Translations under genes and position numbers: made by a program
The notes under the pieces: generated by a model
What the model saw: only the letters and a program-made list of their open reading frames with translations
Told to the model about the DNA's origin: nothing
Database searches by the model: none
Shown here: in pieces, positions 1 through 64,000 of the stretch
How the letters are laid out: each line of letters opens with the position of its first letter
Position numbering within the stretch: position 1 is the stretch's first letter
Origin: a virus
Lineage: Duplodnaviria > Caudoviricetes
Reading direction: 5' to 3' (one strand)
Virus record (IMG/VR): IMGVR_UViG_3300037067_022526
Coordinates: 64,001-128,000 of that record
Length of the DNA stretch: 64,000 bases

Positions 1-878
1 AGAATCCACTGATAGGTAATGACCATTTGCAGACCAACAATGTGGGTATACCCGTAGCTAGTTGTTTCCACCCTCATATGATGAAAGTGCGATGCCTATC
101 CAGGTATTTGTCTCCCTCAGAATTATATAATAACGACGAAAAGTTTAAAGACGCCATCAATCGTTGTTTTGAATTGGGTAACAAACCAAACGAAGCGAAT
201 ATTCGCCGTATCCTCCGCACTCGTGACGGTGTCCGTAGTGCAGTTAATTTTAAGCCAGTTATAGCTAAATATATTTATCAGAACTATGCCCCCACCGGAG
301 GTAAGGTCCTCGACCCTTGCGCTGGCTACGGTGGCAGACTAACCGGACTTATCTCTACTAATAAAAACCTTCTCTATCACGGTATAGACCCCTGCCCAGA
401 GACCACAGTGGGTAACACCCAACTAGCAGCCTTCTATTCCCGCCTATACGAACCCATAACTAAAGAATTGCAGTGGAAGTTTAGGTTTCGTCACGATTTA
501 GGTTGCGCAGAGGATGTCTTGCCCACTTTGCCAGATAAAGAATATGATTTGGTCTTTACTTCGCCACCTTATTTTAATGTAGAACAATATGACACTTTGC
601 CTAATCAGAGCTACCTCAGATATCCTGATTATGAGTCCTGGCGGGATAAATTCTTATCTGTTTTAATCAAAGAATCTTGCCGGGTCTCCAAGCAGTATGT
701 AGTATTAAATGTTAAAAACTATAAGAGCTATCCGATAGCAGACGATGCTCTAAAGTTTGCGGAGCAAATGGGATATGGAATACATAAGACTTACCAAATG
801 AGATTAGCCAATAGCGAATTTCACAGAAGAGAGAGTGAACCGACATATCATGTTGAACCTATTTATGTGTTGTTGTGA
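1..878 (+). CDS. DNA amino-methyltransferase (N4-C/N6-A type), 5'-truncated by window edge
   Basis: SAM-binding motif DPCAGYGGR and catalytic FTSPPY; frame is open back to the window edge; stop codon lies inside the degenerate terminal CRISPR repeat. Confidence 0.85.
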   Translation, partial: NPLIGNDHLQTNNVGIPVASCFHPHMMKVRCLSRYLSPSELYNNDEKFKDAINRCFELGNKPNEANIRRILRTRDGVRSAVNFKPVIAKYIYQNYAPTGGKVLDPCAGYGGRLTGLISTNKNLLYHGIDPCPETTVGNTQLAAFYSRLYEPITKELQWKFRFRHDLGCAEDVLPTLPDKEYDLVFTSPPYFNVEQYDTLPNQSYLRYPDYESWRDKFLSVLIKESCRVSKQYVVLNVKNYKSYPIADDALKFAEQMGYGIHKTYQMRLANSEFHRRESEPTYHVEPIYVLL

Positions 879-1239
879 TTCACTCCCCTCCCCTTCATAG
901 AGGAGAATCACCGATAATTGGGTGTTACCCACTACGGTTTCGTTGCAATTCACTCCCCTTTTCAGGGGAGAAACACCGTGGCATAAGGAGAAACAGCAGT
1001 GGCAAAGGTTGCAATTCACTCCCCTTTTCAGGGGAGAAACACCATTGGCGCATTGTTCTGTTGCCATGTCGTTGTTGCAATTCACTCCCCTTTTCAGGGG
1101 AGAAACACCCATCGAGTGATGTAGCGGTGAAAGCGTCGGTTGCAATTCACTCCCCTTTTCAGGGGAGAAACACCTTTATCTTTGCTGCTGCGTGGCCGTG
1201 GCCGTTGCAATTCACTCCCCTTTTCAGGGGAGAAACACC
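872..1239 (-). CRISPR. CRISPR array 1: five identical 36-nt repeats plus one degenerate trailer repeat, five spacers of 29-30 nt
   Basis: Repeats at 942, 1008, 1074, 1139 and 1204; minus-strand sequence GGTGTTTCTCCCCTGAAAAGGGGAGTGAATTGCAAC (hairpin CTCCCCT-GAAA-AGGGGAG plus 11-nt 3' tail); degenerate copy at 872-912. Confidence 0.98.
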
Positions 1240-1384
1240 CGAGCACTCATAACTTGATATAATTCAGCACCTTATGAGTATTCAGGGTCACAAATTTTGA
1301 GTCGCCCAATTCACTTTTCAAAGAACACTTCCCATTTTCTACGAATTCTCAGTATATTGTACTTGCTCTGCTGCTAAAAGTCAA
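1240..1384 (-). promoter_or_regulatory. Leader and sigma70 promoter of array 1
   Basis: About 110 nt homologous to the array 2 leader; minus-strand TTGACT(1384-1379)-17 nt-TACAAT(1361-1356). Confidence 0.8.
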
Positions 1385-3687
1385 ATCAATTCTTCCATGT
1401 ATCCCAAAAATTCAGTATCGTATTTTCCTGACCACACACACATTCCAGGTATTTTTTCATAGGGTTTAGTATAGTTTAAAATCGTTTTAATATTGCCTTC
1501 GAAAATTTGTACACTATTTCTAACTATATCTGTCGATGTTGGATATTCGATATTATCTATGTTTTCTGGTTTAACTATAACAGTTATTTTATTATTAGGT
1601 ATAACCTGATAAATGTCACCAACATCTTTCATGTATTTTTTTTGTTCAAAGCTCATTAAGCTCCCGATTGTAACAACTTTGTTATTTAAATTGCCAACTA
1701 CATTAAGATTGCCTATTTCATCTTCCATTGCTTCTGCGCAATGTTCTGGTCCTATTTTTCCGAGAGCGTAATATTCTCGAAAAATTTTTGCTCCATCTCT
1801 GAATTCTTTGTTTTCAGTAAAATCATCTAAATCTAACTCGAAAACGTATAGTGTGGAATCATTAAAGACATTATCTCGATTGATTCGACCAGCCAATTGC
1901 AAAGCACTATTTAAATTGCAGTTTTCTCTGAAACCATTTCTGAAAGAAATGTTTATTCCAGATTCTATGCACGATGTTGCAATTAATATGAAATTCTCAT
2001 CGGAACTTAATCGTGATTTGATATCTTCTAATATGACCTCTCGATCTGTAGCACAAAGTGCTGTGGACATGTGTAATACATGTTCACGCCCAATTATCTT
2101 TGATATTGTTTTTGCAACCAATGCTGCGTTTTTGACAGTGTTAAAAACCGCTACTACCGGACCTTTGCTGCGCTCATTTATAACAGCATTACAAATTTGG
2201 GGTAAAGATAGTTTATTCCAATGCCCGTTATCTTGTATGCCGCCTAATTGCTTTATTGTAACTCTGGATTTTTCTTGTTTAAGAGTTATCTCTGAAATCT
2301 CTGGTGGAACTATAGATGGGACATTATAATCAAAACCATCTAAGACATATTTTCTAAATCGCTTGATTTCCCAAGGCTTCGTCATAGACCCAGACACAAA
2401 CAGTACTCGGCATCCCATATTTTCAACTAACCATTTTAAGTAATATAATGTAAGTGGCCACAATTTTGAGGGCAGGCAACAATGAGACTCGTCAAAAATA
2501 ATGAATTTACCGGCTAAATTGAGATACTTTCTAAGCTTTTTAGGTGTGTATCCAGCCAAAGTTTCACAAAATTGTACTGCGGTTGTGCAGGTAATTGGAC
2601 AATTCCATGTCTGTGTATAAAGTTTTGCGGATAGATCATGTTCAAAATCTACTCCAAGATGATGCTCTGCAACGGTTAATTTATCATCTTCTTCGGGCAA
2701 AACAATTGCTTTTCTATAAGTGTCTGCAGTTTGGCTAATAATATTAGTATAAGGTGCAACATAAATTATACCTGACATATTATTAGTATTAACAGTATGT
2801 AAAGCATATGCCAAAGATGATAAAGTTTTGCCATTACCAACTTCACTAGCAAGATATGTAAATGATGCGGAAATTTCTGAATGTCTACACGATTGATATA
2901 TAGCTTGCCTTATTTTGTTCCTCTCGGTTTCTGCTGAAAAGCTACTAACATATTTATCTAGTTGTAGTAATCTTTCATTTGCTTTTATTGGGATTGTGTC
3001 TTCTACTATGAAGTTCTTGTAATTTTTAGCAGTGTCATAGTAGTCTGCTGTTACGAGTACGCTTAATGCTAATCTTGATAGTGGAGCACTAATATTCTTG
3101 TTATAATTCATTCCGCTTTTCAGAGGAGAAACACTTAGGGGTTCAACTAAATTTATTTCTTTTTTATGAAGTTCCATTAGCTTGTCTAATTTTGCATCGA
3201 CATATTCGCTCATGAGCATGTCTGTTTCTTTTACCCACGGACATCTTTCCCCTAGTAAATTATTATCTCGAAGGTCATCGTATAGATTTTTTTGGTATCC
3301 GAGATGATGAGCGAAAACAAGCCATGCTGCGTACCTATATTGATCTGATAAAGACATGTTCCCGTTTTGTGCTGCCTTGTCACATTGACTTATCAGATAA
3401 GACACACCGGCATCAACATGATTTGGCATTTTACAATTTAATACTTTACCACTTAAAACCATTTGACAATAAGGATCAAGCTTCCCTGTGTCATGGTACA
3501 AAATTGCGGTTAATAAATGACATTTTAGAAAATTATAATGATCTTCTGATATGAATGATTTTAATTTTTCTATTTCTTGCTCTGCTTTTAAGTATACACC
3601 AGATATATGATCAATAAAAGATTGTTCTGGAATGTTTCTTTCCAAATCTGCTGAATGGGCTAAGTTACAATTCACTCTACTTTTCAT
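1381..3687 (-). CDS. cas3: Cas3 HD nuclease-helicase (type I-C-like)
   Basis: HD motifs AHS..DH, YHDTGK, AHH; SF2 motifs VGNGKT, YVAPYTNII, FDESH, FNTV, LQLAGRINR; CRISPR context. Confidence 0.95.
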   Translation of the reverse strand: MKSRVNCNLAHSADLERNIPEQSFIDHISGVYLKAEQEIEKLKSFISEDHYNFLKCHLLTAILYHDTGKLDPYCQMVLSGKVLNCKMPNHVDAGVSYLISQCDKAAQNGNMSLSDQYRYAAWLVFAHHLGYQKNLYDDLRDNNLLGERCPWVKETDMLMSEYVDAKLDKLMELHKKEINLVEPLSVSPLKSGMNYNKNISAPLSRLALSVLVTADYYDTAKNYKNFIVEDTIPIKANERLLQLDKYVSSFSAETERNKIRQAIYQSCRHSEISASFTYLASEVGNGKTLSSLAYALHTVNTNNMSGIIYVAPYTNIISQTADTYRKAIVLPEEDDKLTVAEHHLGVDFEHDLSAKLYTQTWNCPITCTTAVQFCETLAGYTPKKLRKYLNLAGKFIIFDESHCCLPSKLWPLTLYYLKWLVENMGCRVLFVSGSMTKPWEIKRFRKYVLDGFDYNVPSIVPPEISEITLKQEKSRVTIKQLGGIQDNGHWNKLSLPQICNAVINERSKGPVVAVFNTVKNAALVAKTISKIIGREHVLHMSTALCATDREVILEDIKSRLSSDENFILIATSCIESGINISFRNGFRENCNLNSALQLAGRINRDNVFNDSTLYVFELDLDDFTENKEFRDGAKIFREYYALGKIGPEHCAEAMEDEIGNLNVVGNLNNKVVTIGSLMSFEQKKYMKDVGDIYQVIPNNKITVIVKPENIDNIEYPTSTDIVRNSVQIFEGNIKTILNYTKPYEKIPGMCVWSGKYDTEFLGYMEELI

Positions 3688-4161
3688 GGAAGAAACACCT
3701 CAATAGTAAGACTTTCAGTTGTAATTCACTCCACTTTTCAAAAGGGGAGAAACACCACGCCCGCCGATCTTTCCGCCGTCGGTTCCGTTACAATTCACTC
3801 TCTTTTTTCAGGAGAGAAACATCAAGTGTCAGCGTCATGTTGCAAGTCTTTCAAAAAATTAGTTGTAATTCACTCCCCCTTTCGGGGGAGAAACACCTCG
3901 TGATTTATGTTACCTATGCACTCGGCGGTTGCAATTCACTCCCCCTTTCGGGGGAGAAACACCTATACCCGAGTGGGGTACAGAAGTTGGCGTGTTGCAA
4001 TTCACTCCCCCTTTCGGGGGAGAAACACCCCCGCTCGTATAACATACCGTAACTGCCAGGTTGCAATTCACTCCCCCTTTCGGGGGAGAAACACCCGTCC
4101 TGAGAATCAAGCAATGCTAGGTCTAGTTGCAATTCACTCCCCCTTTCGGGGGAGAAACACC
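3664..4161 (-). CRISPR. CRISPR array 2: five near-identical repeats plus three degenerate trailer repeats
   Basis: Repeats at 3862 (one mismatch), 3928, 3994, 4060 and 4126, minus-strand GGTGTTTCTCCCCCGAAAGGGGGAGTGAATTGCAAC, with 30-nt spacers; degenerate copies at 3664, 3718 and 3787 with 18-, 30- and 38-nt spacers. Confidence 0.97.
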
Positions 4162-4271
4162 CGAGCACTCATAACTTGGTATAATTCAACACTTTATGAG
4201 TGTTTAGGGTCACAAATTTTGAGATATTTGGTTTACTTTTCAAAGAACGCCTCTCGTTTTTTGCGAATTCT
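4162..4271 (-). promoter_or_regulatory. Leader of array 2
   Basis: Homologous to 1240-1349; inverted repeat ACTCATAA/TTATGAGT around an IHF-like site (ATTCAACACTTTA). Confidence 0.75.
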
Positions 4272-5250
4272 AGCTCAGATCATGTACTTCAAAACTGAAT
4301 CCACATTCCGCAGCATTGGGTACATTGTAATCACTTAGACATATTGGTTTGTCGTTTTTTGCAGTAGGCTTAAGATTATTTATAAATTCAGTTTCTTTGA
4401 AACTTCCAATAGTATTAGAATGGTCTGCCCACCAAACATGTTGTAAATTCATCGAACCCGATGGACGTGCACACGAAGACGATGTTTCGAAAATATGTGG
4501 TAGTATTTTCTTAAGAATATCAATATCTTCTTGGGCAGCATTGGTCAGATGGGCACAATGCGGGTTGACGGAAATTAGTTGATAATACATGCCGTGACGA
4601 ATAAATTTTAGCGCATTTGGACCTATATCTCCAGAAGGATCTTTATCTTTGATCGTTCTTCCTGTATCTGTTGCCAGATGATCTGCGCTTAATGGCGACT
4701 TTTTTGTAACACTTGCCTCGATAATTTCCACTGGCGCAATTGAACACCCGACACCAATCGAAACACATCCAGTACGAACAAATCGAGGTTCTTCTTTCTT
4801 TTCCTTCTCTAGCCCATCTGGTAGAGCTGTTGTTCCGAAAATCCTGACATCAAAATATCGATTTAAAAAGGCTTCAGGGTCAGACTTGGCTAGCGCCATT
4901 GCTTTTCTGGCACATTCAAGCTCTGATGTTCCAGCGTACCCTTTGTTGCGGCTTTCAAATACATACAATCGTTCAGGGTCAAGATTGTCTCTCTTTACAA
5001 AATCCTTGAAAACCGGATTATCATGATCGGACAAGAAATCCCTGATCTTCCTTTTAATAGACATTGGTGATACCCACCCATATCCATCTGGAAATGTGCG
5101 TGGAGCATTTCCTACATCCGGGTCTCCGTTGGGATTTCCACAAATTACTTCATACACTAGCATTCCAACACTGCGATTCAATTGATACATTTTTTTCTCC
5201 AAAGTTGAATTTTCTGTTACGATCGTTTCTGATTTAATTGACTTATTCAT
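4270..5250 (-). CDS. cas7: Cas7 (Csd2-type) backbone subunit
   Basis: NPNGDPD..NAPR and SIKRKIRD motifs, FDVRIFG; start moved to ATG 5250 (GGAG SD, overlaps the cas8 stop). Confidence 0.93.
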   Translation of the reverse strand: MNKSIKSETIVTENSTLEKKMYQLNRSVGMLVYEVICGNPNGDPDVGNAPRTFPDGYGWVSPMSIKRKIRDFLSDHDNPVFKDFVKRDNLDPERLYVFESRNKGYAGTSELECARKAMALAKSDPEAFLNRYFDVRIFGTTALPDGLEKEKKEEPRFVRTGCVSIGVGCSIAPVEIIEASVTKKSPLSADHLATDTGRTIKDKDPSGDIGPNALKFIRHGMYYQLISVNPHCAHLTNAAQEDIDILKKILPHIFETSSSCARPSGSMNLQHVWWADHSNTIGSFKETEFINNLKPTAKNDKPICLSDYNVPNAAECGFSFEVHDLS

Positions 5251-5716
5251 TGTTTTCTCCATTCGGATTTTCCACAGACACTTTTTCAAGATCAACACCG
5301 ATCTCTGACTTGACTGATTTTGGCGACCTATAAGCATATCCCATTTCCAGGAGTATTTTATAAATATCAGGATCAAACTCATTAAATTGGTTAACGCTCT
5401 TAAATTGATTATTATGTAAATCAGGCATTATATTCATAAGTTTACTAATTATTTCTTTATATTCTCTGATTGGCAAATAACCATGTTTATATGGCTCTTT
5501 TTCTTTGCGAATATAATTTTCTGCCCAACATTCGTACTTAGAAAAGTTTCCTATAAATGTTCCTAGCGCTCGTTTTGGAAATTTATATGCTTGCTGTATA
5601 TATTCTTGTCCGATAAGCTTTTGAGGTTCATTTATCCCTCTACTCTTAAAATATATTCGGTGAATATTGTTTGCTTGACTAAATAATTGTCCCATTAAAA
5701 ACGGCACACTGTTCAT
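5243..5716 (-). CDS. cas11: Cas11 small subunit translated internally from cas8
   Basis: In-frame ATG 5716 preceded by AAGGAG (5728-5723) at 6-nt spacing; MNSVPFLMGQLF motif; internal Cas11 translation is established for type I-C. Confidence 0.7.
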   Translation of the reverse strand: MNSVPFLMGQLFSQANNIHRIYFKSRGINEPQKLIGQEYIQQAYKFPKRALGTFIGNFSKYECWAENYIRKEKEPYKHGYLPIREYKEIISKLMNIMPDLHNNQFKSVNQFNEFDPDIYKILLEMGYAYRSPKSVKSEIGVDLEKVSVENPNGENNE

Positions 5717-7186
5717 GATCATCTCCTTTGTAAAACCATTTTTACTCAAAACAATCCCCGAAATTGGCACCAGCCATTGCCGTTCATACGGCATTTTTTC
5801 TAATTTACCATCAGAACACTCAATTAGCATTTTGGTATGATTTTTTGCAAATATGCGAGTAACTTTTTTAATTGCTTTTTCGTTTTCGAAAAAGAAGTCG
5901 TATATATCTGAAATTGTTATATACTCTCGCTCTATAATAGATGATATTTTATTACGATCATTTTTCCATATTTTATTAATACATTTAGAAAAATTAGAAA
6001 TAGTTGGCGGGAGAAATTTGCCTTTGCAAACAAATTTAGACGGACGAGTTGATGTTCCGGATACCCATTTGTTTACACAATTAGCAATATTTTTTCCATT
6101 CATTTCTTTATGATATTTAATTTGACACGCACCATTTTTGGGTATAAATAGGACAAAAATTGAACATTGAAATGGTGTTTTATTAATCTCACCGTTTAAC
6201 ATGTGAACAATCTTTTTGCCCTCTGCCTCCCATTGTTCAATATCCATTTGGTTGGATTCTTCTGTTCGACCCTCAATCCAGTCAGATGAAGGTGATAGAG
6301 TAGTAATAACCAAATCTCTTCCGTTGTCTTTTTGGATATAATACCAGAGACCATTTCGAGTGCCTTCTTTTCCTAAATTGTTATAATAAAAATTCTCAGA
6401 TACAATAGAATTGATGATTTTCAGTATTTGTTTGCGAGTAGAATTTCCGATTTTGCACGCATTTACACCAGACATGCCAAATCGTTCATAGCATTCATTA
6501 TCCTCATTTTTAGAATAAAGTTTTATTGTGCCGACGCCGCAAGGGAGCTTGGTTTCAAATGTTTTTGATTTATTTTCCCACCCATCGGCAGGATTGTTGA
6601 GTATGTCGATATCGATAGATGAGTTTGTTTGTTTAGAAATAAGCCAATCATTCACCACCTTCATTGACTCACTATTTTGAACCTTATTGGAAAATTTTAA
6701 TTGTTTCCAATCTGGAATGTCTAGAGAAAAATAACAACTTTTGATCTTTTTATCTTGTTGTGAAATAAAGTCATCTAATTTGTTCATTAAAGCATTTGGA
6801 TCAATTCGAGATAATCTATTGGATAATTCTTTGAAAGCACAAAACCTATCTTGATCATCTATATGTTTAGATATATCGGAATGGCAATATAAATGATGTT
6901 TAATTCCATTCAGTCTTTTCTTAGAATCTTTATTAGTGTCATATTTGAAAGTAAATCCAGATGCAAAATTAGAGTATTTAAAATATCTAAGATCGGAAGC
7001 AGACTCAGACTCAAAAGGTTCGATAGCGATATCAAGATTCTTATCAATTAATATAAGAAAACGTTGACCGTTATTATTTTTGGGCATTTGTGGATGCCAC
7101 GTTGTATCGTTTGTGTTTGATAAATCCCCAATATTCAGACCCCAGCTTTTTAAACTTTCTTCAATTGATAATATTTCATGCAACAT
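5243..7186 (-). CDS. cas8c: Divergent Cas8c (Csd1)-like large subunit
   Basis: Position between cas5 and cas7, 647 aa, C-terminal PFLMGQLFSQANNIH resembles the Cas11c region; N-terminal part not recognisable by eye. Confidence 0.75.
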   Translation of the reverse strand: MLHEILSIEESLKSWGLNIGDLSNTNDTTWHPQMPKNNNGQRFLILIDKNLDIAIEPFESESASDLRYFKYSNFASGFTFKYDTNKDSKKRLNGIKHHLYCHSDISKHIDDQDRFCAFKELSNRLSRIDPNALMNKLDDFISQQDKKIKSCYFSLDIPDWKQLKFSNKVQNSESMKVVNDWLISKQTNSSIDIDILNNPADGWENKSKTFETKLPCGVGTIKLYSKNEDNECYERFGMSGVNACKIGNSTRKQILKIINSIVSENFYYNNLGKEGTRNGLWYYIQKDNGRDLVITTLSPSSDWIEGRTEESNQMDIEQWEAEGKKIVHMLNGEINKTPFQCSIFVLFIPKNGACQIKYHKEMNGKNIANCVNKWVSGTSTRPSKFVCKGKFLPPTISNFSKCINKIWKNDRNKISSIIEREYITISDIYDFFFENEKAIKKVTRIFAKNHTKMLIECSDGKLEKMPYERQWLVPISGIVLSKNGFTKEMIMNSVPFLMGQLFSQANNIHRIYFKSRGINEPQKLIGQEYIQQAYKFPKRALGTFIGNFSKYECWAENYIRKEKEPYKHGYLPIREYKEIISKLMNIMPDLHNNQFKSVNQFNEFDPDIYKILLEMGYAYRSPKSVKSEIGVDLEKVSVENPNGENNE

Positions 7187-7203
7187 TTTTAATCTCCATT
7201 TAA

Positions 7204-7887
7204 TTATTTATTTAAATTTTCGTTTTCAAACTTTAGAATTCCATTGGCTGCGATTACTTTCTCGGGACCAAGTTGTAAAATTCCATGAGCGATTCGCAAA
7301 GTTTCTGTTATTGGAAATTGCATAATATATCCATTTTTTTTGTCAAAATATTGTAGGACATATCCGTGTAAAATTTCATTATAATCAGAAATTATGGGAG
7401 TTATAGGTAATCCGACATAATCAGAAAAAAAGTCGCTCGGACCAAGTGTCGGCATTCGATAATATTGTTCTTTACTTAATCGACGATAAAATTGATCGCG
7501 ATATGAATGGGCACAATTAATATGTGCGTATTTTGGGTGAGGTGGTTCTACGGTAGACCTTTTGGCGGTTGCACAAATTTGAAATCTAGGGCGAAGCAAA
7601 GCTGTAGCTTTTATTTGACATGCATTTCCATCTCTTTTCTGTCCTTCTTTTCGAATTGATGACCACGAATTAAAAGCATAATCTAAATATTCTGGTCGGT
7701 GACATATCCCGATAGCTTCTATTTGTATGGATGCACTTTTAACTCTTAAAATTGACTGCATTATACCAAATGCCGCAGTGGGCGTAGGAACTGGATAACT
7801 ACATGGTTCTGATCCGCTATCAGGTCTGGCGAACATGCCTATGGGTCCGCCAACCTCGAATATGATTCCGTAAGATTTCTGGTACAT
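7204..7887 (-). CDS. cas5: Cas5 (Cas5d-type, likely the crRNA-processing nuclease)
   Basis: EVGGPIGMFARPD..SYPVPTPTAAFGI motif; start at ATG 7887 after AAGGAG; no cas6 present. Confidence 0.92.
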   Translation of the reverse strand: MYQKSYGIIFEVGGPIGMFARPDSGSEPCSYPVPTPTAAFGIMQSILRVKSASIQIEAIGICHRPEYLDYAFNSWSSIRKEGQKRDGNACQIKATALLRPRFQICATAKRSTVEPPHPKYAHINCAHSYRDQFYRRLSKEQYYRMPTLGPSDFFSDYVGLPITPIISDYNEILHGYVLQYFDKKNGYIMQFPITETLRIAHGILQLGPEKVIAANGILKFENENLNK

Positions 7888-7907
7888 TCTGAATCTCCTT
7901 TCAAACA

Positions 7908-7936
7908 ATTATAACCTTAGCGTGATGGGAAGTCAA
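7908..7936 (-). promoter_or_regulatory. sigma70 promoter of the cas operon
   Basis: TTGACT-17-TATAAT on the minus strand. Confidence 0.8.
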
Positions 7937-7973
7937 GCGAGAGATATTAGATTTTTTAAAAATATTCGTGGCC

Positions 7974-8002
7974 TTGACAATTTACGTAGCAGGCAATATA
8001 AT
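7974..8002 (+). promoter_or_regulatory. Consensus sigma70 promoter, divergent from the cas operon
   Basis: TTGACA-17-TATAAT. Confidence 0.88.
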
Positions 8003-8011
8003 GGATTGTAA

Positions 8012-8046
8012 GATGTTTCTCCCCTAAAAAGGGAGTGAATTGCAAC
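8012..8046 (+). repeat. Solitary CRISPR repeat (array-type)
   Basis: GATGTTTCTCCCCTAAAAAGGGAGTGAATTGCAAC, intact 11-nt 3' handle, 9 nt after the -10 box. Confidence 0.9.
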
Positions 8047-8068
8047 GTGATGATGTCGAGGAAATCAG

Positions 8069-8353
8069 ATGTGGAATTTGACAGAACACGCAAAACCGGT
8101 CACCGGAGAAGAATCTTTAGTAATTTATACTTGTCCGCAATTTCTTGAGGACGAACATCCTGGTATATATTACATACACGAAGCATACTGTATACACAAT
8201 GGTTTCTGTCGTTATTACCCGGATGAAGGTTGGTTCTGTGGGGATAATAAAATGCCAGAACCCGTAGCGTGGATCCGTCCCGAAAAATTGTTAGAGTATT
8301 TTTTGACGCAACTACCCAGCAAAGATCAGTCAGCTACAACACCTTTCAGATAA
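8069..8353 (+). CDS. Hypothetical protein, paralog of 13268..13519
   Basis: Shared MWNLT..AKPV.GE.SLVIY and WFCGD..MPEP.AW.RPEKLLE motifs. Confidence 0.75.
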   Translation: MWNLTEHAKPVTGEESLVIYTCPQFLEDEHPGIYYIHEAYCIHNGFCRYYPDEGWFCGDNKMPEPVAWIRPEKLLEYFLTQLPSKDQSATTPFR

Positions 8354-9252
8354 TCAGATATCGCAGTCCTGATGATATCTACGTAAGAAATTTCACAGTC
8401 ATTTTCATATGCTTGCTTGCGGGCAACTCTTTTTAATTGTTCTAATTGATCACTCAAAATTCGGATGCTGATTGTGATATTCTCAACGACATTTTGAAAT
8501 TTCGACCCAAATTCACATCCGAAATCGCCATCAGACATATGTTGGTTTTCTTGCCGCAGCATCTCTTCGGTATAATCGGTATTCACTTCCCATGTGGGTA
8601 GTTGGCATATCAACCTGTAATCAGGTGCAGTTGAAATTAAATTATATAATAAATCGCCTTTGCGCCTTGGTGACGAGACTATAATAGTTCGTGATTCATG
8701 CACTCCGTCATGTTTGAAGTCGGCAGTGCTGGGAATCAATGCATTATAAATTCTATCACCCGACTGCCCTGGAAATGACGCGATCTCATTGAATACAAGA
8801 GTGAAATATCGCTTGCCCAGGAGATTTGAACTATTGGCGTGAGCAACCATTAAACAAATGTATCCTGATCGATTCCGCCTTGGCAACCAAATTTTGTTCT
8901 GCTCTATTTTGGTTATCTCATCTCGAAAATACTCAGATCGAGTAACAAGCAGTTTCAACTCCGTGAAGAAAGATCTTGCCTCCTCTGCACTATTACAAAC
9001 AGCAAGCTGATAAATCGTGTCCTGGTTTGGGATATTATAATATTCAAACGGATTTGGTATTTCTAATAGTCGCCGTGTCTCTGCCAGTAGCAGCAGTGTA
9101 GCAAGATAATCCTTTCCGCTACGTCTTCCCAAAACGGCAACTAACTCTCGGTATTGTCCAATATAGAAGTTGGACATGATTTCTTTTAACCTCGGATATA
9201 ACTTAATGTTAGGTGTAATTAAATATTGCTCGATAAATTCCATTGAAGTCAT
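8326..9252 (-). CDS. Terminase-large-subunit-like ATPase domain fused to a C-terminal ribbon-helix-helix domain
   Basis: GRRSGK Walker A, LVFNEIA (Walker B with D to N), IVSSP, LPTWEVN; no nuclease domain; RHH ISIRI..LKRVAR..SYVDIIR; start at 9252 with GAAAGGAG SD. Confidence 0.75.
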   Translation of the reverse strand: MTSMEFIEQYLITPNIKLYPRLKEIMSNFYIGQYRELVAVLGRRSGKDYLATLLLLAETRRLLEIPNPFEYYNIPNQDTIYQLAVCNSAEEARSFFTELKLLVTRSEYFRDEITKIEQNKIWLPRRNRSGYICLMVAHANSSNLLGKRYFTLVFNEIASFPGQSGDRIYNALIPSTADFKHDGVHESRTIIVSSPRRKGDLLYNLISTAPDYRLICQLPTWEVNTDYTEEMLRQENQHMSDGDFGCEFGSKFQNVVENITISIRILSDQLEQLKRVARKQAYENDCEISYVDIIRTAISDYLKGVVAD

Positions 9253-9358
9253 AAAAAGCTCCTTTCTACTAATACTTACTTCGCTGTCATAATTATTTCC
9301 TGTAAGAATTATGACAAAATTTACCACATAATACATTATACAGCGCAGGAGATGTGGA

Positions 9359-9583
9359 ATGTTTCTTCAATGAAGTGAATTGCAACTTGACAACTCCCAC
9401 AGCCAGCAGTATAATGAGCCGTAAGATGTTTCTCTTTTGAAAAGAGGAGTGAATTACACAACATGGTAGTGTGGATTTTACTCATCAATGCCATACTTTG
9501 TGCATTATTCTTCTTTTTCGGCGTTTTCTGCGGATGGAGTTTAAGCTCGGATATAGATGTTTCTCCCCTGAAAAGGGGAGTGA
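9359..9583 (+). repeat. Three degenerate or partial CRISPR repeats (mini-array-like)
   Basis: Copies at 9359-9386, 9425-9462 and 9556-9583 (the last has a perfect array-1 hairpin and lies inside an ORF). Confidence 0.8.
9387..9415 (+). promoter_or_regulatory. Consensus sigma70 promoter in spacer position
   Basis: TTGACA-17-TATAAT; homologous to 7974-8011. Confidence 0.85.
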
Positions 9584-9840
9584 TAAAAAATCATATTGCT
9601 GCCGGACAGAAGGGTGCAGAGCTTTTGCGTAATAAATTTGGACTTATTAATATAGAAACCAGATCGGAAAGATACCCCGAGTCCCAAAGTATATCTCCGC
9701 AAAAGGCCCTAGATTTATTAAATGTATCTTGTGTTTGGATATCCAAACCATCTCTTAATGTTGTCATAGAGACATCGACAGGGAATTACCGAGTGAGATT
9801 CAGTGAATTTGACCGATACTTTTTATGCGGAGACAAATAA
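9463..9840 (+). CDS. Hypothetical membrane-anchored protein
   Basis: Hydrophobic N-terminus; ATG directly follows a repeat; contains repeat-derived DVSPLKRGV. Confidence 0.55.
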   Translation: MVVWILLINAILCALFFFFGVFCGWSLSSDIDVSPLKRGVIKNHIAAGQKGAELLRNKFGLINIETRSERYPESQSISPQKALDLLNVSCVWISKPSLNVVIETSTGNYRVRFSEFDRYFLCGDK

Positions 9841-10051
9841 ACATGACCGAACAAGAGATGAAAATTGCTTTAGAGTGGGTTAAAGAATCCGAAAATACTA
9901 ATGAATATTGCGAGCGTAATCTTTTAATTGACGCCCTAAGACAATTAGAATTTGACCCGCCTGATATAAATAAAGCACAGCAAAGACTTCGAGAATTAAT
10001 TCCGTTAGGTGAACCTTATCATTTAGTTATTCCGCCTGATTTTGTGAAGGA

Positions 10052-10366
10052 ATGATTATGTCTTATATTCACGAATTAAATTTCCGCAAAGTATTTGGTC
10101 TTTGCGAAGGATGGGTTATTTTACAAACAAAGAATGATTTTATGTCAATATCGGAATTATGTAGAGAAGCTAATGTGCTAGATCCGCCTTTGCCTAAAGA
10201 ATATCCTTGTTTGGCTCGGTTCTGGCGAGATGAGGTTGCAGAGGAACCCCATTTGAACGCAATTTATGTCGGTATTTATGATGCCAGTGAATTCCTTAAA
10301 TCGGCTGGTTTTATTGTTGAAGTTGGCGAGGAACGCAGAAAACGAGTCGATACCGAAGGATGGTAA
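10052..10366 (+). CDS. Hypothetical protein
   Basis: ORF in a co-directional, tightly packed block. Confidence 0.55.
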   Translation: MIMSYIHELNFRKVFGLCEGWVILQTKNDFMSISELCREANVLDPPLPKEYPCLARFWRDEVAEEPHLNAIYVGIYDASEFLKSAGFIVEVGEERRKRVDTEGW

Positions 10367-10386
10367 AACAACAATAGGAGAAATAT

Positions 10387-11439
10387 GTGTTAATTGAAAT
10401 TGATTCAAAACTAAGTGCCCCACATGATCATTTGCCCACTGTTAATGCCTTAGATGCAATTAAAGCCAAAGTTACGGGGTATCATGTTGAATGCCATTCA
10501 GAGATGGGTAAACTTGTAGGCAAGAAATCTCGTGGTTCTACAAAATCCACTGTTCCATTCAATATGCACGGATTATTTGGTGCAATGTTGAGGGCATATT
10601 ATGACCACCGTAAATTAATTATCTCTCCAGATATGATTTGGAATACTATTGTTCAGGGTTTATCTTTGCATGTGTTTATGAATCCAGAAGATATGCGTAG
10701 TAAATTTGTAAAACATCAAGATAAAATAACCCTTAAAGTGCGGCGAGATGATTTCGTCAAAGGTGGTGTTAATCCTTGGCCAGAAGTTTTTGAAACATTC
10801 AACTCGTTGATTGCAGAGCACATCGGAGATCGAGCGCAACAACTCGTGCCCAATTTTTCCACAACTGGCCAATTAGAAAGAGCAATTCACCATGTTGCTT
10901 TAATGGACTCAGTTCAATCTTATTTTAAGTTTGAGGTCTATACACTCTGCGGTATACCATTTGTTGAACTTGAAGGCACGAGAGAAGACTGGAATAACTT
11001 GAATGAGCGAGCCAAATCTCTAAGCGACATAATTCCGGCGTGGTGGAAGGATCCGCTATTAGAAACATGTCAGACTTTTTATGATGCAGCATGCGGTAAA
11101 GTTGACATTAAACAGTGGAAATCTATATTTAAAGAAGAATCAATTGGAAGTGGCAGTCCAGAAATTACGGGATGGGCTTTAAATTTATGTCCATATTTAT
11201 ACGACAGATACGGTAAAACACATTATCCGAATCCCAATCTCGTCGGTGGTAGGTCATATATTACTTCTGAGAATTTGCCAAGTGGTGTATCACAAGTGCC
11301 ATTTGAGTGGTTTTATTATGAGCAAGTGTTTCACATGCAATTTGTTGGTGGATTTATGGGTATAATTGAGAACGATGACTTTTCTGTTCGTCCACAATTT
11401 GGATGGGCCATTGTTGAATCGGAAGAAGGATTGCTTTAA
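10387..11439 (+). CDS. DUF4419-like protein
   Basis: AYYDHRKLIISPDMIW..GLSLHV..NPEDMR.KFV, FSTT and CGIP.VELEGT.EDW motifs recalled for this family. Confidence 0.75.
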   Translation: MLIEIDSKLSAPHDHLPTVNALDAIKAKVTGYHVECHSEMGKLVGKKSRGSTKSTVPFNMHGLFGAMLRAYYDHRKLIISPDMIWNTIVQGLSLHVFMNPEDMRSKFVKHQDKITLKVRRDDFVKGGVNPWPEVFETFNSLIAEHIGDRAQQLVPNFSTTGQLERAIHHVALMDSVQSYFKFEVYTLCGIPFVELEGTREDWNNLNERAKSLSDIIPAWWKDPLLETCQTFYDAACGKVDIKQWKSIFKEESIGSGSPEITGWALNLCPYLYDRYGKTHYPNPNLVGGRSYITSENLPSGVSQVPFEWFYYEQVFHMQFVGGFMGIIENDDFSVRPQFGWAIVESEEGLL

Positions 11440-11623
11440 ATATGATTGGGTTTGAGTGGAATTATTGTGGAGTATGTGGATGTCGGTTAGCCCCTGACGA
11501 TTTTGATGGTATTTGTTGGGATTGTGACCGCAAATGTCGTATTTGTGGTTGCGAGCTTTCGGATGAAAATACTGGTACGATTTGCCCTGTCTGCGGAGAA
11601 TTAGAATCTCGACTGGAGATCAC

Positions 11624-12004
11624 ATGAACGTAAAATGGCGTAATAGTGGTAAATTTGACAAAGAAGCAATAAATAGAGGCTCTCAGCCTATATTTCTTCC
11701 AACTATAATATTCAGCATCATAGCCTATTTGTATTTCGGTTGGATATCAGTGATACTTATAATTCTCGCTGGTGTCATTGCTATATATTTTATAGGTAAA
11801 CATACTAAATCAATGTATTGCTCAAAGCATGATTGCCCTATAGAGGAAAGACATTGGGATTTTTACGATGTAGAATATTATTGTCCGACATGTCATGAAA
11901 AAGAAGTGAAGGAATACAAACAACAAGTAAGAGAAGCACGTATATCTGAGTATGCAGAAGGTGCCCGCAGGGCGCTATTAGAGCAGGATCGAGATTATAC
12001 CTAA
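11624..12004 (+). CDS. Membrane protein with C-terminal Zn-binding motif (duplicate A)
   Basis: Two TM segments, CxxH..CxxC; near-identical flank and start with 12067..12348. Confidence 0.65.
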   Translation: MNVKWRNSGKFDKEAINRGSQPIFLPTIIFSIIAYLYFGWISVILIILAGVIAIYFIGKHTKSMYCSKHDCPIEERHWDFYDVEYYCPTCHEKEVKEYKQQVREARISEYAEGARRALLEQDRDYT

Positions 12005-12066
12005 TTTAACCATCGAAGAATGTTTGAAATTATTAGAGAAAAATTAGAATCTCGACTGGAGATCAC

Positions 12067-12348
12067 ATGAACGTGACATGGCGTAATAGTGGTAAATTTG
12101 ACAAAGAAGCAATAAGCAGAGGATGTAGATTTATGATGCTTCCAGTTGTAATGTCCAGTATTATAACTTATATGTACTATGGTTGGATACCACCAGTAAT
12201 AATAGTTTCTGTTGGTATAATATCTGTTTATTTTATGGGTAAACATACTAAATCAATGTATTGCCCAAAACATGATTGTCTCATAAAGGAAAGACGTTTT
12301 GATTTTTATGATGTAGAGTATTATTGCCCGAAATGCTCGAAGAGGTGA
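12067..12348 (+). CDS. Membrane protein with C-terminal Zn-binding motif (duplicate B)
   Basis: Tandem paralog of 11624..12004. Confidence 0.65.
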   Translation: MNVTWRNSGKFDKEAISRGCRFMMLPVVMSSIITYMYYGWIPPVIIVSVGIISVYFMGKHTKSMYCPKHDCLIKERRFDFYDVEYYCPKCSKR

Positions 12349-12415
12349 AAAATTATGTCTAATTCTGAATTTTGTCGTAGAATGGGATTGTCGGGAGTAA
12401 TTTAAAGGAGAAAAA

Positions 12416-12892
12416 ATGACATCTGAAGCAATTATAAATCGTAAGAAATATGCTCATCGCCTTGGATTTTGGTACATTAATGTATTAACAGCAGTTCAAT
12501 CTATGGGATATTCAGAGGAAGAATCCAAGCAAATTTGCACTGAGGCTGGTATTGACTGGGAAAAAGATGTAGAACAAACAAAAAATGAATATATAGTACG
12601 ATCGAACCAGTCCCGGCAAAAGCAACAAAAAAGGTATTCTAAATATCAGAGTGAATTAGAAACTCAGTTGACTAAACAACAACTCGATATATTAGATCAA
12701 CTTAGAACTTTTAAATCTATACTATGTAAAGAAAATGAAATAGCAGATTCTCTTGTGTCTTTAGGATTAGCCCGCAAACTAGATGATGGATATTATGATC
12801 GTGGTGAACAAGCATGGGAAAAATATAATGCAGAGTTAGCAGAGATGAAAAAACTAAGCCTAAAAGAATTAATAAAGAAAATGGATGAATAA
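12416..12892 (+). CDS. Hypothetical protein
   Basis: AAGGAG SD, 158-aa ORF. Confidence 0.65.
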   Translation: MTSEAIINRKKYAHRLGFWYINVLTAVQSMGYSEEESKQICTEAGIDWEKDVEQTKNEYIVRSNQSRQKQQKRYSKYQSELETQLTKQQLDILDQLRTFKSILCKENEIADSLVSLGLARKLDDGYYDRGEQAWEKYNAELAEMKKLSLKELIKKMDE

Positions 12893-13267
12893 AATGGCAA
12901 CCGAACCGTGTAATTTACCAATGATTAAGATGATGTGGCACTTGGGGTTTCTGCGGTTGTTGGTAGAAAAAGAGTTCGGCAGAAGTAGCAGTTTAACTAT
13001 ACGACAGTTGAGTGGCGGTGCCGCCTCGGAGTGAAAAATGAACGCGTTGCTTGTCGGCAAGAGAGAAGAGGACGGTCAATTCCATGTTTACCACATGGCA
13101 CTTTATCCCGAGACCCCAACTCAGGTTGACATAGACGATCTCCGTCGAGAATTATCTGAAACCCCAGAATTTGGACTGATGGACAGAATAAGCGAAATGG
13201 AAATACGAGCCACAGTGCTGAGACCAGAGGCGGGACAGCCGCCACCGGAAAACAAGGAGAGTGAAAA

Positions 13268-13519
13268 ATGTGGAACTTGACCAAGAATGCGAAGCCTGTC
13301 TCGGGTGAGGATTCTCTCGTAATTTATTTTCACCCGCAAATTGGTCATTATATTCACGATGGCTTCTGTCGATACTTTCCACCTTATGACAGTCGTGAAG
13401 GCAAATGGTTTTGTGGTGACGATGAAATGCCTGAGCCGATTGCGTGGATGCGTCCTGAGAAGCTGCTTGAGTTCTTTCTGGTAACTAGTGCAGGACAGCC
13501 GCCGCTGGAAAACACATAG
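13268..13519 (+). CDS. Hypothetical protein, paralog of 8069..8353
   Basis: Shared motifs; AAGGAG SD. Confidence 0.7.
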   Translation: MWNLTKNAKPVSGEDSLVIYFHPQIGHYIHDGFCRYFPPYDSREGKWFCGDDEMPEPIAWMRPEKLLEFFLVTSAGQPPLENT

Positions 13520-13767
13520 GATATTGTATGACTGAAATCATTGATTTTTGGCTCGCATCTCCACGCCTGAATAAGACTAAATATCTTGAAAAACATTTTG
13601 GCGGTAAATGGAAATACGATGGCATGGCCTCGTGGTGGTGCGATGATGGCAAACGGCACGTATCAAGAACGGCGTCATGCTATTGCGATGATAAGTGTAA
13701 TCATCTGCCACATTATTATCTTTATGAGGACACAGAAGCAAGTATAATTACGTGGCAGGTGTAGCGC

Positions 13768-14280
13768 ATGAGTGGTATGCTAATTGTTGATTTTTCTCGT
13801 CAGTCCGACATGGACGACCTGAAGATGCGTTTCAAAAAACTTGCCCCCGATGGTGGTAACTTAATCCCTCCTCACATTGAAGGCGAACCACCGGAATCTC
13901 GAAAGAGTGGTTTGCGTATAGAAATACCCGATAAAATCTGGGGTAAAAAAGTTGTTACTTTTGAATACGCCATTTGGGATCAGTGGTCGGCAGAATTTGC
14001 TTTCTTTTTTGGACTTGAGATTATCAAACGATATAAAATCAAGCGCATTGGGTGGGATTGTATTGGATGGTGCAAGACAACCGATGATTATAAGAAAACA
14101 CGCAACTTCGAATTGCGTAGATTCGCTACAAGATATATGTCTCCCGATAATCGCAAGATAGAGTTTTCTTTTTTGAACCGTGTTTGTCGCACATTTAAGA
14201 GGGCCGCCAAAAGATTTTTCGACGGGGATGGATCTGATTTGATTCTAAAGGAGCAAACTAATGCAATGGTCAACACATGA
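13768..14280 (+). CDS. Hypothetical protein
   Basis: ORF in packed block. Confidence 0.6.
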   Translation: MSGMLIVDFSRQSDMDDLKMRFKKLAPDGGNLIPPHIEGEPPESRKSGLRIEIPDKIWGKKVVTFEYAIWDQWSAEFAFFFGLEIIKRYKIKRIGWDCIGWCKTTDDYKKTRNFELRRFATRYMSPDNRKIEFSFLNRVCRTFKRAAKRFFDGDGSDLILKEQTNAMVNT

Positions 14281-14444
14281 CATTCAGACGGTTTTACTCA
14301 TATTTCGAAGGATAGTCGAAGACTACAAAATAGAAAAAGAATGTCCATACTGTTATACTCACAACAAAAATCTGATTGATGGACACGCTAGTGGTTGTCT
14401 TTTTAGAGACTGGCTTATAAATAACTCGATAGAATTGACAAACA

Positions 14445-14756
14445 ATGCGAAGACCTGATAGAATAGAACCATTTCTGGGCATCCTTGGTAATATCTGGAA
14501 AAACAATCCAGAATTAAGATTTGGACAATTAATCTCTCTTGCTTTTGGTTTGTTTTCCGGACAAACATATGATGGTCGATTATGGCATGTAGAAGATGAC
14601 GATTTTCTTGAGCGGCTGATGGAAAATATGTCTATATCTAGAGATAATCTTACTAAACCAGAAATAGAGCAACGATTAGCAGAATTAAAAGAACCAATTC
14701 GAGGAGAAATTATGGATTTGGCTATATTTGAAGGCGAAGACTGGAGATTAAAATGA
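14445..14756 (+). CDS. Hypothetical protein, MRxPxRI..W...PxLRxGQL (DUF1040-like) family
   Basis: N-terminal motif MRRPDRIEPFL..W..NPELRFGQL. Confidence 0.55.
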   Translation: MRRPDRIEPFLGILGNIWKNNPELRFGQLISLAFGLFSGQTYDGRLWHVEDDDFLERLMENMSISRDNLTKPEIEQRLAELKEPIRGEIMDLAIFEGEDWRLK

Positions 14757-15314
14757 CAGATTATTCAACTCATAAATGGACCGAAGCAGATCACGCTCGT
14801 TGGGACAGGGCATGTGGAGTGAGTGAAAAAGAAATTGCTCGACGCCAAGAGAAAAGGCGTAAATTAAAAGAGAAGGCAGATGCCCTAGTTAATCCATACG
14901 AAAATGTTTGTGATCATTGTGGTAAAACTTTCATCTCGAAATTTTCCTATAAATATTGTGGTAATATTCGTGGTTGTCTTAATGATGAGTCGGGCGAAAC
15001 CCGTAAAGAAATGGATGAACTTCTCAGCAATTGGAGTAAGTGAAATGGAAAAGATAGGTGTGATGATTGTTAGTGAAAACGAGCATTTACTTTTGGATGC
15101 AGTGCAGTTTCTGAAAGAAGAGTTCCAGCAGCCAGAGTATCCAGAAGATGATAACTATGATAAAGGATGGAATGATGGACGGAAAACATTGGCAGCGGAA
15201 ATCTTAGAGAAATTAGGTCTCTACGACATGGTGCCCAAGAATTGCGTAAGTGGCTGGAATCCGCCAGAAAGAAGAGACGAAGGATAACCATCGCCTAAGG
15301 TCGTATATTAGTCC

Positions 15315-16166
15315 ATGAAACGTTTTAACTGGCTTCAAAAAATTGCAGCGAGTATTTGTAAAACTGCCTCTATAACTTTCAGTATACAGGGTTCTGGACG
15401 TATATCTCAACCCAAAACACTTCAATCTATTTGCCATGATATTGATCAGCTTATTGGTGATACCTATCCCCGGTCGTGGATTGTGGATGGTTTGTTGAAC
15501 AATACTATAGTTCCAGATGCTCCTCAGTGGGATGATCTTATGGGTAATATTAATTGGTATGTCCCTGCTCAGGTTGATCCATCGGAAGTTGAGCCATATA
15601 TTTCAATGGCTATTAAAGAACTTGCTCTTTTGGGTATCGATATTCAAGCCAGCCAAAAATCACGATCAAGAATGATGCATCCACATGCCTACAAAATCGT
15701 ACTTCAGGTCAGAAATAATGAAACTCAGAACATAGAAAAAATACCAAAATTAAATCTGGCAAATGGTAATGCTGGTACAATTCTGGAATTGCTTGGGTTA
15801 TCTAAACAGCAGACTCAAGACAGTCCTCTTGGTCCACTAAGCGGCCCCGAAGATCCCGAAGGACAAGTAACTGCACAAGATTTACTTCGGCGTATTAAAC
15901 AGGCTTACGGACGTATTCAGTCTGCCATTCGACCGCCTCAGGGAGGTTTTCTGAATCAAAATCAGCCCGAAGAAAATCCTTACGCCATTGACTCTCCTTG
16001 GTCACAGCAGGAAGAACAAGAAAATGTGCCTGGTGCAAAATGGACAGATCAGGGTATGGACCAAGATAAAATCTGGGAAATATTAAATGCTCTGGAAGAA
16101 ATGGCATTTACAGCTAGCCGATTGCAATTAGACAAAAATAAACCAGCGATCATTCAATGGGGATAA
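15315..16166 (+). CDS. Hypothetical phage protein
   Basis: 283-aa ORF. Confidence 0.65.
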   Translation: MKRFNWLQKIAASICKTASITFSIQGSGRISQPKTLQSICHDIDQLIGDTYPRSWIVDGLLNNTIVPDAPQWDDLMGNINWYVPAQVDPSEVEPYISMAIKELALLGIDIQASQKSRSRMMHPHAYKIVLQVRNNETQNIEKIPKLNLANGNAGTILELLGLSKQQTQDSPLGPLSGPEDPEGQVTAQDLLRRIKQAYGRIQSAIRPPQGGFLNQNQPEENPYAIDSPWSQQEEQENVPGAKWTDQGMDQDKIWEILNALEEMAFTASRLQLDKNKPAIIQWG

Positions 16167-16173
16167 TTAATCC

Positions 16174-16202
16174 TTGACATATGCGTAATTTGGCGGTATA
16201 AT
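16174..16202 (+). promoter_or_regulatory. Consensus sigma70 promoter
   Basis: TTGACA-17-TATAAT. Confidence 0.85.
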
Positions 16203-16208
16203 ACTAGT

Positions 16209-16341
16209 AGTGCGGCATGTCGTAAAGCCTGCACCAAAATCCATGCCAGGATGTTTGTTGCTCGCCACTGCACTAACCGTAATTCTGACGAGCCGTATTG
16301 CCTTAATTAAAGGCATCCAGGTAATTCGATCATGCCGCACT
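16209..16341 (+). ncRNA. Candidate structured RNA or 5' leader (rod-like)
   Basis: Starts at the predicted TSS; 11-bp terminal helix AGTGCGGCATG/CATGCCGCACT plus inner helices. Confidence 0.5.
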
Positions 16342-16371
16342 GCCTTGGCCAAAAAATGGAGTAAAAACCAC

Positions 16372-16659
16372 ATGAGTAATCGAATCAATGTTGTTCTTGA
16401 AGATGACAATGCAACGTGTTTGAATCTTCTGAGAGAAACTAATCCCAAGTGGTCAACCGAGACCATTGTACGGGAAGCCCTTGAGATGTATTGGACGTTG
16501 CAAAACCAATTCAACCAAGGATTTGTCACCGTTAAGGTGCATAGTCCCTACACAAATCAAGAACATCAGATGCATATTGTCAACATGCAATGCGGCAGTC
16601 CATATCATGAACCGAGGAGTGGTTGCTGTGAAGATTTGCCCACAAAAGCGGGAGAGTGA
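16372..16659 (+). CDS. Small CopG/RHH-like protein
   Basis: RINVVL..L......STETIVREAL pattern; GGAG SD. Confidence 0.45.
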   Translation: MSNRINVVLEDDNATCLNLLRETNPKWSTETIVREALEMYWTLQNQFNQGFVTVKVHSPYTNQEHQMHIVNMQCGSPYHEPRSGCCEDLPTKAGE

Positions 16660-16923
16660 CAATGTATTGTCCCCTTTGTGGATCTGAATTGGAAATTCAT
16701 GATCTTCCGCCAAGACCAGAAATAGACTGGGAATTGGAAGGCGAAGAATTGGAAAAACAAATTGAATTGAATGCCAATTATCCCGAAAGGAAAGAATGCA
16801 CCTGTCCCAAGGGCTGTTTTGGTAAGGATTATCCATTGTATTTCCACCATCCGCTGGGTGGAATTGATACTGCCCCCGGAGATAGTTGGTCATTGAGTTG
16901 GGTTAAGTAACTAACTGGGGTAA

Positions 16924-17631
16924 GTGAAAATGTATATTAAAGATGGATCAAATATTGATTACGGCAGTAAGGAACCTATGAAAAATAGGTATTCATGGGG
17001 ATGGCTAGGATCAAAAATCTCCTGGGAAAGTAGGGGATGGAAAGATATTGAACTCAAAAATAAAGTCATTAATCGGCTAAAAGAGATAGACGACGCATTC
17101 GAATGGGAAACCAGTTCATTTGATGGCAAACAATACAGAAAACCAACTTATCAAGTAATGCACCATATGGGGTCTCATGAATGTGAAATATGTGGGGCTC
17201 GAACTCGCAAAGAAAAAACAAAAGCCGCTAAAAATTATCGAGAGTGGATGTCCATACAATCCCAGCAGGAGAATAAACCTGAGACTATTAAAAATTTCAA
17301 TGGTAGCCATATCATATATTACAATGGGTTAGAATTTCGTTGTCCTGCTGGTGTTTATCACTATATAGAAGAACATGATTATAATCCTGGTCCAAAAGTT
17401 ATCGATGCTATTTTTAATGGTCGAGTAGCAACCTCTGATGAAATTGATGGTAAAATCAGAGAAGAAATGCACAAAATGGCAGAAGAAATTGGACGTAAAA
17501 ACGCAGAGGAAGCAGCCGCCAGAGAAGCAGCCAAATCTCCGGAACAAAAACAATATGAGTCTTGGGTTAAAACCAAAATCGAACAATTGCGCAAATCAGG
17601 TGCTATCATTGGTAGTGTAGAGAAAGAATAG
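16924..17631 (+). CDS. Hypothetical protein
   Basis: MGSHECEICG and P..VYHYIEEHDYNP motifs typical of a phage DUF. Confidence 0.65.
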   Translation: MKMYIKDGSNIDYGSKEPMKNRYSWGWLGSKISWESRGWKDIELKNKVINRLKEIDDAFEWETSSFDGKQYRKPTYQVMHHMGSHECEICGARTRKEKTKAAKNYREWMSIQSQQENKPETIKNFNGSHIIYYNGLEFRCPAGVYHYIEEHDYNPGPKVIDAIFNGRVATSDEIDGKIREEMHKMAEEIGRKNAEEAAAREAAKSPEQKQYESWVKTKIEQLRKSGAIIGSVEKE

Positions 17632-18938
17632 GAGAAATAAAATGCAGAAGTGGTTGGAGACAAAACTGAAGTTCTTACCTCAAGATAAGATGTCCTCTCG
17701 GTATCACGATCATGGGACGCACAGTAGCTGTCAATCTGGTGGAGAACTGGTTTTTATTTGGGAGATGGAACGGGCAACAAAACTCGGAATTCAAGGTGAT
17801 CCGTGGGTAGAGATTGGAGCCATTATTAAAGAAATTGCTTATGCTCGGAACGACGAAGGTTTGGTAGATATTGTTGGTTCTCGATATATATATATTTAAG
17901 CCAAATCCTGAATATCCAGAGGGTATCAATGGCGGTCTAACTCCAAAAATGTTACGATCCATCTCTAATAGAATTCGGAAGAGCGAAGTTCATCCACTGA
18001 CCGAAAATGGTGTATAATATTGTACCAAATAGAAGAACAATTAAGGGAGAAAACCGATGAAGTTTAGTATTAATACTGAGAAGATTAAAATTGAGATTGA
18101 AGTTCCGAACTGTTAGAATGTAGAAATGTTTCGGCACATCGACGATCTTATCAGGTACATTTTGTCAGAGCTTTAGGAGCAATCTGCCGCTTGTTGTGAA
18201 AAGTATGAAGAACAACTGGAGCCACAATAAAAGGAGCCCGAAATGTATAAGATTCAAGAAAAACCAGATCCAGATATAATCGTTGGGGATAATCCTGCAC
18301 CGACCCATGATCCCATTGTCACCCTGAAAGATGAGTACGGCGGGGTAGCACATATCATAAATGACGATCACTGCTACGTATTGGTTTTGGGAAGTGTAGA
18401 TTCTTCTCATTTCAAGTCTGTGAAGCATTGGTTCCCCGAAGCTGTTGAGGCAATGAGGATGTTGCCTACACCAGAATAGAGTTTGCGGGCCGCCGACCGC
18501 AAAAACAGAGAAAGACGAAGCACAATATCCCAAGGAGAGTAAATATCATGTCAATTCTACCTACAACCCCAAAAGATATTAGAGAAGGACAATTGGTTTG
18601 TGTTGCACAGAATTTAAACCTAACATTTAGTGTCGAAATTGTCACTCCATCATACGCCCGACTCTCGGATGGTAATTGGTATTCTAAAGACAATTTACAC
18701 AAAGTTGTCGAGTAAGGAAGAAATTGTGTACTTTGATTTAAAAACAGATTATTATGGTTGGCCCATTGAACATATTATTGGTCATCCTGTTTCCAATTGG
18801 ACACGACACATTATTCAACTGCTTCGGAAATGGCTCCATTTACACAAAGTTGAAAATAAGAAGATATAGTTGTCAAAAAAGGTATGAACAATAATTGTTC
18901 CGAATTATAACTTCGGTAATCTTTAACAGGAGAAATGT

Positions 18939-19307
18939 ATGTCATACGGACCAGTATCCCTCTCAGAATTAGCGACAACGGACATTGTTGCTCCAAGCGC
19001 TCCAACTTTTGTCACGATTGGACAAATAGACAATCTAACCATTCGGGCCTTAGTTGCGATTCCAACCACAGATGCAACTGGTGGTGCTTTAACTGGATTG
19101 GCCAAATTGACTGTTGTAACAGCAGTTATGTCGGGAGGCCAAAGCCCATTTGTTGGCCTTAGTATGGATGAAATCTTAGCATTGCCCGGTATAAATGCGG
19201 TTCATGTTGACCTGGTGGAAGCCGAAGCCGGCACACAGGTAGAAGTTGTTCTGCCGATAGTTAATCTAGGCGGGTTCCAGGCACTGGCTGCTGCTTGCAG
19301 TGATTAA
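18939..19307 (+). CDS. Hypothetical beta-rich protein
   Basis: AGGAG SD; followed by a strong hairpin. Confidence 0.6.
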   Translation: MSYGPVSLSELATTDIVAPSAPTFVTIGQIDNLTIRALVAIPTTDATGGALTGLAKLTVVTAVMSGGQSPFVGLSMDEILALPGINAVHVDLVEAEAGTQVEVVLPIVNLGGFQALAAACSD

Positions 19308-19317
19308 GATTTAATTT

Positions 19318-19356
19318 AATTGGGGGCAAGAGAATTTATTTCTCTTGCCCCCAATT
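19318..19356. terminator. Stem-loop, probable intrinsic terminator
   Basis: AATTGGGGGCAAGAGAA / TTCTCTTGCCCCCAATT inverted repeat after a stop codon. Confidence 0.7.
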
Positions 19357-19451
19357 GAGTGTAATAATGTTTGGACCTGTTAGTATATCTCAGCTCAAAA
19401 CAAGAAAACGGCCCTGGCTTCGCTTTATTCTACATATATTATACCTGATAA

Positions 19452-19979
19452 TTGCCTGAATGCCTGAGCACAATGAGTAGAATCACAGCCAAATTTTTGC
19501 GGCAACAGTATCAGACCATTTCAAAACAATACAAAATATATATAAAAGAATTTCCATCGTATATAATAAAAAAATCAACCGAAGAAAATTCGTATGGTTT
19601 TATACTTCGATACAAAAACAATAAAATAGAAATGTTTATTGACAAATCTCATCCTAATTATAGAAAAATTGTTACTCTCTATCACGAAACTGGACATGTT
19701 CGGTGCATTAGAAACAATTGTTTTTGCATAAAATATATCATGAAAATGTATAATATACGAAATAGAATTTATCAAGAAAAACATGCTATAGAGTTTTCTT
19801 TACGACAATTAATAGATAACGAAATGATCAAAAGTTTAAGAGACGAAATAATCGCCATCAAAGTTTTGTCTAAAGGTAATATAGACGACGGGATTTATGC
19901 TACTGCATCCAAAATGGTCATGCGAACCAAACTGTGGCGAGAGGCAATTGCACTTCTAAAAAAGGCATCTCGATTGTAG
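19452..19979 (+). CDS. HExxH metallopeptidase-like protein (ImmA/IrrE-like)
   Basis: TLYHETGH followed by a downstream E..A. Confidence 0.5.
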   Translation: MPECLSTMSRITAKFLRQQYQTISKQYKIYIKEFPSYIIKKSTEENSYGFILRYKNNKIEMFIDKSHPNYRKIVTLYHETGHVRCIRNNCFCIKYIMKMYNIRNRIYQEKHAIEFSLRQLIDNEMIKSLRDEIIAIKVLSKGNIDDGIYATASKMVMRTKLWREAIALLKKASRL

Positions 19980-20039
19980 TTTTTCTTGCATTCTCCTCGA
20001 AAATGCAATACAATACCATTAGAGGAGATAGAACCGAGT

Positions 20040-20090
20040 GTCACGTTAGACGTGATTAAGCAGTATATTCTGGATCAAAGAGGAGTATAA
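20040..20090 (+). pseudogene. IS200 TnpA (Y1 transposase) C-terminal remnant
   Basis: Encodes VTLDVIKQYILDQRGV*, matching the YIxxQ catalytic helix of TnpA. Confidence 0.45.
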
Positions 20091-20091
20091 C

Positions 20092-20463
20092 GTGAAAGTA
20101 GAACTAAAAACTGGTTGTGACCGTTTCGACCCCAGATACGTAATCCAAGACGACGATGGCAAAGTAGTCGATGACGCTCAGGGATGGGGTTACAAGAGCA
20201 AACAAAAAGCCTACAAGGCAATGTGGTATAAGTTTAGTGGGGGCAAGCAAAAAGTATCTGAAAGCATCAATAAGAAGAATGAGTTCTTCAAGCAACACAC
20301 TGGTCTCGAAAAGTTTCTCAACAGAATATATGAGAATAATTTCAAAGAAATTGCCAGAGGTGAAGTAACTGATGAGAACATTCTAGAAGAGATCAAAGAG
20401 AAATTCGGGATTGATATGCCCAAAGAATATTTGGGTGGTCCAGAGTACAAGAAGAGAAAATAA
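20092..20463 (+). CDS. Hypothetical protein
   Basis: GAGGAG SD; DDAQGWGYKS motif. Confidence 0.65.
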   Translation: MKVELKTGCDRFDPRYVIQDDDGKVVDDAQGWGYKSKQKAYKAMWYKFSGGKQKVSESINKKNEFFKQHTGLEKFLNRIYENNFKEIARGEVTDENILEEIKEKFGIDMPKEYLGGPEYKKRK

Positions 20464-21012
20464 GTGCTTTTGACGTTTGAAGTTAAACACAACAGAGATG
20501 AAGAGAATAAAATGACACCAATTAGAGAATGTTCAGCAGAGGAACGAATGTTGCGAGCATTGCTTGCAATCGAATATATATTAAGCGGAGACGCTTTGCC
20601 TGAAAGCGCGGAAGAAGTCCAAAAGAATGCCGAATTGATTCGAAAGATAATGTCTGACATATACTGCATTGCCCACGCTGGACACGGACAGTGCTGCGAA
20701 GGCGGTATAAGCAAATGGTTAGATTTAATCGAAAAATGCGAAAGTCATCTGGATGCGAAGATATAATGTGGAAACTACACTGTCCTAGTTGTGGGCAAAA
20801 AATAAATAAAGCCGAAGTAATTCCAATATATAAAACTGTTACAGTATCTAGTGACTATTTTGGCGACTGGATGGATAAAAATAGGACTACTGTTCCCAAA
20901 AACAAGAGTAAACCAATAAAAGAACAGCGGTTCGTGTATAATAAAGCAACGTGTTTTCCGTGTGAATGTGAAGTAGACGAACGTGAACTGATAGCAAAAA
21001 ATGAGGGAGAAA

Positions 21013-21489
21013 ATGTCTGAAAATAAGATATCAGGAGAATTGTCACCTGTTATACTAATCAGGATAGGTAGTGATGATATAGCAACTGTCGCTGATCTTG
21101 ACAACGTCATTAAGTATGTGCAAGAACATAATTCACCGCCTAAAGATGGTGAGATAATTGGACAATCAGGATTTCCTATCCCAATCAATATTAGCAAAGT
21201 TAATCGATCCCCCACTCCCGGTATGTTACTTGTTAAAGTTGGCAACGAAACTCGGCCAGCAAGCGCAGATGACATTAAAAAAATACAACAAGAGTTATGT
21301 GATTTTCTGAAGGATAATAATGAAGCAACCATAGTCACATATCATAATATGGAAATGAAATGGCTACCTATCGATGGCACATCTTTTAAGGAATCGCTGC
21401 CGCAAACACTTTTTGTATCTGGACATTTAACCCCGGATGACAAAGAGTGGGCGAATAAAATGCTTGCAGATCCAGCTGTGGAATCGTAA
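21013..21489 (+). CDS. Hypothetical protein with internal duplication
   Basis: Two copies of an L(I/V)x(I/V)G.....A...D(L/I) unit. Confidence 0.55.
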   Translation: MSENKISGELSPVILIRIGSDDIATVADLDNVIKYVQEHNSPPKDGEIIGQSGFPIPINISKVNRSPTPGMLLVKVGNETRPASADDIKKIQQELCDFLKDNNEATIVTYHNMEMKWLPIDGTSFKESLPQTLFVSGHLTPDDKEWANKMLADPAVES

Positions 21490-21812
21490 TGAGTTATTGG
21501 ATATTTCCATTAATATTCCTCATTATATTTGAGTCTATCGCAGATATTTTTGCCAAAGAATATGCTATTAGACGACAATTCCACTTAGCATCAATATCAA
21601 TTCTGCTCTATATTATTTGTAGTAGTTTTTGGTTAATTGCGCTTCGCAATGGAGCAGAATTATCTAGGGGTGCTGTGCTATTTTCAGTTGCAAGTGCCAT
21701 TTTGGCCTGTTGTATAGGTGTCGGATATTATCGAGAGCAGTTGACAATCACCGAATGGATTGGTATACTATTAGGTCTGGCTTCAATTGGATTGTTAATC
21801 AAACATGCATAA
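21489..21812 (+). CDS. SMR/DMT-like small four-TM membrane protein
   Basis: 107 aa, Glu in TM1, C-terminal E.L...W.GI.LG. Confidence 0.7.
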   Translation: MSYWIFPLIFLIIFESIADIFAKEYAIRRQFHLASISILLYIICSSFWLIALRNGAELSRGAVLFSVASAILACCIGVGYYREQLTITEWIGILLGLASIGLLIKHA

Positions 21813-22530
21813 GATAATCCATGGCGACTGTATAACCGAATTAAAAAATATACAATCGGATTGCATCGACTTAATTATTACAGATCCTCCCTTCAATATT
21901 AAGAAAAAATATAATTCTTATGCTGATAATAAAAGCAAAGATGAATACCTAAAATGGTGTGAAATTTGGTTATCTGAATGTATTAGAGTATTAAAAAATG
22001 GTGGATCACTTTATCTTATTAACTATCCAGAGAATAATGCATATCTTATGCCATTTCTAGATAAGCACTTAACGTTCAAACGGTGGATGACTTGGCACTA
22101 TCCTGTTAATACTGGCATGTCTCCAACTAACTATACCCGTAGCCAACACTCGATTTTATTCTATATCAAAGGTAAAAAACCTAAAACATTTAATAAAGAT
22201 GACATAGCAGAGCCCTATCGTAATCCCACTGACAAAAGAATAATTCAACGCGTAAAAGATGGCAGCAAAGGAAAGACCCCCTACGATGTCTTCCATCTCA
22301 ATTTAGTTAAGAATGTCAGCAGAGACAAGACTGAACATCCGTGTCAAATCCCCGTTCCATTATTGGAAATTTTTATAAAAGCCAGCTCTAATCCTGGAGA
22401 TATTGTGTTAGATCCATTTGGGGGCAGTTTTTCAACTGCTCGTGCAGCAAAAAATTTAGGCAGAAATTCTATAAATATTGAGTTGGATAAAAAATATTGT
22501 GAAATAGGTGAACGACGACTCAAAACATAA
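21805..22530 (+). CDS. DNA methyltransferase (N4/N6, beta class)
   Basis: TDPPF..HPCQIP..VLDPFGGSFST motif order. Confidence 0.92.
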   Translation: MHKIIHGDCITELKNIQSDCIDLIITDPPFNIKKKYNSYADNKSKDEYLKWCEIWLSECIRVLKNGGSLYLINYPENNAYLMPFLDKHLTFKRWMTWHYPVNTGMSPTNYTRSQHSILFYIKGKKPKTFNKDDIAEPYRNPTDKRIIQRVKDGSKGKTPYDVFHLNLVKNVSRDKTEHPCQIPVPLLEIFIKASSNPGDIVLDPFGGSFSTARAAKNLGRNSINIELDKKYCEIGERRLKT

Positions 22531-22931
22531 TAAAAGAGCAGACGCTGGCAAGTTTATTCAAGTAGGAGTAAAAATTGGCTAAAAGAATTCCAACTGAAGA
22601 AGAAATCAAAAAATTTGGCATAATCGAAGGAGTAAATAATATTTATTATGTAATAACTTCATTTGGTGTGCTATCTAGAGTATACTGGATAAATGGAGAA
22701 CCAAAATACCACATAGGGGAGGAAATGCAAAACATACCTCGTATTTTAACTTGTAAATTACAAGGGCAGTACTTACGATATTTGGAGAAACAATTAGGGG
22801 TCGATTACATACAAAAGCTCGAAAAGGCGGGAATAAAAGTAGATATCCAATCGTCTAAAAGAGAACAAGGAGTTGTCGAAAAATTAGAGTATAATACCGA
22901 ATGAATCGGATTAACAAACAAGGAGAAACAA

Positions 22932-23459
22932 ATGATTAAGGTTCGATGGGCAGTGCTGAGTGTTGCAGTATTGCTGGCAACTTCAACGGTTGCGATGGCA
23001 GACAGTTTTATGTTCAGCTTTAGCTTTGGAAGACCGATTTATACTTATGCAGAAGTAGCTTATGTTACTCCAGTTGTATACGAGCCTCCGGTGGTTGTAT
23101 ACGAGGAACCAGTAGTTGTATACGAGCCTCCAGTCGTAGTAACATACCTTCCACCGCCAACTAGATATGTTTATCCTGTGACTTTATACCATCCATGTCC
23201 AACTTATGTATTTAACTGGACAGTGTATCATCACGATCGGCCGTTTAATCATGGCAGGTTTAGTTATGAACACCGGCGATTTGTCCCTCGAACTGAAATT
23301 AGTCATCGTCCTGTCCACCAGCCCAGGATTGATGTTCAACGCAGCCAACGTATTGGCTCTCAGCACAGAATTGGTAGTCGTCCTGTTAGCCGTCAATCCG
23401 GGTTGAGTCATCGCCCTGGTTTAAGTCGGCGGTCTAACTCTGGTCATCGCGGCCGGTAA
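22932..23459 (+). CDS. Secreted Pro/Val/Tyr-repeat (PXPV-like) protein
   Basis: Signal peptide, VVYEPP repeats, Arg-rich tail. Confidence 0.65.
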   Translation: MIKVRWAVLSVAVLLATSTVAMADSFMFSFSFGRPIYTYAEVAYVTPVVYEPPVVVYEEPVVVYEPPVVVTYLPPPTRYVYPVTLYHPCPTYVFNWTVYHHDRPFNHGRFSYEHRRFVPRTEISHRPVHQPRIDVQRSQRIGSQHRIGSRPVSRQSGLSHRPGLSRRSNSGHRGR

Positions 23460-23486
23460 ATTGAGAACGGATTAACGTAGTTAAAA

Positions 23487-24734
23487 ATGAAAAATGAATC
23501 AAGTGGCTCTAATTTAGAGCCTCCCGAATCGGGTTGTAATAAAGTAAAATCAGAGGATTCAAAACCAGTAGAAGAAGACAAACCTCCTTCCACTGGTTTT
23601 GTTATATCTCCAAAATCTAATGAATTTCGTTGTCGATTGTCTAATGCCAGTATATCCGAATGGAATGATTGGCATTGGCAACTTCGGTCTCGTATTCGCA
23701 ACACAACGGGTCTATCAAATATTATTCAATTAACAGATGATGAGAAGAATGCCATTTCTCAGATAGGAGATCATTTGCCTGTTGGCATTACTCCGTATTA
23801 TGCATCTCTAATTGACCCAAACGATCCCGCTGATCCAATCAGAAAAATGATGGTTCCTGTTAGCACAGAACTTACTCGAACAGAGTTTGAGTCTGATGAC
23901 CCATTATCAGAAGAAAAGCACATGCCGGTGCCGGGGCTCGTGCACCGCTACCCGGACCGCGTGCTGTTCCTGGTCACGAACTTCTGCGCCACGTATTGCC
24001 GCTACTGCACACGCGCTCGGATGGTGGGCCAGACCGGCGAGTACCACTTCAACACGGACCAGTACCAGCAGGCCCTCGACTACATCGCCGCACACCCGGA
24101 GATCCGGGACGTGCTCCTGTCCGGCGGCGATCCGCTGACGATGATGGACGAGCGGCTGGAGTGGCTCCTGGAACGCATAAAAGCAATTCCTCATATTGAA
24201 ATGATTAGAATTGGTACCAAAGTGCCCTGTGTATTACCGCAAAGGATTACTTTAGAATTGTGCAATATGCTTCGTAAATACCATCCGTTATTTATCAGTA
24301 TCCATTTTATGCATCCAGTTGAAATCACACCAGAAGTTTCAAGGGCATGTTGTATGCTAGCTGATGCTGGTATACCACTTGGTAGTCAAACAGTATTAGC
24401 GTCTAGAATCAATGATGATTCTAAGACAATGAAAAAACTTATGCATGAACTTCTTAAAATACGCGTAAAACCATACTACATATACGCATGCGATCCGATT
24501 TCTGGTTCAGGACATTTTCGGACACCAGTTCAAAAGGGATTGGAAATCATATCTGGGATCCGTGGACATACCACCGGATATGGAGTGCCAACCTTCGTGA
24601 TTGATGCACCTGGTGGAGGCGGTAAAATACCAATAACTCCTGATTCTGTCATAGGTCATGATCCTAACTTTGTATTTCTGCGAAACTATGAAGGCAAGGA
24701 ATTTAAATATCCAGATCGACCCGTCGCTGTATAA
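23487..24734 (+). CDS. kamA: KamA-family radical SAM (lysine 2,3-aminomutase-like)
   Basis: HRYPDRVL, CATYCRYC, LSGGDPL, RGHTTGY..P.FVIDAPGGGGKIP; exact substrate not determinable. Confidence 0.92.
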   Translation: MKNESSGSNLEPPESGCNKVKSEDSKPVEEDKPPSTGFVISPKSNEFRCRLSNASISEWNDWHWQLRSRIRNTTGLSNIIQLTDDEKNAISQIGDHLPVGITPYYASLIDPNDPADPIRKMMVPVSTELTRTEFESDDPLSEEKHMPVPGLVHRYPDRVLFLVTNFCATYCRYCTRARMVGQTGEYHFNTDQYQQALDYIAAHPEIRDVLLSGGDPLTMMDERLEWLLERIKAIPHIEMIRIGTKVPCVLPQRITLELCNMLRKYHPLFISIHFMHPVEITPEVSRACCMLADAGIPLGSQTVLASRINDDSKTMKKLMHELLKIRVKPYYIYACDPISGSGHFRTPVQKGLEIISGIRGHTTGYGVPTFVIDAPGGGGKIPITPDSVIGHDPNFVFLRNYEGKEFKYPDRPVAV

Positions 24735-24766
24735 TGATATAGTGTCATTAGAGAACCAAATTAATA

Positions 24767-25747
24767 ATGCTATTTCTAAAAAAACTGAAACTTGTCAATT
24801 TTTGTAATTTTGAAAATTACGAAATCTCTTTTATTAAACCAAACGGAGAACCATATAAATACGTATGTTTCTTTGGGCCAAACGGCGTGGGCAAGTCTAC
24901 GCTGCTAGAATCTGTCTCCATGCTACCCGGTGACATATTCGGCAGGACAAGCCAATTTGTTTCTCAGGGATTACAAAAATATGTTCGGCACCCTGACTAT
25001 GATCCTACCTGGCAAAAAGTAACCGATGAAACCGAAAGAGAAATGTTTATTGAGGGAATTTATGATATTGATGGCAAAGAATATATAGTACAGATTAACC
25101 AGAATGGGTGGGTTCGCAATGATCTGTGTCCAATAGCAATAATTAATGAGAATGATGACGATGATGCTGAACAAAAATCAATGAGAAGTGGTCCTTGGAA
25201 GTCGGATCACCTGCTATACAGAAAGAGGATTTCATATTTCATAAAATCTGATTCTGACTTATCGATGAGTAAGTTTCAGTTACACTGGTCACAAAAAGAC
25301 GATTTTGAAAAAATTGTATCTCAAATCACTCGATTTCCATGCGAATGTTTGCCACCAAAAGGGCTAACTCCACAAGAGAGAGAGTTTTCTACTGACTTTG
25401 TTATTATTAAGAAAAATTATAGAATTCATTTTAAGCGCATGTCTGCCGGTGAACGTAAGATATGCAAATCATTTAGTGATATTTTTAACCTGATGCATTC
25501 ATTAAAATATCCCAAAGTCGGTGACCCGGTCATGGACAAATGGCCCAGATTATTGTTAATTGATAATGTGGAGATGCATGTATATTACGATCGGCATGTT
25601 CAAATGGTTGAATGTCTAAAAGAGATTTTTCAACATCAGCAGATTTTTGCCACAACTCATAGCGGTATCCTTATCAATCGATTTCTTCGTGGTGAAAATG
25701 ACAGGGAAAATGAATTAATGATTAACCTCGAAGAAGTCAACAACTAA
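24767..25747 (+). CDS. ABC/SMC-type ATPase
   Basis: GPNGVGKS, MSAGE signature, LLIDNVE, TTHS. Confidence 0.82.
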   Translation: MLFLKKLKLVNFCNFENYEISFIKPNGEPYKYVCFFGPNGVGKSTLLESVSMLPGDIFGRTSQFVSQGLQKYVRHPDYDPTWQKVTDETEREMFIEGIYDIDGKEYIVQINQNGWVRNDLCPIAIINENDDDDAEQKSMRSGPWKSDHLLYRKRISYFIKSDSDLSMSKFQLHWSQKDDFEKIVSQITRFPCECLPPKGLTPQEREFSTDFVIIKKNYRIHFKRMSAGERKICKSFSDIFNLMHSLKYPKVGDPVMDKWPRLLLIDNVEMHVYYDRHVQMVECLKEIFQHQQIFATTHSGILINRFLRGENDRENELMINLEEVNN

Positions 25748-26132
25748 TATTCTAAATTATTTGAGCAATTCATCCTCTACGATAAAGACATAGAGGGATT
25801 TCTTGTTACTAAAAGGAAAGAACCGAATACCGGAGCAATTATAAGCACCAGGAGACATGCATTAGAGAGGTCAAGATATGTCCGTTATGAATGCTACTCA
25901 GACCGGAAATACGAACACGTCTACTTCTCGAATCCCTTCACTTCAAATTAATAATCTCTCAGAAGGACAAAATGTGATCGATTAGGTAAATTAGTTTTAA
26001 AAAGGAGGCACCAATGTTGCATAAAATTAAGAGACTATTTTGTGCTATGTTTCAGTTTGTGTTTCCCACCAAGAAAACTGAGCCTTCAAAACCTAATTTC
26101 CAGTTCATTTGTCCGATTTGCGGAAAAGAACA

Positions 26133-26510
26133 TTAGACCTCTTCATATCCATCAAATCCAGTATCGGCCAAATCATCTGGCTTTTTAAGGTTTGATATTA
26201 TAATATTTCTTGCAATTTTCCATTGTTTTACAGAATGTAATCGAAGTGTTTCGCCATCGGGTTCACTGTGATATTTAGCATCTCGACCAGCCGGAGTATT
26301 CTCCATGAATTCATTTCGAACATTGACTTCCTGATTAATGCCGTTTTTGATAACCTTGTCCCATAAATTAACTGTTCCATTGATAGCATCTTCGGGTAGA
26401 AAATTAACTGCCAATGTGTATAACAATATGCGGTCAAACATCTTCATGTATTTGCCGACAAATTGAATATCTGAGTCCTTTAATATTTCTTGAAGTTCTT
26501 TTCCGTCCAT
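26133..26510 (-). CDS. Hypothetical protein
   Basis: 125-aa ORF in a minus-strand trio. Confidence 0.55.
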   Translation of the reverse strand: MDGKELQEILKDSDIQFVGKYMKMFDRILLYTLAVNFLPEDAINGTVNLWDKVIKNGINQEVNVRNEFMENTPAGRDAKYHSEPDGETLRLHSVKQWKIARNIIISNLKKPDDLADTGFDGYEEV

Positions 26511-27148
26511 TTTTGTTATCCCAGTGCTGTTTGATATCCGGTCCAGAAAATTTCTGCCATCTCTTTACTGATTGGTTGGTCACAAATTAGAAGTACTACT
26601 TGATCATCCGTGTGATCCACCAAGTGCATACCCTTAATAATACTTCCTTTATCGAGGAAATCCTGTATTTTATTTATTATTGTGCTTACGTCATTTTTGC
26701 AAACTACTGGTACAAGTTTCATAGCCACTTCCTTTATATTTTAGCGAATTCTGCTCTGAAAAGCAACTTCATTTCGCTTAATAGGACAATTTTATACAAA
26801 TGTTTAACTTTATAAATATACCAGTGTAAATCTGGAAATTTGTAAACTGCTCCTACGTTTAGTTCTTCGGGCTCAATTACGCCAGAAGTGATTATCTGCC
26901 AGTCTCTCCATTTGAGATCAAATTTTGACTCATGTTTTCGCATTTTTTCGGCTGCCCAATCCATCATTCTTTGCTCGGCGGTTTTTTCCTGCCTAACTTC
27001 TTTGGGGTCTAGAATATATATTGGCTCTCGCCTTTTTTGTAGTTCCTTCTCATTGGGTATATTATTTTTTTTTGACATAGAAGTTCCTTTTGTCTATATT
27101 ATACAATGCATTAGGTATAATATACTTATCAAAATAAGGAGATACAAT

Positions 27149-27571
27149 ATTCCCACATATGAGTATATATGCGATAAGTGCGGCCATTCCGAGGATATAA
27201 TTCATGCCATGTCGGACGTATCATTGCGAGATTGTCCGGAATGTGCCCACAACATGTCAAAACAGATAGGGATTGGGTATATAGCATCAAAGGGATTCAA
27301 GCCAACCCTCGCGGATATCAGAGAGGACAATCATTCTAAGAAAGTTAGTGATAAGGATCGAGCAATTAAAATGAGAAAGCGAGCATTTGGCCACGAGGCA
27401 GTGGGGGATCCTGTTTATACTCCCGACCCAAAACACATTGTCAAAAAGGGCAGAGTTCTTGGTGGACAGGATAAAGAAGTGGATAAACAGGAATTTATAA
27501 AATCAGCCGCCAAAGACCCTCTAATGGTTAAATTGGCAGAGGATGCCCTGAAACGAAGTTCTCAAAAATAG
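27149..27571 (+). CDS. FmdB-family zinc-ribbon protein (apparent ATT start)
   Basis: PTYEYICDKCGH..CPEC; AAGGAG 7 nt before ATT. Confidence 0.7.
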   Translation: MPTYEYICDKCGHSEDIIHAMSDVSLRDCPECAHNMSKQIGIGYIASKGFKPTLADIREDNHSKKVSDKDRAIKMRKRAFGHEAVGDPVYTPDPKHIVKKGRVLGGQDKEVDKQEFIKSAAKDPLMVKLAEDALKRSSQK

Positions 27572-27582
27572 TAGGAAGTTTT

Positions 27583-29388
27583 ATGCATAACCGAACATTT
27601 TACGGCAAAAAGGTATGTATTATCATACCGTGTATGAACAGAATAGAAATCCTAATGCATACCCTTCCAAGGTGGCTAGAACAAATTTACGGGTCATACC
27701 AACTTATTATAGTAGATTATAGCTCACACCAAGAAATATATGGAGATATCCGCAAAATATGTTCTAGATACCAATGTGAGATAGATTATAATAATCCCAA
27801 ATCAGATAAAAAGGTAAATGTTATACGAATTAATAGAATGTCAAATTTTAATATGAGTCATGCTATTAATATCGGAATTAGAAATTCATCATCTGAAATA
27901 ATAAGCATAGCCGGATGTGAGACATCTCCTGCTCCTTTCTACCTTGAGTCTGTCATGATGACAGTAGACCATAATATATTTACAAGATGTCAGTTCGGAC
28001 GTTTATCTTTTCCTCGAAATGCGATTGAAGAAATTAATGGGTATCCCGAATTATTCGAATACTGGGGAGCAGAAGATGACATTGTGTCTAAATGCCTTGT
28101 CGTTAAAGGTATGTTTCTTCATGATTTAGACCCAATTTTGGCAGACAATATTTCACACCATGATTTTTCGTCTATTATCGGGGATCAATATAATAAATTC
28201 TCCCGCAATTATAATAGAGGCAGAATAGAAACAAAAACGGGATCTATCATCAATTTACAGAGATATTATTCATACCGACGACGCCATGGAATAATTAATA
28301 ACTATGGAAAAGCATATGGGGCAGACAAACCCATACTTGCAGATCCGTCTGAACAGGATGATACACCAATTGAATCAACTGTTGTTCCATCTAGAAAATC
28401 ATACATTGGGGCGCGGTTGGCTGTTGTTATTCCATGCATGAACAGGTTGGACAACTTATCTGTCACACTGCCCATGTGGTTTGAACAAGTCTATCATAAC
28501 AAGCAGATTGTCATTATTGACTATAACTCTGATATTCCAATATATAAAACAATCGAATCTATATGTGATTTGCATAAAAAAAGATTGTCATATAACAAAT
28601 TTGATTATGATGCTGATTGTGTTTTGTTTAGAATTAATGGTACTAAGTACTTCAATATTAGCCACGCATACAATTATTGCATATCTAAAATCTCATGTGA
28701 CATTATATCTACAACATGTGCCGATTCGTGCCCAAGGGACTATTATCTAGATTGTTGCGCCAACTTGATTGATGACCACCATTACACGCAATGTTACTGG
28801 GGATTACATACAATCACATATGAAAATTGGAAAAAGATTAATGGGCATCAAGAGATTATTGTTGGGTATGGAGTCGAAGATGAGGACTTTTCAACCAGAG
28901 CATCACTTATGGGTCTCTACCAAATAATATTGCCAGAACATTTGATTTTTAATATTCCCAACAATCCTGATACGCAGGGTGAAAACTACGAATTGAAAAA
29001 CATAAAGAATAGTGAAATAGTGAATCGAGCAAGATTGTATGAGTATATAGGAAAATTCGGATATACCGCCAATTATGGTTTGCCCATAGGAAATGATCAT
29101 CCAATTGATTTTGTTCCATTTGATCCGATTTCAGAGAAAAACCTAATTAAATTATCCGTGTGTTCTACTGATTCACTAGACAAATCCAACCCTCCTGACG
29201 GTATTTCATATAGTGAAATATATGATGTTTTTTACACATTCACAAAAGATTGGTTTGATTGGACATTGATTTGTGAAGTCAAAAAATCACAGATTTTTGT
29301 CCTGCCAAATAAGGACGAGAATATAGATAAATACCTGTTTATTTTATCTCAGAAAATAGCAAGAACTCAACAGGAGTTAATTCCTTGA
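27583..29388 (+). CDS. Tandem two-domain GT-A glycosyltransferase (GT2/GT7-like)
   Basis: Two (I/V)IPCMNR..DY.S..FN.SHA.N..ING..E...G.ED units. Confidence 0.8.
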   Translation: MHNRTFYGKKVCIIIPCMNRIEILMHTLPRWLEQIYGSYQLIIVDYSSHQEIYGDIRKICSRYQCEIDYNNPKSDKKVNVIRINRMSNFNMSHAINIGIRNSSSEIISIAGCETSPAPFYLESVMMTVDHNIFTRCQFGRLSFPRNAIEEINGYPELFEYWGAEDDIVSKCLVVKGMFLHDLDPILADNISHHDFSSIIGDQYNKFSRNYNRGRIETKTGSIINLQRYYSYRRRHGIINNYGKAYGADKPILADPSEQDDTPIESTVVPSRKSYIGARLAVVIPCMNRLDNLSVTLPMWFEQVYHNKQIVIIDYNSDIPIYKTIESICDLHKKRLSYNKFDYDADCVLFRINGTKYFNISHAYNYCISKISCDIISTTCADSCPRDYYLDCCANLIDDHHYTQCYWGLHTITYENWKKINGHQEIIVGYGVEDEDFSTRASLMGLYQIILPEHLIFNIPNNPDTQGENYELKNIKNSEIVNRARLYEYIGKFGYTANYGLPIGNDHPIDFVPFDPISEKNLIKLSVCSTDSLDKSNPPDGISYSEIYDVFYTFTKDWFDWTLICEVKKSQIFVLPNKDENIDKYLFILSQKIARTQQELIP

Positions 29389-30113
29389 AAAAGTCTAACG
29401 TTTTAGTAGTGACGATGACTCATTCGAAACGACTGGAACATCTTCCTACAATTTTGCGGGAACTTAAAGAACAAACTTATTGTTGCGATTATTGCGTCTG
29501 GAACAACAGTGAACACAATATATTCTTCGACAATATAAGGGTTTTTCGTGGATTCAACGATCTCAACCCGATGCAGCGATTTGTGCCTGCCGTTATATCA
29601 GACTATGAGTATATTTTTTATTGTGATGATGATATTCGAGTGGGAAAACAATTTGTTGAATTTGCAATTTCATATTTATCCAATAGAAACTCGACAATTT
29701 TAGTAGCGGGTGGCAGCTTGATACTCAGGCCAACCGATGATGGCGGGTTTCAAAGAGATGAACATTGGGGAGTTTCAGAACTAAACAATAAAGAAATTCT
29801 AGTTGATATTGGTGCATCAGGATCGGTATTTTGCAAATCTAATTTGTTAAGGCCGGTTTTTATGGTACATATTCCATATGAAATTATGAGCACTGATATT
29901 GCAATGTCTGTTGCACATCATTTATATAACCATGGCGATCTAATAATACCTCCCCATGATGGTGATTCGACTCGTATGATAGAAAATTTTCATCCGTGGC
30001 ATTCAACCGGCAAGAACTCATCTCCTAATTTCACCAGTACTAAAAACGGTTTATTGCGGTATATTATTCAGACCACAAAATGGATTCCCCCATCATGGCA
30101 ACGAAAGCAGTAA
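29385..30113 (+). CDS. GT-A glycosyltransferase-like protein
   Basis: FYCDDD motif, EQT..VWNN. Confidence 0.6.
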   Translation: MKKSNVLVVTMTHSKRLEHLPTILRELKEQTYCCDYCVWNNSEHNIFFDNIRVFRGFNDLNPMQRFVPAVISDYEYIFYCDDDIRVGKQFVEFAISYLSNRNSTILVAGGSLILRPTDDGGFQRDEHWGVSELNNKEILVDIGASGSVFCKSNLLRPVFMVHIPYEIMSTDIAMSVAHHLYNHGDLIIPPHDGDSTRMIENFHPWHSTGKNSSPNFTSTKNGLLRYIIQTTKWIPPSWQRKQ

Positions 30114-31048
30114 TTCTTCATTATGGTAGCAATGATTTTTCCGATGTATATCAGAATGCGTCTAGAATTTTAGATGAAGAATACAACATTCGATCTGTCT
30201 GTGCGCTAGATAATAAATCATTGGTTTCTCAGGTTAAGAATTTTCAAAAGAAATATCAGAAAGTATTGCTGGTTAGCCATGATTTGCTACCGTTTGACAC
30301 ACTGAAAGAATGTTTATTCGAGAATGTATATTATTTTGGTGGCCAAACTCTTTCAAAGCGACATCAGATCCAAACGCTTCGATCGTATAAAATAAATGTT
30401 CCAGAAGATATAGCATTTCCATCTGATATTAAAGATGTTTTTAGTAAACTCGGTAATCATGTAATTGCCGGTCCAGACACTTACGCGGCGTCATCTAACC
30501 AACTAATCAATTTTTTAGTGTATGACCCAGTAAAAAATAAGATAAAATACAAAAGGGCAGGGGATGATGACAACTCTGTTATGTTCGGAAAGTTTCATGA
30601 AATGTATTCATATGAATTCACTAATTGGAATAGATATTATTACACTAAATATGTTGGATCATCTGGTCCAATATATTGGCGGGCTAAAATTGAATCAATA
30701 TTCGGCGAATATATTATGGGGTATGTCATGGAATCGCATGAGAATGCTCCGTCGGCACCTTTTATTAGGCTCAACGAATCAATTATTACAGAGCCAACAG
30801 AAACAATGATCTCTCTGGGAAAGAAAATATCTTCTATAATGGCAACCGAACATCAATGTGGATTTATCAGTGTTGACATGGTATTGGATTGCCCGCCAAC
30901 ATTGGCCACCGAATCCAATATATTCGTTGTTGAGACTAATTTAATGTTGGTCGGACTTTACTACAATCCGTTTAAAGTCAATCGCAGCAATGGAATTGCA
31001 CTGGGATGCTACAACTTTTTAGAAAACCATATGAATTGCCCTGTATGA
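30095..31048 (+). CDS. ATP-grasp-like protein
   Basis: K..Q...L....INVP, GFISVD, FVVETN. Confidence 0.45.
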   Translation: MATKAVILHYGSNDFSDVYQNASRILDEEYNIRSVCALDNKSLVSQVKNFQKKYQKVLLVSHDLLPFDTLKECLFENVYYFGGQTLSKRHQIQTLRSYKINVPEDIAFPSDIKDVFSKLGNHVIAGPDTYAASSNQLINFLVYDPVKNKIKYKRAGDDDNSVMFGKFHEMYSYEFTNWNRYYYTKYVGSSGPIYWRAKIESIFGEYIMGYVMESHENAPSAPFIRLNESIITEPTETMISLGKKISSIMATEHQCGFISVDMVLDCPPTLATESNIFVVETNLMLVGLYYNPFKVNRSNGIALGCYNFLENHMNCPV

Positions 31049-32064
31049 TTTATTATGCAAATAGAGATCCAGTCCAATATTTACAAAATAAGCCCGATTT
31101 GATTGACCACTCTATAATTTCGGTTGCTGGTGGGATGGGATATATTCACTTTTTGAATGAACATACTCAAAACCTGTTAGTGGTAGACAGAGACCAGCAA
31201 AACCTTGATTATAATCAACATATATGTGAATTAATACAGAATTCTAGTTCTCTTCAGGAATTTTGTACAACTATACGAGCACAGCAGCAAAATAGTGGTA
31301 TTAAAATATATTATGACTGCAACACAGACGTAACGCAACAACTAATGAGTTATCATTGGTATTTTGGGACCAATCATCCGTATTCTGCTTTTTATGATGA
31401 GAATTCTTTTGTTAAAATGAAAAGAAAAATTACATTGGCCAGATTCATATTAGCAGATTTGTCAAAGATTAATTATTCTCACTGGCAAAGGAATGCAACA
31501 TATGTATATGTTTCTAATGCAGATTGGAATATCTACAATAAATCTGATGGTATTTTACATCAAATTATTTCAAGCATGAAAATGAATTCTATTATATATT
31601 ATCGATCTTGGTATCGGTCTCTTACTCTCAGGCCCGGAATGCACCACATAGATGCTGCCGCAAAGTTAATACCGTATACGACCAATAGATCTATTACAGA
31701 AATCAAAACACATAACGGATATACATTTAAGACTGGCGAGTTACACGAAAAATCCAAGCGCATTTTGTGTTTCAACGAGCAGCCTACCCAGTCTGGAATA
31801 TGTGATTGTTTATTATATCACATTTCATTGGATAAATCTGACGATTATGAATTGGTTATTAAGAGCTATTTCAATGATATATTGGGATCCTATAAAAGAA
31901 TTATCATATTAGATCACAGCAGCAATGCCAGTGAAATTCAGTGGATAAAATATCTCAAAGATATTAATTTCCACTACTCATATCAATTATGTGGAATTGA
32001 ATGGTCTGGCGGAAAGACGAGTCTAGATCGTAATTTTATTATGATATGGGATTTGCGGCGTTGA
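31045..32064 (+). CDS. Hypothetical protein (possible SAM-fold)
   Basis: SVAGGMG..VVD motif; island context. Confidence 0.5.
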   Translation: MIYYANRDPVQYLQNKPDLIDHSIISVAGGMGYIHFLNEHTQNLLVVDRDQQNLDYNQHICELIQNSSSLQEFCTTIRAQQQNSGIKIYYDCNTDVTQQLMSYHWYFGTNHPYSAFYDENSFVKMKRKITLARFILADLSKINYSHWQRNATYVYVSNADWNIYNKSDGILHQIISSMKMNSIIYYRSWYRSLTLRPGMHHIDAAAKLIPYTTNRSITEIKTHNGYTFKTGELHEKSKRILCFNEQPTQSGICDCLLYHISLDKSDDYELVIKSYFNDILGSYKRIIILDHSSNASEIQWIKYLKDINFHYSYQLCGIEWSGGKTSLDRNFIMIWDLRR

Positions 32065-33028
32065 TATACTTATCCACATTGCCCAGTATACTATCAACTG
32101 TATCGTCCGTCCTGATTGTTGAAATTGCTGATTGTTTTACTATTTCATCAACGAATAAATTTTCCTCAACCATTGTTGGGACAACAGAGAAAAATGTATG
32201 AGCATCTCGTCGTCCGGCATAACAACACCGTTTTGTGAGCAATTCAATTTTGGGTAGAATTGGAAATGATCTGGCGACAAAAACTGAATTTTGTTTACCG
32301 GACAATTCAGCGATAGGGATATTTCCTCCGGGAGATAAAGTATAATTGGCGATAATTCCGTACATATCGATATAATTGTCATATAACTGTAATGAGCCGA
32401 TGCTGACATCTGCTACTGCGATGGATGCGCTGTCATTGTTGATATATTTAGCAAAAGCGTCGCTAATTTTTACCTCTTTATACCCGCTTCTCTGTATTCG
32501 AGTATTGAAATCATTGTTTTTATAACCAACGGGCACAACAAATTCTTGATATCCGTTAACTTTATACCACGCAGTCCTTTCAAAACTAGAACTATTTCTA
32601 AACCGAGCAAAAGTATTATCTGAAACTAGATGCATTATGATTTCAAGATAATGAGCGTCAGGTAATATATATGGGTCGGCCACCACCACAACATCGGATG
32701 TTGATCTGGTGACAGCATAATTTATTGCGTGCGGAATATTGAATGTTGCTGTATTTTCCAATCTTAAAATAGTAATCTTGTCAAAAACATCGTAACCGTT
32801 TTTGCTCTTTTCCTCTGACGTATTTATTTTGATATTATACTTTTGGGCTACTGGCATAATGTTATTATATACAGGTTCATCGGAACTATAATCAACCAAT
32901 ACTATATCAAAGGTTTTGTAAGTCTGGGATATCCAGAATGGCACCGAAAATCTCAATACCTCTGAGCAGTTGAAGCAGGGTATAATTACTGAAGCTTTTT
33001 TTGAATAATAGTTCATTATATTTCCCAT
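32039..33028 (-). CDS. GT-A glycosyltransferase, paralog of 27583..29388
   Basis: IIPCFN..VDYSS..FNIPHAIN..VNGYQE. Confidence 0.75.
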   Translation of the reverse strand: MGNIMNYYSKKASVIIPCFNCSEVLRFSVPFWISQTYKTFDIVLVDYSSDEPVYNNIMPVAQKYNIKINTSEEKSKNGYDVFDKITILRLENTATFNIPHAINYAVTRSTSDVVVVADPYILPDAHYLEIIMHLVSDNTFARFRNSSSFERTAWYKVNGYQEFVVPVGYKNNDFNTRIQRSGYKEVKISDAFAKYINNDSASIAVADVSIGSLQLYDNYIDMYGIIANYTLSPGGNIPIAELSGKQNSVFVARSFPILPKIELLTKRCCYAGRRDAHTFFSVVPTMVEENLFVDEIVKQSAISTIRTDDTVDSILGNVDKYINAANPIS

Positions 33029-33702
33029 TTTTTATCTAACGTAGAATATTTATATTTTCTAAGGAAATGATCGTAACCCTTTTTTTGATATATACTATGC
33101 GGATCATGTAATTTGTAGAATTCATACCTTTCCATTATACGGGATGAAGAACAAAGGCTGAAATGGTAAATTTTTGATGATAGATGATAGGTATCATACC
33201 CGGTTTTTGTTGGAAATCTAGATGTATGTAATCTATCAATATCTGATAGATTATAATGCCCATCTGTCATTCTGGAAATAATTGTAGTTTTGTGATTCAC
33301 ATAAATTCCTTGAGTAATATAATGATGTTCATCCGGATACAACGTTATCATATCAGCGGTATAATAATCATTCTCTGGAATAGACCCCAATTCATCTATA
33401 AATGATTCATCTAAAATTTCATCAAGATCAAGATATAAAGAAAATTGTTTTCGGGTTGTTAGTGCCATAGAATGCAAAGATTCTCTATCACATACTTCAC
33501 TAAAATTACACTTAGATGTTTTTTGTGCAATATAGGCACATTTGGGATGACCCTTTAATTTATCATAGCAATGAGTGTCTGTTGATCTGTCATCTATAGC
33601 AACAAAACAATCACAATATTGCATATTATAATGCATAAACCTGTCAATCAGGTCGTTTGAATTTCTAAATCTAAAAATAAGTACAATATCTGATATATTC
33701 AC
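33016..33702 (-). CDS. GT2-family glycosyltransferase
   Basis: IDDRSTD, LDLDE. Confidence 0.7.
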   Translation of the reverse strand: MNISDIVLIFRFRNSNDLIDRFMHYNMQYCDCFVAIDDRSTDTHCYDKLKGHPKCAYIAQKTSKCNFSEVCDRESLHSMALTTRKQFSLYLDLDEILDESFIDELGSIPENDYYTADMITLYPDEHHYITQGIYVNHKTTIISRMTDGHYNLSDIDRLHTSRFPTKTGYDTYHLSSKIYHFSLCSSSRIMERYEFYKLHDPHSIYQKKGYDHFLRKYKYSTLDKKWEI

Positions 33703-33704
33703 GG

Positions 33705-34295
33705 TTATTTATGCATGTAAATTGTGGCATCGTTGTTTAGATATTCTTGTTTTATGACTACATTATTGGAAATCGATTTGCAATAACTCAATATTTCATC
33801 TGGATCTCTATATATATAATCATCTAGTTTGTGTTTTGCGTGAATGCTTATAAAATTAAATGCTACGCCTATTTTACATAACTTAAACATTTTGTCGATG
33901 GTCGCCCACATCCATTCTGTGTGATGTGCTGTTGGACTACTGAAAATTCCTGATGCTACTACATAGTCAAATTGCGAATCAATGGTTTCATCGAGAATAT
34001 CCAACACAAAAACATTTGCATCGGGATATCTCTGTTTTGCTATTTGTATTCTTGCCGGATCGATATCAACTCCGGTATAATTTGTATCCCTCTGTATGTG
34101 CTTGAACAAATCTGCGTATCCGCATCCTACATCTAAAACGGTTTTATGCGACCAGTCACCGATCCCCTTAAGTATATCAAACCGAGTTTCTTGAGTGCAA
34201 CAGCTATACCATCCGAGTATTTTGGGATGTTCGGAGAACATATCAGACAGTATCGCATTAAAATTTATGATTTCAAGTTTATCTTCTTCAAACAT
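33705..34295 (-). CDS. Class I SAM-dependent methyltransferase
   Basis: VLDVGCGYAD, YTGVDI, FDYVVASGIF. Confidence 0.88.
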   Translation of the reverse strand: MFEEDKLEIINFNAILSDMFSEHPKILGWYSCCTQETRFDILKGIGDWSHKTVLDVGCGYADLFKHIQRDTNYTGVDIDPARIQIAKQRYPDANVFVLDILDETIDSQFDYVVASGIFSSPTAHHTEWMWATIDKMFKLCKIGVAFNFISIHAKHKLDDYIYRDPDEILSYCKSISNNVVIKQEYLNNDATIYMHK

Positions 34296-34335
34296 GATAT
34301 ATTATACACTTTTGAAAAATTTTAGAGGAATCTGC

Positions 34336-34363
34336 TTGACTTCCGGTGAATAGTGGGTATAAT
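34336..34363 (+). promoter_or_regulatory. sigma70 promoter of the tRNA cluster
   Basis: TTGACT-16-TATAAT. Confidence 0.75.
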
Positions 34364-34369
34364 TAGGCA

Positions 34370-34400
34370 GTCGCGCCTTGATAGGCGTGTGGATTGTAAG
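34370..34400 (+). repeat. Solitary canonical type I-C-like CRISPR repeat
   Basis: GTCGCGCCTTGATAGGCGTGTGGATTGTAAG against the canonical pattern GTCGCGCC-loop-GGCGCGTGGATTGAAAC. Confidence 0.65.
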
Positions 34401-34409
34401 GAGATTATC

Positions 34410-34478
34410 GTGAAACGAGAGCTAGACAGATTATATTGTTTGCTGGATTGGTACCTCCGAAAGGAGGTGGCTGCCTAA
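34410..34478 (+). CDS. Putative attenuator leader peptide MKRELDRLYCLLDWYLRKEVAA
   Basis: AAGGAG 6 nt before GTG; codons match the downstream tRNA anticodons; followed by a terminator. Confidence 0.7.
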   Translation: MKRELDRLYCLLDWYLRKEVAA

Positions 34479-34500
34479 GACTCGTTTCGCTTTTTCTATG

Positions 34501-34540
34501 AGTCCCCGGTAGCCCAAGAGCTTCCGGGGACTTTTCTTTT
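34501..34540 (+). terminator. Intrinsic terminator immediately before the first tRNA
   Basis: AGTCCCCGG..CCGGGGACT hairpin followed by TTTCTTTT. Confidence 0.8.
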
Positions 34541-34541
34541 G

Positions 34542-34616
34542 GGCAGAGTAGACCAATTGGCAGGAGTCGCAAAGCTCAAACCTTTGAATGTGCGGGTCCG
34601 AGTCCCGCCTCTGCTA
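34542..34616 (+). tRNA. tRNA-Leu(CAA), short variable arm
   Basis: Cloverleaf; anticodon arm CAAAG-CTCAAAC-CTTTG; A73; no encoded CCA. Confidence 0.85.
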
Positions 34617-34623
34617 TTTTTTT

Positions 34624-34698
34624 GGCCGGGTAGACCAACGGCAGGAGTCGTCGAGCTTAGAACTCGAACAGTGTTGGGTTCAAATCCCACCCCGGCTA
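34624..34698 (+). tRNA. tRNA-Leu(TAG), short variable arm
   Basis: TCGAG-CTTAGAA-CTCGA; TTCAAAT T-loop. Confidence 0.85.
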
Positions 34699-34701
34699 TT
34701 C

Positions 34702-34794
34702 GCAGGAGAGGCCACTGTTGGATATGAGTGGCGCGAGACTGTAAATCTCGTCCCTTTGTGGTAAACATCGGCGGTTCGATTCCGTCCTCCTGCA
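34702..34794 (+). tRNA. tRNA-Tyr(GTA)
   Basis: CGAGA-CTGTAAA-TCTCG; long variable region; extended D-stem. Confidence 0.85.
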
Positions 34795-34808
34795 TTTTCA
34801 AAATATTT

Positions 34809-34883
34809 GGGCTATTGGAGGAGTCTGGAGTCCTCATCTCCCTGTCACGGAGAAAATCATGGGTTCAAATCCCATATAGCCCG
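34809..34883 (+). tRNA. tRNA-Asp(GTC)
   Basis: TCTCC-CTGTCAC-GGAGA; G73. Confidence 0.92.
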
Positions 34884-34888
34884 TAAAT

Positions 34889-34962
34889 GGCGACGTAGAC
34901 CAACGGCAGGAGTCATCAAGCTTAAGCCTTGAACAGTGTGAGTTCGAATCTCACCGTCGCTA
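34889..34962 (+). tRNA. tRNA-Leu(TAA), short variable arm
   Basis: TCAAG-CTTAAGC-CTTGA; TTCGAAT T-loop. Confidence 0.88.
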
Positions 34963-34966
34963 TTTT

Positions 34967-35035
34967 AGGACAGCCAGCAGCCTGGACCTGAGACTCCAAA
35001 TCTCAGAGGAAGGGGGCAGCACCCTTCTGGTCCTG
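34967..35035 (+). tRNA. Atypical tRNA-Trp(CCA)
   Basis: CTGAGA-CTCCAAA-TCTCAG anticodon arm, G73; reduced D-arm, non-canonical T-loop, bulged acceptor stem. Confidence 0.6.
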
Positions 35036-35096
35036 TTGTCTCAATCAACACAAGGAGAACAAAGATGAGAGACTAGATGAAAATCACTGTGATAGG

Positions 35097-35450
35097 ATGT
35101 ATTATTGTGACACAAAAACATGGGAAACGGTTGGACCCACGACCATCCAAAAAATTTGGTGGGGACTAGAGATATGCACTTTTGGATGGCATATAGACAA
35201 TTGGTGGGAGCATTGGGGAATCAGTATTTGCTGGTCGTCTCATTGGGTAGGACAGTCAAAGTGGTGGGATTTTGTGGTTACATGGGGCAGGCAATACCGT
35301 GGCCGAGTTAAGTATTATTTCAAGAGATTTGAAAAATCGCAGTTTCCTAAGTGGCTTGGCAATCAATGTCGGCTGCCCTTTGGACTACGTTCTTTTCATC
35401 TTTATCTTAATAAACAGAATGTCCCATTCTATCTTCGGTTGTCGTGGTAA
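35097..35450 (+). CDS. Trp-rich hypothetical protein
   Basis: 14 Trp in 117 aa; lies within the tRNA cluster; start uncertain. Confidence 0.4.
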   Translation: MYYCDTKTWETVGPTTIQKIWWGLEICTFGWHIDNWWEHWGISICWSSHWVGQSKWWDFVVTWGRQYRGRVKYYFKRFEKSQFPKWLGNQCRLPFGLRSFHLYLNKQNVPFYLRLSW

Positions 35451-35456
35451 ACAAAA

Positions 35457-35527
35457 GACTCAGTGGATGAGCGGATAGTCTCAAGTCTGCAAAACTTGCT
35501 ACGCGGGTTCGAATCCCGCCTGAGTCT
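35457..35527 (+). tRNA. tRNA-Cys(GCA)
   Basis: CAAGT-CTGCAAA-ACTTG; U73. Confidence 0.9.
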
Positions 35528-35581
35528 TATATATCACATTATTCCGCTTGACTTTTTTTGAATCTGTGTTATCATATCTGC

Positions 35582-36187
35582 ATGAAACAATATCCGACCA
35601 TTTCGAAAGTGATTCGCCGAGATATTGATATCTATGCGTTTGATAAGTTCGACGGGTCTAATATTCGAGCAGAATGGACAAGAAAGAATGGGTTTTTTAA
35701 GTTTGGTAGCAGAAACGTGTTAATCGATGATAAGCACAAAGATCTTGGCAAATCGATTTCTTTGATGCAGTCCAAATACGAAGACGATTTAAGTAATATA
35801 TTCCGCAAAGAGCGATTTGACAAAGTTACCTGCTTTTTTGAATTCTTTGGACCGAATTCATTTGGCGGACAGCATAACCCAAACGATGACCATTCAATTA
35901 TTTTGCTTGATATCAATCCGCACAAAAGGGGCATATTAGACCCCCGACAATTCTTGAAAATGGTTGGACATTTGGACGTTCCACGACTATTATATCAAGG
36001 TAAGGCAAATGCCGAATTCGAGAATTCAGTTCGGGATAGTTCTATAAATATTACTTTTGAAGGTGTTGTTTGTAAAGGCATGTATCGTAATACCTTAGTA
36101 ATGTTCAAAATTAAAAGTAATGCATGGATCGAAAAGCTAAAACAATTTTGTGGCGGTGATCTAAAATTGTTTGAGGAATTGTATTGA
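35582..36187 (+). CDS. RNA ligase (Rnl2-like nucleotidyltransferase domain)
   Basis: KFDGSN (motif I), FFEFFG, EGVVCK, FKIK. Confidence 0.75.
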   Translation: MKQYPTISKVIRRDIDIYAFDKFDGSNIRAEWTRKNGFFKFGSRNVLIDDKHKDLGKSISLMQSKYEDDLSNIFRKERFDKVTCFFEFFGPNSFGGQHNPNDDHSIILLDINPHKRGILDPRQFLKMVGHLDVPRLLYQGKANAEFENSVRDSSINITFEGVVCKGMYRNTLVMFKIKSNAWIEKLKQFCGGDLKLFEELY

Positions 36188-36864
36188 CGATTTTGATAAA
36201 ATTTATTATTCAGATTATTGTCTCAGCGCCCGTTTTAGTATGCCATGTCGAAAATACGTGGGATGGTGCAAACACCGTAAAAGAACAAATAAACGAAATC
36301 GCTCAAAATTATCACACAGTATGTTTCGTCTCAGACAGGGATTCTGTGCCTCTGACCCGTTGTGATGAAATTTATACCGCTCCAGCAGGTATGACAAGCT
36401 ACAATATTAACTATCCGTTTGCTTTTATTTGTGGCGGATATCGCAAAGCTTGTTTTAAAAATTTTGTAGAATCGTTGCAAGAGGATAATCCGTCGGTTTT
36501 TTTAATTCCGATCAATGGTTGCATCTATTAGGAGAAAACATGAGAGAATTAAGTCCCGATTTTGATGATGACGATTATGATGTGATACTCGAATGGGGTG
36601 AGGCCAAGGTTACTTGTGATTGGCTAAAGGATGATTTTCCGCTATGGACATTGTCGTGGAAGCCTGGTTTTATTAGCTTTTGGGGTATTGAACCCGAGGA
36701 CGAGAAATCTGCCCGTAAAGCAGCAGCACTTTTTATTTATCTGTGGACCAGAGGAGTAGATGCTGGTTTAGCTGAGAAATGTGGCAATGCATATGCTTTG
36801 CATTATGAAGAAGGCAGCATCAGGAAACTTCAATATAAAGAAGACATCGAAAACCTACCGATTA

Positions 36865-37812
36865 ATGACAAAAAAGATTAAAATTTACGACTGTTCCAAT
36901 TCGTCCGACAGACCACCGCATCGTGGTTATGGTGGTGCTGTTGAAAATGCCTGTGTTAGTATGTTAAAGCAGAATGCTTATAAATTTGGATTTGAATTTG
37001 TTTCCGATCCAAATAAAGCAGACGTTTTGTTCACCAACGACGTATATCCTCAAAGTTTGTTGTATCTCAACAAACCTAGAGTGAAAAGAATGGACGGTAT
37101 ATATTGGCAATCTGATCTAAAAGAAAGAAATGGCAAATTAAGCGCTGCTGCCCTCCTGTCAGATATGGTTATTTTCATCTCTGGCTTTAGTCAAAAATCC
37201 TATTTCAATATGTGTGGCCCCTTACAGTGCAGTAAAGTCGTATTAAACGCTGTCGATAATAATGTATTTTATAGAATTACACCAAAAATTATCAAACAAA
37301 AACCTGAGGTCTGGGCAGCTGCTGCGACTCATTGGGAAAGACCAGAAAAAAGGCTGAAAAATATCTGTCAATTTGCCGAAATTATTCAAAAAGATAGAGC
37401 AATGCTTTATTTGGTGGGCGCTGTTCCTTCGGATATTGAACTGCCCTTTAACGTTATACCTCTAGGATATTTGTCTCCTATGGATTGGAATTTTGTTTTG
37501 AATTTGTCGGATGCTTTTATAAATTTATCTTATCGGGATGCCGCACCCAAAGTAGTATTGGAAGCTTGTCGTTGTGAATTACCAATTCTACTCGCAAACA
37601 GCGGCGGCGTTCCAGAATTGTGTGATGGAATAGAAATTGACGATCCAGCATCTGACTGGTATGAGGACTCAGTGCCTCAACTGGATAAATCGAAAATTTC
37701 CGATGGATATCGTCTTATGTTGGAAAATTTTACAAACACGGCTAAAGTAGATCAAAATACTGATCAAAAAATGCTTACTGGATATTTTGACACTTTCAGA
37801 GAACTGGTATGA
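36865..37812 (+). CDS. GT-B (GT4-like) glycosyltransferase
   Basis: D..PKVVLEA....LP......GGVPE motif. Confidence 0.8.
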   Translation: MTKKIKIYDCSNSSDRPPHRGYGGAVENACVSMLKQNAYKFGFEFVSDPNKADVLFTNDVYPQSLLYLNKPRVKRMDGIYWQSDLKERNGKLSAAALLSDMVIFISGFSQKSYFNMCGPLQCSKVVLNAVDNNVFYRITPKIIKQKPEVWAAAATHWERPEKRLKNICQFAEIIQKDRAMLYLVGAVPSDIELPFNVIPLGYLSPMDWNFVLNLSDAFINLSYRDAAPKVVLEACRCELPILLANSGGVPELCDGIEIDDPASDWYEDSVPQLDKSKISDGYRLMLENFTNTAKVDQNTDQKMLTGYFDTFRELV

Positions 37813-38240
37813 TCAAATTTTGGAGAACAACAGACAAATATGGTCCGCTGTCAAATTTCGCACAATTTGGTTTTGTGTTAGACGGAAAATATTATCAAAC
37901 AAGTGAGCATTACTATCAATCTCAAAAATCGTTAGACCCAGCAATTCAAGAAAAAATACGCACTCAAAAAACTCCCAAATTATCCAAGCAATTAGCCTCG
38001 ACAATTCAATTAAGGCCCGATTGGGAAGATATCAAATATCAAATTATGTTCAAAGCATTGAAAGCAAAATTCACCCAGACTGCTTCGCTCAAAGGTCTTC
38101 TGCTCGAAACAGGAGATGAGATTCTGGTTGAAGATAGTCCTTATGATTGTATATGGGGGTGTGGGCGCGATGGAACGGGCCAGAATCTCCTGGGAAAGTG
38201 CCTCACGGAAGTCAGAAACTGGCTTAGAGAATCATCTTGA
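37809..38240 (+). CDS. NADAR (YbiA-like) protein
   Basis: LSNF, TSEHYYQSQK, RPDWE, LLETG..LVEDSP.D..WG..GQNLLG. Confidence 0.92.
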   Translation: MIKFWRTTDKYGPLSNFAQFGFVLDGKYYQTSEHYYQSQKSLDPAIQEKIRTQKTPKLSKQLASTIQLRPDWEDIKYQIMFKALKAKFTQTASLKGLLLETGDEILVEDSPYDCIWGCGRDGTGQNLLGKCLTEVRNWLRESS

Positions 38241-38282
38241 CAAATAATACATTTGAGGTATAATAGAAGAAGAGGACGAAGA

Positions 38283-38741
38283 ATGTATGCGCTTTATGCA
38301 GATGGGTCGTGTCAGCCCAATCCCGGTACTGGTGGCTGGGCCTATATATTAAAGTGCCCCGATGGCACAGAACTGGTAGGTTCGGGATTTGAAAACGAAT
38401 CTACCAACAACCGGATGGAGTTACGATCCGTCATTGAGGGATTGTATGTTTTTAAACAAACAGCGCCTGTCAACGAGCAATTGACCCTTATCTTGGATAG
38501 TAAATACGTTCTGGATGGTATTTCGATCTGGAGTAAAAAATGGGTAAAACAGGGTTGGATTAAGAAAAATGGAAAGCCAGTTTTAAATGAAAATTTATGG
38601 AAAGAACTAATCTTTCTCGCTTCGAATATCAAAATGAAGTTTGAGCACGTAAAAGGGCATACCGGACATCCTGAAAACGAAAGATGCGACAAATTGGCGG
38701 TTCAGGCAGCAAAAAGAAGCATTGCAAAGGAGCAGAGATGA
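38283..38741 (+). CDS. rnhA: Ribonuclease HI
   Basis: DGSC.PNPG.GG, TNNRMEL, DSKYV, VKGHTG..ENERCD. Confidence 0.95.
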   Translation: MYALYADGSCQPNPGTGGWAYILKCPDGTELVGSGFENESTNNRMELRSVIEGLYVFKQTAPVNEQLTLILDSKYVLDGISIWSKKWVKQGWIKKNGKPVLNENLWKELIFLASNIKMKFEHVKGHTGHPENERCDKLAVQAAKRSIAKEQR

Positions 38742-39081
38742 AATTCATTCGAAAATCTTCGGCCACCAGAAATAAATCGCTTTTTCCTAGATACTATTGT
38801 TCCGGGAACGGATACGATACATGGGAGATTGATATTTTGCAGGGACATCGAAGAACAGAAAGTCTTGCTAAGTTTCGGGTAGTCAAATCGGGTGATAATT
38901 TGTCCATTGAACGCAATGTAATTAATAAACCCAATAAAACATTTCCAGTTACATCCCTAAAAAATACAGATAAAATGTCTGTATCAGAAGAGGTAATGTT
39001 TCGAACAGCATATTGTGAGGCACAAGTTCTTGCGATAGAATATACCAGAAAAATACAAGAGAAATATACAAGTGAGACACG

Positions 39082-40089
39082 ATGAGCAGAGATTTTTATG
39101 AGATATTAGGTGTTTCAAAATCTGCTTCTCAAGATGAAATTAAAAGTGCTTATCGAAAACTCGCCAAAGAATGGCATCCCGATAAGCACTCCGAGGATAA
39201 GAAAAAAGAAGCAGAAATTAAATTTAAAGAAATTGCTGCAGCTTATGAAACGCTAATTGATTCTGATAAAAGGCAGAAATACGACCAATTTGGGGAAGAT
39301 GGAAATAAGTTTACATCTGGATGGAGTTCTCATGTTGATATAGACGATATGGGATTTGGATTCTTTGGAAGGCGAAAACCCCAGAGGGGAGAAGATATAA
39401 AAATACTTGTTCCCCTAACCCTGGAAGAGTCTGCCACTGGCATTACTAAAACCATAGATGTTCCCCGAAATGATATATGCGACAAATGCAAGGGTGCCGG
39501 TGGCACAGGATCTGCCTGTTCCGCGTGTGGAGGACAGGGTCGGGTTCAACAGAAACATCCTATGGGAATATCTATATCAACCTGTCCAGCTTGTTGGGGC
39601 GAAGGAGTCAGAATCACAACGCAATGTCCTAATTGCTCTGGTGCAGGATATACTACATCATCTAAGCAAATCGAAATTAAAATACCACCCGGAGTTGATA
39701 CGGGCGAAGCAATTTTAATTCAACACGAGGGACACAGAAGTATTTATGATACTCCAAGAGGCCACGTTTATTTTGTGATGAAAATAAGTTCACATCCCAA
39801 TTTTACTAGGGATAATATCACAATACGATCCCGTGCTAAAATTCCCATAACTACGGCAATACTTGGGGGGAAGATACCAGTAAATACCATCTATGGAACT
39901 CAAATGGAATTAAAAATACCGCCAGGAACTCAGCCATCGGCAACTTTCCGAATGAAGGGTAAAGGGATAAAGAAGAACAATCTCATAGGTGATCATCTTA
40001 TAGAAGTGCAGGTTGAAATACCTCAGAAAATGTCCGATGAAGCTAAAGACGCATTCCAAAAGTTTGCCAATATCTATAAGAAACGGTAG
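39082..40089 (+). CDS. dnaJ: DnaJ chaperone
   Basis: J-domain HPD, four CxxCxGxG repeats, C-terminal domain. Confidence 0.95.
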   Translation: MSRDFYEILGVSKSASQDEIKSAYRKLAKEWHPDKHSEDKKKEAEIKFKEIAAAYETLIDSDKRQKYDQFGEDGNKFTSGWSSHVDIDDMGFGFFGRRKPQRGEDIKILVPLTLEESATGITKTIDVPRNDICDKCKGAGGTGSACSACGGQGRVQQKHPMGISISTCPACWGEGVRITTQCPNCSGAGYTTSSKQIEIKIPPGVDTGEAILIQHEGHRSIYDTPRGHVYFVMKISSHPNFTRDNITIRSRAKIPITTAILGGKIPVNTIYGTQMELKIPPGTQPSATFRMKGKGIKKNNLIGDHLIEVQVEIPQKMSDEAKDAFQKFANIYKKR

Positions 40090-40103
40090 AAGGTGATTTA
40101 AAA

Positions 40104-40147
40104 TAACCGCGAGTGGAATTCTAGCAATTTTCCGCCCGCGGTTTCTT
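40104..40147. terminator. Hairpin between convergent dnaJ and sigma genes
   Basis: AACCGCG..GGAA / TTCC..CGCGGTT inverted repeat. Confidence 0.55.
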
Positions 40148-40184
40148 TAGATGTGCATCTTTTTTGAGTCTGCTAGTTTGGTGC

Positions 40185-40937
40185 TCATTCCAGAGTTGGA
40201 TCTGCCTTCATATATTGGCGTAATTTATTAACCCCGTCCGCTTGTATTTGTCGTATTCGTTCCTTAGATAAGTTATAAATTTGGCTAACTATTTCTAGAG
40301 TATTTTTCGTATCAGTGAACCTGAGACCAATTATTGCCCGCTCTCTACTGGTTAAATTGGCAGAGATAAGAGCAGATTCTAATCTATCTTTATATAGTTC
40401 TAAATTCTCATCTTCTTGTTTCTCAATAGGATCAAATTCGGATATATCGAGAGCATTGTGTTTGTTGTGTTGTCTCGCGGCGGCATTAAAACGGTATAGG
40501 ATTGATCGGCATGCGTAAGTACTGAATTTAAATCCTCGCCACGGATCAAACGATTCTGCTGCAGATATCAGCGCCAAAGAACCATCGCTAACAAGCGTAT
40601 CTCTATCAACTCCATTCACTGATGTTTTCTGGATACAGTCATAAACTAACGACATGTTGGCTGTTATTATACGATTGCGAATTATATCTGTAACTTTTTT
40701 CCAGAAGAATGTATCTCTATTTTCCTGCATTTCACAATATAGCCTCCATTTAGCGTAGTGAAATGCCTTAAAGTAAATTATTTCATCTTTTACTACTTCG
40801 TCTGGATATGATAATGAAATTGAATTTTCGCTGATACCAATTGGCGATAAAAAAATCGATGAAGCATTGGGGTTCTGGAATTCTGCCACCGCACTTTTGT
40901 TGAACTTAATTGTGTTCGACTCATTTGTTTTACTCAT
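40185..40937 (-). CDS. Sigma-70 family RNA polymerase sigma factor
   Basis: Region 2 FDPWRGFKFSTYA; region 4 LT.RER.II.LRF..TLE......LSKERIRQI. Confidence 0.92.
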   Translation of the reverse strand: MSKTNESNTIKFNKSAVAEFQNPNASSIFLSPIGISENSISLSYPDEVVKDEIIYFKAFHYAKWRLYCEMQENRDTFFWKKVTDIIRNRIITANMSLVYDCIQKTSVNGVDRDTLVSDGSLALISAAESFDPWRGFKFSTYACRSILYRFNAAARQHNKHNALDISEFDPIEKQEDENLELYKDRLESALISANLTSRERAIIGLRFTDTKNTLEIVSQIYNLSKERIRQIQADGVNKLRQYMKADPTLE

Positions 40938-41035
40938 AGTGGGCATTATACCACATTGGCACCGGATGTCAAGACATTTTAGGATTCATGGGTTTTTTGA
41001 TTGACAAATGCCTATTTAGTGGTATACTGTGCTAT

Positions 41036-42400
41036 ATGAAAGCAAAAGAATTGTTAAACATCGGGTACAAAGAAGGTCCGGTAATTGGAATCGCCCTAAA
41101 GGCGACTCAAAATGCCAAGGCACACGGTATGCACGCTCAAGAAATTAGAGATATTGTGCGCTACATTCTGTCTGACCCATCGACCTATTTGAATCACCCC
41201 CAATTGGGGATTATTGCACAATATTTAGAATCACAAAAGCGACCTGCATACGATTTTTCTGATAAAGAATTTTCAATATTCGGGAAAGAACTAGTTGATG
41301 AAAATACGCTAGAGCAAATGAAAAATTGCATGAGATTGCCAATCTCAGTCGCAGGGGCAACGATGCCTGACGCACATGTCGGGTATGGTTTGCCGATCGG
41401 TGGAGTTTTAGCAACTGATAATTCGATAATACCTTTTGCCGTCGGGGTCGATATAGCCTGTCGTATGATGCTTACAGTGTTGCCAATGCCAGCGTCAGAT
41501 ATTGGTAAATATCGAGATGATTTTCATAAATTAATTGGGAAGCACACTCGATTCGGATTGGGAGCATCATATGAAAATAAATTAGAGCACGAAGTAATGG
41601 ATGATGACTGGAGTTTTTCTCCCATAGTTAAACAGGTAAAAGATTTGGCCTGGGAACAGCTTGGAACTCAGGGCGGAGGCAACCATTTCTGTGATGTTGG
41701 AGAAATAGATCTGGCCGGAAATAAATATATTGCAATAATTACTCATTCTGGTTCTCGCGGTCCCGGAAATAAAATTGCAACTTACTATTCTGATTTGGCT
41801 AAATCTTTACGTCCATTTTTGCCAAATGAATATAAACACTTGGCCTGGTTGGATATGGATAGCGATGAAGGAGTTGAGTATTGGCGCGCAATGCACCTAA
41901 TGGGTAGATATGCATCTGCGAGCCATCACTTAACACATGAGGGTTTTCTGAGTGGACTAAAAGTAGAGCCACTTCTACAAGTTGAGAATCACCACAATTT
42001 CTGCTGGAAAGAAATTGTAAATGGACGCGAACTTTATGTTCATCGAAAGGGTGCTACTCCTGCCCAATCAGGAGTACTGGGGATAATACCCGGAAGCATG
42101 GCTACGCCGGGGTTTTTAGTAAAAGGTAAAGGCAATTTATTGTCTCTTAATTCCGCTTCTCACGGAGCAGGGAGAGCCAAAAGTCGTAAAGCCACCAAAG
42201 AATCTACTCGATGGAGCCACGTCAGAGCAATGCTCAAAGAGCGTGGCGTGGAATTGCTTGGAGCAGGATTGGATGAGGCACCAACTGGCTACAAGCCAAT
42301 TCGGGATGTCATGAATGCTCAGAAAGATTTGGTTGAAATCATAGCTGAGTTCACGCCTCGTATCGTAATGATGGCAGAAGACGGGTCTTCTGAAGATTAA
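41036..42400 (+). CDS. rtcB: RtcB RNA ligase
   Basis: MPDAHVGYGLPIGG, VGVDIAC, GGGNHF, HSGSRG, NHHN, HRKGA, PGSM, SHGAGR. Confidence 0.96.
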   Translation: MKAKELLNIGYKEGPVIGIALKATQNAKAHGMHAQEIRDIVRYILSDPSTYLNHPQLGIIAQYLESQKRPAYDFSDKEFSIFGKELVDENTLEQMKNCMRLPISVAGATMPDAHVGYGLPIGGVLATDNSIIPFAVGVDIACRMMLTVLPMPASDIGKYRDDFHKLIGKHTRFGLGASYENKLEHEVMDDDWSFSPIVKQVKDLAWEQLGTQGGGNHFCDVGEIDLAGNKYIAIITHSGSRGPGNKIATYYSDLAKSLRPFLPNEYKHLAWLDMDSDEGVEYWRAMHLMGRYASASHHLTHEGFLSGLKVEPLLQVENHHNFCWKEIVNGRELYVHRKGATPAQSGVLGIIPGSMATPGFLVKGKGNLLSLNSASHGAGRAKSRKATKESTRWSHVRAMLKERGVELLGAGLDEAPTGYKPIRDVMNAQKDLVEIIAEFTPRIVMMAEDGSSED

Positions 42401-43356
42401 TATACAGCGTAAGGCAAATTAAATGCAGCACCGTATTGCAATAGCATGTTTTCTAGATACACATTGAGAGGCCCATTAGATTGCATTGTATCGACTGAAT
42501 TCCCACATTGATTTTTTGGTTCCGGGCTCAGTATTGGACTAGGTATACTGACTTTTGCCTTATTCCAGTTGTTCGCTCCAATATCTTCTATTAGAATTTT
42601 TCTAATCTCCTCATCTGATGGAACAGCAACATTCGGATCTATAACAAAATTAAGTCCCATTCTATTTGTCCACTCTCTAATTCGGCGTATGGGTATTATC
42701 AAGTTAAAAGTTTCACCGCCACCACGAACAAGCATTCCGACGTATTCTCCATTTTCTTCGAGGAAAATGCCACCGCCAGATGACCCCGGCAAAGCAGTGC
42801 AGCTTGTCTGGTCATAGATTTTTCCATCATATATTCTACCAATAGAATTAATAATACCATTAGTCAGAGAATTGCTTCCGAATTCACCCCGTAGCGATCC
42901 AACATGATATAGCCTTGTTCCTATCTTGGGTATATCATTGCTCAAATAAAATGTGGCGCTCTCTGTTGCGAAATTTTTCTTTATGATTTGCAACAACGCC
43001 AAATCTTCTCCGCTGTCAGCATTTGAGTATGAGATTACTTTTGCAGTCATCTCCACTTGTCCCACTTTTCTGCCGTCTTCGTATACATTTTGAATTATAC
43101 TTGCATCATTAAATTCAACAACAGTCCGATCCATCCCTGAATCTATCACGGATCTGGTTTTTCGCAGAGATGAAACCACATGCCCCGCTGTTAGAACGAA
43201 ATTATATTCACCTCGTTTAACAATAACACCCGAGCCCTCACTTCCTCCGGCTTTGATTGTCACAGAGACAGATTGTAATTTTTCTGCCACTGTATCCGCA
43301 ATTGTAACCAAAGGAAAAACTAACAGTAAAAATATCCCAATTAGAGTTTTAGACAT
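42397..43356 (-). CDS. Secreted trypsin-like serine protease
   Basis: Signal peptide; LTAGHV, DLALL, PGSSGGG triad motifs. Confidence 0.88.
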   Translation of the reverse strand: MSKTLIGIFLLLVFPLVTIADTVAEKLQSVSVTIKAGGSEGSGVIVKRGEYNFVLTAGHVVSSLRKTRSVIDSGMDRTVVEFNDASIIQNVYEDGRKVGQVEMTAKVISYSNADSGEDLALLQIIKKNFATESATFYLSNDIPKIGTRLYHVGSLRGEFGSNSLTNGIINSIGRIYDGKIYDQTSCTALPGSSGGGIFLEENGEYVGMLVRGGGETFNLIIPIRRIREWTNRMGLNFVIDPNVAVPSDEEIRKILIEDIGANNWNKAKVSIPSPILSPEPKNQCGNSVDTMQSNGPLNVYLENMLLQYGAAFNLPYAVY

Positions 43357-43388
43357 GACTGGTCTCCTTTGTATGGGCCTTCTATGAA

Positions 43389-45290
43389 TTATACCTGACG
43401 ATACACGTCAAGTTCTCCGGAGTCTATCATATTCTTGACAATTTGTTCAGCCTGCTCTTCTGTTAATAATGGATTTTTTATCTGTTCATCTCTAATTTTG
43501 TTTCTAACGAATTGTATGTAGCCAATCCTTCCTTCTGGTGGTCGCCCTGGTTCAATACCAACAATAGACTGGACCCGTTCTCTGGATAGTATCTGAGGTA
43601 AAAACGATTTGGCAATTTCTACAGCCTTTGTTTTTTGCTCATCGACCGATAAAACCTGGGCAATTCCAAAGTTTCTATACTGTGCCTGCCGTATGGCATT
43701 CATTATCTCGCCTATTATTTTGCCCGGCTTAATACCGAGCAATCGTTGAATTTCATTCCCGTTCAACAATATTGGTAAATTTATCTTTTCAATTCTCTGA
43801 ATTGTTTTATCGTATTCGCGGGCTTCGCCCATATCTGGCTGTTCGTGCTTAGACATCGCATCAGCCATGGCGTGAATATATATTATTTTCCAAAGCGGGT
43901 TTTTGTCCTTAAACTCCGCTATTTGGGCTGCATTATCTCGATTTCTAATATGGTCATGAGGCTGCATATGAGATGAAATAATACCACTAACGGATGATTT
44001 TTCTTGGTTTGACATCCTCATTGCATCAGAAAATCTGCTCCAGATTTCGTTACTAGATTCCTCGTGAGACATTTTCTGCCCTTTCGGCAGATTGGGATTC
44101 CCGGAGTATCCGATTTCTCCAGTTGGCTTTACCTTCTGTGTCCGTGGATCAAGTTTCCCAAAATCGTGAAATAATGAAGCCATATTAAGCAGCATTCTTT
44201 CCATTGGAGAAAGATTATATTGTTTAGCTAATTTATTGGCGTTCTTAAGCACTCTAAGGGTATGATTGATTAAATTCATGCTGTGATGCACATTTCTCTG
44301 ATCCATGTGTAATGGATTAAATGATTGCGGCAAACGAAGCATATTAGATAAAAGCCCGCATTGGTACATAATTCTCATGGCATCTGCAGGACGATCCCCA
44401 GACATGATTTTCCTAAATTCGTCTGCTATCTTTTCTACGACTATGCCCTTCGACGCAGGATCGAACATTTTATTGGTCAGTAATTTTTGTGCGTTTTCAT
44501 CAAACATGGATTCTTTTGTTGGTTCGTCTAATATCGCTTGAGAATATTTACTAAAGAATCGAAGAACCCTCAACAGCCTCGTTGGATCATCTATGAATAT
44601 ACGCCGAGCCTCTATTTGTTGCCAATCATCATCACTAATATTATCGGGTTTTCCACCGTCATACCCAGCAGGGATTGAGGGTGTTCTTAGCTTCATTTGG
44701 GCCAAATCAGGAAATCCACCGGTATAATCTTCTATTGTATTTTCATTTAAATTATAGAACATGGCGTTAATAGTCAGATCTCTCCTGAACGCATCATCCC
44801 AGGGTTTGCCCGGGACAACGATCGGATTTCTCACTAGTTTTTCTCCGGTATTTGGATCTGTCCAAATTTCTTTTCTTAAACTTACTACGTCAATCGGCAA
44901 TCCAAATATAGAGATTTGTCCGGCTGCAATTCGTTTGACTTGTTCATCTTTGGTCCGGAACTCTGCATTTAATATTCTAACATAATTTTGTGCTGTCCCA
45001 AATTTTCGATCCGCAAAACTTTTTAGTCCGTTAACAAAATCTATACCGGAAACTGAATCCACGGTTATGTCAATATCTTTAGGATTTGTGGTCGATTTAA
45101 TATCTGGCCTGGCTATGGGCAATAGTTTATCCCTCGTCCATCCTCCGGCCACTCTTACAATCGGATGAGATGGCATGGTTTGCACTGCTTCAAGAATGAA
45201 ATTAAAAACTTTTTGTTCCTCGGGAGTCCGCGAAATCTGTATTCCTTCCAAGATGGGTCCGTTGATTTTGTTACTTAAAATCTTTAACAT
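43389..45290 (-). CDS. cca: CCA-adding tRNA nucleotidyltransferase with HD domain
   Basis: AGGWTRD..DIDI, RRDLTINA, DDPTRLLR.LRF, HT..LFHDFGK. Confidence 0.9.
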   Translation of the reverse strand: MLKILSNKINGPILEGIQISRTPEEQKVFNFILEAVQTMPSHPIVRVAGGWTRDKLLPIARPDIKSTTNPKDIDITVDSVSGIDFVNGLKSFADRKFGTAQNYVRILNAEFRTKDEQVKRIAAGQISIFGLPIDVVSLRKEIWTDPNTGEKLVRNPIVVPGKPWDDAFRRDLTINAMFYNLNENTIEDYTGGFPDLAQMKLRTPSIPAGYDGGKPDNISDDDWQQIEARRIFIDDPTRLLRVLRFFSKYSQAILDEPTKESMFDENAQKLLTNKMFDPASKGIVVEKIADEFRKIMSGDRPADAMRIMYQCGLLSNMLRLPQSFNPLHMDQRNVHHSMNLINHTLRVLKNANKLAKQYNLSPMERMLLNMASLFHDFGKLDPRTQKVKPTGEIGYSGNPNLPKGQKMSHEESSNEIWSRFSDAMRMSNQEKSSVSGIISSHMQPHDHIRNRDNAAQIAEFKDKNPLWKIIYIHAMADAMSKHEQPDMGEAREYDKTIQRIEKINLPILLNGNEIQRLLGIKPGKIIGEIMNAIRQAQYRNFGIAQVLSVDEQKTKAVEIAKSFLPQILSRERVQSIVGIEPGRPPEGRIGYIQFVRNKIRDEQIKNPLLTEEQAEQIVKNMIDSGELDVYRQV

Positions 45291-45389
45291 TTGTTCTTAC
45301 TCTTAATAATTAAAACTATTGAAGGGAATAACCTTTTCAGAATGGTAATATTAATACAGGAAACCACTATAGTAAAATTAGGAGTTTAT

Positions 45390-45782
45390 ATGCCACCAAA
45401 AGAAGAAACTAACGCTCTTCATTTAATATCAGATATTTTAGATAAACTTATTGAAGCCCAGCAAAAGAATGCAGATACTAACGCATCTGTGTCTGTTTTG
45501 CTTGATGAAACAGTAGAATCTGTCAGGCATATCAAATCGTTGTTTACTAATGGTTTTCGGTCTGAAATCAAGGGACATATTACACAAGAGTCTGAAAAGG
45601 TTATTCAAAATCAATCCAAAATTCTAGATAGTATTGAAACGTCCAATAACAATATCATGAAAGTGTACGATGCCCTTTCCAAGCCATGGTATTGGATTAA
45701 ATTATTTGGAACAATGTTAGGTGCCATTGCTATCATAATTACAGCCGTGTGGAAATCTCTAGATTTTTTGGGAATTAAATAA
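45390..45782 (+). CDS. Hypothetical protein with C-terminal TM helix
   Basis: AGGAG SD; coiled region plus hydrophobic tail. Confidence 0.55.
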   Translation: MPPKEETNALHLISDILDKLIEAQQKNADTNASVSVLLDETVESVRHIKSLFTNGFRSEIKGHITQESEKVIQNQSKILDSIETSNNNIMKVYDALSKPWYWIKLFGTMLGAIAIIITAVWKSLDFLGIK

Positions 45783-46189
45783 TGTTACATATTTTTAAAA
45801 AAGTTGCAGATATCAGTATTAACACAATTATAATAACAGACTACGATGGCAATATAACCTACGTGAATGACGCATTTACGGAAACCACCGGATATACGTT
45901 CGAGGAAGTTCAGGGTAAAAATCCAAGAATAATCAAAGGCGGACACCTTACAGAAGATTATTATAAAGAAATGTGGGATGCCCTAAAAAGCGGAGAAGAG
46001 TGGTCCGGAGAATTCTTAAACAAAGACAAATTCGGTGATGAGTATTGGACATTTTCTCGGATTGCACCTGTTCTAGATGTTGATGGATCAATTTATTTTA
46101 TAGCAGTTCAACAAGACATAACTAAAATTAGAGATCTAGAAGATAAACTGGTTATGCTTTCTAGCAAAGCAGAACAAATTTGCCAATAG
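45782..46189 (+). CDS. Stand-alone PAS/PAC domain protein
   Basis: IIITD.DG.ITYVN.AF...TGY..EEV.GKNPR..W.GE..NK.K.G..YW..DIT. Confidence 0.9.
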   Translation: MLHIFKKVADISINTIIITDYDGNITYVNDAFTETTGYTFEEVQGKNPRIIKGGHLTEDYYKEMWDALKSGEEWSGEFLNKDKFGDEYWTFSRIAPVLDVDGSIYFIAVQQDITKIRDLEDKLVMLSSKAEQICQ

Positions 46190-46195
46190 GAATTC

Positions 46196-47215
46196 TCAAG
46201 AAACCATAATCAGTGGTATTTGCGCTCCATTTAACTCTCCAGAATGAACATATTTATCCTTACGGTTGGCGTCCTGTCTTCGTCCCTTCGACATAATTTG
46301 TTTAAACAATTCGGGCAGTGCCAGATAGACTGTTAATGTAGCATCTGGTTTTTCGTTATAAAATTCCGGAGTATTAGGATCAACTATTATATCTTGTTCT
46401 ATGCGGCCACCAGCGCCGATAGACGCTTTATCACAAGCATCATAATCAAGTGAATGATTTGTTATGACAGTAGTATCGGGCGAATTAACAAAACATTCGA
46501 TTTGTTCTTCGACTTCTGCAATATCTGCATTATTGCATTTAGGTAAAGTGAACTCTGGAACTGTAATTGTTGATGATGTATGAACATAACCACCAGTGGT
46601 AGCAATCGACCGCGTTTGCGCGCGGTTCGAATTTATTTGCCAGTTCTGCGGCGTGTGCAATGGCGAGAACCACATAGGATTTCCTAAAGAATAACTCGTT
46701 CTGTCAATACGCCCATCAACAATTTCTGGTTCCCATGCTGCTCGTTTAGGTAGAAAGAACGCAAATCCCAAAGCATGTGAATCTTGCAATTCAACGGGCA
46801 ATAGATATTCGTTAACCGCTAATCCGATACCAGCTTTAGTTACTATGAATTGATATACTTTGCCTTCTTTCACATATCCATCTATCCATTTTTGTCGAGG
46901 TAAAACAAGATAATTCTGCTTGGGATCTTTCTTGACTCCATCTTTAATGTTGCAAGATTCTCCGGTTATAGGATTAACTCTCTGAACAGATGGAATGACA
47001 GCGCTTGACCAGTTACCTCGAAAATCAATCCAAAATGGGTCTCCCTCTTTAACTGGAATGAATATACCGTTATTGGTCCATTCCTCTGGGCAAAAATAAT
47101 CTGCTACTCTAAATTCGTTAAATGGACCATAATCTGGCGGAAGGACATTCGCTTCAGGACTTATCTCTACGACTTTTGTTTGCCGTATGCTCACATAAAA
47201 ATTATTTGCTTTCAC
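46196..47215 (-). CDS. Conserved hypothetical protein
   Basis: QNYLV.P.Q.WIDG..QF..G.G..V and IGAGGRIEQ.I motifs. Confidence 0.65.
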   Translation of the reverse strand: MKANNFYVSIRQTKVVEISPEANVLPPDYGPFNEFRVADYFCPEEWTNNGIFIPVKEGDPFWIDFRGNWSSAVIPSVQRVNPITGESCNIKDGVKKDPKQNYLVLPRQKWIDGYVKEGKVYQFIVTKAGIGLAVNEYLLPVELQDSHALGFAFFLPKRAAWEPEIVDGRIDRTSYSLGNPMWFSPLHTPQNWQINSNRAQTRSIATTGGYVHTSSTITVPEFTLPKCNNADIAEVEEQIECFVNSPDTTVITNHSLDYDACDKASIGAGGRIEQDIIVDPNTPEFYNEKPDATLTVYLALPELFKQIMSKGRRQDANRKDKYVHSGELNGAQIPLIMVS

Positions 47216-47276
47216 GTTTTAATCTCCAAAATAGCACCAGAGGAGATTGCTCTCCCCTGGTGCTTGTTATTCACAT

Positions 47277-48230
47277 TTAGCCTACGAATCCGGTATCACA
47301 ACCTTTTACTGTATCACCCACAATCTGAAGAGTTGGAAGCTTGTTCAGTTTTTCCATCTCATCATATTTAAGTGCTGCTTTGGGAAACTTTTCTCTCATA
47401 GAAATATATGATTTGTCGGTCATAAATATATACATGCTAGATTTAGCTACATCATAAATTTCTTTTAAATCCCGCATATTGGTCGTTTTTTCAATATATC
47501 GAGCTTGTATATGGGCCAAAATACGTAATACTTTGTGCACTCCGGTCCAATTGGTGTCACTCTGAGGGCAATATCCATCGACTAATGGAATTTGCGGGAA
47601 GAACGGAGAAGCGTCGATTGTATCATTCGGGAATTTGTCAGCTTCATAAACCTTAAAAGCCTTATCTCCGATAACAATAACATCGAGTGTAGATTGTCGC
47701 TTTGCGATTCTGACGAGCTTTTCTGATTCTACGATATTAAGCGTATTGTCATCATTGAAGATTAAACATGGACGAGAACGGGTTCTTTTAGAAAGAATTT
47801 CTATTATCTCAGTAGCATCTCGATCATAATGCTCTAATAGTTCACGATCTGACCAATCCTCTTTTGGTCGATTAGATGATATTACATCTCGAATTACTGC
47901 TGCCACATCAGATGTTTCAGTTGCAGCATAGGTTACGCCGGGGGTTTTACCCCGCAATTCTGCAATTCCCATTCGTAATACGCTTTTAGGTAGCATTCCT
48001 GAATCGCAAAAACATTCAAATAAATCTTGCATAGTTAACCATTGCTCATTATCAAGCAATTTTAAGCTACGCTCAGTTTGACCATCAACTCCAATTTTAG
48101 CAAGAGCAATTAAGACATCGGATTCTAATAATCCTACGTCTTTTGCAAATAGTTGAATTCGCTTATTGAATTCGATTTTCCAAAGGGGGGTTGACTCTGA
48201 AACAGATGTGGTGGAATTAGTGTCACTCAT
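47277..48230 (-). CDS. Hypothetical protein
   Basis: 317-aa ORF, AAGGAG SD. Confidence 0.65.
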   Translation of the reverse strand: MSDTNSTTSVSESTPLWKIEFNKRIQLFAKDVGLLESDVLIALAKIGVDGQTERSLKLLDNEQWLTMQDLFECFCDSGMLPKSVLRMGIAELRGKTPGVTYAATETSDVAAVIRDVISSNRPKEDWSDRELLEHYDRDATEIIEILSKRTRSRPCLIFNDDNTLNIVESEKLVRIAKRQSTLDVIVIGDKAFKVYEADKFPNDTIDASPFFPQIPLVDGYCPQSDTNWTGVHKVLRILAHIQARYIEKTTNMRDLKEIYDVAKSSMYIFMTDKSYISMREKFPKAALKYDEMEKLNKLPTLQIVGDTVKGCDTGFVG

Positions 48231-48318
48231 TTTTCTCTCCTTTACACACTAGGCCACTCTACATTTTCTTATACGCCGTAGGAAGCGTAACTCTGGCAAC
48301 TCTGCCACTCTATTATAC

Positions 48319-48687
48319 TCATTCAGTCCGAGAATTCAACTTTTCTTCAAAATATTTTCCAGCGGTGAATAATAAATTTTCAATACAGTGCCAAATCCAG
48401 TTCATTCCGAAGACGGCTATTACACTACCAATATATCCCCAAATATCTGGCATCGGCGGAAAAACCCAGCAAACAATCAAAGAAATCCAGAGGCCGACGC
48501 ACATTGGACAATGAAACATTTTATACCACCAAGTATGGAAAAATGATGGGCGACTAAAAACCCGAGATGCGAGATATCGTTCTTTAACAAACTCCCGTGT
48601 TTTGTGCATTATAGATGATTTATTGATGGTCAGGGTGATTCCAAATACCACTAAGGAACAAAATATAAGTATACTTATCAAAATCAT
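48319..48687 (-). CDS. DUF1360-like membrane protein
   Basis: TM helices with CPMCVGLW. Confidence 0.6.
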   Translation of the reverse strand: MILISILIFCSLVVFGITLTINKSSIMHKTREFVKERYLASRVFSRPSFFHTWWYKMFHCPMCVGLWISLIVCWVFPPMPDIWGYIGSVIAVFGMNWIWHCIENLLFTAGKYFEEKLNSRTE

Positions 48688-48777
48688 CTCCTACAACAAT
48701 TATCAGTTTCTTCGGGATCAAAGTGCCACCAGTCGTGTATATAATTTATGAGAATTTCAATTCCAAAAAGAATTCTA

Positions 48778-49842
48778 TCAATTATTTTCAACTTCTTCTC
48801 CTGAAAATAGCATGTCAGTTTGTTGTCCATATCGATGAATTAATATATGATCGGATGTTGTTCGAATTTTATAAGCATCCAAAGTCGGGAAAGACCTAAT
48901 TATCCTGCCTCTCAAAAAATTGATTAGCATTATGGAATCCGATGACTGGATAACACCAACATCAAATGTTTTATTACCGGATCCGATTCCTTTAATAGCT
49001 AAACTGTCATAGATTACTTTGTCGCTTTTAATTTCCCAGATTATGCTGTCTAGTTTTTCATCGAAGGCCGATATATTTGTTTTGTCGGTAACCAAGTAGT
49101 AGTATGTCTGAGATATTCCCAACAGTCTAGACGTGCTTGAAATAGGAGTGCGAATGCTCTCTGTTTGTTTCCCATTCCATTTTCTTATTGAGTTTTGACT
49201 GAGGTATATTATCCCATTATTTGTGCAAAATATTTTAGGGCTCACCAAAGACGATTCAAACCGGACATTTTTAACCTCGCAAGTTGAATTATTAAATGCA
49301 ATTAAAAATGTCGAATCTAATACTGCATATATTGTGTCATTAAATTGAACGACATCGGTGACCGATTTAAAATTCCAAGTTGATGTTTGTGACACTCTTT
49401 TTTGATTAATAAAATTATAGTTCATAAATTGTATGCCGGTATGAGATTTCGTTCCAAACACTATACAATTATTGTCAGAAGACAAAAATATAGGAGTGAT
49501 AATTTTTCCTAGTTTTGTGTCGAATTTATGATGATATGGCAAATTCCCAGATTTATCAATGAAAATAAACTCATTTCCACTAAATACAAATAAAATTGAG
49601 TCGCCTAAATCCACGTATTCGTAAATGCGGGCGTCTACCGGACAGATAACTCGGGTAATTTCATTCCCGCTGCAATCATCTACCTGAATTGACTGTCCAT
49701 TCTTATATATTATTAAATCACCGGATGCATAGAAAACAGGTCGATGTCTAGACTCAACTGAAACCGTATATGGATTTATAATACATTCACTTATCAAATT
49801 TGCACCTGGTATAAATGGCTGGCTGAGGCTATATAAACCCAA
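48778..49842 (-). CDS. Beta-propeller-like protein
   Basis: Repeating beta-strand pattern; start uncertain. Confidence 0.45.
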   Translation of the reverse strand: MGLYSLSQPFIPGANLISECIINPYTVSVESRHRPVFYASGDLIIYKNGQSIQVDDCSGNEITRVICPVDARIYEYVDLGDSILFVFSGNEFIFIDKSGNLPYHHKFDTKLGKIITPIFLSSDNNCIVFGTKSHTGIQFMNYNFINQKRVSQTSTWNFKSVTDVVQFNDTIYAVLDSTFLIAFNNSTCEVKNVRFESSLVSPKIFCTNNGIIYLSQNSIRKWNGKQTESIRTPISSTSRLLGISQTYYYLVTDKTNISAFDEKLDSIIWEIKSDKVIYDSLAIKGIGSGNKTFDVGVIQSSDSIMLINFLRGRIIRSFPTLDAYKIRTTSDHILIHRYGQQTDMLFSGEEVENN

Positions 49843-50819
49843 TTATCTCTTACAATTGGTTTCCATAACTGGTTTTTCGATAGATTCAAAATTGACAATC
49901 CCTGTTTGTTGAAATCGTATTGGATCAGGTTTCCAGAATCATCCGAAACATATACACTGTCTCCGGATTTTGTGACAGAAGATGCTCCCGGATTTGGTAT
50001 ACTTTTTCGGTCATCTATGCTTCCGGAGTCGATATCAACCACATATATCGATTTACCAGCGAACCAAATTATTTTATCATCATATAATTGTACTGGTGGA
50101 GAACTATTTTTTTCTACTAATATTTTACGGAACATAATTGCGGATTCCTTGTTAATAACTTCCATCGTTCCCATGTTTGATGCATAAGATATATATTTAT
50201 TAGAAATCACAGGGGAATAATTGGACGTTACTTTTAATTCTAGTATGCCATCGATTTCGCACTGGGTATTAATTTTATATACTTTCCTGCCGATGTTTAT
50301 CCAAATGTCGTCTACAAGAACCATTTGATTTACTGTTTCTCCACGAACACTGGGACTTTGTTTCGTTTTTTTGCCGTCTCGCTTGTCGTTATAACAGACA
50401 CAAAACAAGTCGGTGGTAGGTTTTCCACCATTATTAATTGGAATACCACATAAAGAGTATATGCCATCAACGGTTTGGCAAAAATCAATAACGTTCATCA
50501 CTCCGACATCAAAATGTACCAATTCAATGCCTGAGAATTTGTCGATGGCTATAAGTTGGCCAGTATTTGTAACGACGTAAAAACAATTTTCATCAATACA
50601 AGATGGAGTTTGTAATTGATGATTAATCCAAAAAGACCCTAATTTTACAAAGGTATTCGGGTCGAAAGTGACTAATTGACTTGATGACTTGGACAGTACT
50701 AAAGCATTAAAACCTGACTCGTCTAAAAAGTAGTCTAGCAATGTTCCGTTTATTGGAATAGCTTTTTTAAGTTGCATTTGATTTCCAGTATAATATAAAT
50801 GGACATTAGAATTATACAA
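49794..50819 (-). CDS. PQQ-like beta-propeller protein
   Basis: G.L.AID..SG and VYV.D.SG.L blade motifs. Confidence 0.55.
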   Translation of the reverse strand: MYNSNVHLYYTGNQMQLKKAIPINGTLLDYFLDESGFNALVLSKSSSQLVTFDPNTFVKLGSFWINHQLQTPSCIDENCFYVVTNTGQLIAIDKFSGIELVHFDVGVMNVIDFCQTVDGIYSLCGIPINNGGKPTTDLFCVCYNDKRDGKKTKQSPSVRGETVNQMVLVDDIWINIGRKVYKINTQCEIDGILELKVTSNYSPVISNKYISYASNMGTMEVINKESAIMFRKILVEKNSSPPVQLYDDKIIWFAGKSIYVVDIDSGSIDDRKSIPNPGASSVTKSGDSVYVSDDSGNLIQYDFNKQGLSILNLSKNQLWKPIVRDNWVYIASASHLYQVQI

Positions 50820-50823
50820 TCTT

Positions 50824-51489
50824 ATGAGCTGGCTAAAAAGACATGACGCGATTATTCTTTCTCAATCCTCTGAGATACCATACGTTATCTTGGAAAATGG
50901 AGTGTTCTTATGTTTCGATAATTTGTATGGCACTGATGCTTACGATTCGGAACATTCAATTAAGTTTATAGCCTATCCAAATGACATAAGTAGACAAAGC
51001 ACTAATTATTTTAAGCTCAAACAATTTCCAAAAATTATACCGTTCGAAGAAATATTAAGTCTCGATAATATTATCACAAATGGAAAATTGTTAAAAATTG
51101 CACAGGATTTACCAGATGATTCTAAGTCGGTTTTGGTGGCCAAATCCAAATACACTAGGCGGCTGAACGAAAATAAGCTCCAGGATTTTATTGACATGTT
51201 GGATGAATATGACAAAACGTTTTTACTCGTTGGAGATGAAATAGATGAACAATCAAGAATTCTGGAAGATGATATGACTTTGATTCATCATCGAGGATGG
51301 TATCCAACATCTGTGTCTATCGCTCATCATGTCTGCGGCTTGTCTAGTAGGAAGTGGTGCTGGACAAAATCATTGCCAGAATTAGATATAGTTACCTTGG
51401 GACTAAAAGATTCCCAAGAAATGAGAAGAGCGGATGAGTGCTTAAGCAATATAGGAGTTACGAATAAAGAAATAATTTGGCGTGGTTAA
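50824..51489 (+). CDS. Hypothetical protein
   Basis: 221-aa ORF. Confidence 0.6.
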   Translation: MSWLKRHDAIILSQSSEIPYVILENGVFLCFDNLYGTDAYDSEHSIKFIAYPNDISRQSTNYFKLKQFPKIIPFEEILSLDNIITNGKLLKIAQDLPDDSKSVLVAKSKYTRRLNENKLQDFIDMLDEYDKTFLLVGDEIDEQSRILEDDMTLIHHRGWYPTSVSIAHHVCGLSSRKWCWTKSLPELDIVTLGLKDSQEMRRADECLSNIGVTNKEIIWRG

Positions 51490-51527
51490 CTGGTATAATA
51501 TAAAGAATTGAATTTGGATTTGTTCTG

Positions 51528-52958
51528 ATGAAGTTAATAAACACAACTAATAACACAATTTACTTAGACGATTTAGATGAGTATCTGCCATTTGATGATG
51601 GCAAACCATTCGACGTTTCATTTGATAAACTGAAAAAATCCAGATGTCTTCGTAATACAATTCTGTCTGGTGCTCTAAAAATACACGATTATGACCCCAA
51701 TGAACAAATCGAAGCATCTTTGTCTTATATGGTTAATAAGATTAATCAGGAAAGAAAAGTAGAACCTATCCCGAAGGAAGAAGTAGACGATATTTTACCA
51801 ATACCACCATCGTTAATTAAATCAAACTCTGATATAGAAATAAAAGTTCGTGGATTATTTTATGATACCAGTGGCTATGCTAAAGTAAATAGAAACTTGG
51901 TATCTAAATTGGTTCAGATGGGATATAAGGTTAAAGTTGACCCCAAAAAAGGGCAAAATCAACTTGGCGAGCAAGAGCTAAAAAACCTTGTTCCACTTGA
52001 AAAAACCAAAATATCCAGGAATCACATTTTGATTGACAGCATCATACCATCATTTTCAGAAGTTGGCACTGGTAAATATAAGATATTGTATACTACTATT
52101 GAATCATATACTATCCCAAAACAATTTGAAGAGTGCTGCAAATTATATGATGAAATTTGGTTGACTTCGGACTGGAGCGCATCAATTCTGCGAAAGAGCA
52201 TTAAGGATAAACCGATTTATTCGGTTATTACAGGGGTAGATACAGATCTCTACACAGAAAATGGGGCTCAATATGATTTCGGGTCCAGCGTTAAAAAATT
52301 TATTTTCATATCAGTATTTAACTGGGGATATCGTAAGGGACCTGACGTTTTACTAAAGGCTTATTTCGACGAATTTTCATCGAACGATGATGTGACTCTC
52401 TTGATTATGAGCCGATATCAAGGAGGAAGGACTAAGTTCCATAAGGATAAAATCAAATTTGACATAGATGAAATAATGACAAAGTTTCCCAACAAAGATA
52501 TGCCGCATGTTGTTAGGTTTAGTCAGCAACTATCTGAAAAAGATATGCCAAAGTTATATCGATCAGCACATGCTTTTATTTTGACTTCGCGGGGAGAAGG
52601 CGGTTGCTTAACTCCATTAGAGGCAAGTATGTGCGGAATGCCTGTTATTATGACCAATTGCAGCGGACAACAAGGGTATCTTCGTCCAGATAATTCATAT
52701 ATGATAGAAATTGATAGATTGAAAGAGATTCAACCCGGGCAGATGGGTCTCCATTACTGGGATGGACAGCAGTTCCCAGATTTGACATCGAACAAAGTGC
52801 ATGACCAAGTTAAACGGGCAATGCGATCTGTTTATGAAAATTATGCAGAAGCAAAGAATAGAAATCGCAATATGCAAAAATTTATTCTAGAGAATTTTAC
52901 TTGGAATCACACTGCAAATGCTGCTGCGGAAAGGATCAATGACATTGCAAGGAGGTAA
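51528..52958 (+). CDS. GT4-like glycosyltransferase with N-terminal extension
   Basis: SGYA, RKGPDVLLKAY, SRGEG..L.PLEA..CG.PVI.T. Confidence 0.88.
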   Translation: MKLINTTNNTIYLDDLDEYLPFDDGKPFDVSFDKLKKSRCLRNTILSGALKIHDYDPNEQIEASLSYMVNKINQERKVEPIPKEEVDDILPIPPSLIKSNSDIEIKVRGLFYDTSGYAKVNRNLVSKLVQMGYKVKVDPKKGQNQLGEQELKNLVPLEKTKISRNHILIDSIIPSFSEVGTGKYKILYTTIESYTIPKQFEECCKLYDEIWLTSDWSASILRKSIKDKPIYSVITGVDTDLYTENGAQYDFGSSVKKFIFISVFNWGYRKGPDVLLKAYFDEFSSNDDVTLLIMSRYQGGRTKFHKDKIKFDIDEIMTKFPNKDMPHVVRFSQQLSEKDMPKLYRSAHAFILTSRGEGGCLTPLEASMCGMPVIMTNCSGQQGYLRPDNSYMIEIDRLKEIQPGQMGLHYWDGQQFPDLTSNKVHDQVKRAMRSVYENYAEAKNRNRNMQKFILENFTWNHTANAAAERINDIARR

Positions 52959-52961
52959 AAT

Positions 52962-53591
52962 ATGATAATTGTATTTTATAATGCTAATCAAGAAAAAGTG
53001 TATATCTGTGACACAAACAATAAAACTACAGTTGTTGATGCTAACGACACAAGAGTGTTTGATAATATACCCAACGATGACATTCTCTATGTAACAAATG
53101 GACATTATTTTACTAAACAGCAGTTTCTTGATTGGATGGCAGGAGAATATAAAATTAATGATGCCACTAATACGAGCAAATATGCTGGAATAATGAATGA
53201 TAGTCCGGTCAACGCAAATACTGGTGTGCCTCAAAAGCCTCGGAAATATATTCATGCCACGGCTAATGGTGTTGTGCTGATTGAAGACCTAAATCCACCT
53301 GTAATGCTCGAAGGAAAATGGGATTTTATAGCAGTAGATACCATTGGAGAAGAAAACCTAGAAAACAGTGCATTCTTCAGAACTCTGCTAAAGCGAGGCA
53401 AAATCGCTTATGTTGACGAGAAATATGTTGTAGAAAACCAGCATAAGAAGAAGACCAAAAAATCTCCAACCGAAGCAGCGTTAGATAAGATACTGATAAA
53501 AGACTCTACTCCTGGAGCGGCAGATAAAGTAGCCTCCTCTGGAGGAATGTCAAATGGCGACGACGTTGCAATACCGATAATAATTGAGTAA
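52962..53591 (+). CDS. Hypothetical protein
   Basis: AGGAGG SD. Confidence 0.65.
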   Translation: MIIVFYNANQEKVYICDTNNKTTVVDANDTRVFDNIPNDDILYVTNGHYFTKQQFLDWMAGEYKINDATNTSKYAGIMNDSPVNANTGVPQKPRKYIHATANGVVLIEDLNPPVMLEGKWDFIAVDTIGEENLENSAFFRTLLKRGKIAYVDEKYVVENQHKKKTKKSPTEAALDKILIKDSTPGAADKVASSGGMSNGDDVAIPIIIE

Positions 53592-53619
53592 TAAGTAAAC
53601 AATTAAACAGGAGCAGTGA

Positions 53620-53967
53620 ATGAGAGAAGTTAGTAGGGAACATCAATTAGGCAGAATTTTAGCATCCAAATGGATGACTGTATTGAAATTTACACTTGAC
53701 TTAGAAGAGTTCTCTTACAAAGAAAATGGACGAGATGATCCAAAATACAAGTTTTTTAAGAAACAATTAATGTCGCATTCATATGATGTATTCAGGCGTC
53801 TAATGGAGGAACTAGAAGATATTGGAATACTCCAAGAAACCGAATACGATGAAGACATCAAGCAGGGATACCAGGATAACGACAGTGGCGGATCGGGATA
53901 TTTGAATACCGACAGTTTTAATGGCTGGATAAAAAGAGAGGTCGCTAAACTCAAAGAATCAGATTGA
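53620..53967 (+). CDS. Hypothetical protein
   Basis: AGGAG SD. Confidence 0.6.
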   Translation: MREVSREHQLGRILASKWMTVLKFTLDLEEFSYKENGRDDPKYKFFKKQLMSHSYDVFRRLMEELEDIGILQETEYDEDIKQGYQDNDSGGSGYLNTDSFNGWIKREVAKLKESD

Positions 53968-53982
53968 ATTGATTGCGATTAT

Positions 53983-56223
53983 TTAATAGTCACTTCTTGA
54001 CTGCTCTCTATTGTAAGTGTTATTATGTATTGTCGCGCCTCTAGATGTTTTAGTTTCAGTCCATTGAGGATTTGAGGTTCGCACAGTGGCTCCTTTGCTT
54101 GTTTTGGTGACAGTCGTGTTATCTCTGTGCTTTCCGCCTACCACTCTGATTTCACCAGTTAAGTCCAAATAGTTCCAATCGCTCCAACCAGCATTGTCTA
54201 CATTTGTTCTGATGTAATAATTTTTTGTTCTATCTATCCAAAGATTAATGTAATTGGTCCCATAGGATAATAAATTCCCATTAATAACATTGGGTATTGA
54301 AATTGTTTGAGCCTCTTTTGATGTTTGGTCTTCACTTCTGATCTGCCATATCATAGAATCAGTATAATCTGTGTCAGAAACCAGTTTTACTTCATTATTT
54401 TTGAAGGTTTGATTGGAAACGGCCGCAAATTCTTCGTACTGCACTTGTCCTATTATGTCAAAAGAGTTTGAAGTAGCGGAAGTAGAACCTACTGTAGCTA
54501 TTAGATGATGTGTCCCAAAACCATCAATTTTTAAATCATCAAAAGTGGCAATTCCATCAACTATTTCCTTAATCAGTGTTCCTGTTAAAGTTCCGATGCC
54601 AGACATCGACATTGTTACGGCAGTGGTAGAACCTATAGAATCCGATATATTGCCGTATTCATCATAAACTGTAACAGTTACGGTTGGCAAGGTTCTATTT
54701 TTTAATGTGTCTTGTGGTTGTACTGAAAAGGATAAAAATGCGGTTGATAGGCTTTTTATCTCGAAACTTCCACCCAATTCCCATGCCACTCCAACTCCCA
54801 CAGGAGCAAAATCACTTCCGTTCAATCTCATATATATTTTATCTGCGTCTGATTGAGTATAAAATTCAGTATTATCATGATCTGATTTTAAATTAACCAC
54901 ATATGGGCAATCATCTGGATAAAAATAGGCAGATTTTGAAGTAACTGCCTTAGTTTCCTCACCTATTGTATAATGCGTTGTATCACCTGATAATTTAACA
55001 TACCCGGTTAATGCTAGTAATAAATCAGCAGAGCCAGATGTCCCCAATGACCACGAAGGTAAATAAATAGTGTAAGCAGGAGATGCCGATTGCCATGTTA
55101 TTGTCGATGTCGTGGCAACACCAGAGCTTGTATATGTGTACGTATAAGACACTTCTGTCACTCCAGCGCCTGCCGGTCCACATGTTCCTGAATATGTTAC
55201 AACAATTTCATCTGCTTCAATAATAGAATCATAAGCAGGACCACCGCTACCCGGGTCTGTCAATGGGTCTGGATATGCCGCTCCGTCTGTAGTAATAACT
55301 GGTGTTATTGAAAGGGTTAATTCATTATTATCTGCGACAACGAAATGGAATCCATCTCCTGTCCATCGGGCAACGCCAGACCCATTATTTTGGTTCGCGG
55401 TAGTGTGTATCACGTTGGGTTTTACTAATCTATAACAACCACGAGAATATGTCGTTGGAATGTGTGAGTGAGTGTTAGTCCCTGATCCCGCGACAGAGTA
55501 CTGGATTGAAGTTCCATCATGATATAAGGCAAAGTGCCTATTGCCTTCAATATAACCATCGATATTTACTTCTGTCGGGTCTGCCTCTCTATCGGTATCA
55601 AAAGTCAGAACGGCAATTAAGAAAAACGATTTTGCTCCATCACTACCTAATGAAATTTTAATTGATCTATCTGCGTCGGTTGGATCTACCGTAACAACAT
55701 AGTCCCCAATCCTGCCAGCAGTGGCATACGTTGGCGGAGTGAATGTGCCTATAGCGTTATATACTCCTGGTGAAGCAGGTGTGCCAACGGATAATAGCAC
55801 AGTAACATCTTTACCCGGAGTTGGGCGAGGATTATGTCTGATAGCAATAGTATCGTAACCTGCTGGTAAAGTGCACAGTGCATAATCAACATCTGCTGCC
55901 GCGTGTCCTGTCCATCGTTCTACGTGCCCACTTGCTGGGCCAGATGCGGTAACTGCCGCCAGAGACCAGGCTGCCGCAGCATTATTTATATATTCAGTTA
56001 TACGGCCATTGTTCACCGTTTGAAACCTACATGCTCTTACTACTCCAGCGGTTACTGAATGTATCGGAAGAACTTTCCATGCAGCATCAGCGGTAGGATT
56101 AGTATTAAGCAGTTCTGGAGGCATTAAACCATAACAGACCCATTCATTGGTGCCCACCAATGGAGCATAAATGTCGTATCCGCGCCAATGGTCTGACCTT
56201 CTAATTATAGATATTTTGGACAT
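53983..56223 (-). CDS. Large Thr/Ser/Gly-rich beta protein with Ig-like domain, probable virion/tail component
   Basis: FSVQP..VTVYD.YGN..G.ATF.DL Ig-like motif; composition. Confidence 0.55.
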   Translation of the reverse strand: MSKISIIRRSDHWRGYDIYAPLVGTNEWVCYGLMPPELLNTNPTADAAWKVLPIHSVTAGVVRACRFQTVNNGRITEYINNAAAAWSLAAVTASGPASGHVERWTGHAAADVDYALCTLPAGYDTIAIRHNPRPTPGKDVTVLLSVGTPASPGVYNAIGTFTPPTYATAGRIGDYVVTVDPTDADRSIKISLGSDGAKSFFLIAVLTFDTDREADPTEVNIDGYIEGNRHFALYHDGTSIQYSVAGSGTNTHSHIPTTYSRGCYRLVKPNVIHTTANQNNGSGVARWTGDGFHFVVADNNELTLSITPVITTDGAAYPDPLTDPGSGGPAYDSIIEADEIVVTYSGTCGPAGAGVTEVSYTYTYTSSGVATTSTITWQSASPAYTIYLPSWSLGTSGSADLLLALTGYVKLSGDTTHYTIGEETKAVTSKSAYFYPDDCPYVVNLKSDHDNTEFYTQSDADKIYMRLNGSDFAPVGVGVAWELGGSFEIKSLSTAFLSFSVQPQDTLKNRTLPTVTVTVYDEYGNISDSIGSTTAVTMSMSGIGTLTGTLIKEIVDGIATFDDLKIDGFGTHHLIATVGSTSATSNSFDIIGQVQYEEFAAVSNQTFKNNEVKLVSDTDYTDSMIWQIRSEDQTSKEAQTISIPNVINGNLLSYGTNYINLWIDRTKNYYIRTNVDNAGWSDWNYLDLTGEIRVVGGKHRDNTTVTKTSKGATVRTSNPQWTETKTSRGATIHNNTYNREQSRSDY

Positions 56224-56361
56224 AATCTCTCTCCAAATTTTAAGCAAACCCGCCAATCTGATGCGGCTATTAATAAACCCATACGTTAGTTGCACAAATT
56301 ATTAAACAAATCCTTTGCAAATTTTAGAGGAGCGCTATTACATTTTGCACAAATTTATTAT

Positions 56362-57273
56362 ATGACAAGTCGATTACAAATCATATTGCCTCCAATGAAT
56401 CCCGAGATCGTCGTGGAATTATTTGGCGAAGTCTATGATTGGGGATTAAGAGATCTGCATATACCTGAAATACATAAACAGACAATGGGGGAAGGTGTTA
56501 CCATTGCTGTCATTGACAGTGGAAAAAGTGAACATTTTGAAATGAAAAACAATATTATAGGAGAGAAGAATTTTTCAAAATCTCCGGTTGTCGAAGACAG
56601 AGTAGGACATGGCACTGCTACATCTGGAATTATAGCAGCCGGGATCAATGGTGAGGGTATTATTGGAGTTGCACCAAAAGGTAAAATTTACTTTATTAAG
56701 GCAATTGATGACAGTGGTTGTGGATCCCCATCAGCGCTTACTAATGGAATACGATGGGCTACTGATCAGAAAGTAGATATTATTTCTATTTCAGCCGGAA
56801 TGTTCAGTGATTTCGCCCCGATGAGAGATGCCGTCATAAGGGCTTATGATAATAATATTATTATAGTAGCTGCGGTTGGGAACACGGGAAATCGGTATTA
56901 TGACGTAGCATTCCCAGCCAGATACCCACAAGTTATAGGAATAGCAGCATATGATCCAAATCATAAAGTTGCTACGTTTTCATCAAGAGGCGCTAATATA
57001 TCTTTTGCCGCTCCGGGAGTGGATATTTATTCTACGTGGCTTAACAACCAATATTGCAAGCAAAGCGGAAGCAGTTTTGCGGCTCCAATTATGTCGGGCA
57101 TCTGTGCCCTGATTCTGTCCAAACATAAGTATTCTGGCGTTAAATCAGCTACGCCATGTGAAACTCCAAAACAAATGATGGAGCATCTACAGAAATATGC
57201 AATAAACATAGGGGAGAGAAATGCAGTGGGATTTGGAATGCTAGATACCAGATCTATGTTCCAGGAAGATTAA
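56362..57273 (+). CDS. Subtilisin-like S8 protease
   Basis: VIDSG, GHGTATSGII, AAVGN, SGSSFAAP. Confidence 0.93.
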   Translation: MTSRLQIILPPMNPEIVVELFGEVYDWGLRDLHIPEIHKQTMGEGVTIAVIDSGKSEHFEMKNNIIGEKNFSKSPVVEDRVGHGTATSGIIAAGINGEGIIGVAPKGKIYFIKAIDDSGCGSPSALTNGIRWATDQKVDIISISAGMFSDFAPMRDAVIRAYDNNIIIVAAVGNTGNRYYDVAFPARYPQVIGIAAYDPNHKVATFSSRGANISFAAPGVDIYSTWLNNQYCKQSGSSFAAPIMSGICALILSKHKYSGVKSATPCETPKQMMEHLQKYAINIGERNAVGFGMLDTRSMFQED

Positions 57274-57278
57274 GATTA

Positions 57279-57315
57279 GAGAATCTGTGGGACTTTAGTC
57301 CCTGCGGAGTGTCAA
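57279..57315 (+). mobile_element. IS200/IS605-type right-end remnant (copy 1)
   Basis: GAATC-GGGACTTTAGTCCC hairpin-GGAGTGTCAA terminus. Confidence 0.65.
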
Positions 57316-57319
57316 AAAC

Positions 57320-58735
57320 ATGGATATATCAAATGTTAAATTCAGAGGAGACTGCACGATATGGGGTATGGGCGTTTCGTCTGTGAGATGCACAAGGGAT
57401 AACGGCTTTAAAGTCTCAACGACCGGTAGCCATTTTAGATACAATACAGGCAAATTGCGCATATACCAAGGTTTGTCTCTTACCCGCAGATTAATTGCAA
57501 CTATATTTTTTGATAATGGAACTGTTTTTACGATGGAAGAATCCACGCCAGATCATGTACTTTATTCATCAGAAAAAGTTAATATAGGCATTTATGGCGA
57601 CTCAACCCTTATAATATCCCCCAAAGAGGACGTGCATTTAGCCATTAAGGGTAATTTTGTTCCAGACTATGAAGGAACATACAGTGGTGAATTATTACTA
57701 ATTGACAGTCTTGGTGGCATTTCAATAGCTCCTCAACGATACGAAAGTGGATATTCAACTGACAGAGTACTCTTGCAGAGAAAATATTGGCTAGTTGAAT
57801 ATAATTTATTAGCAAATAATAGGATGATGATTGCTGCATTTCCTGGTAAATCATTTGATTTTGACAGATCATTCCATTCCGAATCAATTTTTGTATATGG
57901 TGCTCGTGACCCACAATATGCTAACCCATTCGGAGAAATGCCGCCAGATGATATCATTGTTCAAATGAGTAATAAATTTAATTTTATAATCTCACATCAT
58001 TTAGGATTGTATGTGAATTCTAAACCAGCCCCATTTAACGTTGTTAATAAACCCGAATTCGCAAGGTTTGTCAATACCGCACAATCCAATGGAATAAAAG
58101 TTGCGGCATATTCATCACTGTTTTATGATTATAAGCTTAACGCACCGACGGAAGGACACGATACATCTGTAAACATGTATATTCAGCATGTTCAGAACTT
58201 AGTCAATCAATTTGGCATTCAGGCTATTTATGTTGATGGTCTTCTGCCTGATGCAGATGGCCGGTTATATGATAATAAAATAACCAGTTGGGAAGTTATT
58301 CGAATTCTGAGAGAGATGTTTGGCCCAGAAGGCGGTATTATATTCCACGGCACTCACAGAGGGCTTCCCAACGCAACTATGCCGAATGTTGATGTATATT
58401 GTTCTGTTGTAATATATGGGGAGAGCGTCCCTGTATATACCCTGAACGACCCATATGTGTTATATCAAATCAGAAAGTATGGAATCTCAAATGCAGTTGG
58501 ATATTGGTATTGTATGACAACAAGAGAGCGAAAGAATAATTTAACTATTAATCAATGTATGGACAAATCTCTTGAGATGAATTGTAGGGGATATAGTTTC
58601 AGCTCTATGATTCCAAATCCAAATACTAATTTAATTGAATGGGGCAATGGGTTCGATGGAGTTGGATTTTATCAGCATTATGATTCACAGCTAGCGATAA
58701 AAAAAGAGGAGTATTTGAATGCTACGGTCGAATAG
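57320..58735 (+). CDS. Hypothetical protein with a possible glycoside-hydrolase-like TIM barrel
   Basis: FV..AQ.NGIKV.AY, FGI.AIYVDG pattern. Confidence 0.5.
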   Translation: MDISNVKFRGDCTIWGMGVSSVRCTRDNGFKVSTTGSHFRYNTGKLRIYQGLSLTRRLIATIFFDNGTVFTMEESTPDHVLYSSEKVNIGIYGDSTLIISPKEDVHLAIKGNFVPDYEGTYSGELLLIDSLGGISIAPQRYESGYSTDRVLLQRKYWLVEYNLLANNRMMIAAFPGKSFDFDRSFHSESIFVYGARDPQYANPFGEMPPDDIIVQMSNKFNFIISHHLGLYVNSKPAPFNVVNKPEFARFVNTAQSNGIKVAAYSSLFYDYKLNAPTEGHDTSVNMYIQHVQNLVNQFGIQAIYVDGLLPDADGRLYDNKITSWEVIRILREMFGPEGGIIFHGTHRGLPNATMPNVDVYCSVVIYGESVPVYTLNDPYVLYQIRKYGISNAVGYWYCMTTRERKNNLTINQCMDKSLEMNCRGYSFSSMIPNPNTNLIEWGNGFDGVGFYQHYDSQLAIKKEEYLNATVE

Positions 58736-58780
58736 TAAATTACCCAAAAACTGTGGGAATGCTACAGGGTTTCATAAGTC

Positions 58781-58861
58781 TGCTAGAAATATCTTAGCTA
58801 AGGGATTAGCAATTTTGGATGAAGGAAGAATCCGTGGGGTTTAGCCCCTGCGGAGTGTCAA
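58781..58861 (+). mobile_element. IS605 tnpB 3' remnant plus right end (copy 2)
   Basis: Encodes ARNILAKGLAIL (TnpB C-terminal NAAxNI..GL pattern), then GAATCC-GGGGTTTAGCCCC-GGAGTGTCAA. Confidence 0.7.
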
Positions 58862-59085
58862 TTTCCTAGAGGATTATAAATGTTAAAAATAGAGACACAA
58901 TCGTCATTAGGAGTGGAATTAGTCGATTCGGCAAATAGAGCTAAATTACAATACTCTTTTAATAGTGGAAAAGTGGTTTTGAGTTCACATTCAATATCAG
59001 ATGATTTAAAAATTTTTGATACTATACAAGATGCAATTAAATACTTGAGATCTCTTGATAAATTCAGTGCCCCGGAGAAATTATA

Positions 59086-60549
59086 ATGTCTGATAATACA
59101 CCTATCATTGTGGCACCCGGACAAATACAGTTTGAAGGCGGGGGATCTTTTGTCACGGGAACCAAAGCAGTTTTCTTTTTCACTTTTACAGACATAACAG
59201 GCCAACTATATGATCCCTATGATTTTAGTATTGAGATACTAGATCCATCAAGTACTTCTGTCGAAACGGGCACAAATCTAGATAAAGTTGAGCTGGGAAT
59301 TTTTGCTTACTCGTGGAATATACCCAATGACGAGACCGCAGGAAGCCATATCCTAAATCTAAGTTATACTTATGAGACGATTGATGGACCCACTACAGAT
59401 ACACATACTGAAGAATTTATAGTCATTGAATCTGGGCAAACAAGTGGAGATGCCTATACTTACCGACAGGTAGCAAGCAGAGCTTTCCTCGAATCACTAA
59501 TTGGGTATATACAGCGTATACCCATATTCCACGAACCTGCCAGATTTAATAAAGCAAGAACTACTTGTGAATTATCCTTCCCAAGATGGAATCAGTCTGC
59601 GGGTGTTAAAGTTTATCTGAACGGCGACATACAAGAAAGTGGTTATTCCGTAGACTATCTTAAAGGGCGAGTCATTTTCAGCAAGTCTAGATCGTCTTAC
59701 GATGAGACTCATGTGAGCTATAATTTCAGATGGTTTACCGATAGTGAATTGGATAGTTTTATAGAACAAGGTGTTAATGTTGTCAATATATGGCCACCTC
59801 AAAGTGTTTATAATATTAATACCATAGAAGATAGGTGGATTATAGCTGCTGAATATGCTGCTGCTATTAACGTTTATCGTCGTTGGATGAGCGATGTTCA
59901 ATTTCAGGAGCCAATCAAAATATTTGGAAGCTTACAAAGAGCCCAAGAAGTTTTCGGCAACTTTGACTCGATCAAAAAGAACTACGAAGATCAACTCAAT
60001 AAAATGCTAGAAGTAAAGAAATATGGACCATACACTGGCTTGACAAAGACTGTTACGGTGCCGGAGTTTACGCTCCCTGGAGGTAGGTGTTTATCTTATA
60101 ATTCTATGCTTGTTTTTAAGGTAAATAATGAGGATATTCAATCTGACACGATAGAAAATGTATATACATTATTGGAAAATGGAAATGAAATTCGAGTGCG
60201 GTCAGACAACAATGGTGAGTTAAAATTTGAACCGGTTTCTCGTATTTGGGAAACTGGGGCAAAACCATTATTACGAATCGAGGATGAATTTGGTAATTTT
60301 GTGGAAGCATCTGATGAGCATATAATGTTTATTGACAACAAGCCAGTTGCGGCATCCGATGTAAAAGTTGGAGATTTATTAACTATAACATCATTTGAAA
60401 ATATAAGAAACAGTAAAGTGGCATCAATAACACCAGTTGGTGAAACTCTAACTTTCGATATTGAAGTTCCATCAACCGAGAATTTGTTTGTAAATAACAT
60501 TAAATGCCATAACTCAAGGTGGTTCAGATACTTGTTTAGCACTAATTAA
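59086..60549 (+). CDS. Probable virion (neck/connector-like) protein carrying an intein
   Basis: Ig-like N-terminus, YSVDY..G.V.F motif, helical C-terminal region; function inferred. Confidence 0.6.
   Translation: MSDNTPIIVAPGQIQFEGGGSFVTGTKAVFFFTFTDITGQLYDPYDFSIEILDPSSTSVETGTNLDKVELGIFAYSWNIPNDETAGSHILNLSYTYETIDGPTTDTHTEEFIVIESGQTSGDAYTYRQVASRAFLESLIGYIQRIPIFHEPARFNKARTTCELSFPRWNQSAGVKVYLNGDIQESGYSVDYLKGRVIFSKSRSSYDETHVSYNFRWFTDSELDSFIEQGVNVVNIWPPQSVYNINTIEDRWIIAAEYAAAINVYRRWMSDVQFQEPIKIFGSLQRAQEVFGNFDSIKKNYEDQLNKMLEVKKYGPYTGLTKTVTVPEFTLPGGRCLSYNSMLVFKVNNEDIQSDTIENVYTLLENGNEIRVRSDNNGELKFEPVSRIWETGAKPLLRIEDEFGNFVEASDEHIMFIDNKPVAASDVKVGDLLTITSFENIRNSKVASITPVGETLTFDIEVPSTENLFVNNIKCHNSRWFRYLFSTN
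60088..60513 (+). mobile_element. Mini-intein (142 aa, no endonuclease)
   Basis: CLSYNS block A, ASDEH block B, TFDIEV..NLFVNNIKCHN/S blocks F and G. Confidence 0.92.
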
Positions 60550-60634
60550 GTTATTGTGAATAATGAATTTATAAATATTTTGAAAAAATACCATATTCCG
60601 GTATCTTTTTCAAGTTGATGTTGTATAATGTATT

Positions 60635-61549
60635 ATGATAAACGATAATGATTCGGTGACATGTCAAGTATGTGGGAGAGCATTTGATTTAATTCATCCA
60701 AAACATCTGAAACTTCATGGTTTAACTTTCGATCAATACAAAACACAATTCCCAGATGCTCCAACTTGTAGCAAAGCATCTCTTGAGCGTAGAAAAAATT
60801 CTCTAATTGGGCGAGAAATAACCTGGGCTGATAAAATAGCTACTGGTGTAAAAAAGAGCTGGTCGGAAAATAAATTTCAAGGAAGAACTGGAATTCCACT
60901 GTGCGAAGAAAGTCGGAAAAAATTATCTAAAAAATTAATGGGTCATTTGGTTAGCGATGAAACTCGTGTTAAAATTGGCATTGCCGGATTAGGACGAACT
61001 CCCTGGAATAGTGGAATCACCAAAGAAGACGACGAAAGGCTTCGATCTGTTTCTGATAAAATCAGGATATGGAATAAAGAGCATATGACTCCTGAAATAA
61101 GATATCAGATCAGTCAGACATTAAAACAGAAATATGCAGATGGCATGCAAATACCCCAGAGCAAGGGCAATAAAAGAGCTGACTTAGGAATGTATTTCAG
61201 GAGTACATGGGAAGCCAATTATGCTCGTATATTAAATTATGAAAACACAGAATGGGAATATGAAACTGGAAGATTCTCTTTAATGGGAATTGATGGTGAT
61301 ATAATAGCAGTTTATACTCCGGATTTTTTAGTAAATAATAAGTGGATAGAAATTAAAGGACACGCTGATGCTGCCAGTGATTGGGAGTGTGATTGTAAAA
61401 GATGCGATCGAGATAGATTAAAAATGCTTTTATTTGCAGAACAATATCCCGAAGAAGAAATTGAAATTATTGGGAAAACGGAATATAGGAAAATTTCTAA
61501 AAAATATGCATCAATTATTGAAAACTGGGAAAAATCAGCATATGATTAG
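60635..61549 (+). CDS. Free-standing homing-endonuclease-like protein (Zn finger, NUMOD3-like repeats, PD-(D/E)XK nuclease)
   Basis: CQVC..HLKLH, H..S.ETR.KI, FRSTWEAN.A..WEYE..YTPDF..IEIKG. Confidence 0.75.
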   Translation: MINDNDSVTCQVCGRAFDLIHPKHLKLHGLTFDQYKTQFPDAPTCSKASLERRKNSLIGREITWADKIATGVKKSWSENKFQGRTGIPLCEESRKKLSKKLMGHLVSDETRVKIGIAGLGRTPWNSGITKEDDERLRSVSDKIRIWNKEHMTPEIRYQISQTLKQKYADGMQIPQSKGNKRADLGMYFRSTWEANYARILNYENTEWEYETGRFSLMGIDGDIIAVYTPDFLVNNKWIEIKGHADAASDWECDCKRCDRDRLKMLLFAEQYPEEEIEIIGKTEYRKISKKYASIIENWEKSAYD

Positions 61550-61575
61550 AAAAAGTAAAATCAAAGGAGAGTATT

Positions 61576-61980
61576 ATGAATCGCCGTAATTTTTTTAAAA
61601 CCGCTGGAGCTGCCGCTGGAACAGTATTACTTAGTACGCCCAGTAATGCTCTTTCACAGTCTATTGAAACCGATAGTGGTATATGCATAGGCACTGAGCA
61701 TTTCACTAAGGAAGATATTGAAAATATGTGGAACAATCATAACACTCTGAATGTTTGTCTTGATATACTTTTGTCTGATTATCAATCCCTCAGAGATAAC
61801 GGCAAGTTAGATGACTTGCAGCATTTTCATAAGCGTATGAAATCAACTATTGAAAATATAGTAGTTCATCTTTTGCAAAAGCATCCAATGCGAGCTGTGG
61901 GTAAATGGGATAATGGTGAGGATTATATTCCATTGCAATTCTCTAGATCGTTTATCGATAGCATCAAGAATAAATCATGA
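61576..61980 (+). CDS. Protein with twin-arginine (Tat) signal
   Basis: MNRRNFFK followed by a hydrophobic stretch and a possible signal-peptidase site. Confidence 0.6.
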   Translation: MNRRNFFKTAGAAAGTVLLSTPSNALSQSIETDSGICIGTEHFTKEDIENMWNNHNTLNVCLDILLSDYQSLRDNGKLDDLQHFHKRMKSTIENIVVHLLQKHPMRAVGKWDNGEDYIPLQFSRSFIDSIKNKS

Positions 61981-62089
61981 CAGAAATGTTTAATGTATTG
62001 TATAAAAATCACTTTTTCGAAAATAGATGAGAGAGTATCACCTGGAATATGAACATTGATTTTTGTGAGTTACCACTGTATAATACACC

Positions 62090-62572
62090 ATGCTAAATCA
62101 CGGTTTAGATAACGACACGCAAGTCTTCTTTTATGAACAAGAATTCTATGTCTTGTCCAATTTCTCGTCTTTCAGGTTATTCTGGAAAGGACACGATTTT
62201 CCCACATCTGAGCATGCTTATCACTGGGAGAAGTTTTCTAACAATCCAAATTGTCAATCATATATTCTCGAATCGAGATCTGCCCACGATGCTCTCAAGT
62301 GGGCACAATATTGGTCTAATTTAGTGCGACCAGATTGGAATGACATTAAAGTAGATGTCATGCGAGACATTCTTCGTGCCAAAGTCCAACAACATGAATA
62401 TGTCCGTAAAAAACTACTGGAGACAGGTGACCGTGAGATCATAGAGAACTCATGGCGAGACAATTTTTGGGGGTGGGGTCCGGGTAGAGACGGATTAAAT
62501 ATGTTGGGTAAATTGTGGATGGAAGTGCGTAGTGAGATAAAGCACGATGAACATTCATCAATGCAGGAGTAG
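62090..62572 (+). CDS. NADAR (YbiA-like) protein, second copy
   Basis: LSNFS, PTSEHAY, RPDW, LLETG..IIENS..D.FWG..G.NMLG. Confidence 0.92.
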   Translation: MLNHGLDNDTQVFFYEQEFYVLSNFSSFRLFWKGHDFPTSEHAYHWEKFSNNPNCQSYILESRSAHDALKWAQYWSNLVRPDWNDIKVDVMRDILRAKVQQHEYVRKKLLETGDREIIENSWRDNFWGWGPGRDGLNMLGKLWMEVRSEIKHDEHSSMQE

Positions 62573-63601
62573 ATTATGTTGAATAGATCAGTAGGTGGTC
62601 CGTGGCCAGACAGTTGGTTTGTATGGTTGTTCGGGGGGTAACTTTCGCCTAAATACTTGCCGGTGCGGACAGTGTGGCGGTGGATATGGATGGGCTCCCA
62701 ATCTGTACTGCAGATTTAGGAATTGGTACCTTTATTGGTGTTATAAGACATTGCTGCAATTTTTGTCACTTGGCGGCGGTTCTGTTGTTGACCACAATTG
62801 TCAAGATGGATCTCATTATGACTAATAAATATGAATATTATGATTTAACTTGTCGTCTTTCCAAAGAAAACCTATATAACCTCCTCTACGCTTTGGTTAT
62901 GCATAGTGGGGCTATAACTGATACTTCTGTAATCGGTCTAAACACCATTAAATCACTAACTCGACATCAGAATTCATACAGCATGGCTGATTTTCGTATT
63001 CAACTACCTTCTAACCAGAGAAAATCTTTCGAAGATATGTCGAGTCTTGAACTTGTAGATATACCTAAAGTATCGATCAATTCTGAATTTTCGCAAATTT
63101 TGGAGTAAACAATGATTGATAAATTTGGACACAACTGGGAAGGTAATAGAAATTGTGTTTGCCATCACCAATGTATATATTGTGGCGCATTGAGTGGTAC
63201 GTCTGAAGCTTTTGCTAATTGCGTGTCTAATATTGGACCCGCAGGATATGATGTAGAAATAATAGTTCATACTCCAAATGGTGATATTCAACATAACATG
63301 AAATTAGTGAATCTAGATATTTCTAGCAAATCTGGTGTATTTTCACTCCGTGGGGAAATATTGTAAAGGTATCCTTTCCCATTCTGTTGTATAAATCCTT
63401 ATGCTCCAGGTTCTGGATACGTGGGTAATTTCAAGTCATGGTCAGATGTAATGTCTTTCATCGGGATGTTACGTGCAGAAAATATAGAAATACAGAACTT
63501 GAGTTAACGTCCTACCTAAAAATTTCTAAAATTCTGGTTAAATCTCCCGATGTAATGTATAATACACAGTATACATGAAATTTTGTAATGGAGATTGCCA
63601 C

Positions 63602-64000
63602 ATGCCATCCAAAGAACTGACTCCTTTAAGTATCCGATTAAATGATGATGTTATTAGCTGTTTGAAACAAGAAGCTCGTCGTGTTTCTTATGGGGGCAAC
63701 AAGGACGTAAGCTATGTAGACTTAATCCGAGATGCTGTTGCAAATTATGTTGCAGGCATTGAACCGACACACAATCAAGAAACAGTGCGTAGTATTTCGG
63801 TCGAAACGACCGATGATATGCCATTTTCATCGGATAGAATTTCTGATCTCGAATGGCTCAAAAACTTGGATGTGAATGAATGGCTTGAATTATTTGGGCT
63901 AAATTTTAACTCGCGACTATCTTGCTCAATGCAACGTATTATTATGCCAATACTTGAGAAAATGTCAATTCCCAGATCGGTACTAGTTAGAAACGAAGGC
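63602..64000 (+). CDS. RHH-domain fusion protein, 3'-truncated by window edge
   Basis: Translated manually: MPSKELTPLSIRLNDD..LKQEARR..SYVDLIRDAV..; GGAG SD; absent from the ORF track because no stop is reached. Confidence 0.75.
   Translation, partial: MPSKELTPLSIRLNDDVISCLKQEARRVSYGGNKDVSYVDLIRDAVANYVAGIEPTHNQETVRSISVETTDDMPFSSDRISDLEWLKNLDVNEWLELFGLNFNSRLSCSMQRIIMPILEKMSIPRSVLVRNEG

Follow-up and report, generated by a model that had tools for sequence, protein, structure and literature searches.

The leader-distal spacer of a CRISPR array in a phage genome is a genuine protospacer-derived copy of 29 nt from the DNA methyltransferase (MTase) gene that lies beside the array, and chance is excluded as the source of the match. 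From the character states shared among the available alleles, this spacer was most likely taken from the MTase allele of a sibling phage of an L008-like lineage, and not from the carrier phage itself. We hold it somewhat more probable than all other readings that a sibling-derived spacer in a phage-borne cassette guides interference against the MTase gene of sibling phages, with the carrier allele being spared.

The window (the whole stretch of DNA analyzed, 64,000 nt) is part of an IMG/VR virus record of 90,156 bases that is ~65% complete. This record is viral and phage-type genes were seen in it, which places the arrays in a viral genome. A contig of 137,762 bases is listed for the same proteins; the phage contig has a size of ~90-138 kb. 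The features at and around the target gene are as follows.

1..878, plus strand: 3' part of the MTase gene, 876 nt and stop (ORF; PHROG DNA methyltransferase hits)
396..398, plus strand: flank at the PAM position, CCA (Pro codon); CCC in both sibling alleles
399..427, plus strand: resident protospacer-like site, 24/29 to the spacer, mismatches 3, 7, 8, 25 and 28
869..870, no strand: left cassette junction, where homology to the cassette-less L005, L008/L009 and X4 contig stops
872..912, minus strand: degenerate 41-nt repeat that ends array 1, in which 5 nt are duplicated (GGGGA type), still folding into a hairpin
913..941, minus strand: leader-distal spacer of array 1; crRNA sense equals the plus strand of the MTase gene

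The original prediction described the spacer match correctly, as seen both by direct reading and by script. The reverse complement of spacer 913-941 is GAAACCGTAGTGGGTAACACCCAATTATC and positions 399-427 read GAGACCACAGTGGGTAACACCCAACTAGC; the two agree at 24 of 29 positions with a perfect 16-nt core (positions 9-24), mismatches 3, 7 and 8 are PAM-proximal, and the 5' flank is CCA. The predicted reading in frame, ETVVGNTQLS versus ETTVGNTQLA, was borne out as well, with the resident site at gene position 703, phase 0, codon 235. The spacer is of normal length (29 nt), the similarity stops at its edges and is thereby confined to the spacer, and the target site lies 486 nt away.

A chance resemblance between spacer and MTase site has the short length of the match in its favor and nothing else, and its probability is negligible. 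In 600 shuffled spacers, compared with both strands of the 90-kb record, the best match was at most 22/29, so a match of 24/29 is not expected by chance; over 300 shuffles the longest word shared with the record was at most 15 nt, and the 16-nt word was never reached. The ten other spacers had best matches of 17-21 within the same 90-kb record. Furthermore, the match is in frame, and it rises to 26/29 in two independent sibling alleles.

The target gene codes for a 393-aa DNA methyltransferase of the N6/N4 type and starts 303 nt before the window (L001:818-1999). Many homologues of this MTase carry PF01555, and the motifs DPCAGYGG and SPPY can be read from its translation. Its stop codon lies inside the terminal repeat, as had been claimed: TGA (876-878) occupies positions 5-7 of the degenerate repeat 872-912, and the last codons and the stop of the carrier MTase are supplied by this worn repeat of array 1. 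The junction at 869/870 is two bases before the repeat. Since homology to the cassette-less siblings stops at this junction, the cassette begins exactly at the end of the carrier MTase gene. It is laid out as cas5-cas8-cas7, array 2, cas3 and array 1, and has the following parts.

942..1239, minus strand: array 1, 36-nt repeat in five identical copies, with four more spacers (29-30 nt)
1240..1349, minus strand: leader of array 1, 93% identical to 4162-4271; promoter-like site 1321-1294
1381..3687, minus strand: cas3, HD domain and helicase, 768-aa ORF (profile hits; HD motif read)
3664..4161, minus strand: array 2, five good repeats at 3862-4161 and degenerate ones at 3664-3823
4162..4271, minus strand: leader of array 2; promoter-like site 4243-4216
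4270..5250, minus strand: cas7 (Csd2-like; PF05107 E 7e-42, TIGR02589 E 1.6e-37; gene call)
5243..7186, minus strand: large-subunit gene in the cas8 position, without a family hit
7204..7887, minus strand: cas5, weak Cas5d-type hit (PF09704 E 2e-5; TIGR01876 E 0.002, under cut-off)

Both arrays have in common a right-hand flank of ~110 nt that is 93% conserved and contains the same minus-strand promoter-like site. The degenerate repeats form the left ends of the arrays, and the repeat on the minus strand ends in GAATTGCAAC, similar to the ATTGAAAC tag that is typical of type I repeats. Together, the conserved flank, the promoter-like sites, the worn left ends and the repeat end argue that the arrays are read on the minus strand. 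It follows from this reading that spacer 913-941 is leader-distal, that its crRNA has plus-strand sense and that the PAM position is 396-398 (CCA). The flank, the promoter-like site and the worn left-end repeat thus agree with the earlier view of this spacer as the oldest of array 1. In the part of the terminal repeat that would give the 3' handle, the hairpin is retained, the change there being G-U-compatible, and maturation of a crRNA from this worn terminal unit appears possible. The arrays were identical in runs from two studies, with no turnover seen.

Within each array the repeat is uniform, and a compensatory pair in the repeat stem separates the arrays at 942-1239 and 3862-4161 (CCCCTTTTCAGGGG vs CCCCCTTTCGGGGG). 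The spacers (913-1203, 3756-4125) have an average G+C content of 51%, compared with 38.6% for the phage, with 16% of 30-mers in the genome reaching 50%. Most spacers probably come, to judge by this composition, from something other than close relatives of the carrier phage.

All cas hits are under the curated cut-offs, which points to a divergent type I-C-like system. For Cas7 the best NCBIfam match is TIGR02589 at 129.5 bits, under the cut-off of 182. A fused HD-helicase Cas3 is present (TIGR01596 HD E 7.6e-10, cas3_core E 5e-19 and PF22590, under curated cut-offs), and its HD motif is intact when read from the sequence. The 647-aa protein in the cas8 position matched no Pfam or NCBIfam family, Cas8c (Csd1) included, and had a single distant homologue, 28% identical, among 5.8 billion proteins; this homologue is on a 3-kb contig without an array, leaving no sister cassette to compare. 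No hits to cas1, cas2 or cas4 were obtained at E <= 1 in the 90-kb record, itself ~65% complete, and no cas6 was found in it. The gene content suggests that the cassette is a phage-borne, divergent type I-C-like interference set, adaptation-less within the 90-kb record. The type I-C PAM, 5'-TTC, is absent beside the protospacer, where the flank is CCA in the resident and CCC in the siblings; as this flank is a conserved Pro codon (CCN), the canonical TTC cannot be present.

Repeat-like sequences also occur outside the arrays. A 30/36 repeat-like stretch at 3100-3135 lies in frame within the part of cas3 that codes for the HD domain, where it encodes SVSPLKSGMNYN, and the start codon of cas3 lies inside a worn array 2 repeat (3664-3699, encoding MKSRVNCN). 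Because repeat-like stretches lie in cas3 and at its start, the cas3 mRNA may carry cleavage sites for Cas5. Solitary repeat copies in crRNA sense (7973-8047 and 9386-9460; also 9351-9385 and 9556-9591) are directly behind TTGACA-17-TATAAT promoters, and each solitary promoter-repeat unit is followed by a small ORF (8069-8353, 9463-9840). Homology to L005 in this region is limited to 9460-9556, both ends of which are edges of repeat-like units. Between the two promoter-repeat units is a 336-aa gene (8326-9336, minus strand) with a precomputed MJ0330_N Pfam tag, for which a Pfam scan gave no match at E <= 0.01.

Two close relatives of the MTase were present in public data. P0002 (83% amino acid identity) is on contig L005, which has no CRISPR-Cas and has other genes after the MTase; L005 is 86-87% identical to the carrier in nucleotides over the 9 kb upstream and 77% within the MTase gene. 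P0121 (91% amino acid identity), found as a cluster-mate of the resident MTase, is on L008 and L009, again without the cassette. The L005 protospacer reads CCC followed by GAAACCGCA and matches the spacer at 26/29, with mismatches 8, 25 and 28. That of L008/L009 reads CCC followed by GAAACCGTT and likewise matches at 26/29, with mismatches 9, 25 and 28 and positions 1-8 perfect. The carrier allele, at 24/29, is the worst match of the three. Positions 10-29 of the site are invariant among the resident, L005 and L008/L009 alleles, and the T residues of the spacer at positions 25 and 28 are absent from all three; these would reflect either a fourth source allele or decay of the trailer-end spacer along with its repeat.

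A contig with the L008 allele from a landfill run (X4) follows the window to position 869 and then continues with the letters that follow the MTase in L008. In public runs, the carrier phage was found in a groundwater run and a landfill run, and the sibling allele in another landfill run, in a neighboring ENA accession and in a JGI sample; carrier and sibling allele were not seen together in one run. Runs X3, X5 and X6, from which little or nothing was recovered, were left out of the evidence.

The mobile modules that flank the MTase gene differ among the three phages. In L008, a LAGLIDADG homing-endonuclease gene (L008:766-1761) abuts the MTase start and replaces the DUF7487 gene of the carrier, and another LAGLIDADG gene is found further upstream in L005 (6283-7173). 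After the MTase in L005 (L005:11200-11312), the stop codon is followed by TTGACA-17-TACAAT, and GAGTGAATTGAAATG, which resembles the repeat tail GAGTGAATTGCAAC, stands just before the ATG of the next gene.

We searched sequence collections for a perfect (29/29) MTase allele, which would read GAAACCGTA...CAATTATC. Neither the exact 29-mer of the spacer nor its codon-degenerate pattern gave hits in viral_contigs, and a looser pattern gave none in genome_contigs. The looser pattern had two hits in metagenome_contigs, both on a GC-rich contig in a frame opposite the real 1239-aa ORF; they reach 23/29 only by design of the pattern and were treated as chance. No 29/29 allele was thus present in any collection searched. 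The MTase protein had no close relative in viral_contigs. The CRISPR repeat pattern had 0 hits in genome_contigs and 0 in viral_contigs, revealing no host or sister array, and 22-mers of the two newest spacers had 0 hits in viral_contigs. Comparison of both arrays with cultured phages and plasmids gave one insignificant 32-nt match only, and none of the other spacers matched L005, L008 or L009. Without a second protospacer among these results, there was no basis for deriving the PAM of this system. The hope that a perfect-match MTase allele would yield the PAM was therefore disappointed in the viral, metagenome and genome collections alike.

The sibling alleles allow the direction of change to be read. 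The resident and L008 alleles are sisters (88.6% nucleotide identity) and L005 is the outgroup (77-78%). When polarized on L005, the variable codon was ancestrally GCA and changed on the L008 branch in the order GCA>GTA>GTT; the spacer has the intermediate, GTA. Thus the spacer has a derived state in common with the sibling branch, but none of the states derived in the carrier branch, and by parsimony a foreign origin saves one step over a self origin. The original prediction, that the spacer came from the allele of a close relative, is strengthened by this placement of the variable codon and by the two siblings that match at 26/29 versus 24/29 for the resident, one of them with a perfect PAM-proximal 8 nt; the lack of a perfect allele in the collections counts against it. 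The further proposal, that the resident allele escapes the spacer, has a weaker signal. Within -30 to +60 of the site, the only changes derived in the resident are at -1 (C>A), 3 (A>G) and 7 (G>A), and such a density of changes is reached by 3-6% of equally sized windows, so that their clustering at the PAM-proximal end is only suggestive of escape. The orthologous site of the carrier has changed, and its differences at -1, 3, 7 and 8 would be expected to block targeting.

Under the reading we favor, a minus-strand pre-crRNA would be cut by Cas5 and the guide loaded into a Cas5-Cas8-Cas7 complex. In a co-infected cell, this complex would pair with the template strand of the sibling MTase gene and recruit Cas3, and the carrier allele would be spared through its differences at -1, 3, 7 and 8, at the PAM-proximal end. 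Close linkage of the guide with the insensitive allele would keep recombination from separating them. It is established for type I-E that the complex requires a PAM and pairing throughout the seed (positions 1-5, 7 and 8), whereas distal mismatches are tolerated. If this seed rule holds here, the resident should be spared, the L008-type allele should be the best candidate target and the L005 allele should be intermediate. We infer the maturation of a crRNA from the worn terminal unit, a CCN-compatible PAM, interference itself and a selective reason for the adjacency; present activity is putative.

The main rival is an inert relic, which tells the same story of origin and denies present function: the spacer would come from an MTase allele of the clade and would now be a decaying trailer-end unit without a working guide. 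Such a relic may have come along with the cassette from a previous owner, be it a host array or another phage. We consider this unlikely, yet it is the alternative that deserves most attention. The terminal repeat has ~10 changes and a 5-nt duplication, compared with five identical other repeats in array 1; at positions 25 and 28 the spacer departs from all natural alleles within an otherwise invariant block; the record is without an adaptation module and the arrays are static across runs; and the flank is not a canonical PAM. On the other hand, the hairpin of the would-be 3' handle has been kept, the two private mismatches are PAM-distal, where type I-E is known to tolerate them and this system might do the same, and the carrier allele is the worst of the three precisely at the PAM-proximal end. 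A poorer candidate is a self-derived spacer, which would stem from the ancestral gene of the carrier itself, perhaps through adaptation that favors DNA near the array, with escape mutations following. The short distance of 486 nt to the target and the escape-like look of the resident changes at -1, 3 and 7 are what this reading would predict, but T8 is common to the spacer and the L008 branch and not found in the resident or the outgroup, which costs one extra convergent change, and no cas1/2/4 was seen in the record. We thus give self-derivation a low probability.

The original prediction had also offered a non-cleaving self-regulator, in which a partly matching crRNA tunes the expression of the resident MTase. 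Complementarity to the resident gene is indeed partial, repeat-like units are found behind promoters elsewhere in the locus, and type I loci often contain regulatory cr-like RNAs (PMC10120712). However, mismatches 3, 7 and 8 are in the seed, and known regulators have a matched seed and a flanking PAM and are directed to promoters (PMC10120712). Moreover, the site is 703 nt inside the ORF, at codon 235, the crRNA is in mRNA sense and so unable to pair with the transcript, and siblings without the cassette match better than the supposed target. Because the mismatches are in the seed and the target is inside the coding region, this idea is not supported, and we regard it as very improbable. It is also conceivable, at long odds, that the whole cassette is an RNA-guided homing or drive element: the trailer guide would cut the sibling MTase gene in co-infection, and repair from the carrier genome would copy the insensitive allele together with the adjacent cassette, in the manner of free-standing homing endonucleases. 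What speaks for homing is the layout, namely the junction at the gene end, the cassette-less siblings and the LAGLIDADG gene beside the MTase in L008. Identity between resident and L008 is 91% on the 5' side of the site and falls to 85% on its 3' side. Homing, if true, would explain why the target abuts the cassette, why the junction is at the gene end and why the carrier differs at the PAM-proximal end. The adjacency also fits linkage, by which guide and insensitive allele must not be separated in mosaic phages. Linkage and homing are non-exclusive, and both would fit the anatomy of the cassette.

The general phenomenon has been described before, and interference by a sibling-derived guide, our preferred reading, would extend the known pattern of virus-borne CRISPR directed against close relatives. 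What this case adds is real sibling alleles and an argument from polarity. It is a clean natural example that offers both the guide and actual sibling alleles and lets the direction of change be followed, and most reported cases come without a sibling allele. The pattern is seen here in a phage that brings its own complete and very divergent type I interference complex. The system can be tested in a surrogate host for its PAM, its seed rules and whether the adjacency serves linkage or homing.

The closest parallels are the Saccharolobus portogloboviruses SPV1 and SPV2, whose virus-borne mini-CRISPR arrays act in interviral conflict (Medvedeva et al. 2019, PMC6858448). In virus-borne arrays of this kind the orthologous site of the carrier is mutated and the targets are close to the arrays, a closeness that was called unexplained (PMC6858448). 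As far as the account in the same source goes, the mini-arrays of phages and prophages reported by Faure et al. 2019 hit adjacent genes of relatives and not of the carrier (PMC6858448). The present case has the viral genome, the point-changed carrier site and the target beside the array in common with these, and its spacer matches close relatives imperfectly. It differs in having its own cas3, cas5, cas8-like and cas7 genes and two leader-bearing arrays of 4-5 spacers. SPV-type arrays also have 100% matches to siblings, compared with a best match of 26/29 here, as well as reciprocal targeting and co-occurrence in one sample, neither of which was seen in our case.

Type I-C variants without Cas1 and Cas2 are known from huge phages, where compact arrays have spacers that hit other phages (Al-Shayeb et al. 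2020, PMC7162821). Type I-C-like effectors without adaptation genes, compact arrays and spacers proposed to act against competing phages are shared with the cassette described here. In contrast to those variants, the HD-helicase Cas3 is kept here and the large subunit is nearly an orphan, with 36-nt repeats, 29-30-nt spacers and a phage contig of ~90-138 kb. Regulatory cr-like RNAs and mini-arrays (CreA-type, and guides to cas8 promoters) are seed-matched, PAM-flanked and promoter-aimed (Shmakov et al. 2023, PMC10120712). As with these RNAs, our spacer is partly complementary to a resident gene; it departs from them in its mismatched seed and in a site far inside an ORF.

In T-even phages, free-standing homing endonucleases bring about intronless homing and marker exclusion. 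Unlike these enzymes, the cassette here is RNA-guided and multi-subunit, with a processive Cas3, and copying of the cassette is hypothetical. The two are alike in that a nuclease cassette lies beside the gene that is recognized in cassette-less relatives and in that the carrier allele would be insensitive through its polymorphisms, and the likeness extends to the LAGLIDADG gene that flanks the very same MTase in the sibling L008.

What the first reader, a model, noticed from the sequence alone, without database searches (positions are those of the whole stretch)
872..4271. Type I-C effector with type II-C/VI-B-like array geometry and no adaptation genes
Seen: 36-nt repeats with 29-30-nt spacers. 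The minus strand gives an I-C-type hairpin plus handle (TGAATTGCAAC, compare TGGATTGAAAC). The plus strand starts GTTG with the leader downstream. No cas1/2/4 in the window. Established: I-C arrays usually have about 32-nt repeats and 33-37-nt spacers; 36/30 is typical of type II and VI arrays; Flavobacterium VI-B arrays borrow II-C Cas1-Cas2. Inference: a dual-compatible repeat that is filled by a host type II-C integrase and read in the opposite direction by phage Cascade. The single imperfect protospacer has CCN at its 5' side (NGG on the other strand), which fits but is only one data point.
Basis: partly seen in the sequence, partly recalled or inferred. Interest (0 to 1): 0.75.

Follow-up and report, generated by a model that had tools for sequence, protein, structure and literature searches.

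The report
Phage I-C-like CRISPR without adaptation genes
A large phage carries a divergent type I-C-like CRISPR-Cas interference system with unusual 36-base repeats and 30-base spacers and no spacer-acquisition genes. The 36-base repeat is inherited across a whole phage lineage, and nothing found here shows that the spacers come from a host type II-C system.

Summary
Two arrays (872-1239 and 3664-4161) have 36-nt repeats and 29-30-nt spacers. They flank cas3 and lie downstream of cas5-cas8-cas7 on the minus strand. On that strand each repeat folds as a hairpin followed by an 11-nt handle, as in type I-C. No Cas1, Cas2 or Cas4 is found in the 90-kb virus record. About 47.6 kb of a longer 137.8-kb assembly could not be read.

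I found a lineage of at least eight phage-borne systems with the same cas5-cas8-cas7-cas3 gene set and an array inside or beside it. None has adaptation genes in reach. One relative is a 527-kb genome rated 100% complete, and it also lacks Cas1, Cas2 and Cas4. Seven of the eight lineages have 36-nt repeats. Spacers are about 30 nt in three lineages and about 36-38 nt in four. So the 36-nt repeat is a lineage trait, not a sign of one host's type II-C system.

Trans-adaptation by some host integrase is plausible and has precedents, but the donor type is unknown. No protospacer was found, so no PAM could be derived. The host is unknown, and no cellular array with this repeat was found. Phage CRISPR systems without adaptation genes have been known since 2020. 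I rate this a new variant of a known kind, of moderate interest.

The parts
7908..7936 (-). Likely cas operon promoter (TTGACT-17-TATAAT, 11 of 12)
   Evidence: It lies just upstream of the cas5 AAGGAG ribosome site and the ATG at 7887.
7204..7887 (-). cas5 (227 aa), I-C type (Cas5c/Cas5d-like)
   Evidence: Pfam Cas_Cas5d 25 bits (cut-off 23) and TIGR02593. The lineage profile hits solved I-C Cas5 structures: 8g9t at 7e-17, and 7kha.
5243..7186 (-). Large subunit (647 aa), a divergent Cas8c
   Evidence: No Pfam or NCBIfam hit of its own. A profile search finds a clade of about 600-aa proteins whose distant members hit Cas_Csd1. The C-terminus of the profile matches D. vulgaris Cas11c/Cas8c (7kha_K, 7e-4).
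4270..5250 (-). cas7 (Csd2-like; 326 aa as called by the source assembly)
   Evidence: Pfam Cas_Cas7 at 144 bits. TIGR02589 Csd2 scores 129.5 bits, below its cut-off of 182.
4162..4269 (-). Leader of array 2
   Evidence: Conserved copy of the array 1 leader (families D3 and D5). It lies between the cas7 stop codon and the first repeat.
3664..4161 (-). CRISPR array 2: five intact 36-nt repeats, four 30-nt spacers, then three decayed units
1381..3687 (-). cas3 (768 aa, HD nuclease plus helicase); its ATG lies inside the last decayed repeat
   Evidence: TIGR01587, TIGR01596 and Pfam Cas3-like_C_2. HD motifs are visible in the alignment. The position of the start codon is read from the sequence.
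1240..1349 (-). Leader of array 1
   Evidence: 93% identical to 4162-4223 and 83% identical over the next block.
872..1239 (-). CRISPR array 1: five identical 36-nt repeats, spacers of 29-30 nt, and a degenerate terminal unit

Best explanation
This is an interference-only, phage-borne variant of a type I-C CRISPR-Cas system. It belongs to a phage-restricted lineage whose hallmark is a 36-nt repeat.

Shown from sequence: all parts are co-oriented on the minus strand behind one strong promoter, in the order cas5, cas8, cas7, array 2, cas3, array 1.

Inferred by homology to I-C:
- One transcript covers the genes and both arrays.
- Cas5 cuts each repeat at the 3' base of its hairpin. The product is a crRNA of about 66 nt: an 11-nt 5' handle, a 29-30-nt guide and a 25-nt 3' hairpin part.
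- A Cascade of Cas5, Cas8 and several Cas7 binds matching DNA and recruits the HD-helicase Cas3.
- The targets are probably competing phages or other DNA richer in G+C than this phage.

The phage does not appear to make its own integrase. The uniform repeats, uniform spacers and conserved leaders suggest that new units were added at the leader end by a Cas1-Cas2 supplied in trans by the host cell. That integrase would need a ruler of 36 nt for the repeat and about 30 nt for the spacer. Its type is unknown, and II-C is only one candidate among several with 36-nt repeats.
For: Gene identities.

Strand: the hairpin plus 11-nt tail is present in all lineage repeats on the cas-sense strand, with fully covarying stems and one U-G pair that would be A-C on the other strand. 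The leaders are conserved and repeat decay is polar.

Lineage:
- L001: 36-nt repeats, 30-31-nt spacers; the first repeat overlaps the cas7 stop.
- L051/L058: 36-nt repeats, 28-31-nt spacers, 26 repeats.
- L023/L056, L054, L055 and L057: 36-nt repeats with longer spacers.
- L024: irregular units.
- All sit in phage-like gene neighbourhoods.

No Cas1, Cas2 or Cas4:
- Not in the 90-kb record.
- No Cas1 in four other virus records.
- No Cas1, Cas2 or Cas4 in the 527-kb relative rated 100% complete.

Literature:
- Plasmid type IV-A3 systems use host I-E Cas1-Cas2 in trans (10.1101/2023.06.23.546257).

Targets: spacer G+C is 47-59% against 38.6% for the phage.
Against: No host and no host array with this repeat were found. 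An exact-stem pattern and a handle-pair pattern both failed over one genome of each of 185,579 species.

No protospacer was found, so neither targets nor PAM are known.

No comparison between strains could be made, so spacer turnover is not shown.

The unseen 47.6 kb of the longer assembly could still hold cas1.

Some relatives have irregular unit spacing (L023 periods 56-76, L024 periods 46-82). That fits decay or non-integrase evolution better than active ruler-based acquisition.

Transcription, processing and Cas5 catalytic competence are inferred, not measured.
Confidence: 0.6

Rival explanations
1. The repeat is dual-compatible: a host type II-C Cas1-Cas2, possibly with Cas9, adds 30-nt spacers to the plus-strand 3' end of the array. 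The phage Cascade then reads the opposite strand, so a II-C 3' PAM becomes a 5' CCN-type PAM for Cascade.
For: The 36/30 geometry equals II-C geometry. II-C arrays do grow at the 3' end (PMC12638026). A genuine II-C array measured here has 36-nt repeats and 27-30-nt spacers (L035/L040). There are no adaptation genes in reach. Cross-type borrowing has precedents (PMC8092290 was listed).
Against: The polarity is equally the normal type I polarity. The 36-nt repeat is a lineage trait, and four relatives pair it with spacers of about 36-38 nt. The II-C repeat that shares the 12-mer carries it at the other end of the repeat. No host II-C array with this repeat turned up among 185,579 species. The only PAM clue is a 24/29 self-match flanked by CCA. 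Sigma-70 promoters and strong Shine-Dalgarno sites argue against the Bacteroidota setting of the VI-B/II-C precedent (inference).
Confidence: 0.07
2. The phage has its own adaptation module elsewhere in the genome, in the roughly 47.6 kb not present in the 90-kb record.
For: The record is rated only 65% complete. A 137,762-bp contig with an identical Cas8 exists. The arrays look freshly homogenised and keep conserved leaders.
Against: The complete 527-kb relative has no Cas1, Cas2 or Cas4. No lineage member has them within 10 kb of the locus or in the four virus records searched. Earlier scan notes on the other windows of this genome mention no cas1, which is weak, unchecked evidence.
Confidence: 0.07
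3. The arrays are no longer extended by any integrase. They are inherited sets of guides that change only by duplication, recombination and decay. The 36/30 regularity is a relic of an ancestral system.
For: The arrays are very small, with 4 to 5 good spacers each. The two arrays plus their leaders look like a duplication. Relatives show irregular, decaying units. No spacer has a detectable target.
Against: The five repeats within each array are identical, yet the two arrays differ by a compensatory change. This is what repeat copying at the leader end produces. Relatives carry 22-37 units with regular leader-proximal spacing. The three 36/30 lineages have only 34-43% identical Cas7, so static arrays would have decayed long ago.
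Confidence: 0.2

Closest known systems
Canonical type I-C (Dvulg) CRISPR-Cas, e.g. Desulfovibrio vulgaris and Neisseria lactamica Cascade (PDB 7kha, 8g9t)
   Same: It has Cas5 of the I-C type, no Cas6 family hit among the nine locus proteins scanned, a Csd2-type Cas7, a Cas8c-like large subunit with a Cas11c-like C-terminus, and an HD-helicase Cas3. The repeat forms a hairpin followed by an 11-nt handle ending in AAC.
   Different: The repeat is 36 nt instead of 31-33, because the 5' flank before the stem is longer. Spacers are 29-30 nt instead of 33-37. There is no cas4-cas1-cas2. An array sits inside the operon between cas7 and cas3. The proteins are very divergent: Cas7 is 25-28% identical to canonical I-C Cas7s and at most 33% to anything outside the phage lineage, and Cas8 has no Pfam hit.
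Type I-C variant systems of huge phages (Al-Shayeb et al. 2020, PMC7162821)
   Same: They are phage-borne, I-C-like with a Cas5d-like Cas5, lack Cas1 and Cas2, and have compact arrays. That paper already suggests the use of host proteins.
   Different: The published example has a helicase in place of Cas3, whereas here Cas3 keeps its HD domain. The 36-nt repeat, the array embedded in the operon and the two spacer-length classes were not found in the parts of that paper I read.
Trans-adapting systems: plasmid type IV-A3 using host I-E Cas1-Cas2 (10.1101/2023.06.23.546257); Flavobacterium VI-B using II-C (PMC8092290)
   Same: These are systems without their own integrase, on a mobile element or as a secondary locus in the cell, whose arrays nevertheless change. 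Their geometry matches that of the donor system.
   Different: In those cases the donor is known, shares leader and repeat features, and acquisition was shown by experiment. Here no donor is known and nothing was measured.

Membership tests
Type I-C CRISPR-Cas | Cas5 of the I-C type (the pre-crRNA endonuclease) and no Cas6 | tested here: met
   Pfam Cas_Cas5d scores above its cut-off. The lineage profile hits solved I-C Cas5 chains. No Cas6 family hit among the nine locus proteins scanned. Catalytic residues were not checked.
Type I-C CRISPR-Cas | Cas8c (Csd1) large subunit with an embedded Cas11c | tested here: inconclusive
   The window protein has no family hit. Distant clade members hit Cas_Csd1. 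The C-terminus of the profile matches Cas11c/Cas8c of 7kha only at E = 7e-4.
Type I-C CRISPR-Cas | Cas7 of the Csd2 family | tested here: inconclusive
   Pfam Cas_Cas7 scores 144 bits. The best NCBIfam model is Csd2, but 129.5 bits is below its cut-off of 182.25.
Type I-C CRISPR-Cas | Cas3 with an HD nuclease and an SF2 helicase | tested here: met
   cas3_HD and cas3_core domain hits, both below the equivalog cut-offs, plus Cas3-like_C_2 above its cut-off. HD motifs are seen in the alignment.
Type I-C CRISPR-Cas | Repeat with a 3' hairpin followed by an 11-nt handle | tested here: met
   Folds of seven lineage repeats and their alignment.
Type I-C CRISPR-Cas | Repeat of about 32 nt and spacers of 33-37 nt | tested here: not met
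   36 nt and 29-30 nt here. Seven canonical arrays measured 31-33 nt and 33-37 nt.
Type I-C CRISPR-Cas | Adjacent cas4-cas1-cas2 adaptation module | tested here: not met
   None in the 90 kb. About 47.6 kb of the longer assembly were not readable.
Type I-C CRISPR-Cas | 5'-TTC PAM | not testable with these tools
   No protospacer found.
Array served by a type II-C integrase | 36-nt repeat, about 30-nt spacer, growth at the plus-strand 3' end | tested here: met
   The geometry and polarity fit. The polarity is also the ordinary type I polarity on the other strand, so this is not diagnostic.
Array served by a type II-C integrase | Repeat and leader ends shared with a co-resident host II-C array | tested here: inconclusive
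   The host is unknown. No cellular array with this repeat was found in 185,579 species genomes. The one II-C repeat sharing the 12-mer carries it at the opposite end.
Trans-adapting CRISPR on a mobile element (IV-A3-like logic) | No integrase of its own, yet arrays that gain spacers | tested here: inconclusive
   Lack of an integrase is supported, including in a complete relative.

The most novel reading that the evidence does not exclude
A phage-restricted lineage of I-C-like effectors has permanently given up its own integrase. It keeps 36-nt repeats and leaders tuned to host integrases of other CRISPR types. For the 30-nt spacer class the donor would be a type II-C-like Cas1-Cas2 that adds units to what is its 3' end, while Cascade reads the opposite strand. 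One array would then be writable by one CRISPR type and readable by another, in opposite directions.
Probability: 0.07. Interest if true: 0.8.

Novelty: new variant of a known kind. Interest (0 to 1): 0.4.

Why it matters
Phage-borne CRISPR systems without adaptation genes are known, but how their arrays are written is still open. This lineage offers a clean case. It spans at least eight phage lineages and includes a complete 527-kb genome without Cas1, Cas2 or Cas4. The repeat length is fixed at 36 nt, and the spacers fall into two classes that differ by about one 6-nt Cas7 step. Arrays reach 26-37 units.

If the donor integrase can be identified, this would show which host systems phages exploit. 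The compact, divergent Cascade, whose Cas8 has no Pfam family, may also interest people who build genome-editing tools.

Tried and rejected
1. Exact-stem repeat pattern in IMG/VR and in the species genomes: no hit.

2. Cas8 as a single protein, and the Cas8 alignments A1, A3 and A4, for locus fishing: no confirmed relative, or the alignment was too diverse to give patterns.

3. Walking along the genome to reach the 137,762-bp contig: five look-ups returned only the 90-kb ENA copy and short contigs of a related strain.

4. Protospacers:
- blastn of both arrays against GenBank phages gave only chance-level hits (E at least 0.5).
- Patterns of the two newest spacers, masked at every sixth base, found nothing in IMG/VR. 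One of them also found nothing in JGI metagenomes.
- All lineage spacers against all loci held found nothing. One 16-nt core match (20/37 overall) was judged to be chance.

6. Rfam: no CRISPR-DR family matches the repeat.

7. L022, with 44% identity to Cas7 over one segment, is an ordinary high-GC I-C locus: after cas7 come three ORFs of the sizes and order of cas4, cas1 and cas2 (not family-checked). It is not a member of the lineage.

8. I rejected it because the shared 12-mer lies at the other end of that repeat.


Full report
**What is there**

The window is part of an IMG/VR virus record of 90,156 bp (window = bases 16,399-80,398; G+C 38.6%; CheckV completeness 65%).

On the minus strand a near-consensus sigma-70 promoter (7936-7908) is followed by these features:
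- cas5 (7887-7204)
- a 647-aa large subunit (7186-5243)
- cas7 (5250-4270)
- a 108-nt leader
- CRISPR array 2 (4161-3664)
- cas3 (3687-1381)
- a second copy of the leader
- CRISPR array 1 (1239-872)

Cas5, Cas7 and Cas3 match I-C or general Cas families. The large subunit matches nothing directly.

The repeat is 36 nt and the good spacers are 29-30 nt. Ten copies occur with at most 3 mismatches, against none expected by chance.

**Strand and polarity**

Decayed repeats lie at the low-coordinate end of both arrays. A conserved leader of about 108 nt lies at the high-coordinate end. For minus-strand transcription this is the usual arrangement: leader, then new repeats, then old repeats.

On the minus strand the repeat forms a 7-bp hairpin that ends 11 nt before the repeat's 3' end. 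This is the layout that type I-C Cas5 processes.

The same layout, with completely different stem sequences, is found in the repeats of all relatives on their cas-sense strand. One stem has a U-G pair that would be an A-C mismatch on the other strand. In relative L001 the first repeat overlaps the cas7 stop codon. In the window the cas3 start codon lies inside the last decayed repeat. The arrays are thus part of the cas transcript.

**Is it type I-C?**

It works like I-C and descends from it, but it fails two of the usual descriptors.

In favour:
- The Cas5 profile hits solved I-C Cas5 chains (8g9t at 7e-17, and 7kha).
- An exhaustive profile search places the large subunit in a clade of about 600-aa proteins. 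There are 51 cluster representatives at E < 1e-30, and distant members hit Pfam Cas_Csd1.
- The C-terminus of that clade's profile matches the Cas11c part of D. vulgaris Cas8c.

Against:
- The repeat and spacer lengths differ from I-C.
- There is no cas4-cas1-cas2.
- Cas7 is at most 33% identical to anything outside the phage lineage.

**The lineage**

By following Cas7, Cas8 and the repeat handle I found seven further independent members, all in phage-like contexts.

| Member | Source | Layout | Repeat | Spacers |
|---|---|---|---|---|
| L001 | JGI contig with SpoVR, clamp loader, sigma factor | cas5-cas8-cas7-array | 36 nt | 30-31 nt |
| L051/L058 | two IMG/VR records of one phage | cas5-cas8-(125-aa ORF)-cas7-cas3-array, 26 repeats | 36 nt | 28-31 nt |
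| L023/L056 | 216-kb and 527-kb assemblies of one phage | cas5-cas8-cas7-array-cas3 | 36 nt | irregular, 30-39 nt |
| L054 | 141-kb contig from the same project as the window | array upstream of cas5 | 36 nt | 36-39 nt |
| L055 | NCBI 99-kb contig | cas3-cas5-cas8-cas7-array | 36 nt | 31-38 nt |
| L057 | IMG/VR 62.5-kb record | cas5-cas8-cas7-array-cas3, 22+ repeats | 36 nt | 35-40 nt |
| L024/L025 | ENA contigs of 28-37 kb | cas5-cas8-cas7-array-cas3-array | hairpin units of about 28 nt | unit periods of 46-82 nt |

Pairwise identities put L051 outside the group formed by the window, L001, L023 and L024. Yet L051 shares the 36/30 geometry. So a 36-nt repeat is ancestral to the lineage, and the spacer length falls into two classes, about 30 nt and about 36-38 nt. 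The difference of about 6 nt equals one Cas7 step in a Cascade backbone. This link is an inference from known Cascade architecture; I did not test it.

**Adaptation genes**

No Cas1, Cas2 or Cas4 was found:
- in the 90-kb record;
- within 10 kb of the locus in any relative;
- in the four other virus records searched for Cas1;
- in the 527,112-bp relative that CheckV rates 100% complete.

This makes a hidden cas1 in the unread 47.6 kb of this phage unlikely, though not excluded.

Its premises are sound. The 36/30 geometry is II-C-like, II-C arrays grow at their 3' end (PMC12638026), and cross-type borrowing exists. But nothing I found favours II-C over any other donor.
- The polarity argument is symmetric with ordinary type I polarity on the cas strand.
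- The repeat length is inherited within the phage lineage and is also paired with 36-38-nt spacers.
- No cellular array with this repeat exists in one genome per 185,579 species.
- Cellular arrays that share the GCAAC-type handle (Luteimonas, a Burkholderiaceae MAG) are ordinary I-C in geometry: 31-nt repeats, 33-38-nt spacers.
- A real II-C locus in a Blastocatellaceae MAG (Cas9, Cas1 and a small downstream ORF in the position of cas2; 36-nt repeats, 27-30-nt spacers) contains the same 12-mer, but at the opposite end of its repeat.
- The CCN clue comes from a 24/29 match between the oldest spacer and the phage's own methyltransferase gene. The 16-nt exact core is unlikely to be chance: I estimate about 1e-3 per spacer in 90 kb. 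More likely it reflects a spacer taken from a related phage's homologue, so the flank in this genome is not a measured PAM.
- Consensus TTGACA-17-TATAAT promoters and AAGGAG ribosome sites suggest a host that is not a Bacteroidota (inference).

**Most likely mechanism**

The system is interference-only and its arrays are written in trans. One transcript carries the genes and both arrays. Cas5 processes it, and Cascade loads crRNAs of about 66 nt. Cas3 degrades targets, which to judge from spacer G+C (47-59%) are not close relatives of this 38.6% G+C phage.

Within each array the repeats are identical, while the two arrays differ by a compensatory pair. This is what copying of the leader-proximal repeat at each acquisition would produce. 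I therefore favour real integrase-driven growth (about 0.5-0.6) over static arrays (about 0.2).

The donor remains unknown. Systems with 36-37-nt repeats include types II-A, II-C, III-A, V-A and VI. This list rests on my own knowledge and was not tested here.

**Novelty**

Al-Shayeb et al. 2020 (PMC7162821) already reported three things:
- I-C variants occur in huge phages;
- such phages may use host proteins.

Benz et al. showed trans-adaptation for plasmid type IV-A3 systems and speculated that the same holds for phage loci.

New here is the definition of a coherent phage lineage with these features:
- a fixed 36-nt repeat;
- arrays inside or beside the operon;
- two spacer-length classes;
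- no adaptation genes even in a complete genome.

I rate it a new variant of a known kind, with interest 0.4.

**Earlier notes of this scan**

Earlier notes describe the same locus from an overlapping window. They also describe the solitary repeats, the cas3 start codon and the methyltransferase match. I re-derived those points from the sequence and do not count the notes as support.

Noticed in passing
window 7974-8046 and 9387-9462 (+ strand); also 9352-9386 and 9555-9591: Two perfect TTGACA-17-TATAAT promoters (12 of 12) each fire straight into a crRNA-sense copy of the repeat, followed by a small ORF (8069-8353, and 9463-9840 with a hydrophobic N-terminus). A further repeat end abuts the second promoter and another hairpin lies inside the ORF. 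The layout recalls CreR/CreTA-type or RNA anti-CRISPR-type solitary repeats. Relative L056 has three repeat units just upstream of cas5 (about 7220-7459).
   Followed up: partly
window 3100-3135 (- strand, inside cas3): A 30/36 match to the repeat lies in frame inside cas3 (residues 185-196). It is part of an insertion absent from the Cas3 of six relatives. A repeat seems to have been taken up into coding sequence.
   Followed up: partly
window 3664-3699: The cas3 ATG sits in the loop of the last decayed repeat of array 2. In L023, L024 and L057 cas3 also starts within about 20-50 nt of the last repeat unit, so cas3 translation may be coupled to array transcription and processing.
   Followed up: partly
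window 399-427 versus 913-941: The oldest spacer of array 1 matches the adjacent methyltransferase gene at 24 of 29 positions with a 16-nt exact core. The 5' flank in the gene is CCA. It may derive from a related phage's homologue.
   Followed up: partly
window 1255-1263 and 4177-4185 (+ strand): Both leaders contain a perfect extended -10 element (TGnTATAAT) on the plus strand. It points away from the arrays and runs antisense to cas3 and cas7. Its function is unknown.
   Followed up: no
leaders of the window arrays, L051, L054, L055, L056 and L057: A GTTAnnA-like motif lies 14-16 nt upstream of the first repeat in nearly all lineage leaders, in both spacer-length classes. The sample is small and significance was not tested. 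It could be an integrase docking element or a transcription element.
   Followed up: no
L024 12700-13300 and 15560-15724: This relative's arrays are strings of hairpin-plus-handle units. The stems differ from unit to unit but stay paired, and the unit periods are 46-82 nt. That is unlike integrase-built arrays.
   Followed up: no
whole genome: A 137,762-bp assembly of the same phage exists (identical Cas8) but no tool returns it. Offsets in the earlier scan notes imply that the extra 47.6 kb or so lies before the start of the 90-kb record.
   Followed up: partly
window 8326-9336 (- strand): A 336-aa protein lies between the two promoter-repeat cassettes. It has a precomputed MJ0330_N Pfam hit and weak similarity to the ATPase part of the terminase large subunit. 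Its role is unknown.
   Followed up: no

Follow-up and report, generated by a model that had tools for sequence, protein, structure and literature searches.

The window, by which we mean the whole 64,000-nt stretch of Caudoviricetes phage DNA that was analysed, carries on its minus strand a CRISPR-Cas locus with the gene order cas5-cas8-cas7-array 2-cas3-array 1, composed of the following features.

7908-7936, minus strand: Pcas, TTGACT-17-TATAAT, a promoter that stands back to back with cassette 1 and serves the cas5-cas8-cas7 operon
7204-7887, minus strand: cas5, Cas5d-type, 227 aa, with AAAGGAG and then ATG at 7887
5243-7186, minus strand: large subunit, cas8c-like from its position and size
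4270-5250, minus strand: cas7, 326-aa form, Pfam Cas_Cas7 (E = 7e-42)
3862-4271, minus strand: array 2, a leader (4271-4162) and five intact 36-nt repeats
3664-3823, minus strand: the three repeats at the trailing end of array 2, all decayed (3823-3787, 3756-3718 and 3699-3664)
1381-3687, minus strand: cas3, 768 aa, Pfam Cas3 helicase and C-terminal domains
3100-3134, minus strand: repeat-derived segment within the cas3 coding sequence (aa 186-196, VSPLKSGMNYN)
872-1349, minus strand: array 1, a leader (1349-1240), five intact repeats (1239-942) and one decayed repeat (911-872)

The cas5 product matches Pfam Cas_Cas5d (E = 2e-5; 25 bits, against a cut-off of 23) and the type I-C Cas5 of PDB entry 8g9t (E = 9e-4). 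The large subunit has no Pfam family match and is 29% identical to its positional counterpart in a relative (L014). With a Cas5d-type Cas5, a Cas8c assigned by position only, Cas7 (Csd2), Cas3 and no match to Cas6 or Csy4 in the 90-kb record, the locus has the composition of a type I-C interference module. The phage's own repeat, GGTGTTTCTCCCCT-GAAA-AGGGGAGTGAATTGCAAC, also has the build of a type I-C repeat: after the hairpin comes an 11-nt handle whose end is ATTGAAAC-like and which agrees with the canonical TGGATTGAAAC at 9 of 11 positions. The hairpin covaries within the repeat family, in that 84% of cells are paired, five of the seven pairs have changed on both sides, and none of 500 shuffles reached the score. 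Cas1 and Cas4, the two adaptation proteins searched for, gave no match in the 90-kb record, and a complete type I-C system, with the adaptation genes cas1, cas2 and cas4, is not what this record contains; because the record is only about 65% complete, the absence of adaptation genes from the phage itself is unproven. Judged from its sequence, the phage CRISPR-Cas is an interference-only, divergent type I-C-like system.

Repeats also occur apart from the intact arrays. The first-pass annotation had described four non-array repeats, at cas3, ORF 8069, ORF 9463 and a leader peptide before the tRNA genes, as a possible regulon of translation starts controlled by Cascade subunits. All four repeats are present; the one at cas3, however, is the trailing end of array 2 rather than a non-array placement. 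The remaining sites and their neighbours are as follows.

7974-8046, plus strand: cassette 1, TTGACA-17-TATAAT (7974-8002), 9 nt, and an own-type repeat (8012-8046)
8069-8353, plus strand: ORF 8069, which has an SD of its own (GAGGAA) and encodes a small phage protein resembling DUF551
9359-9386, plus strand: psiR0, a shortened hairpin with a perfect handle
9387-9462, plus strand: cassette 2, TTGACA-17-TATAAT (9387-9415), 9 nt, and an own-type repeat (9425-9462)
9463-9840, plus strand: ORF 9463, chimeric
9556-9583, plus strand: truncated own-type repeat with a perfect hairpin, its handle lost after TGA, at a recombination junction inside ORF 9463
34336-34400, plus strand: TTGACT-16-TATAAT (34336-34363), 6 nt, and a look-alike of the canonical type I-C repeat (34370-34400)
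34401-34540, plus strand: structured RNA (z = -4.85) that contains a 22-codon ORF (34410-34478) and a hairpin with a GAAA tetraloop, ends in a strong terminator (34502-34540) and immediately precedes the tRNA cluster

The repeat matches are far above chance (nhmmer E = 1e-6 to 1e-10; 0 pattern matches expected in shuffles). As had been described, the repeat 8012-8046 ends 22 nt ahead of the ATG at 8069, the ATG at 9463 abuts the repeat 9425-9462, and the repeat 34370-34400 overlaps AAGGAG (34398-34403) upstream of the GTG at 34410; the sigma70 boxes reported 6-9 nt before these three repeats proved to be perfect or near-perfect. The sites are not four independent placements but fall into three different kinds, because 8012-8046 and 9425-9462 are paralogues and 34370-34400 belongs to another repeat family. 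Further solitary units lie away from starts, upstream of a promoter (9359-9386), inside ORF 9463 (9556-9583) and inside cas3 (3134-3100), and a borderline unit (E = 0.005-0.02) lies outside the window at genome positions 12374-12399. Three of the nine consensus promoters in 90 kb fire directly into a repeat, a fourth being Pcas, and the transcripts are predicted to begin 0-3 nt ahead of the repeat. The repeat-free promoter-proximal leaders of this phage measure only about 12-15 nt, other promoter-to-ATG distances are 18-20 nt, and intergenic gaps are short. Anything inserted in such a leader ends up beside a start, and the closeness of repeats to start codons is therefore expected from compaction alone.

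At cas3, the decayed repeat that ends array 2 (3699-3664) holds the ATG (3687-3685) in its loop, and an SD-like GAGGTG spans the spacer/repeat boundary; this repeat has lost its hairpin and does not fold. Because no promoter of its own was detected for cas3, the gene is probably read as part of the array-2 transcript. The gene follows the array directly, an arrangement shared with two relatives (L011 and L012), and this explains why its start falls within the last, decayed repeat.

Cassettes 1 and 2 flank the cas operon as paralogous modules of promoter, 9 nt and repeat. The cassette 1 repeat has a 5-bp stem and the perfect handle TGAATTGCAAC, and in cassette 2 the stem is kept through G-U and compensatory changes and the handle is TGAATTACACAAC. 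The two are identical in the -35 and -10 boxes, GTAAGATGTTTCTC, the loop and GGAGTGAATT, whereas only 9 of 17 positions of the promoter spacer are identical and the post-repeat sequence is conserved no better than neutral DNA. From the derived ATGTTTCT and the common promoter, which both possess, we deduce one invention that was copied once. The divergence of everything but the promoter boxes, the hairpin and the 5′ handle makes the cassettes look selected, although two paralogous copies and a single distant relative make this a thin case. Neither cassette is followed by a terminator, each continuing into its ORF, and no recognisable second repeat follows 8046 in cassette 1. psiR0 is flanked directly by ATGTGGAAT, codons 1-3 of a DUF551-like gene, on its upstream side and by the cassette 2 -35 box on its downstream side; this layout of psiR0, promoter and repeat is faint in cassette 1. 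ORF 9463 is a recombination chimera: it is homologous to proteins of other phages only at aa 40-125, aa 1-39 come from array-derived DNA, and a repeat marks the junction at which the native 5′ end was exchanged.

The unit at 34370-34400 does not belong to the phage's own repeat family. It agrees at 26 of 31 positions with GTCGCGCCTTCACAGGCGCGTGGATTGAAAC of bacterial type I-C arrays (real arrays, from Gammaproteobacteria and others) and its fold is a hairpin of 5-6 bp with a handle, which is altered. Downstream of it lies a strongly folding transcript that ends in the terminator, and a hairpin plus a handle-like TGGCTGCCTAAG follows 49 nt after 34400; the record contains no canonical I-C array and no further canonical unit. 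RNA anti-CRISPRs of the Racr type are recognised as solitary units that resemble the repeats of a CRISPR type in sequence and fold, with a promoter within 250 bp upstream, in elements devoid of cas genes and arrays of the same type. The 34370 unit, with its promoter ending 6 nt upstream, agrees on both points; cassettes 1 and 2 agree in sequence, fold and promoter, for the phage's own repeat, but flank their own cas operon. Since the 34370 unit copies the canonical I-C repeat and starts at the predicted transcription start site, it is a Racr- or Cracr-type candidate, and most likely an RNA anti-CRISPR against a host I-C system.

Are repeats found at translation starts in relatives? The same cas7-array-cas3 order occurs in the distant relative L011, where the cas3 ATG lies 38 nt after the intact last repeat, at the point where the next repeat would begin; in both phages this ATG is thus 31-38 nt past the last processable repeat. 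L011 is also the only relative found with a promoter-driven repeat unit, a mini-array of promoter, repeat, 23 nt and repeat near its cas locus, which lies 136 nt from the next gene. In other relatives, cas3 directly follows cas7. With the cas3 ATG as the exception, repeat-to-start distances appear neither conserved among relatives nor shorter than local compaction predicts.

How might these repeats act? The earlier model was that Cas5 cuts at the hairpins to leave handle-capped mRNAs, on which Cas7 covers the SD and start, so that free Cascade subunits gate the translation of cas3, ORF 8069, ORF 9463 and the leader ORF; by extension, cuts at the internal hairpins 9556-9583 and 3134-3100 would destroy those mRNAs too. 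Occlusion of ribosome sites by Cas5 and Cas7 is anatomically possible, in that the starts lie within about 33 nt, or roughly one 30-nt spacer, of the last processable handle (cas3 at +31, ORF 8069 at +23, ORF 9463 at +1, the GTG at 34410 at +10, and +18 at the borderline unit outside the window), and the cas3 ATG of L011 has a similar position. Moreover, with transcription predicted to start at the repeat, an mRNA tagged with the 11-nt handle and followed by SD and start would be the only long cut product. A synthetic precedent is 5′ DREDGE (PMC12191184), in which engineered 5′ UTR direct repeats lower expression when the cognate Cas RNase is present; it resembles the proposed mechanism in placing the repeat in an mRNA leader and differs in operating in eukaryotic cells with Csy4 or dCas12a. 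No natural bacterial or phage case of Cas-RNase control through a leader repeat was found in the literature searched. To our knowledge, there is no natural family with Cas-dependent translational control of mRNAs. We consider this reading unlikely here, because closeness to starts is expected anyway and the sites form a mixed and interdependent set. The 34370 unit is of a foreign type, perhaps not recognised by the phage Cas5; the hairpin has been lost from the terminal repeat in which the cas3 ATG lies; the ORF 9463 start is a fusion artefact; and ORF 8069 has a paralogue that lacks the repeat. The relatives also argue against a four-member regulon, given the distant L011 mini-array and the cas3 genes that directly follow cas7.

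Repeat-mediated or illegitimate recombination between arrays and genes might instead have left the solitary repeats as scars, beside ordinary early promoters and devoid of RNA function. The repeat 9556-9583 lies exactly at the onset of homology to the gene of other phages, repeat-derived segments flank the HD domain of cas3 and are read in the same frame, psiR0 comes after three codons of a DUF551-like gene, and several units are decayed. Nevertheless, scars would not be expected to retain boxes, hairpin and handle selectively between otherwise diverged cassettes, to maintain a stem by the RNA-specific G-U pairs of cassette 2, or to lie within 6-9 nt of three of nine consensus promoters; the 34370 unit, moreover, is of a type with no array in the phage. 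We therefore regard debris as a rather unlikely account. The remaining alternative is that the approximately 30 nt after each handle serve as a fixed spacer, with which Cascade would repress a promoter, as in CreR/CreA and Cracr, or attack rival phages as a one-guide mini-array. The promoter-repeat "handle donor" layout is that of CreR and Cracr genes, cassette 1 is back to back with Pcas, L011 has a true mini-array, and the 34370 unit is followed by the hairpin with the handle-like TGGCTGCCTAAG. A search for pseudo-spacer targets, however, found none in the phage, L011, IMG/VR or nine bacterial I-C array loci. Within the phage, no match had at least 10 PAM-proximal nt and a TTC flank, and no psiS of the CreR/Cracr kind (at least 9 PAM-proximal nt, PAM-flanked, at a cas or toxin promoter) occurs in the phage, L011 or the nine I-C loci; at Pcas, the sole match is at chance level, an A-rich word of 9 nt that follows a handle-less unit. 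Together with the neutral level of conservation after the repeats and the lack of a downstream repeat in cassette 1, this makes guides improbable, although a target in the host genome is conceivable.

We favour, with about even confidence, the explanation that the flagged sites are a phage version of the known standalone CRISPR-repeat RNA elements together with one by-product of gene order, at cas3. From the sequences, promoters, folds, homologies and junctions of the DNA itself, this explanation predicts transcription, cleavage, Cas binding and any effect. In each own-type "handle-donor" module, a consensus early promoter would start transcription 2-3 nt before a single repeat; a Cas5d-type cut at the hairpin base would split off a short RNA hairpin, and the RNA downstream of the cut, now headed by the 11-nt 5′ handle of a crRNA, would then recruit the phage Cas5 and Cas7 as a crRNA does. 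The own-type modules would thus be Cas-binding regulatory or sponge RNAs of the SRU or degenerate mini-array class, brought close to start codons by minimal leaders and by recombination at repeats. The 34370 unit would be a separate element that mimics a bacterial I-C repeat, is transcribed from its first base and continues into a structured RNA and terminator. The suggestion, offered earlier as a fallback, that these RNAs act as decoys or regulatory guides agrees with the known SRU/Racr, CreR/CreA and Cracr classes. On the other side, the phage's crRNAs would face competition from own-type decoys expressed at consensus promoters, cassettes 1 and 2 have no following terminator, and the case for selection is thin.

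Racrs (RacrIF1 and RacrIC1; Camara-Wilpert et al. 2023, PMC10651486) are likewise single repeat look-alikes in phages, directly behind a promoter and outside an array; a validated I-C example exists, and the 34370 unit similarly mimics a repeat type, canonical I-C, with no array in the phage. They differ in that two units here are of the phage's own repeat type, adjoin its own cas genes and run into ORFs rather than ending. Furthermore, the inhibitory product of RacrIF1 is the RNA upstream of the cut, which would be nearly absent here because transcription is predicted to start at the repeat. The CreR and Cracr mini-arrays (10.1101/2023.03.10.532045; 10.1101/2024.10.29.618823) share the promoter followed at once by a handle-donating repeat, beside a cas promoter, and L011 has their full repeat-short spacer-repeat layout, whereas cassette 1 has no second repeat and no phage promoter bears a PAM-flanked partial target. 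Shmakov et al. (2023, PMC10120712) reported standalone repeat-like sequences for 34% of I-C loci, likewise as isolated units and mini-arrays in intergenic regions; that survey covered cellular loci, whereas these units are phage-borne and coupled to consensus promoters and mRNA leaders. The virus-borne mini-CRISPR arrays implicated in interviral conflict (Medvedeva et al. 2019, PMC6858448) are comparably short, and ORF 9463 similarly fuses a repeat to a piece of a gene that is intact in other phages, but its junction repeat has lost the handle, and in those phages the homologous site is not preceded by a PAM.

The promoter-coupled repeats therefore look like the known class of solitary-repeat RNAs of phages that bind Cas proteins, and a new form of translation control is unproven. 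A switch in which early ORF 8069, ORF 9463 and cas3 messages are born with a crRNA 5′ handle, and free Cas5 and Cas7 cover the ribosome site or cut internal hairpins to govern translation or mRNA stability, seems to us quite improbable. If true, these genes, that of the Cas3 nuclease among them, would through their expression report Cascade protein unoccupied by crRNA, as an RNA-level counterpart of CreR/CreTA circuits, and the switch might arm a membrane-active chimeric protein, that of ORF 9463, once Cascade is disabled by the anti-CRISPR of a rival. Phages are already known to carry solitary repeats behind promoters, which have so far been read as decoys against host CRISPR; if only this role holds, the phage would be a well-documented further example. 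Here, a host-type mimic occurs in the same genome as own-repeat copies wired to the phage's own early mRNAs beside its own cas operon, and this genome therefore offers a compact test case for three questions: whether Cas RNA-processing and backbone proteins act naturally on messenger RNAs, how a phage-borne CRISPR with cas3 behind an array regulates Cas3, and how CRISPR repeats seed gene fusions and new start codons.

The virus record that includes the window (90,156 bp, approximately 65% complete, 38% G+C) contains phage proteins and a tRNA cluster; an independent assembly of the same phage, contig L025, is 100% identical to it over 19.8 kb and hence shows no variation. All elements of the CRISPR locus, from the promoter of the cas5-large subunit-cas7 operon (Pcas) to array 1, lie on the minus strand, and two promoter-repeat modules, cassettes 1 and 2, lie on the plus strand.

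Elements of the CRISPR locus and the plus-strand cassettes (window coordinates)
7936-7908, minus strand: Pcas, TTGACT-17-TATAAT
7887-7204, minus strand: cas5, Cas5d type
7186-5243, minus strand: large subunit
5250-4270, minus strand: cas7, Csd2-like
4271-3664, minus strand: leader and array 2
3687-1381, minus strand: cas3, helicase and C-terminal domains
1349-872, minus strand: leader and array 1
7974-8046, plus strand: cassette 1, CTTGACA-17-TATAAT, 9 nt, repeat
9387-9462, plus strand: cassette 2, CTTGACA-17-TATAAT, 9 nt, repeat

The repeat of this phage reads GGTGTTTCTCCCCT-GAAA-AGGGGAGTGAATTGCAAC in the crRNA sense. The leaders of the two arrays are 93% identical, the closing pair of their repeats is T-A in one and C-G in the other, a compensatory change, and in both arrays repeat decay increases with distance from the leader. 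The same repeat family (GGTGTNTCTC...GAGTGGATTACAAC) was found in metagenomic contigs L014, L015 and L017-L019; a single pattern match in L016 was dismissed as chance, having no hairpin and a GC content of 53%. The hairpin shows covariation when this family is taken together with the solitary copies: 84% of cells are paired, both sides have changed in five of the seven pairs, and none of 500 shuffles reached the covariation score. The exact phage repeat was absent from the viral and metagenome contigs, Cas5 had no word-sharing relatives, Cas7 and Cas8 matched nothing among the viral contigs, the array spacers matched no GenBank phage, and no cas1, cas4, cas6 or csy4 gene was found in the 90-kb record, which is itself approximately 65% complete. 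The oldest spacer of array 1 (941-911, minus strand) agrees at 25 of 31 positions with the adjoining methyltransferase-like gene (399-429, CCA flank), a partial self-match beside the array.

What are the repeats that lie at gene starts? The first-pass annotation had described four of them, and all four lie where it placed them, with matches to repeats far beyond chance, but they are heterogeneous and of three kinds. Rfam recognized neither CRISPR-DR nor any other family at any solitary unit. The cas3 site, which had been counted as a separate placement, is the end of array 2: the terminal repeat of the array is decayed, no promoter was detected for cas3, and two relatives share the gene order. 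At its left end array 2 has three decayed repeats; the terminal one (3699-3664) has lost its hairpin and encodes the start of cas3 in repeat frame 3 (VSS-MKSRVNCN-LAHS), and the SD-like GAGGTG of cas3 straddles the spacer/repeat boundary. The last repeat that still folds (3756-3718) has its handle end 31 nt before the cas3 ATG. Because no promoter was detected between array 2 and cas3, the pre-crRNA probably includes cas3 as its 3' part. Two relatives, L011 and L012, share the cas7-array-cas3 order (Cas7 45% identical by tblastn, Cas3 36%), with the cas3 ATG 38 nt past an intact last repeat; in other relatives cas3 lies directly 3' of cas7.

The two cassettes are paralogues. Their alignment shows identity in the -35 and -10 boxes, GTAAGATGTTTCTC, the loop and GGAGTGAATT, but at only 9 of the 17 positions of the promoter spacer, and the sequence after the repeat is conserved no better than neutral DNA. 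Every plus-strand copy has ATGTTTCT in place of the arrays' GTGTTTCT. In cassette 2 all seven pairs of the stem CUCUUUU/AGAGGAG are kept through G-U pairing and one compensatory change, which argues for selection on a plus-strand RNA hairpin. Another unit precedes cassette 2 (9359-9386); its hairpin is short, and its handle, which is perfect, abuts the -35 box. In addition, a fainter repeat trace lies ahead of cassette 1. The cassette promoters are the only two 12/12 promoters within the 9.7 kb scanned; genome-wide (90 kb), three of nine CTTGAC[AT]-16/17-TATAAT promoters point straight at a repeat, and Pcas is another of the nine. Two more consensus promoters (CTTGACA-17-TATAAT), at window 16174-16280 and, beyond the end of the window, at genome 84706 (window 68308), have hairpins and no nearby SD/ATG, and by the profiles used are not CRISPR-repeat-like; they may mark further small RNA genes. 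Approximately 4 kb left of the window, a borderline repeat-like hairpin with handle (genome 12374-12399, L155:67-102; CTTCCC...GGGAAGTGAATCATAAT; nhmmer E only 0.005-0.02), whose stem is preserved through a compensatory change, is located between ORFs of 1796 aa and 226 aa, 18 nt ahead of an AAGGAG-ATG.

The gene behind cassette 1, ORF 8069, has its own SD and encodes a DUF551-like phage protein; the paralogue at 13268-13516 has the same MWNLT start, but its AAGGAG leader is ordinary and free of repeats. ORF 9463 (9463-9840), behind cassette 2, is a chimera. Its counterparts in other phages (L020-L024, no cas context) are homologous from residue 40 only, and DNA homology begins, at approximately 9580, exactly where a truncated repeat lies (9556-9583); this repeat retains a perfect hairpin and has lost its handle after TGA. 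The domain carries a different 25-aa N-terminus in proteins P0154 and P0155 of other phages and in L020-L024; the new N-terminus is hydrophobic, 39 aa long, and contains the repeat-encoded VSPLKRG. Array-derived DNA has thus taken the place of the native SD, the start and 25 N-terminal codons. The notion that 9556-9583 is a one-guide unit replacing its target was rejected, given the truncated handle and the lack of TTC before the homologous site in L020-L022. A further repeat-derived segment lies inside cas3 (3134-3100, minus strand; aa 186-196, VSPLKSGMNYN), in the same repeat frame as that at aa 1-8 (MKSRVNCN); together they flank the HD nuclease domain, a layout such as would arise if recombination at repeats had fused this domain to the helicase. 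The ORF 9463 junction and the cas3 segments show that repeats have repeatedly served as recombination sites and as raw coding material in this phage.

Other observations concern the surrounding genes. Between the cassettes, 8326-9336 (minus strand) encodes a protein of 336 aa, one region of which resembles the ATPase of terminase large subunits (PHROG 2, E=9e-11; PF27249 MJ0330_N in the precomputed Pfam list); the packaging genes lie far away. The annotated ATG of this gene overlaps TATAAT, which leaves its real start uncertain. A 294-nt direct duplication (11599-11892 and 12042-12335, 80% identity) lies downstream of a DUF4419 gene, and three tandem 21-nt units at 23072-23141 form a 7-aa repeat in a coding region.

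The third kind is the unit at 34370-34400, GTCGCGCCTTGATAGGCGTGTGGATTGTAAG, which differs from the phage's own repeat and is of another type, canonical I-C. A pattern built from it retrieved genuine I-C arrays from the genomes of nine bacteria, whose commonest repeat, GTCGCGCCTTCACAGGCGCGTGGATTGAAAC, matches it at 26 of 31 positions. With a TATAAT ending 6 nt ahead of the unit, the expected transcription start is the unit's first G. The AAGGAG reported here is present, created by the alteration of the handle from GAAAC to GTAAG. The following 130 nt fold strongly (z = -4.85) and close with a good terminator immediately ahead of the first tRNA. The unit has the features by which viral solitary repeat units, or Racrs, are defined in the literature, and is a candidate for one, although it may instead be a Cracr-type guide; such units behind promoters are known in viruses, and a type I-C Racr has been validated (PMC10651486). 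Between two tRNA-Leu/Asp genes, a tRNA-like sequence (34702-34793; Rfam tRNA-Sec 31 bits, below threshold; not called by ARAGORN) may be a long-arm tRNA.

For models in which these RNAs act as guides, all sequences after solitary repeats were scanned against the 90-kb genome for overall identity and PAM-proximal seeds. Self-targeting of the CreR type was rejected: only chance 8-9-mers and no PAM-flanked partial match occurred in that genome. Beside the Pcas -35 box lies a 9-nt A-rich word with a TTT flank, whose source unit has no handle. The same test on L011 found nothing. Rival-phage targets were likewise discarded, as the 16-nt PAM-proximal words of two pseudo-spacers gave IMG/VR matches at chance level, none of which extended. 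For the 34370 unit, no target at a host cas promoter was found in the nine I-C loci. The active product of RacrIF1 is the RNA upstream of the cut, whereas here that part comprises only a few nucleotides and the hairpin; as in CreR-type "handle donors", the long product would be the handle-tagged downstream RNA.

That product also makes physically reasonable the earlier proposal of a dedicated translational regulon, in which a Cas5 cut leaves handle-capped mRNAs and Cas7 covers the SD and start. The distance from handle end to start codon ranges from +1 to +33, and engineered 5'-UTR repeats down-regulate genes (PMC12191184). However, repeat-free promoters in this phage lie 18-20 nt from the ATG, so closeness to starts is weak evidence, and the four sites, offered as independent cases, are not mutually independent, cassettes 1 and 2 being paralogous. 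Only one relative, L011, has a promoter-driven own-type unit (TTTACA-17-TGGTATAAT, repeat, 23 nt, repeat), and there the next gene is 136 nt away. We consider such a regulon possible but improbable, with nothing specific in its favor. In L011 itself, the promoters of the cas operon and mini-array (3440-3530 and 12970-13000) are near-identical (GGTTTACAAGC...TTTTTG.GGTATA.T), which suggests co-regulation, and its array (7044-8432) combines identical repeat flanks with several loop lengths and sequences (GAGCATC, GAGTATC, GAGTAAAATC), an unusual heterogeneity within one array.

The best-supported reading of the flagged sites is that they represent promoter-driven standalone repeat RNAs of known classes: a host-type Racr/Cracr candidate, two putative own-type handle-donor modules under selection, and an array-terminal cas3 start. 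Standalone repeats have been reported at 34% of I-C loci (PMC10120712). What is unusual here is that own-type and host-type units occur together in a phage with its own Cascade, that repeat units are fused to mRNA leaders, and that the start of cas3 is built from a repeat.

Follow-up and report, generated by a model that had tools for sequence, protein, structure and literature searches.

The window, that is, the whole stretch of 64,000 nt analysed here, corresponds to positions 64,001-128,000 of IMGVR_UViG_3300037067_022526 (Duplodnaviria; Caudoviricetes), the virus record being 90 kb with an estimated completeness of 65%. Its minus strand carries a phage-borne type I-C interference module in the order Pcas, cas5c, cas8c, cas7c, leader, array 2, cas3, promoter, leader and array 1, with the following features:

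7908..7936, minus: Pcas, TTGACT-17-TATAAT (11/12 matches), in front of cas5 with its SD AGGAGA and ATG 7887
7204..7887, minus: cas5c, 227 aa, presumed pre-crRNA endonuclease (PADLOC Cas5c, 4e-12)
5243..7186, minus: cas8c, 647 aa (PADLOC Cas8c, 9e-44)
4270..5250, minus: cas7c, 326 aa (Pfam Cas_Cas7, 7e-42; PADLOC Cas7c, 7e-40; gene call in L009)
4161..4269, minus: leader of array 2, homologous to the array-1 leader, with a weak promoter-like site only (9/12)
3862..4160, minus: array 2, repeats 1-5, 35-nt repeats with intact hairpin, 11-nt handle TGAATTGCAAC and 31-nt spacers
3787..3823, minus: repeat 6, degenerate, stem retained (CTCTC/GAGAG, one compensatory pair), -6.1 kcal/mol
3718..3756, minus: repeat 7, degenerate, with stem and handle TGAATTACAAC, -8.1 kcal/mol
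3699..3717, minus: spacer 7, 19 nt only, its last bases supplying an in-frame TGA (3702-3700) and the GA of the cas3 SD
3664..3698, minus: repeat 8, terminal, no hairpin, 30/35 versus consensus, holding ATG 3687, GTG 3675 and cas3 codons 1-8
1381..3687, minus: cas3, 768 aa, HD nuclease and SF2 helicase (PADLOC Cas3c, 2e-91)
3631..3644, minus: cas3 codons 15-20 (UGGAAAGAAACAUU), possible SD-sequestering arm, complementary to the SD-to-AUG stretch (13 pairs, one bulge)
3100..3134, minus: repeat copy within the cas3 coding sequence, codons 185-196 (SVSPLKSGMNYN), 30/35
1356..1384, minus: promoter of array 1, TTGACT-17-TACAAT (10/12), overlapping the cas3 stop
872..1238, minus: array 1, five perfect repeats and one degenerate

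In NCBIfam, every match stayed under its curated cut-off save that to the generic Cas5 domain (Csd2 scored 129 bits against a cut-off of 182), and a Cas5 profile made from five family members matched solved I-C Cas5 chains named 'pre-crRNA processing endonuclease' (3e-18). With type I-C (Dvulg), where pre-crRNA is processed by Cas5d/Cas5c, the module has in common Cas5c, Cas8c, Cas7c and an HD-helicase Cas3; no Cas6 was found among the ORFs of the locus. The likeness extends to the repeat hairpin with its 11-nt 3' flank ending in ATTGCAAC, which is close to the I-C handle ATTGAAAC. The gene order here is cas5-cas8-cas7-array-cas3-array, whereas that of type I-C (Dvulg) is cas3-cas5-cas8-cas7-cas4-cas1-cas2-array; further differences are the cas3 start inside a repeat and Cas1 (PF01867), for which no match was found in the 90-kb record, estimated to be 65% complete. 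No Rfam family was matched across 700-9800, even with E up to 1. Two of the array-2 spacers were searched as exact matches in IMG/VR and nothing was found; both arrays are unchanged between samples from 2018 and 2022. Elsewhere in the region, promoter-repeat-ORF cassettes occur at 7974-8069 and 9387-9463, and repeat copies are embedded in cas3 and in ORF 9463.

Array 2 and its junction with cas3

The consensus repeat is composed of the stem-loop CTCCCCC-GAAA-GGGGGAG followed by the handle (-15.8 kcal/mol, z -3.6). Within array 2, repeat 5 has one handle base changed and the 11-nt handle of repeat 7 also carries one change versus consensus, while spacer 5 is unusually long (38 nt), AT-rich and contains TTGAAA and TTGCAA hexamers. 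Repeat 8 departs from the array-1 consensus at only 5 of its 35 positions; when the window was shuffled 20 times, no site with 12 or fewer mismatches appeared. Its fold (-1.2 kcal/mol) is no better than that of shuffles, the consensus repeats reaching -13.8 and -15.8 kcal/mol, and four of its five substitutions fall in the 12 stem positions (binomial p about 0.05). Folding thus confirmed what a preliminary description of this DNA had claimed, namely that the hairpin of the terminal repeat is disrupted and that the repeat upstream of it keeps stem and handle (-1.2 versus -8.1 kcal/mol).

The same description had derived the SD, the start codon and the first eight residues of cas3 from the last repeat of array 2, and the minus-strand sequence (ATG 3687) bears this out. 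The SD, GAGGTG at 3701-3696, takes its GA from the end of spacer 7 and its GGTG from the G that precedes each repeat together with the GTG of the repeat itself; after a spacing of 8 bases (3695-3688) follows the ATG (3687-3685), produced by a C-to-A change at repeat position 12 (CTG to ATG). The codons ATG AAA AGT AGA GTG AAT TGT AAC (MKSRVNCN) stop exactly at the final base of repeat 8, 3664, and TTA GCC CAT TCA (LAHS, a conserved HD motif) begins directly after it. Positions 3896-3600 are identical in the window, in an ENA assembly of unstated origin and in a Logan contig, and over 3000-3896 no differences were seen in contigs from two sequencing runs, one on landfill (2018) and one on groundwater (2022). 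The junction is therefore not an artefact, being identical in assemblies from two unrelated studies and in one ENA assembly.

Start codon and integrity of cas3

Upstream, the frame is closed by the TGA at 3702-3700, and ATG 3687 and GTG 3675 are the sole in-frame ATG/GTG/TTG codons before the AHS motif; on the evidence of the reading frame, a cas3 start that keeps this motif must be within repeat 8, at one or other of these codons. Residues A10 and S12 show conservation of 90% or more among 27 homologues and H11 is invariant in a 9-member clade, the Cas3c profile alignment begins at residue 9, and clade homologues have two to four residues before AHS (M-x(2-4)-AHS). As to the choice between the two codons, the length of the homologues' N-termini favours GTG 3675 and the SD spacing favours ATG 3687. 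We consider it rather unlikely that GTG 3675, the first handle codon, is the true start, giving M-N-C-N-L-A-H-S and making the upstream ATG and SD incidental. This start would leave four residues before AHS, as compared with two to four in clade members, and since the GTG belongs to the consensus handle it would have been on hand from the moment of fusion. However, no SD-like sequence is found 5-10 nt upstream of GTG 3675 (AAAAGTAGA), whereas ATG 3687 is preceded, at a distance of 8 nt, by a perfect 6-nt SD and arose via a specific substitution; whichever codon is used, the start lies inside the repeat. An 81-nt local fold that pairs the SD/AUG with codons 15-20 is mildly significant (-17.5 kcal/mol, z -2.1, 5 of 200 shuffles equal), and folding larger segments of 114 and 141 nt about the start gave nothing better than shuffles. 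Such pairing, if real, would hinder rather than favour initiation.

The cas3 reading frame is intact: all 40 family-invariant and nearly all 90%-conserved residues are kept, including the HD motifs H11, H65-D66, H90, D92 and H127-H128 and the helicase motifs. The internal repeat copy is in the same frame as repeat 8 and occupies a variable loop of the HD domain, which is 5-10 residues longer than in relatives; no internal copy was found in cas3 of the three relatives L016, L022 and L023. A mosaic origin of the 5' part of cas3 between the two repeat copies was rejected, identity to relatives being similar over residues 9-184, 197-260 and 261-768. It has also to be asked whether cas3 is decaying, with Cascade working alone, for instance as a repressor, and the repeat overlap reflecting erosion of the 5' end of cas3. 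That phage CRISPR systems without a nuclease are many, according to passages of PMC7162821, and that the frame contains a second repeat copy would agree with such erosion. We regard it as very improbable, for the 768-codon frame is open with its invariant residues and HD and helicase motifs preserved, its sequence did not differ between samples separated by four years, and the internal copy is in frame within a variable loop.

Transcription and proposed expression of cas3

The intergenic space upstream of cas3 is zero. From the leader (4243-4216) to cas3, minus strand 4216-3700 contains no sigma-70-like site of at least 9/12, and no terminator was found between array 2 and cas3. The promoter scan was of sigma-70 type only, so that a phage-specific or weak promoter in the degenerate array tail could escape it; sigma-70 consensus promoters are clearly used by the host, two perfect sites and Pcas (11/12) lying nearby. 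As cas3 has no upstream region of its own, it is most likely expressed as the tail of a CRISPR RNA transcript. In our assessment cas3 is probably read from the cas-operon/pre-crRNA transcript, and Cas5c cleavage at repeat 7 would create its 5' end. The sequence itself shows how the junction is built, that no other start codon, consensus promoter or terminator is available, and that arrays abutting cas3 recur in the clade; co-transcription, the Cas5 cleavage site, the choice of start codon and any quantitative coupling of crRNA processing to the level of Cas3 are inferred.

According to this proposal, cas5c, cas8c, cas7c, array 2 and cas3 would be transcribed together as one unit from Pcas, perhaps aided by a weak leader promoter, and the last repeat of array 2 would have been taken over as the translation initiation region of cas3. 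The SD would stem from the first bases of the repeat and the end of the shortened 19-nt spacer, and the ATG from the C-to-A change in the former stem, while the repeat loop, the 3' stem arm and the handle would have become cas3 codons 2-8, leading straight into LAHS. The stem-destroying substitutions would leave the SD and AUG unpaired by repeat 8's own hairpin, and would also abolish a Cas5c site that an intact repeat would have at G|UG (3675/3674), where a cut would part the start codon from the remaining gene. Repeat 7, the last to bear a hairpin, is the predicted last Cas5 cleavage site, its position following from type I-C biochemistry; a cut before 3728 would yield a cas3 mRNA with a 41-nt leader starting with a crRNA 5' handle.

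Alternatively, cas3 may have its own promoter, of a type missed by the consensus scan, in the decayed end of array 2 (spacers 5-7, repeats 6-7), which would make it independent of the pre-crRNA. The length, AT-richness and hexamers of spacer 5 could be read in this way, three degenerate repeats may no longer work as crRNA units, and a metagenome locus (L042) indicates that a promoter can sit between array and cas3. Against this, the scan returned no site of at least 9/12 and inspection by eye no correctly spaced -10 element, the nearby promoters of the phage are near-perfect sigma-70 consensus sites, and in two relatives (L022 and L023) the gap after the last repeat is, at 18-19 nt, too short to hold a promoter. 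We judge an independent promoter improbable.

A more elaborate version of expression from the pre-crRNA tail would make the repeat-derived leaders a post-transcriptional circuit under the control of Cas5 and Cascade, a speculation that we put forward as unlikely. The cas3 mRNA cut at repeat 7 would open with a genuine crRNA 5' handle, and cas3 codons 5-8 constitute a second handle-like sequence (10/11). The SD and AUG might be covered by Cas5 bound at these handles and by Cas7 polymerising from them, so that Cas3 synthesis would go down with a surplus of free Cascade subunits and up when crRNAs or inhibitors titrate them. Processing might moreover remove GUGUUUCU of repeat 7 and so make codons 15-20 available for pairing with the region from SD to AUG, as a processing-triggered switch. 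The same circuit could extend to the two promoter-repeat-ORF cassettes mentioned above and to the repeat copies in cas3 and ORF 9463.

Relatives and known systems

Viral relatives of the locus needed alignment-based searches, a search of viral contigs with a single protein having returned no relatives. A same-strand array ending less than 40 nt before cas3, with no promoter or terminator between, is present in the window (as an overlap), in L022 (a 527-kb phage; 18 nt to the cas3 ATG), in L023 (19 nt) and in L016/L017, where the last repeat lies 38 nt before the cas3 ATG and keeps its stem through two compensatory pair changes versus consensus. No recognisable SD is found in these 18-38-nt gaps. 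This layout occurs in 4 of 9 loci of the Cas3 clade versus 0 of 79 cellular loci; the four all belong to one 9-member clade (SH-aLRT 99%), within which the state requires at least two changes on the tree and is not significantly clustered. Among about 70 metagenome loci the layout was seen once (L042), with a 75-nt gap carrying its own extended -10 promoter. The preliminary description had proposed looking for the same fusion in homologous loci; the start inside a repeat was found only in this phage, and the fusion is not conserved. The interpretation offered there is partly supported. Translation of cas3 from the pre-crRNA tail is backed by the missing intergenic space, promoter and terminator, by the start within a repeat and by the three divergent relatives in which an array abuts cas3; the coupling of nuclease level to crRNA processing that it proposed is hypothetical.

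The arrangement may also be a neutral accident, in which the array-1 leader and array were duplicated between cas7 and cas3, ending in a repeat, and an in-frame start rescued cas3, leaving plain read-through without regulatory meaning. The leaders of the two arrays are indeed alike (a 98-nt copy including the repeat is 93% alike, a further 40 nt 83%), the closest Cas3 relatives (L011, L012, L015 and L019) have cas3 directly after cas7 with the array elsewhere, the consensus handle, with its in-frame GTG, offers a start codon for free, and the start-inside-repeat fusion is confined to one lineage. On the other hand, the substitutions in repeat 8 concentrate in the stem and an SD-ATG pair was created, divergent phages have the array abutting cas3 with tiny gaps, the last hairpin of L016 was kept by compensatory changes, and the 79 cellular loci lack the layout. 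Overall, a neutral origin is a serious possibility, which we place somewhat short of an even chance.

With the phage type I-C variants that lack adaptation genes (Al-Shayeb et al. 2020, PMC7162821), as far as passages of that source describe them, the present system shares its location in a virus and compact arrays (5-8 repeats here); as in those systems, Cas5d-like processing is presumed, and no Cas1 was found. The variant in those passages has a helicase in place of Cas3, whereas the phage described here encodes a full HD-Cas3; the passages searched mention neither an array that adjoins cas3 nor a cas3 start within a repeat.

Type I loci commonly carry repeat-like sequences next to cas3 (PMC10120712; bioRxiv 10.1101/2023.03.10.532045). 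The CreR/CreA mini-arrays described there resemble the present junction in having degenerate repeats around a short spacer (19 nt here) adjoining cas3. They act in trans, by guiding Cascade to a partly matching promoter, whereas the repeat here serves in cis as ribosome-binding site, start codon and coding sequence. The idea that repeats 7 and 8 with spacer 7 form a CreR-like element was discarded for want of a partial spacer target in the genome: spacer 7 has no other match of at least 15/19 in the 90-kb genome, the best being 14/19 and 13/19, neither near a cas promoter.

Degenerate terminal repeats offer another parallel, repeat 8 being the leader-distal last repeat, with several substitutions, after progressively decayed repeats. 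Ordinary terminal repeats are non-coding trailers, whereas repeat 8 carries the sole possible start of an essential interference gene.

In hairpin insulators, a repeat placed upstream of a ribosome-binding site is cut by a crRNA endonuclease, which gives the downstream cistron a defined 5' end independent of the upstream RNA. Synthetic Csy4/Cas6 hairpin 'insulators' were reportedly placed between cistrons by Qi et al. in 2012. Those insulators are engineered, whereas the locus described here would be a putative natural counterpart. There is only a partial understanding of how type I systems keep Cas3, a dangerous nuclease, in balance with Cascade and crRNA; separate promoters and trans-acting crRNA-like repressors are the known solutions. 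The phage I-C clade in which cas3 immediately follows the last repeat suggests a solution in cis, whereby the cas3 message would be cut out by the crRNA endonuclease itself. Should this be confirmed, the locus would represent a natural equivalent of the engineered RNA-processing insulators as well as a plain example of a CRISPR repeat converted into coding sequence and translational signal, and the compact design could be reused in minimal type I-C editing cassettes. For genome annotation, junctions of this kind are places where array finders and gene callers collide.

The array 2-cas3 junction

The window covers bases 16399-80398 of a 90,156-bp IMG/VR virus record that is estimated to be 65% complete and in which Cas1 was undetectable. 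It carries a CRISPR-Cas locus (800-9600) whose arrays and cas genes all lie on the minus strand. All four Cas proteins were assigned to subtype I-C by PADLOC, and solved I-C 'pre-crRNA processing endonuclease' chains were matched by the Cas5-family profile (3e-18). Type I-C variants that lack adaptation genes have already been described in phages (PMC7162821).

Features of the locus in order of transcription
7936-7908, minus strand: near-consensus promoter TTGACT-17-TATAAT (Pcas; promoter scan)
7887-7204, minus strand: cas5c (PADLOC Cas5c, 4e-12)
7186-5243, minus strand: cas8c (PADLOC Cas8c, 9e-44)
5250-4270, minus strand: cas7c (PADLOC Cas7c, 7e-40)
4160-3664, minus strand: array 2, preceded by a 109-nt leader
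3687-1381, minus strand: cas3, 768 aa (PADLOC Cas3c, 2e-91)
1384-1356, minus strand: second promoter, followed by a leader homologous to that of array 2
1238-872, minus strand: array 1, after the second promoter and leader

Mechanically called ORFs of 66-143 aa across array 2 (3837-4338, both strands) are spurious; one of them carries a gene call in the public ENA assembly (L009, 9350-9781).

The repeat, GTGTTT-CTCCCC(C)-GAAA-GGGGGAG-TGAATTGCAAC, has a strong consensus hairpin (-13.8 to -15.8 kcal/mol, z about -3.6), and the 11-nt flank 3' of the hairpin resembles the type I-C handle. Array 2 consists of five perfect repeats (1-5) and then three degenerate ones, the last of which, repeat 8 (3698-3664), is identical to the array-1 consensus at 30/35 positions; shuffling the whole window 20 times yielded no position within 12 mismatches. 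Its five substitutions, four of them within the 12 stem positions, include no compensatory change. As had been described from the sequence, the terminal hairpin is abolished (-1.2 kcal/mol; 142/200 shuffles fold equally well), whereas stems are retained in repeats 6 (-6.1 kcal/mol) and 7 (-8.1 kcal/mol). An assembly artefact is excluded: the sequence of the junction is identical in the ENA assembly and a Logan contig, and contigs from a landfill run (2018) and a groundwater run (2022) span it with 0 differences.

Spacer 7 (19 nt) ends in ...TTGAG, which supplies an in-frame TGA (3702-3700) and, together with the first bases of repeat 8, the Shine-Dalgarno (SD) sequence GAGGTG (3701-3696). ATG 3687, which arose through a C-to-A substitution at position 12 of the repeat, lies 8 bases past GAGGTG; the remainder of the repeat reads AAA AGT AGA GTG AAT TGT AAC, and TTA GCC CAT TCA (LAHS) adjoins its final base. 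Each element of the preliminary description, in which the SD, the start codon and the first eight residues (MKSRVNCN) are built from the repeat and run into LAHS, was found in place. The Cas3 N-terminus follows M-x(2-4)-AHS in 27 full-length homologues, among which conservation reaches at least 90% at A10 and S12; across the nearest nine, A10-H11-S12 does not vary. Because ATG 3687 and GTG 3675, both within repeat 8, are the only in-frame ATG/GTG/TTG codons between the stop and the AHS motif, a Cas3 with HD motif I, if made, must initiate inside repeat 8. ATG 3687 has a perfect 6-nt SD at 8-nt spacing; GTG 3675 has no SD, yet would give an N-terminal length typical of the Cas3 family. The gene looks functional, as its frame is open over 768 codons and 40/40 family-invariant residues are retained.

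Proposed co-transcription and processing, and possible regulation

On the minus strand, no sigma-70-like site scoring at least 9/12 was found from a weak leader site (4243-4216) to cas3, and the same scan found no terminator between array 2 and cas3. As local phage promoters are near-perfect sigma-70 consensus sites (two at 12/12, Pcas at 11/12), a comparable cas3 promoter would have shown in the scan. The simplest reading would be one cas5-cas8-cas7-array 2-cas3 transcript. The proposal that Cas3 is translated from the pre-crRNA tail is supported, at the level of sequence, in two respects, co-transcription with array 2 and initiation of translation within a region derived from a repeat; the quantitative coupling of Cas3 to crRNA processing that was proposed with it is unproven.

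It is established biochemically that type I-C Cas5 cleaves at the 3' base of the stem; this would place the 5' end of the cas3 mRNA at 3728 after a cut in repeat 7, putatively the last cleavable repeat, and leave a 41-nt leader whose first 11 nt would be a crRNA handle. If repeat 8 were cut, the break would lie at 3675/3674 and detach both candidate start codons from cas3, so that loss of this hairpin would be expected if cas3 must be expressed. In an 81-nt local fold (-17.5 kcal/mol, z -2.1; 5/200 shuffles as good), the SD-to-AUG stretch (GGUGUUUCUUCCA) is paired with cas3 codons 15-20 (UGGAAAGAAACAUU); folds of longer constructs around the start were not significant. In the unprocessed precursor these codons can pair alternatively with the identical GUGUUUCU of repeat 7, so processing could change the accessibility of the cas3 start. 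Another possibility is that Cas5-Cas7 assembly over the ribosome-binding site nucleates on the handle-bearing leader.

Repeat-like elements next to cas3 are common and function in trans as regulatory mini-arrays (PMC10120712; bioRxiv 10.1101/2023.03.10.532045). The terminal unit was rejected as such a mini-array because spacer 7 fails the defining test, having no partial target in the 90-kb genome. A literature search of incomplete coverage yielded no account of a cas gene whose start lies within a repeat, and none of cas3 being produced as a processed pre-crRNA tail.

Related loci and probable origin of the junction

Conservation in homologous loci, raised in the preliminary description, extends to the layout and not to the fusion itself: a start inside a repeat was seen in this phage only among the compared loci, and an array abutting cas3 is not unique to it. 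Among the closest Cas3 relatives (34-46% identity), cas7 is directly followed by cas3 in four loci (L011, L012, L015, L019); in three others an array lies between cas7 and cas3 and stops shortly before the ATG.

Relatives with an array ending just ahead of cas3
L016/L017: array-to-ATG gap 38 nt, N-terminus MNIAHS
L022 (527-kb phage): array-to-ATG gap 18 nt, N-terminus MEYLAHS
L023: array-to-ATG gap 19 nt, N-terminus MYIAHS

The last repeat of L016 carries two double compensatory changes relative to its consensus, with the stem preserved (CCTGA/TCAGG to CCCAA/TTGGG), which suggests that a processing site directly 5' of cas3 is under selection. In L012-L014 the array ends 48 nt 5' of cas5, the first gene of a cas5-cas8-cas7-cas3 block, and the whole L012 block would then be a pre-crRNA tail. 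The L012 array before cas5 (4130-4340) is long, with >30 repeats. All of these loci belong to one nine-member Cas3 clade (99% SH-aLRT support), and as branching inside it is unresolved, the array-before-cas3 state is left at a minimum of two changes. As a control, 79 cellular-genome loci of the wider Cas3 family were surveyed for an array in the 300 nt upstream of cas3, and 0/79 had one; among about 70 metagenome loci, L042 alone had one, with an extended -10 promoter of its own inside the 75-nt gap.

The array-1 and array-2 leaders are 83-93% identical; the array-1 loop TGAAAA is found in degenerate repeats 7 and 8 and in a repeat copy inside cas3, array-2 repeats 1-5 have the loop CGAAAG, and in L011, the nearest relative, the array lies downstream of cas3. 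In a likely history, the array-1 leader and array were copied to the cas7-cas3 junction, with the copy ending in a repeat. From then on cas3 could have started at the handle's in-frame GTG, and the substitutions that broke the stem and made the new ATG would have come later.

Other repeat copies and spacers

The repeat copy inside the cas3 frame (3100-3134, minus strand; 30/35 identical; codons 185-196, SVSPLKSGMNYN) sits in a variable HD-domain loop 5-10 residues longer than those of relatives. It shares the frame of repeat 8 and starts exactly 188 codons downstream, and recombination between these two repeats would therefore delete HD motifs I-IV in frame. Two homologous plus-strand cassettes (7974-8069 and 9356-9591) each run from a perfect TTGACA-17-TATAAT promoter straight into a solitary repeat of the phage's own type and on to an ORF, starting at ATG 8069 and at ATG 9463, the latter adjoining its repeat. 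The SD of the second cassette, GAGGAG, is in the 3' stem arm of the repeat, so a Cas5 cut would part it from ATG 9463; a short repeat fragment (9356-9386) lies just 5' of the promoter, and a perfect hairpin copy without handle (9557-9583) lies within ORF 9463-9840.

At 34337-34420 (plus strand), a sigma-70 promoter precedes a single canonical I-C-type repeat (GTCGCGCC...GGCGTGTGGATTGTAAG), unlike the phage's own and the sole copy in the 90-kb genome. The end of this repeat reaches into the SD of a small ORF, and the element is a candidate for a solitary repeat unit or an RNA anti-CRISPR directed against a host I-C system. Array-1 spacer 5 (912-941, minus strand), the oldest, matches the phage's adjacent methyltransferase-like gene (399-428, plus strand) at 24/30 bases, including a 16-nt exact core; its probable target is the homologue of that gene in a related, competing phage, not the phage itself. 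In L016 (12500-12632), a promoter similar to the cas5 promoter of that locus is followed by a two-repeat mini-array whose 24-nt spacer has TTTGTGGTA in common with its own -10 region, making it a candidate CreR-like autoregulatory element.
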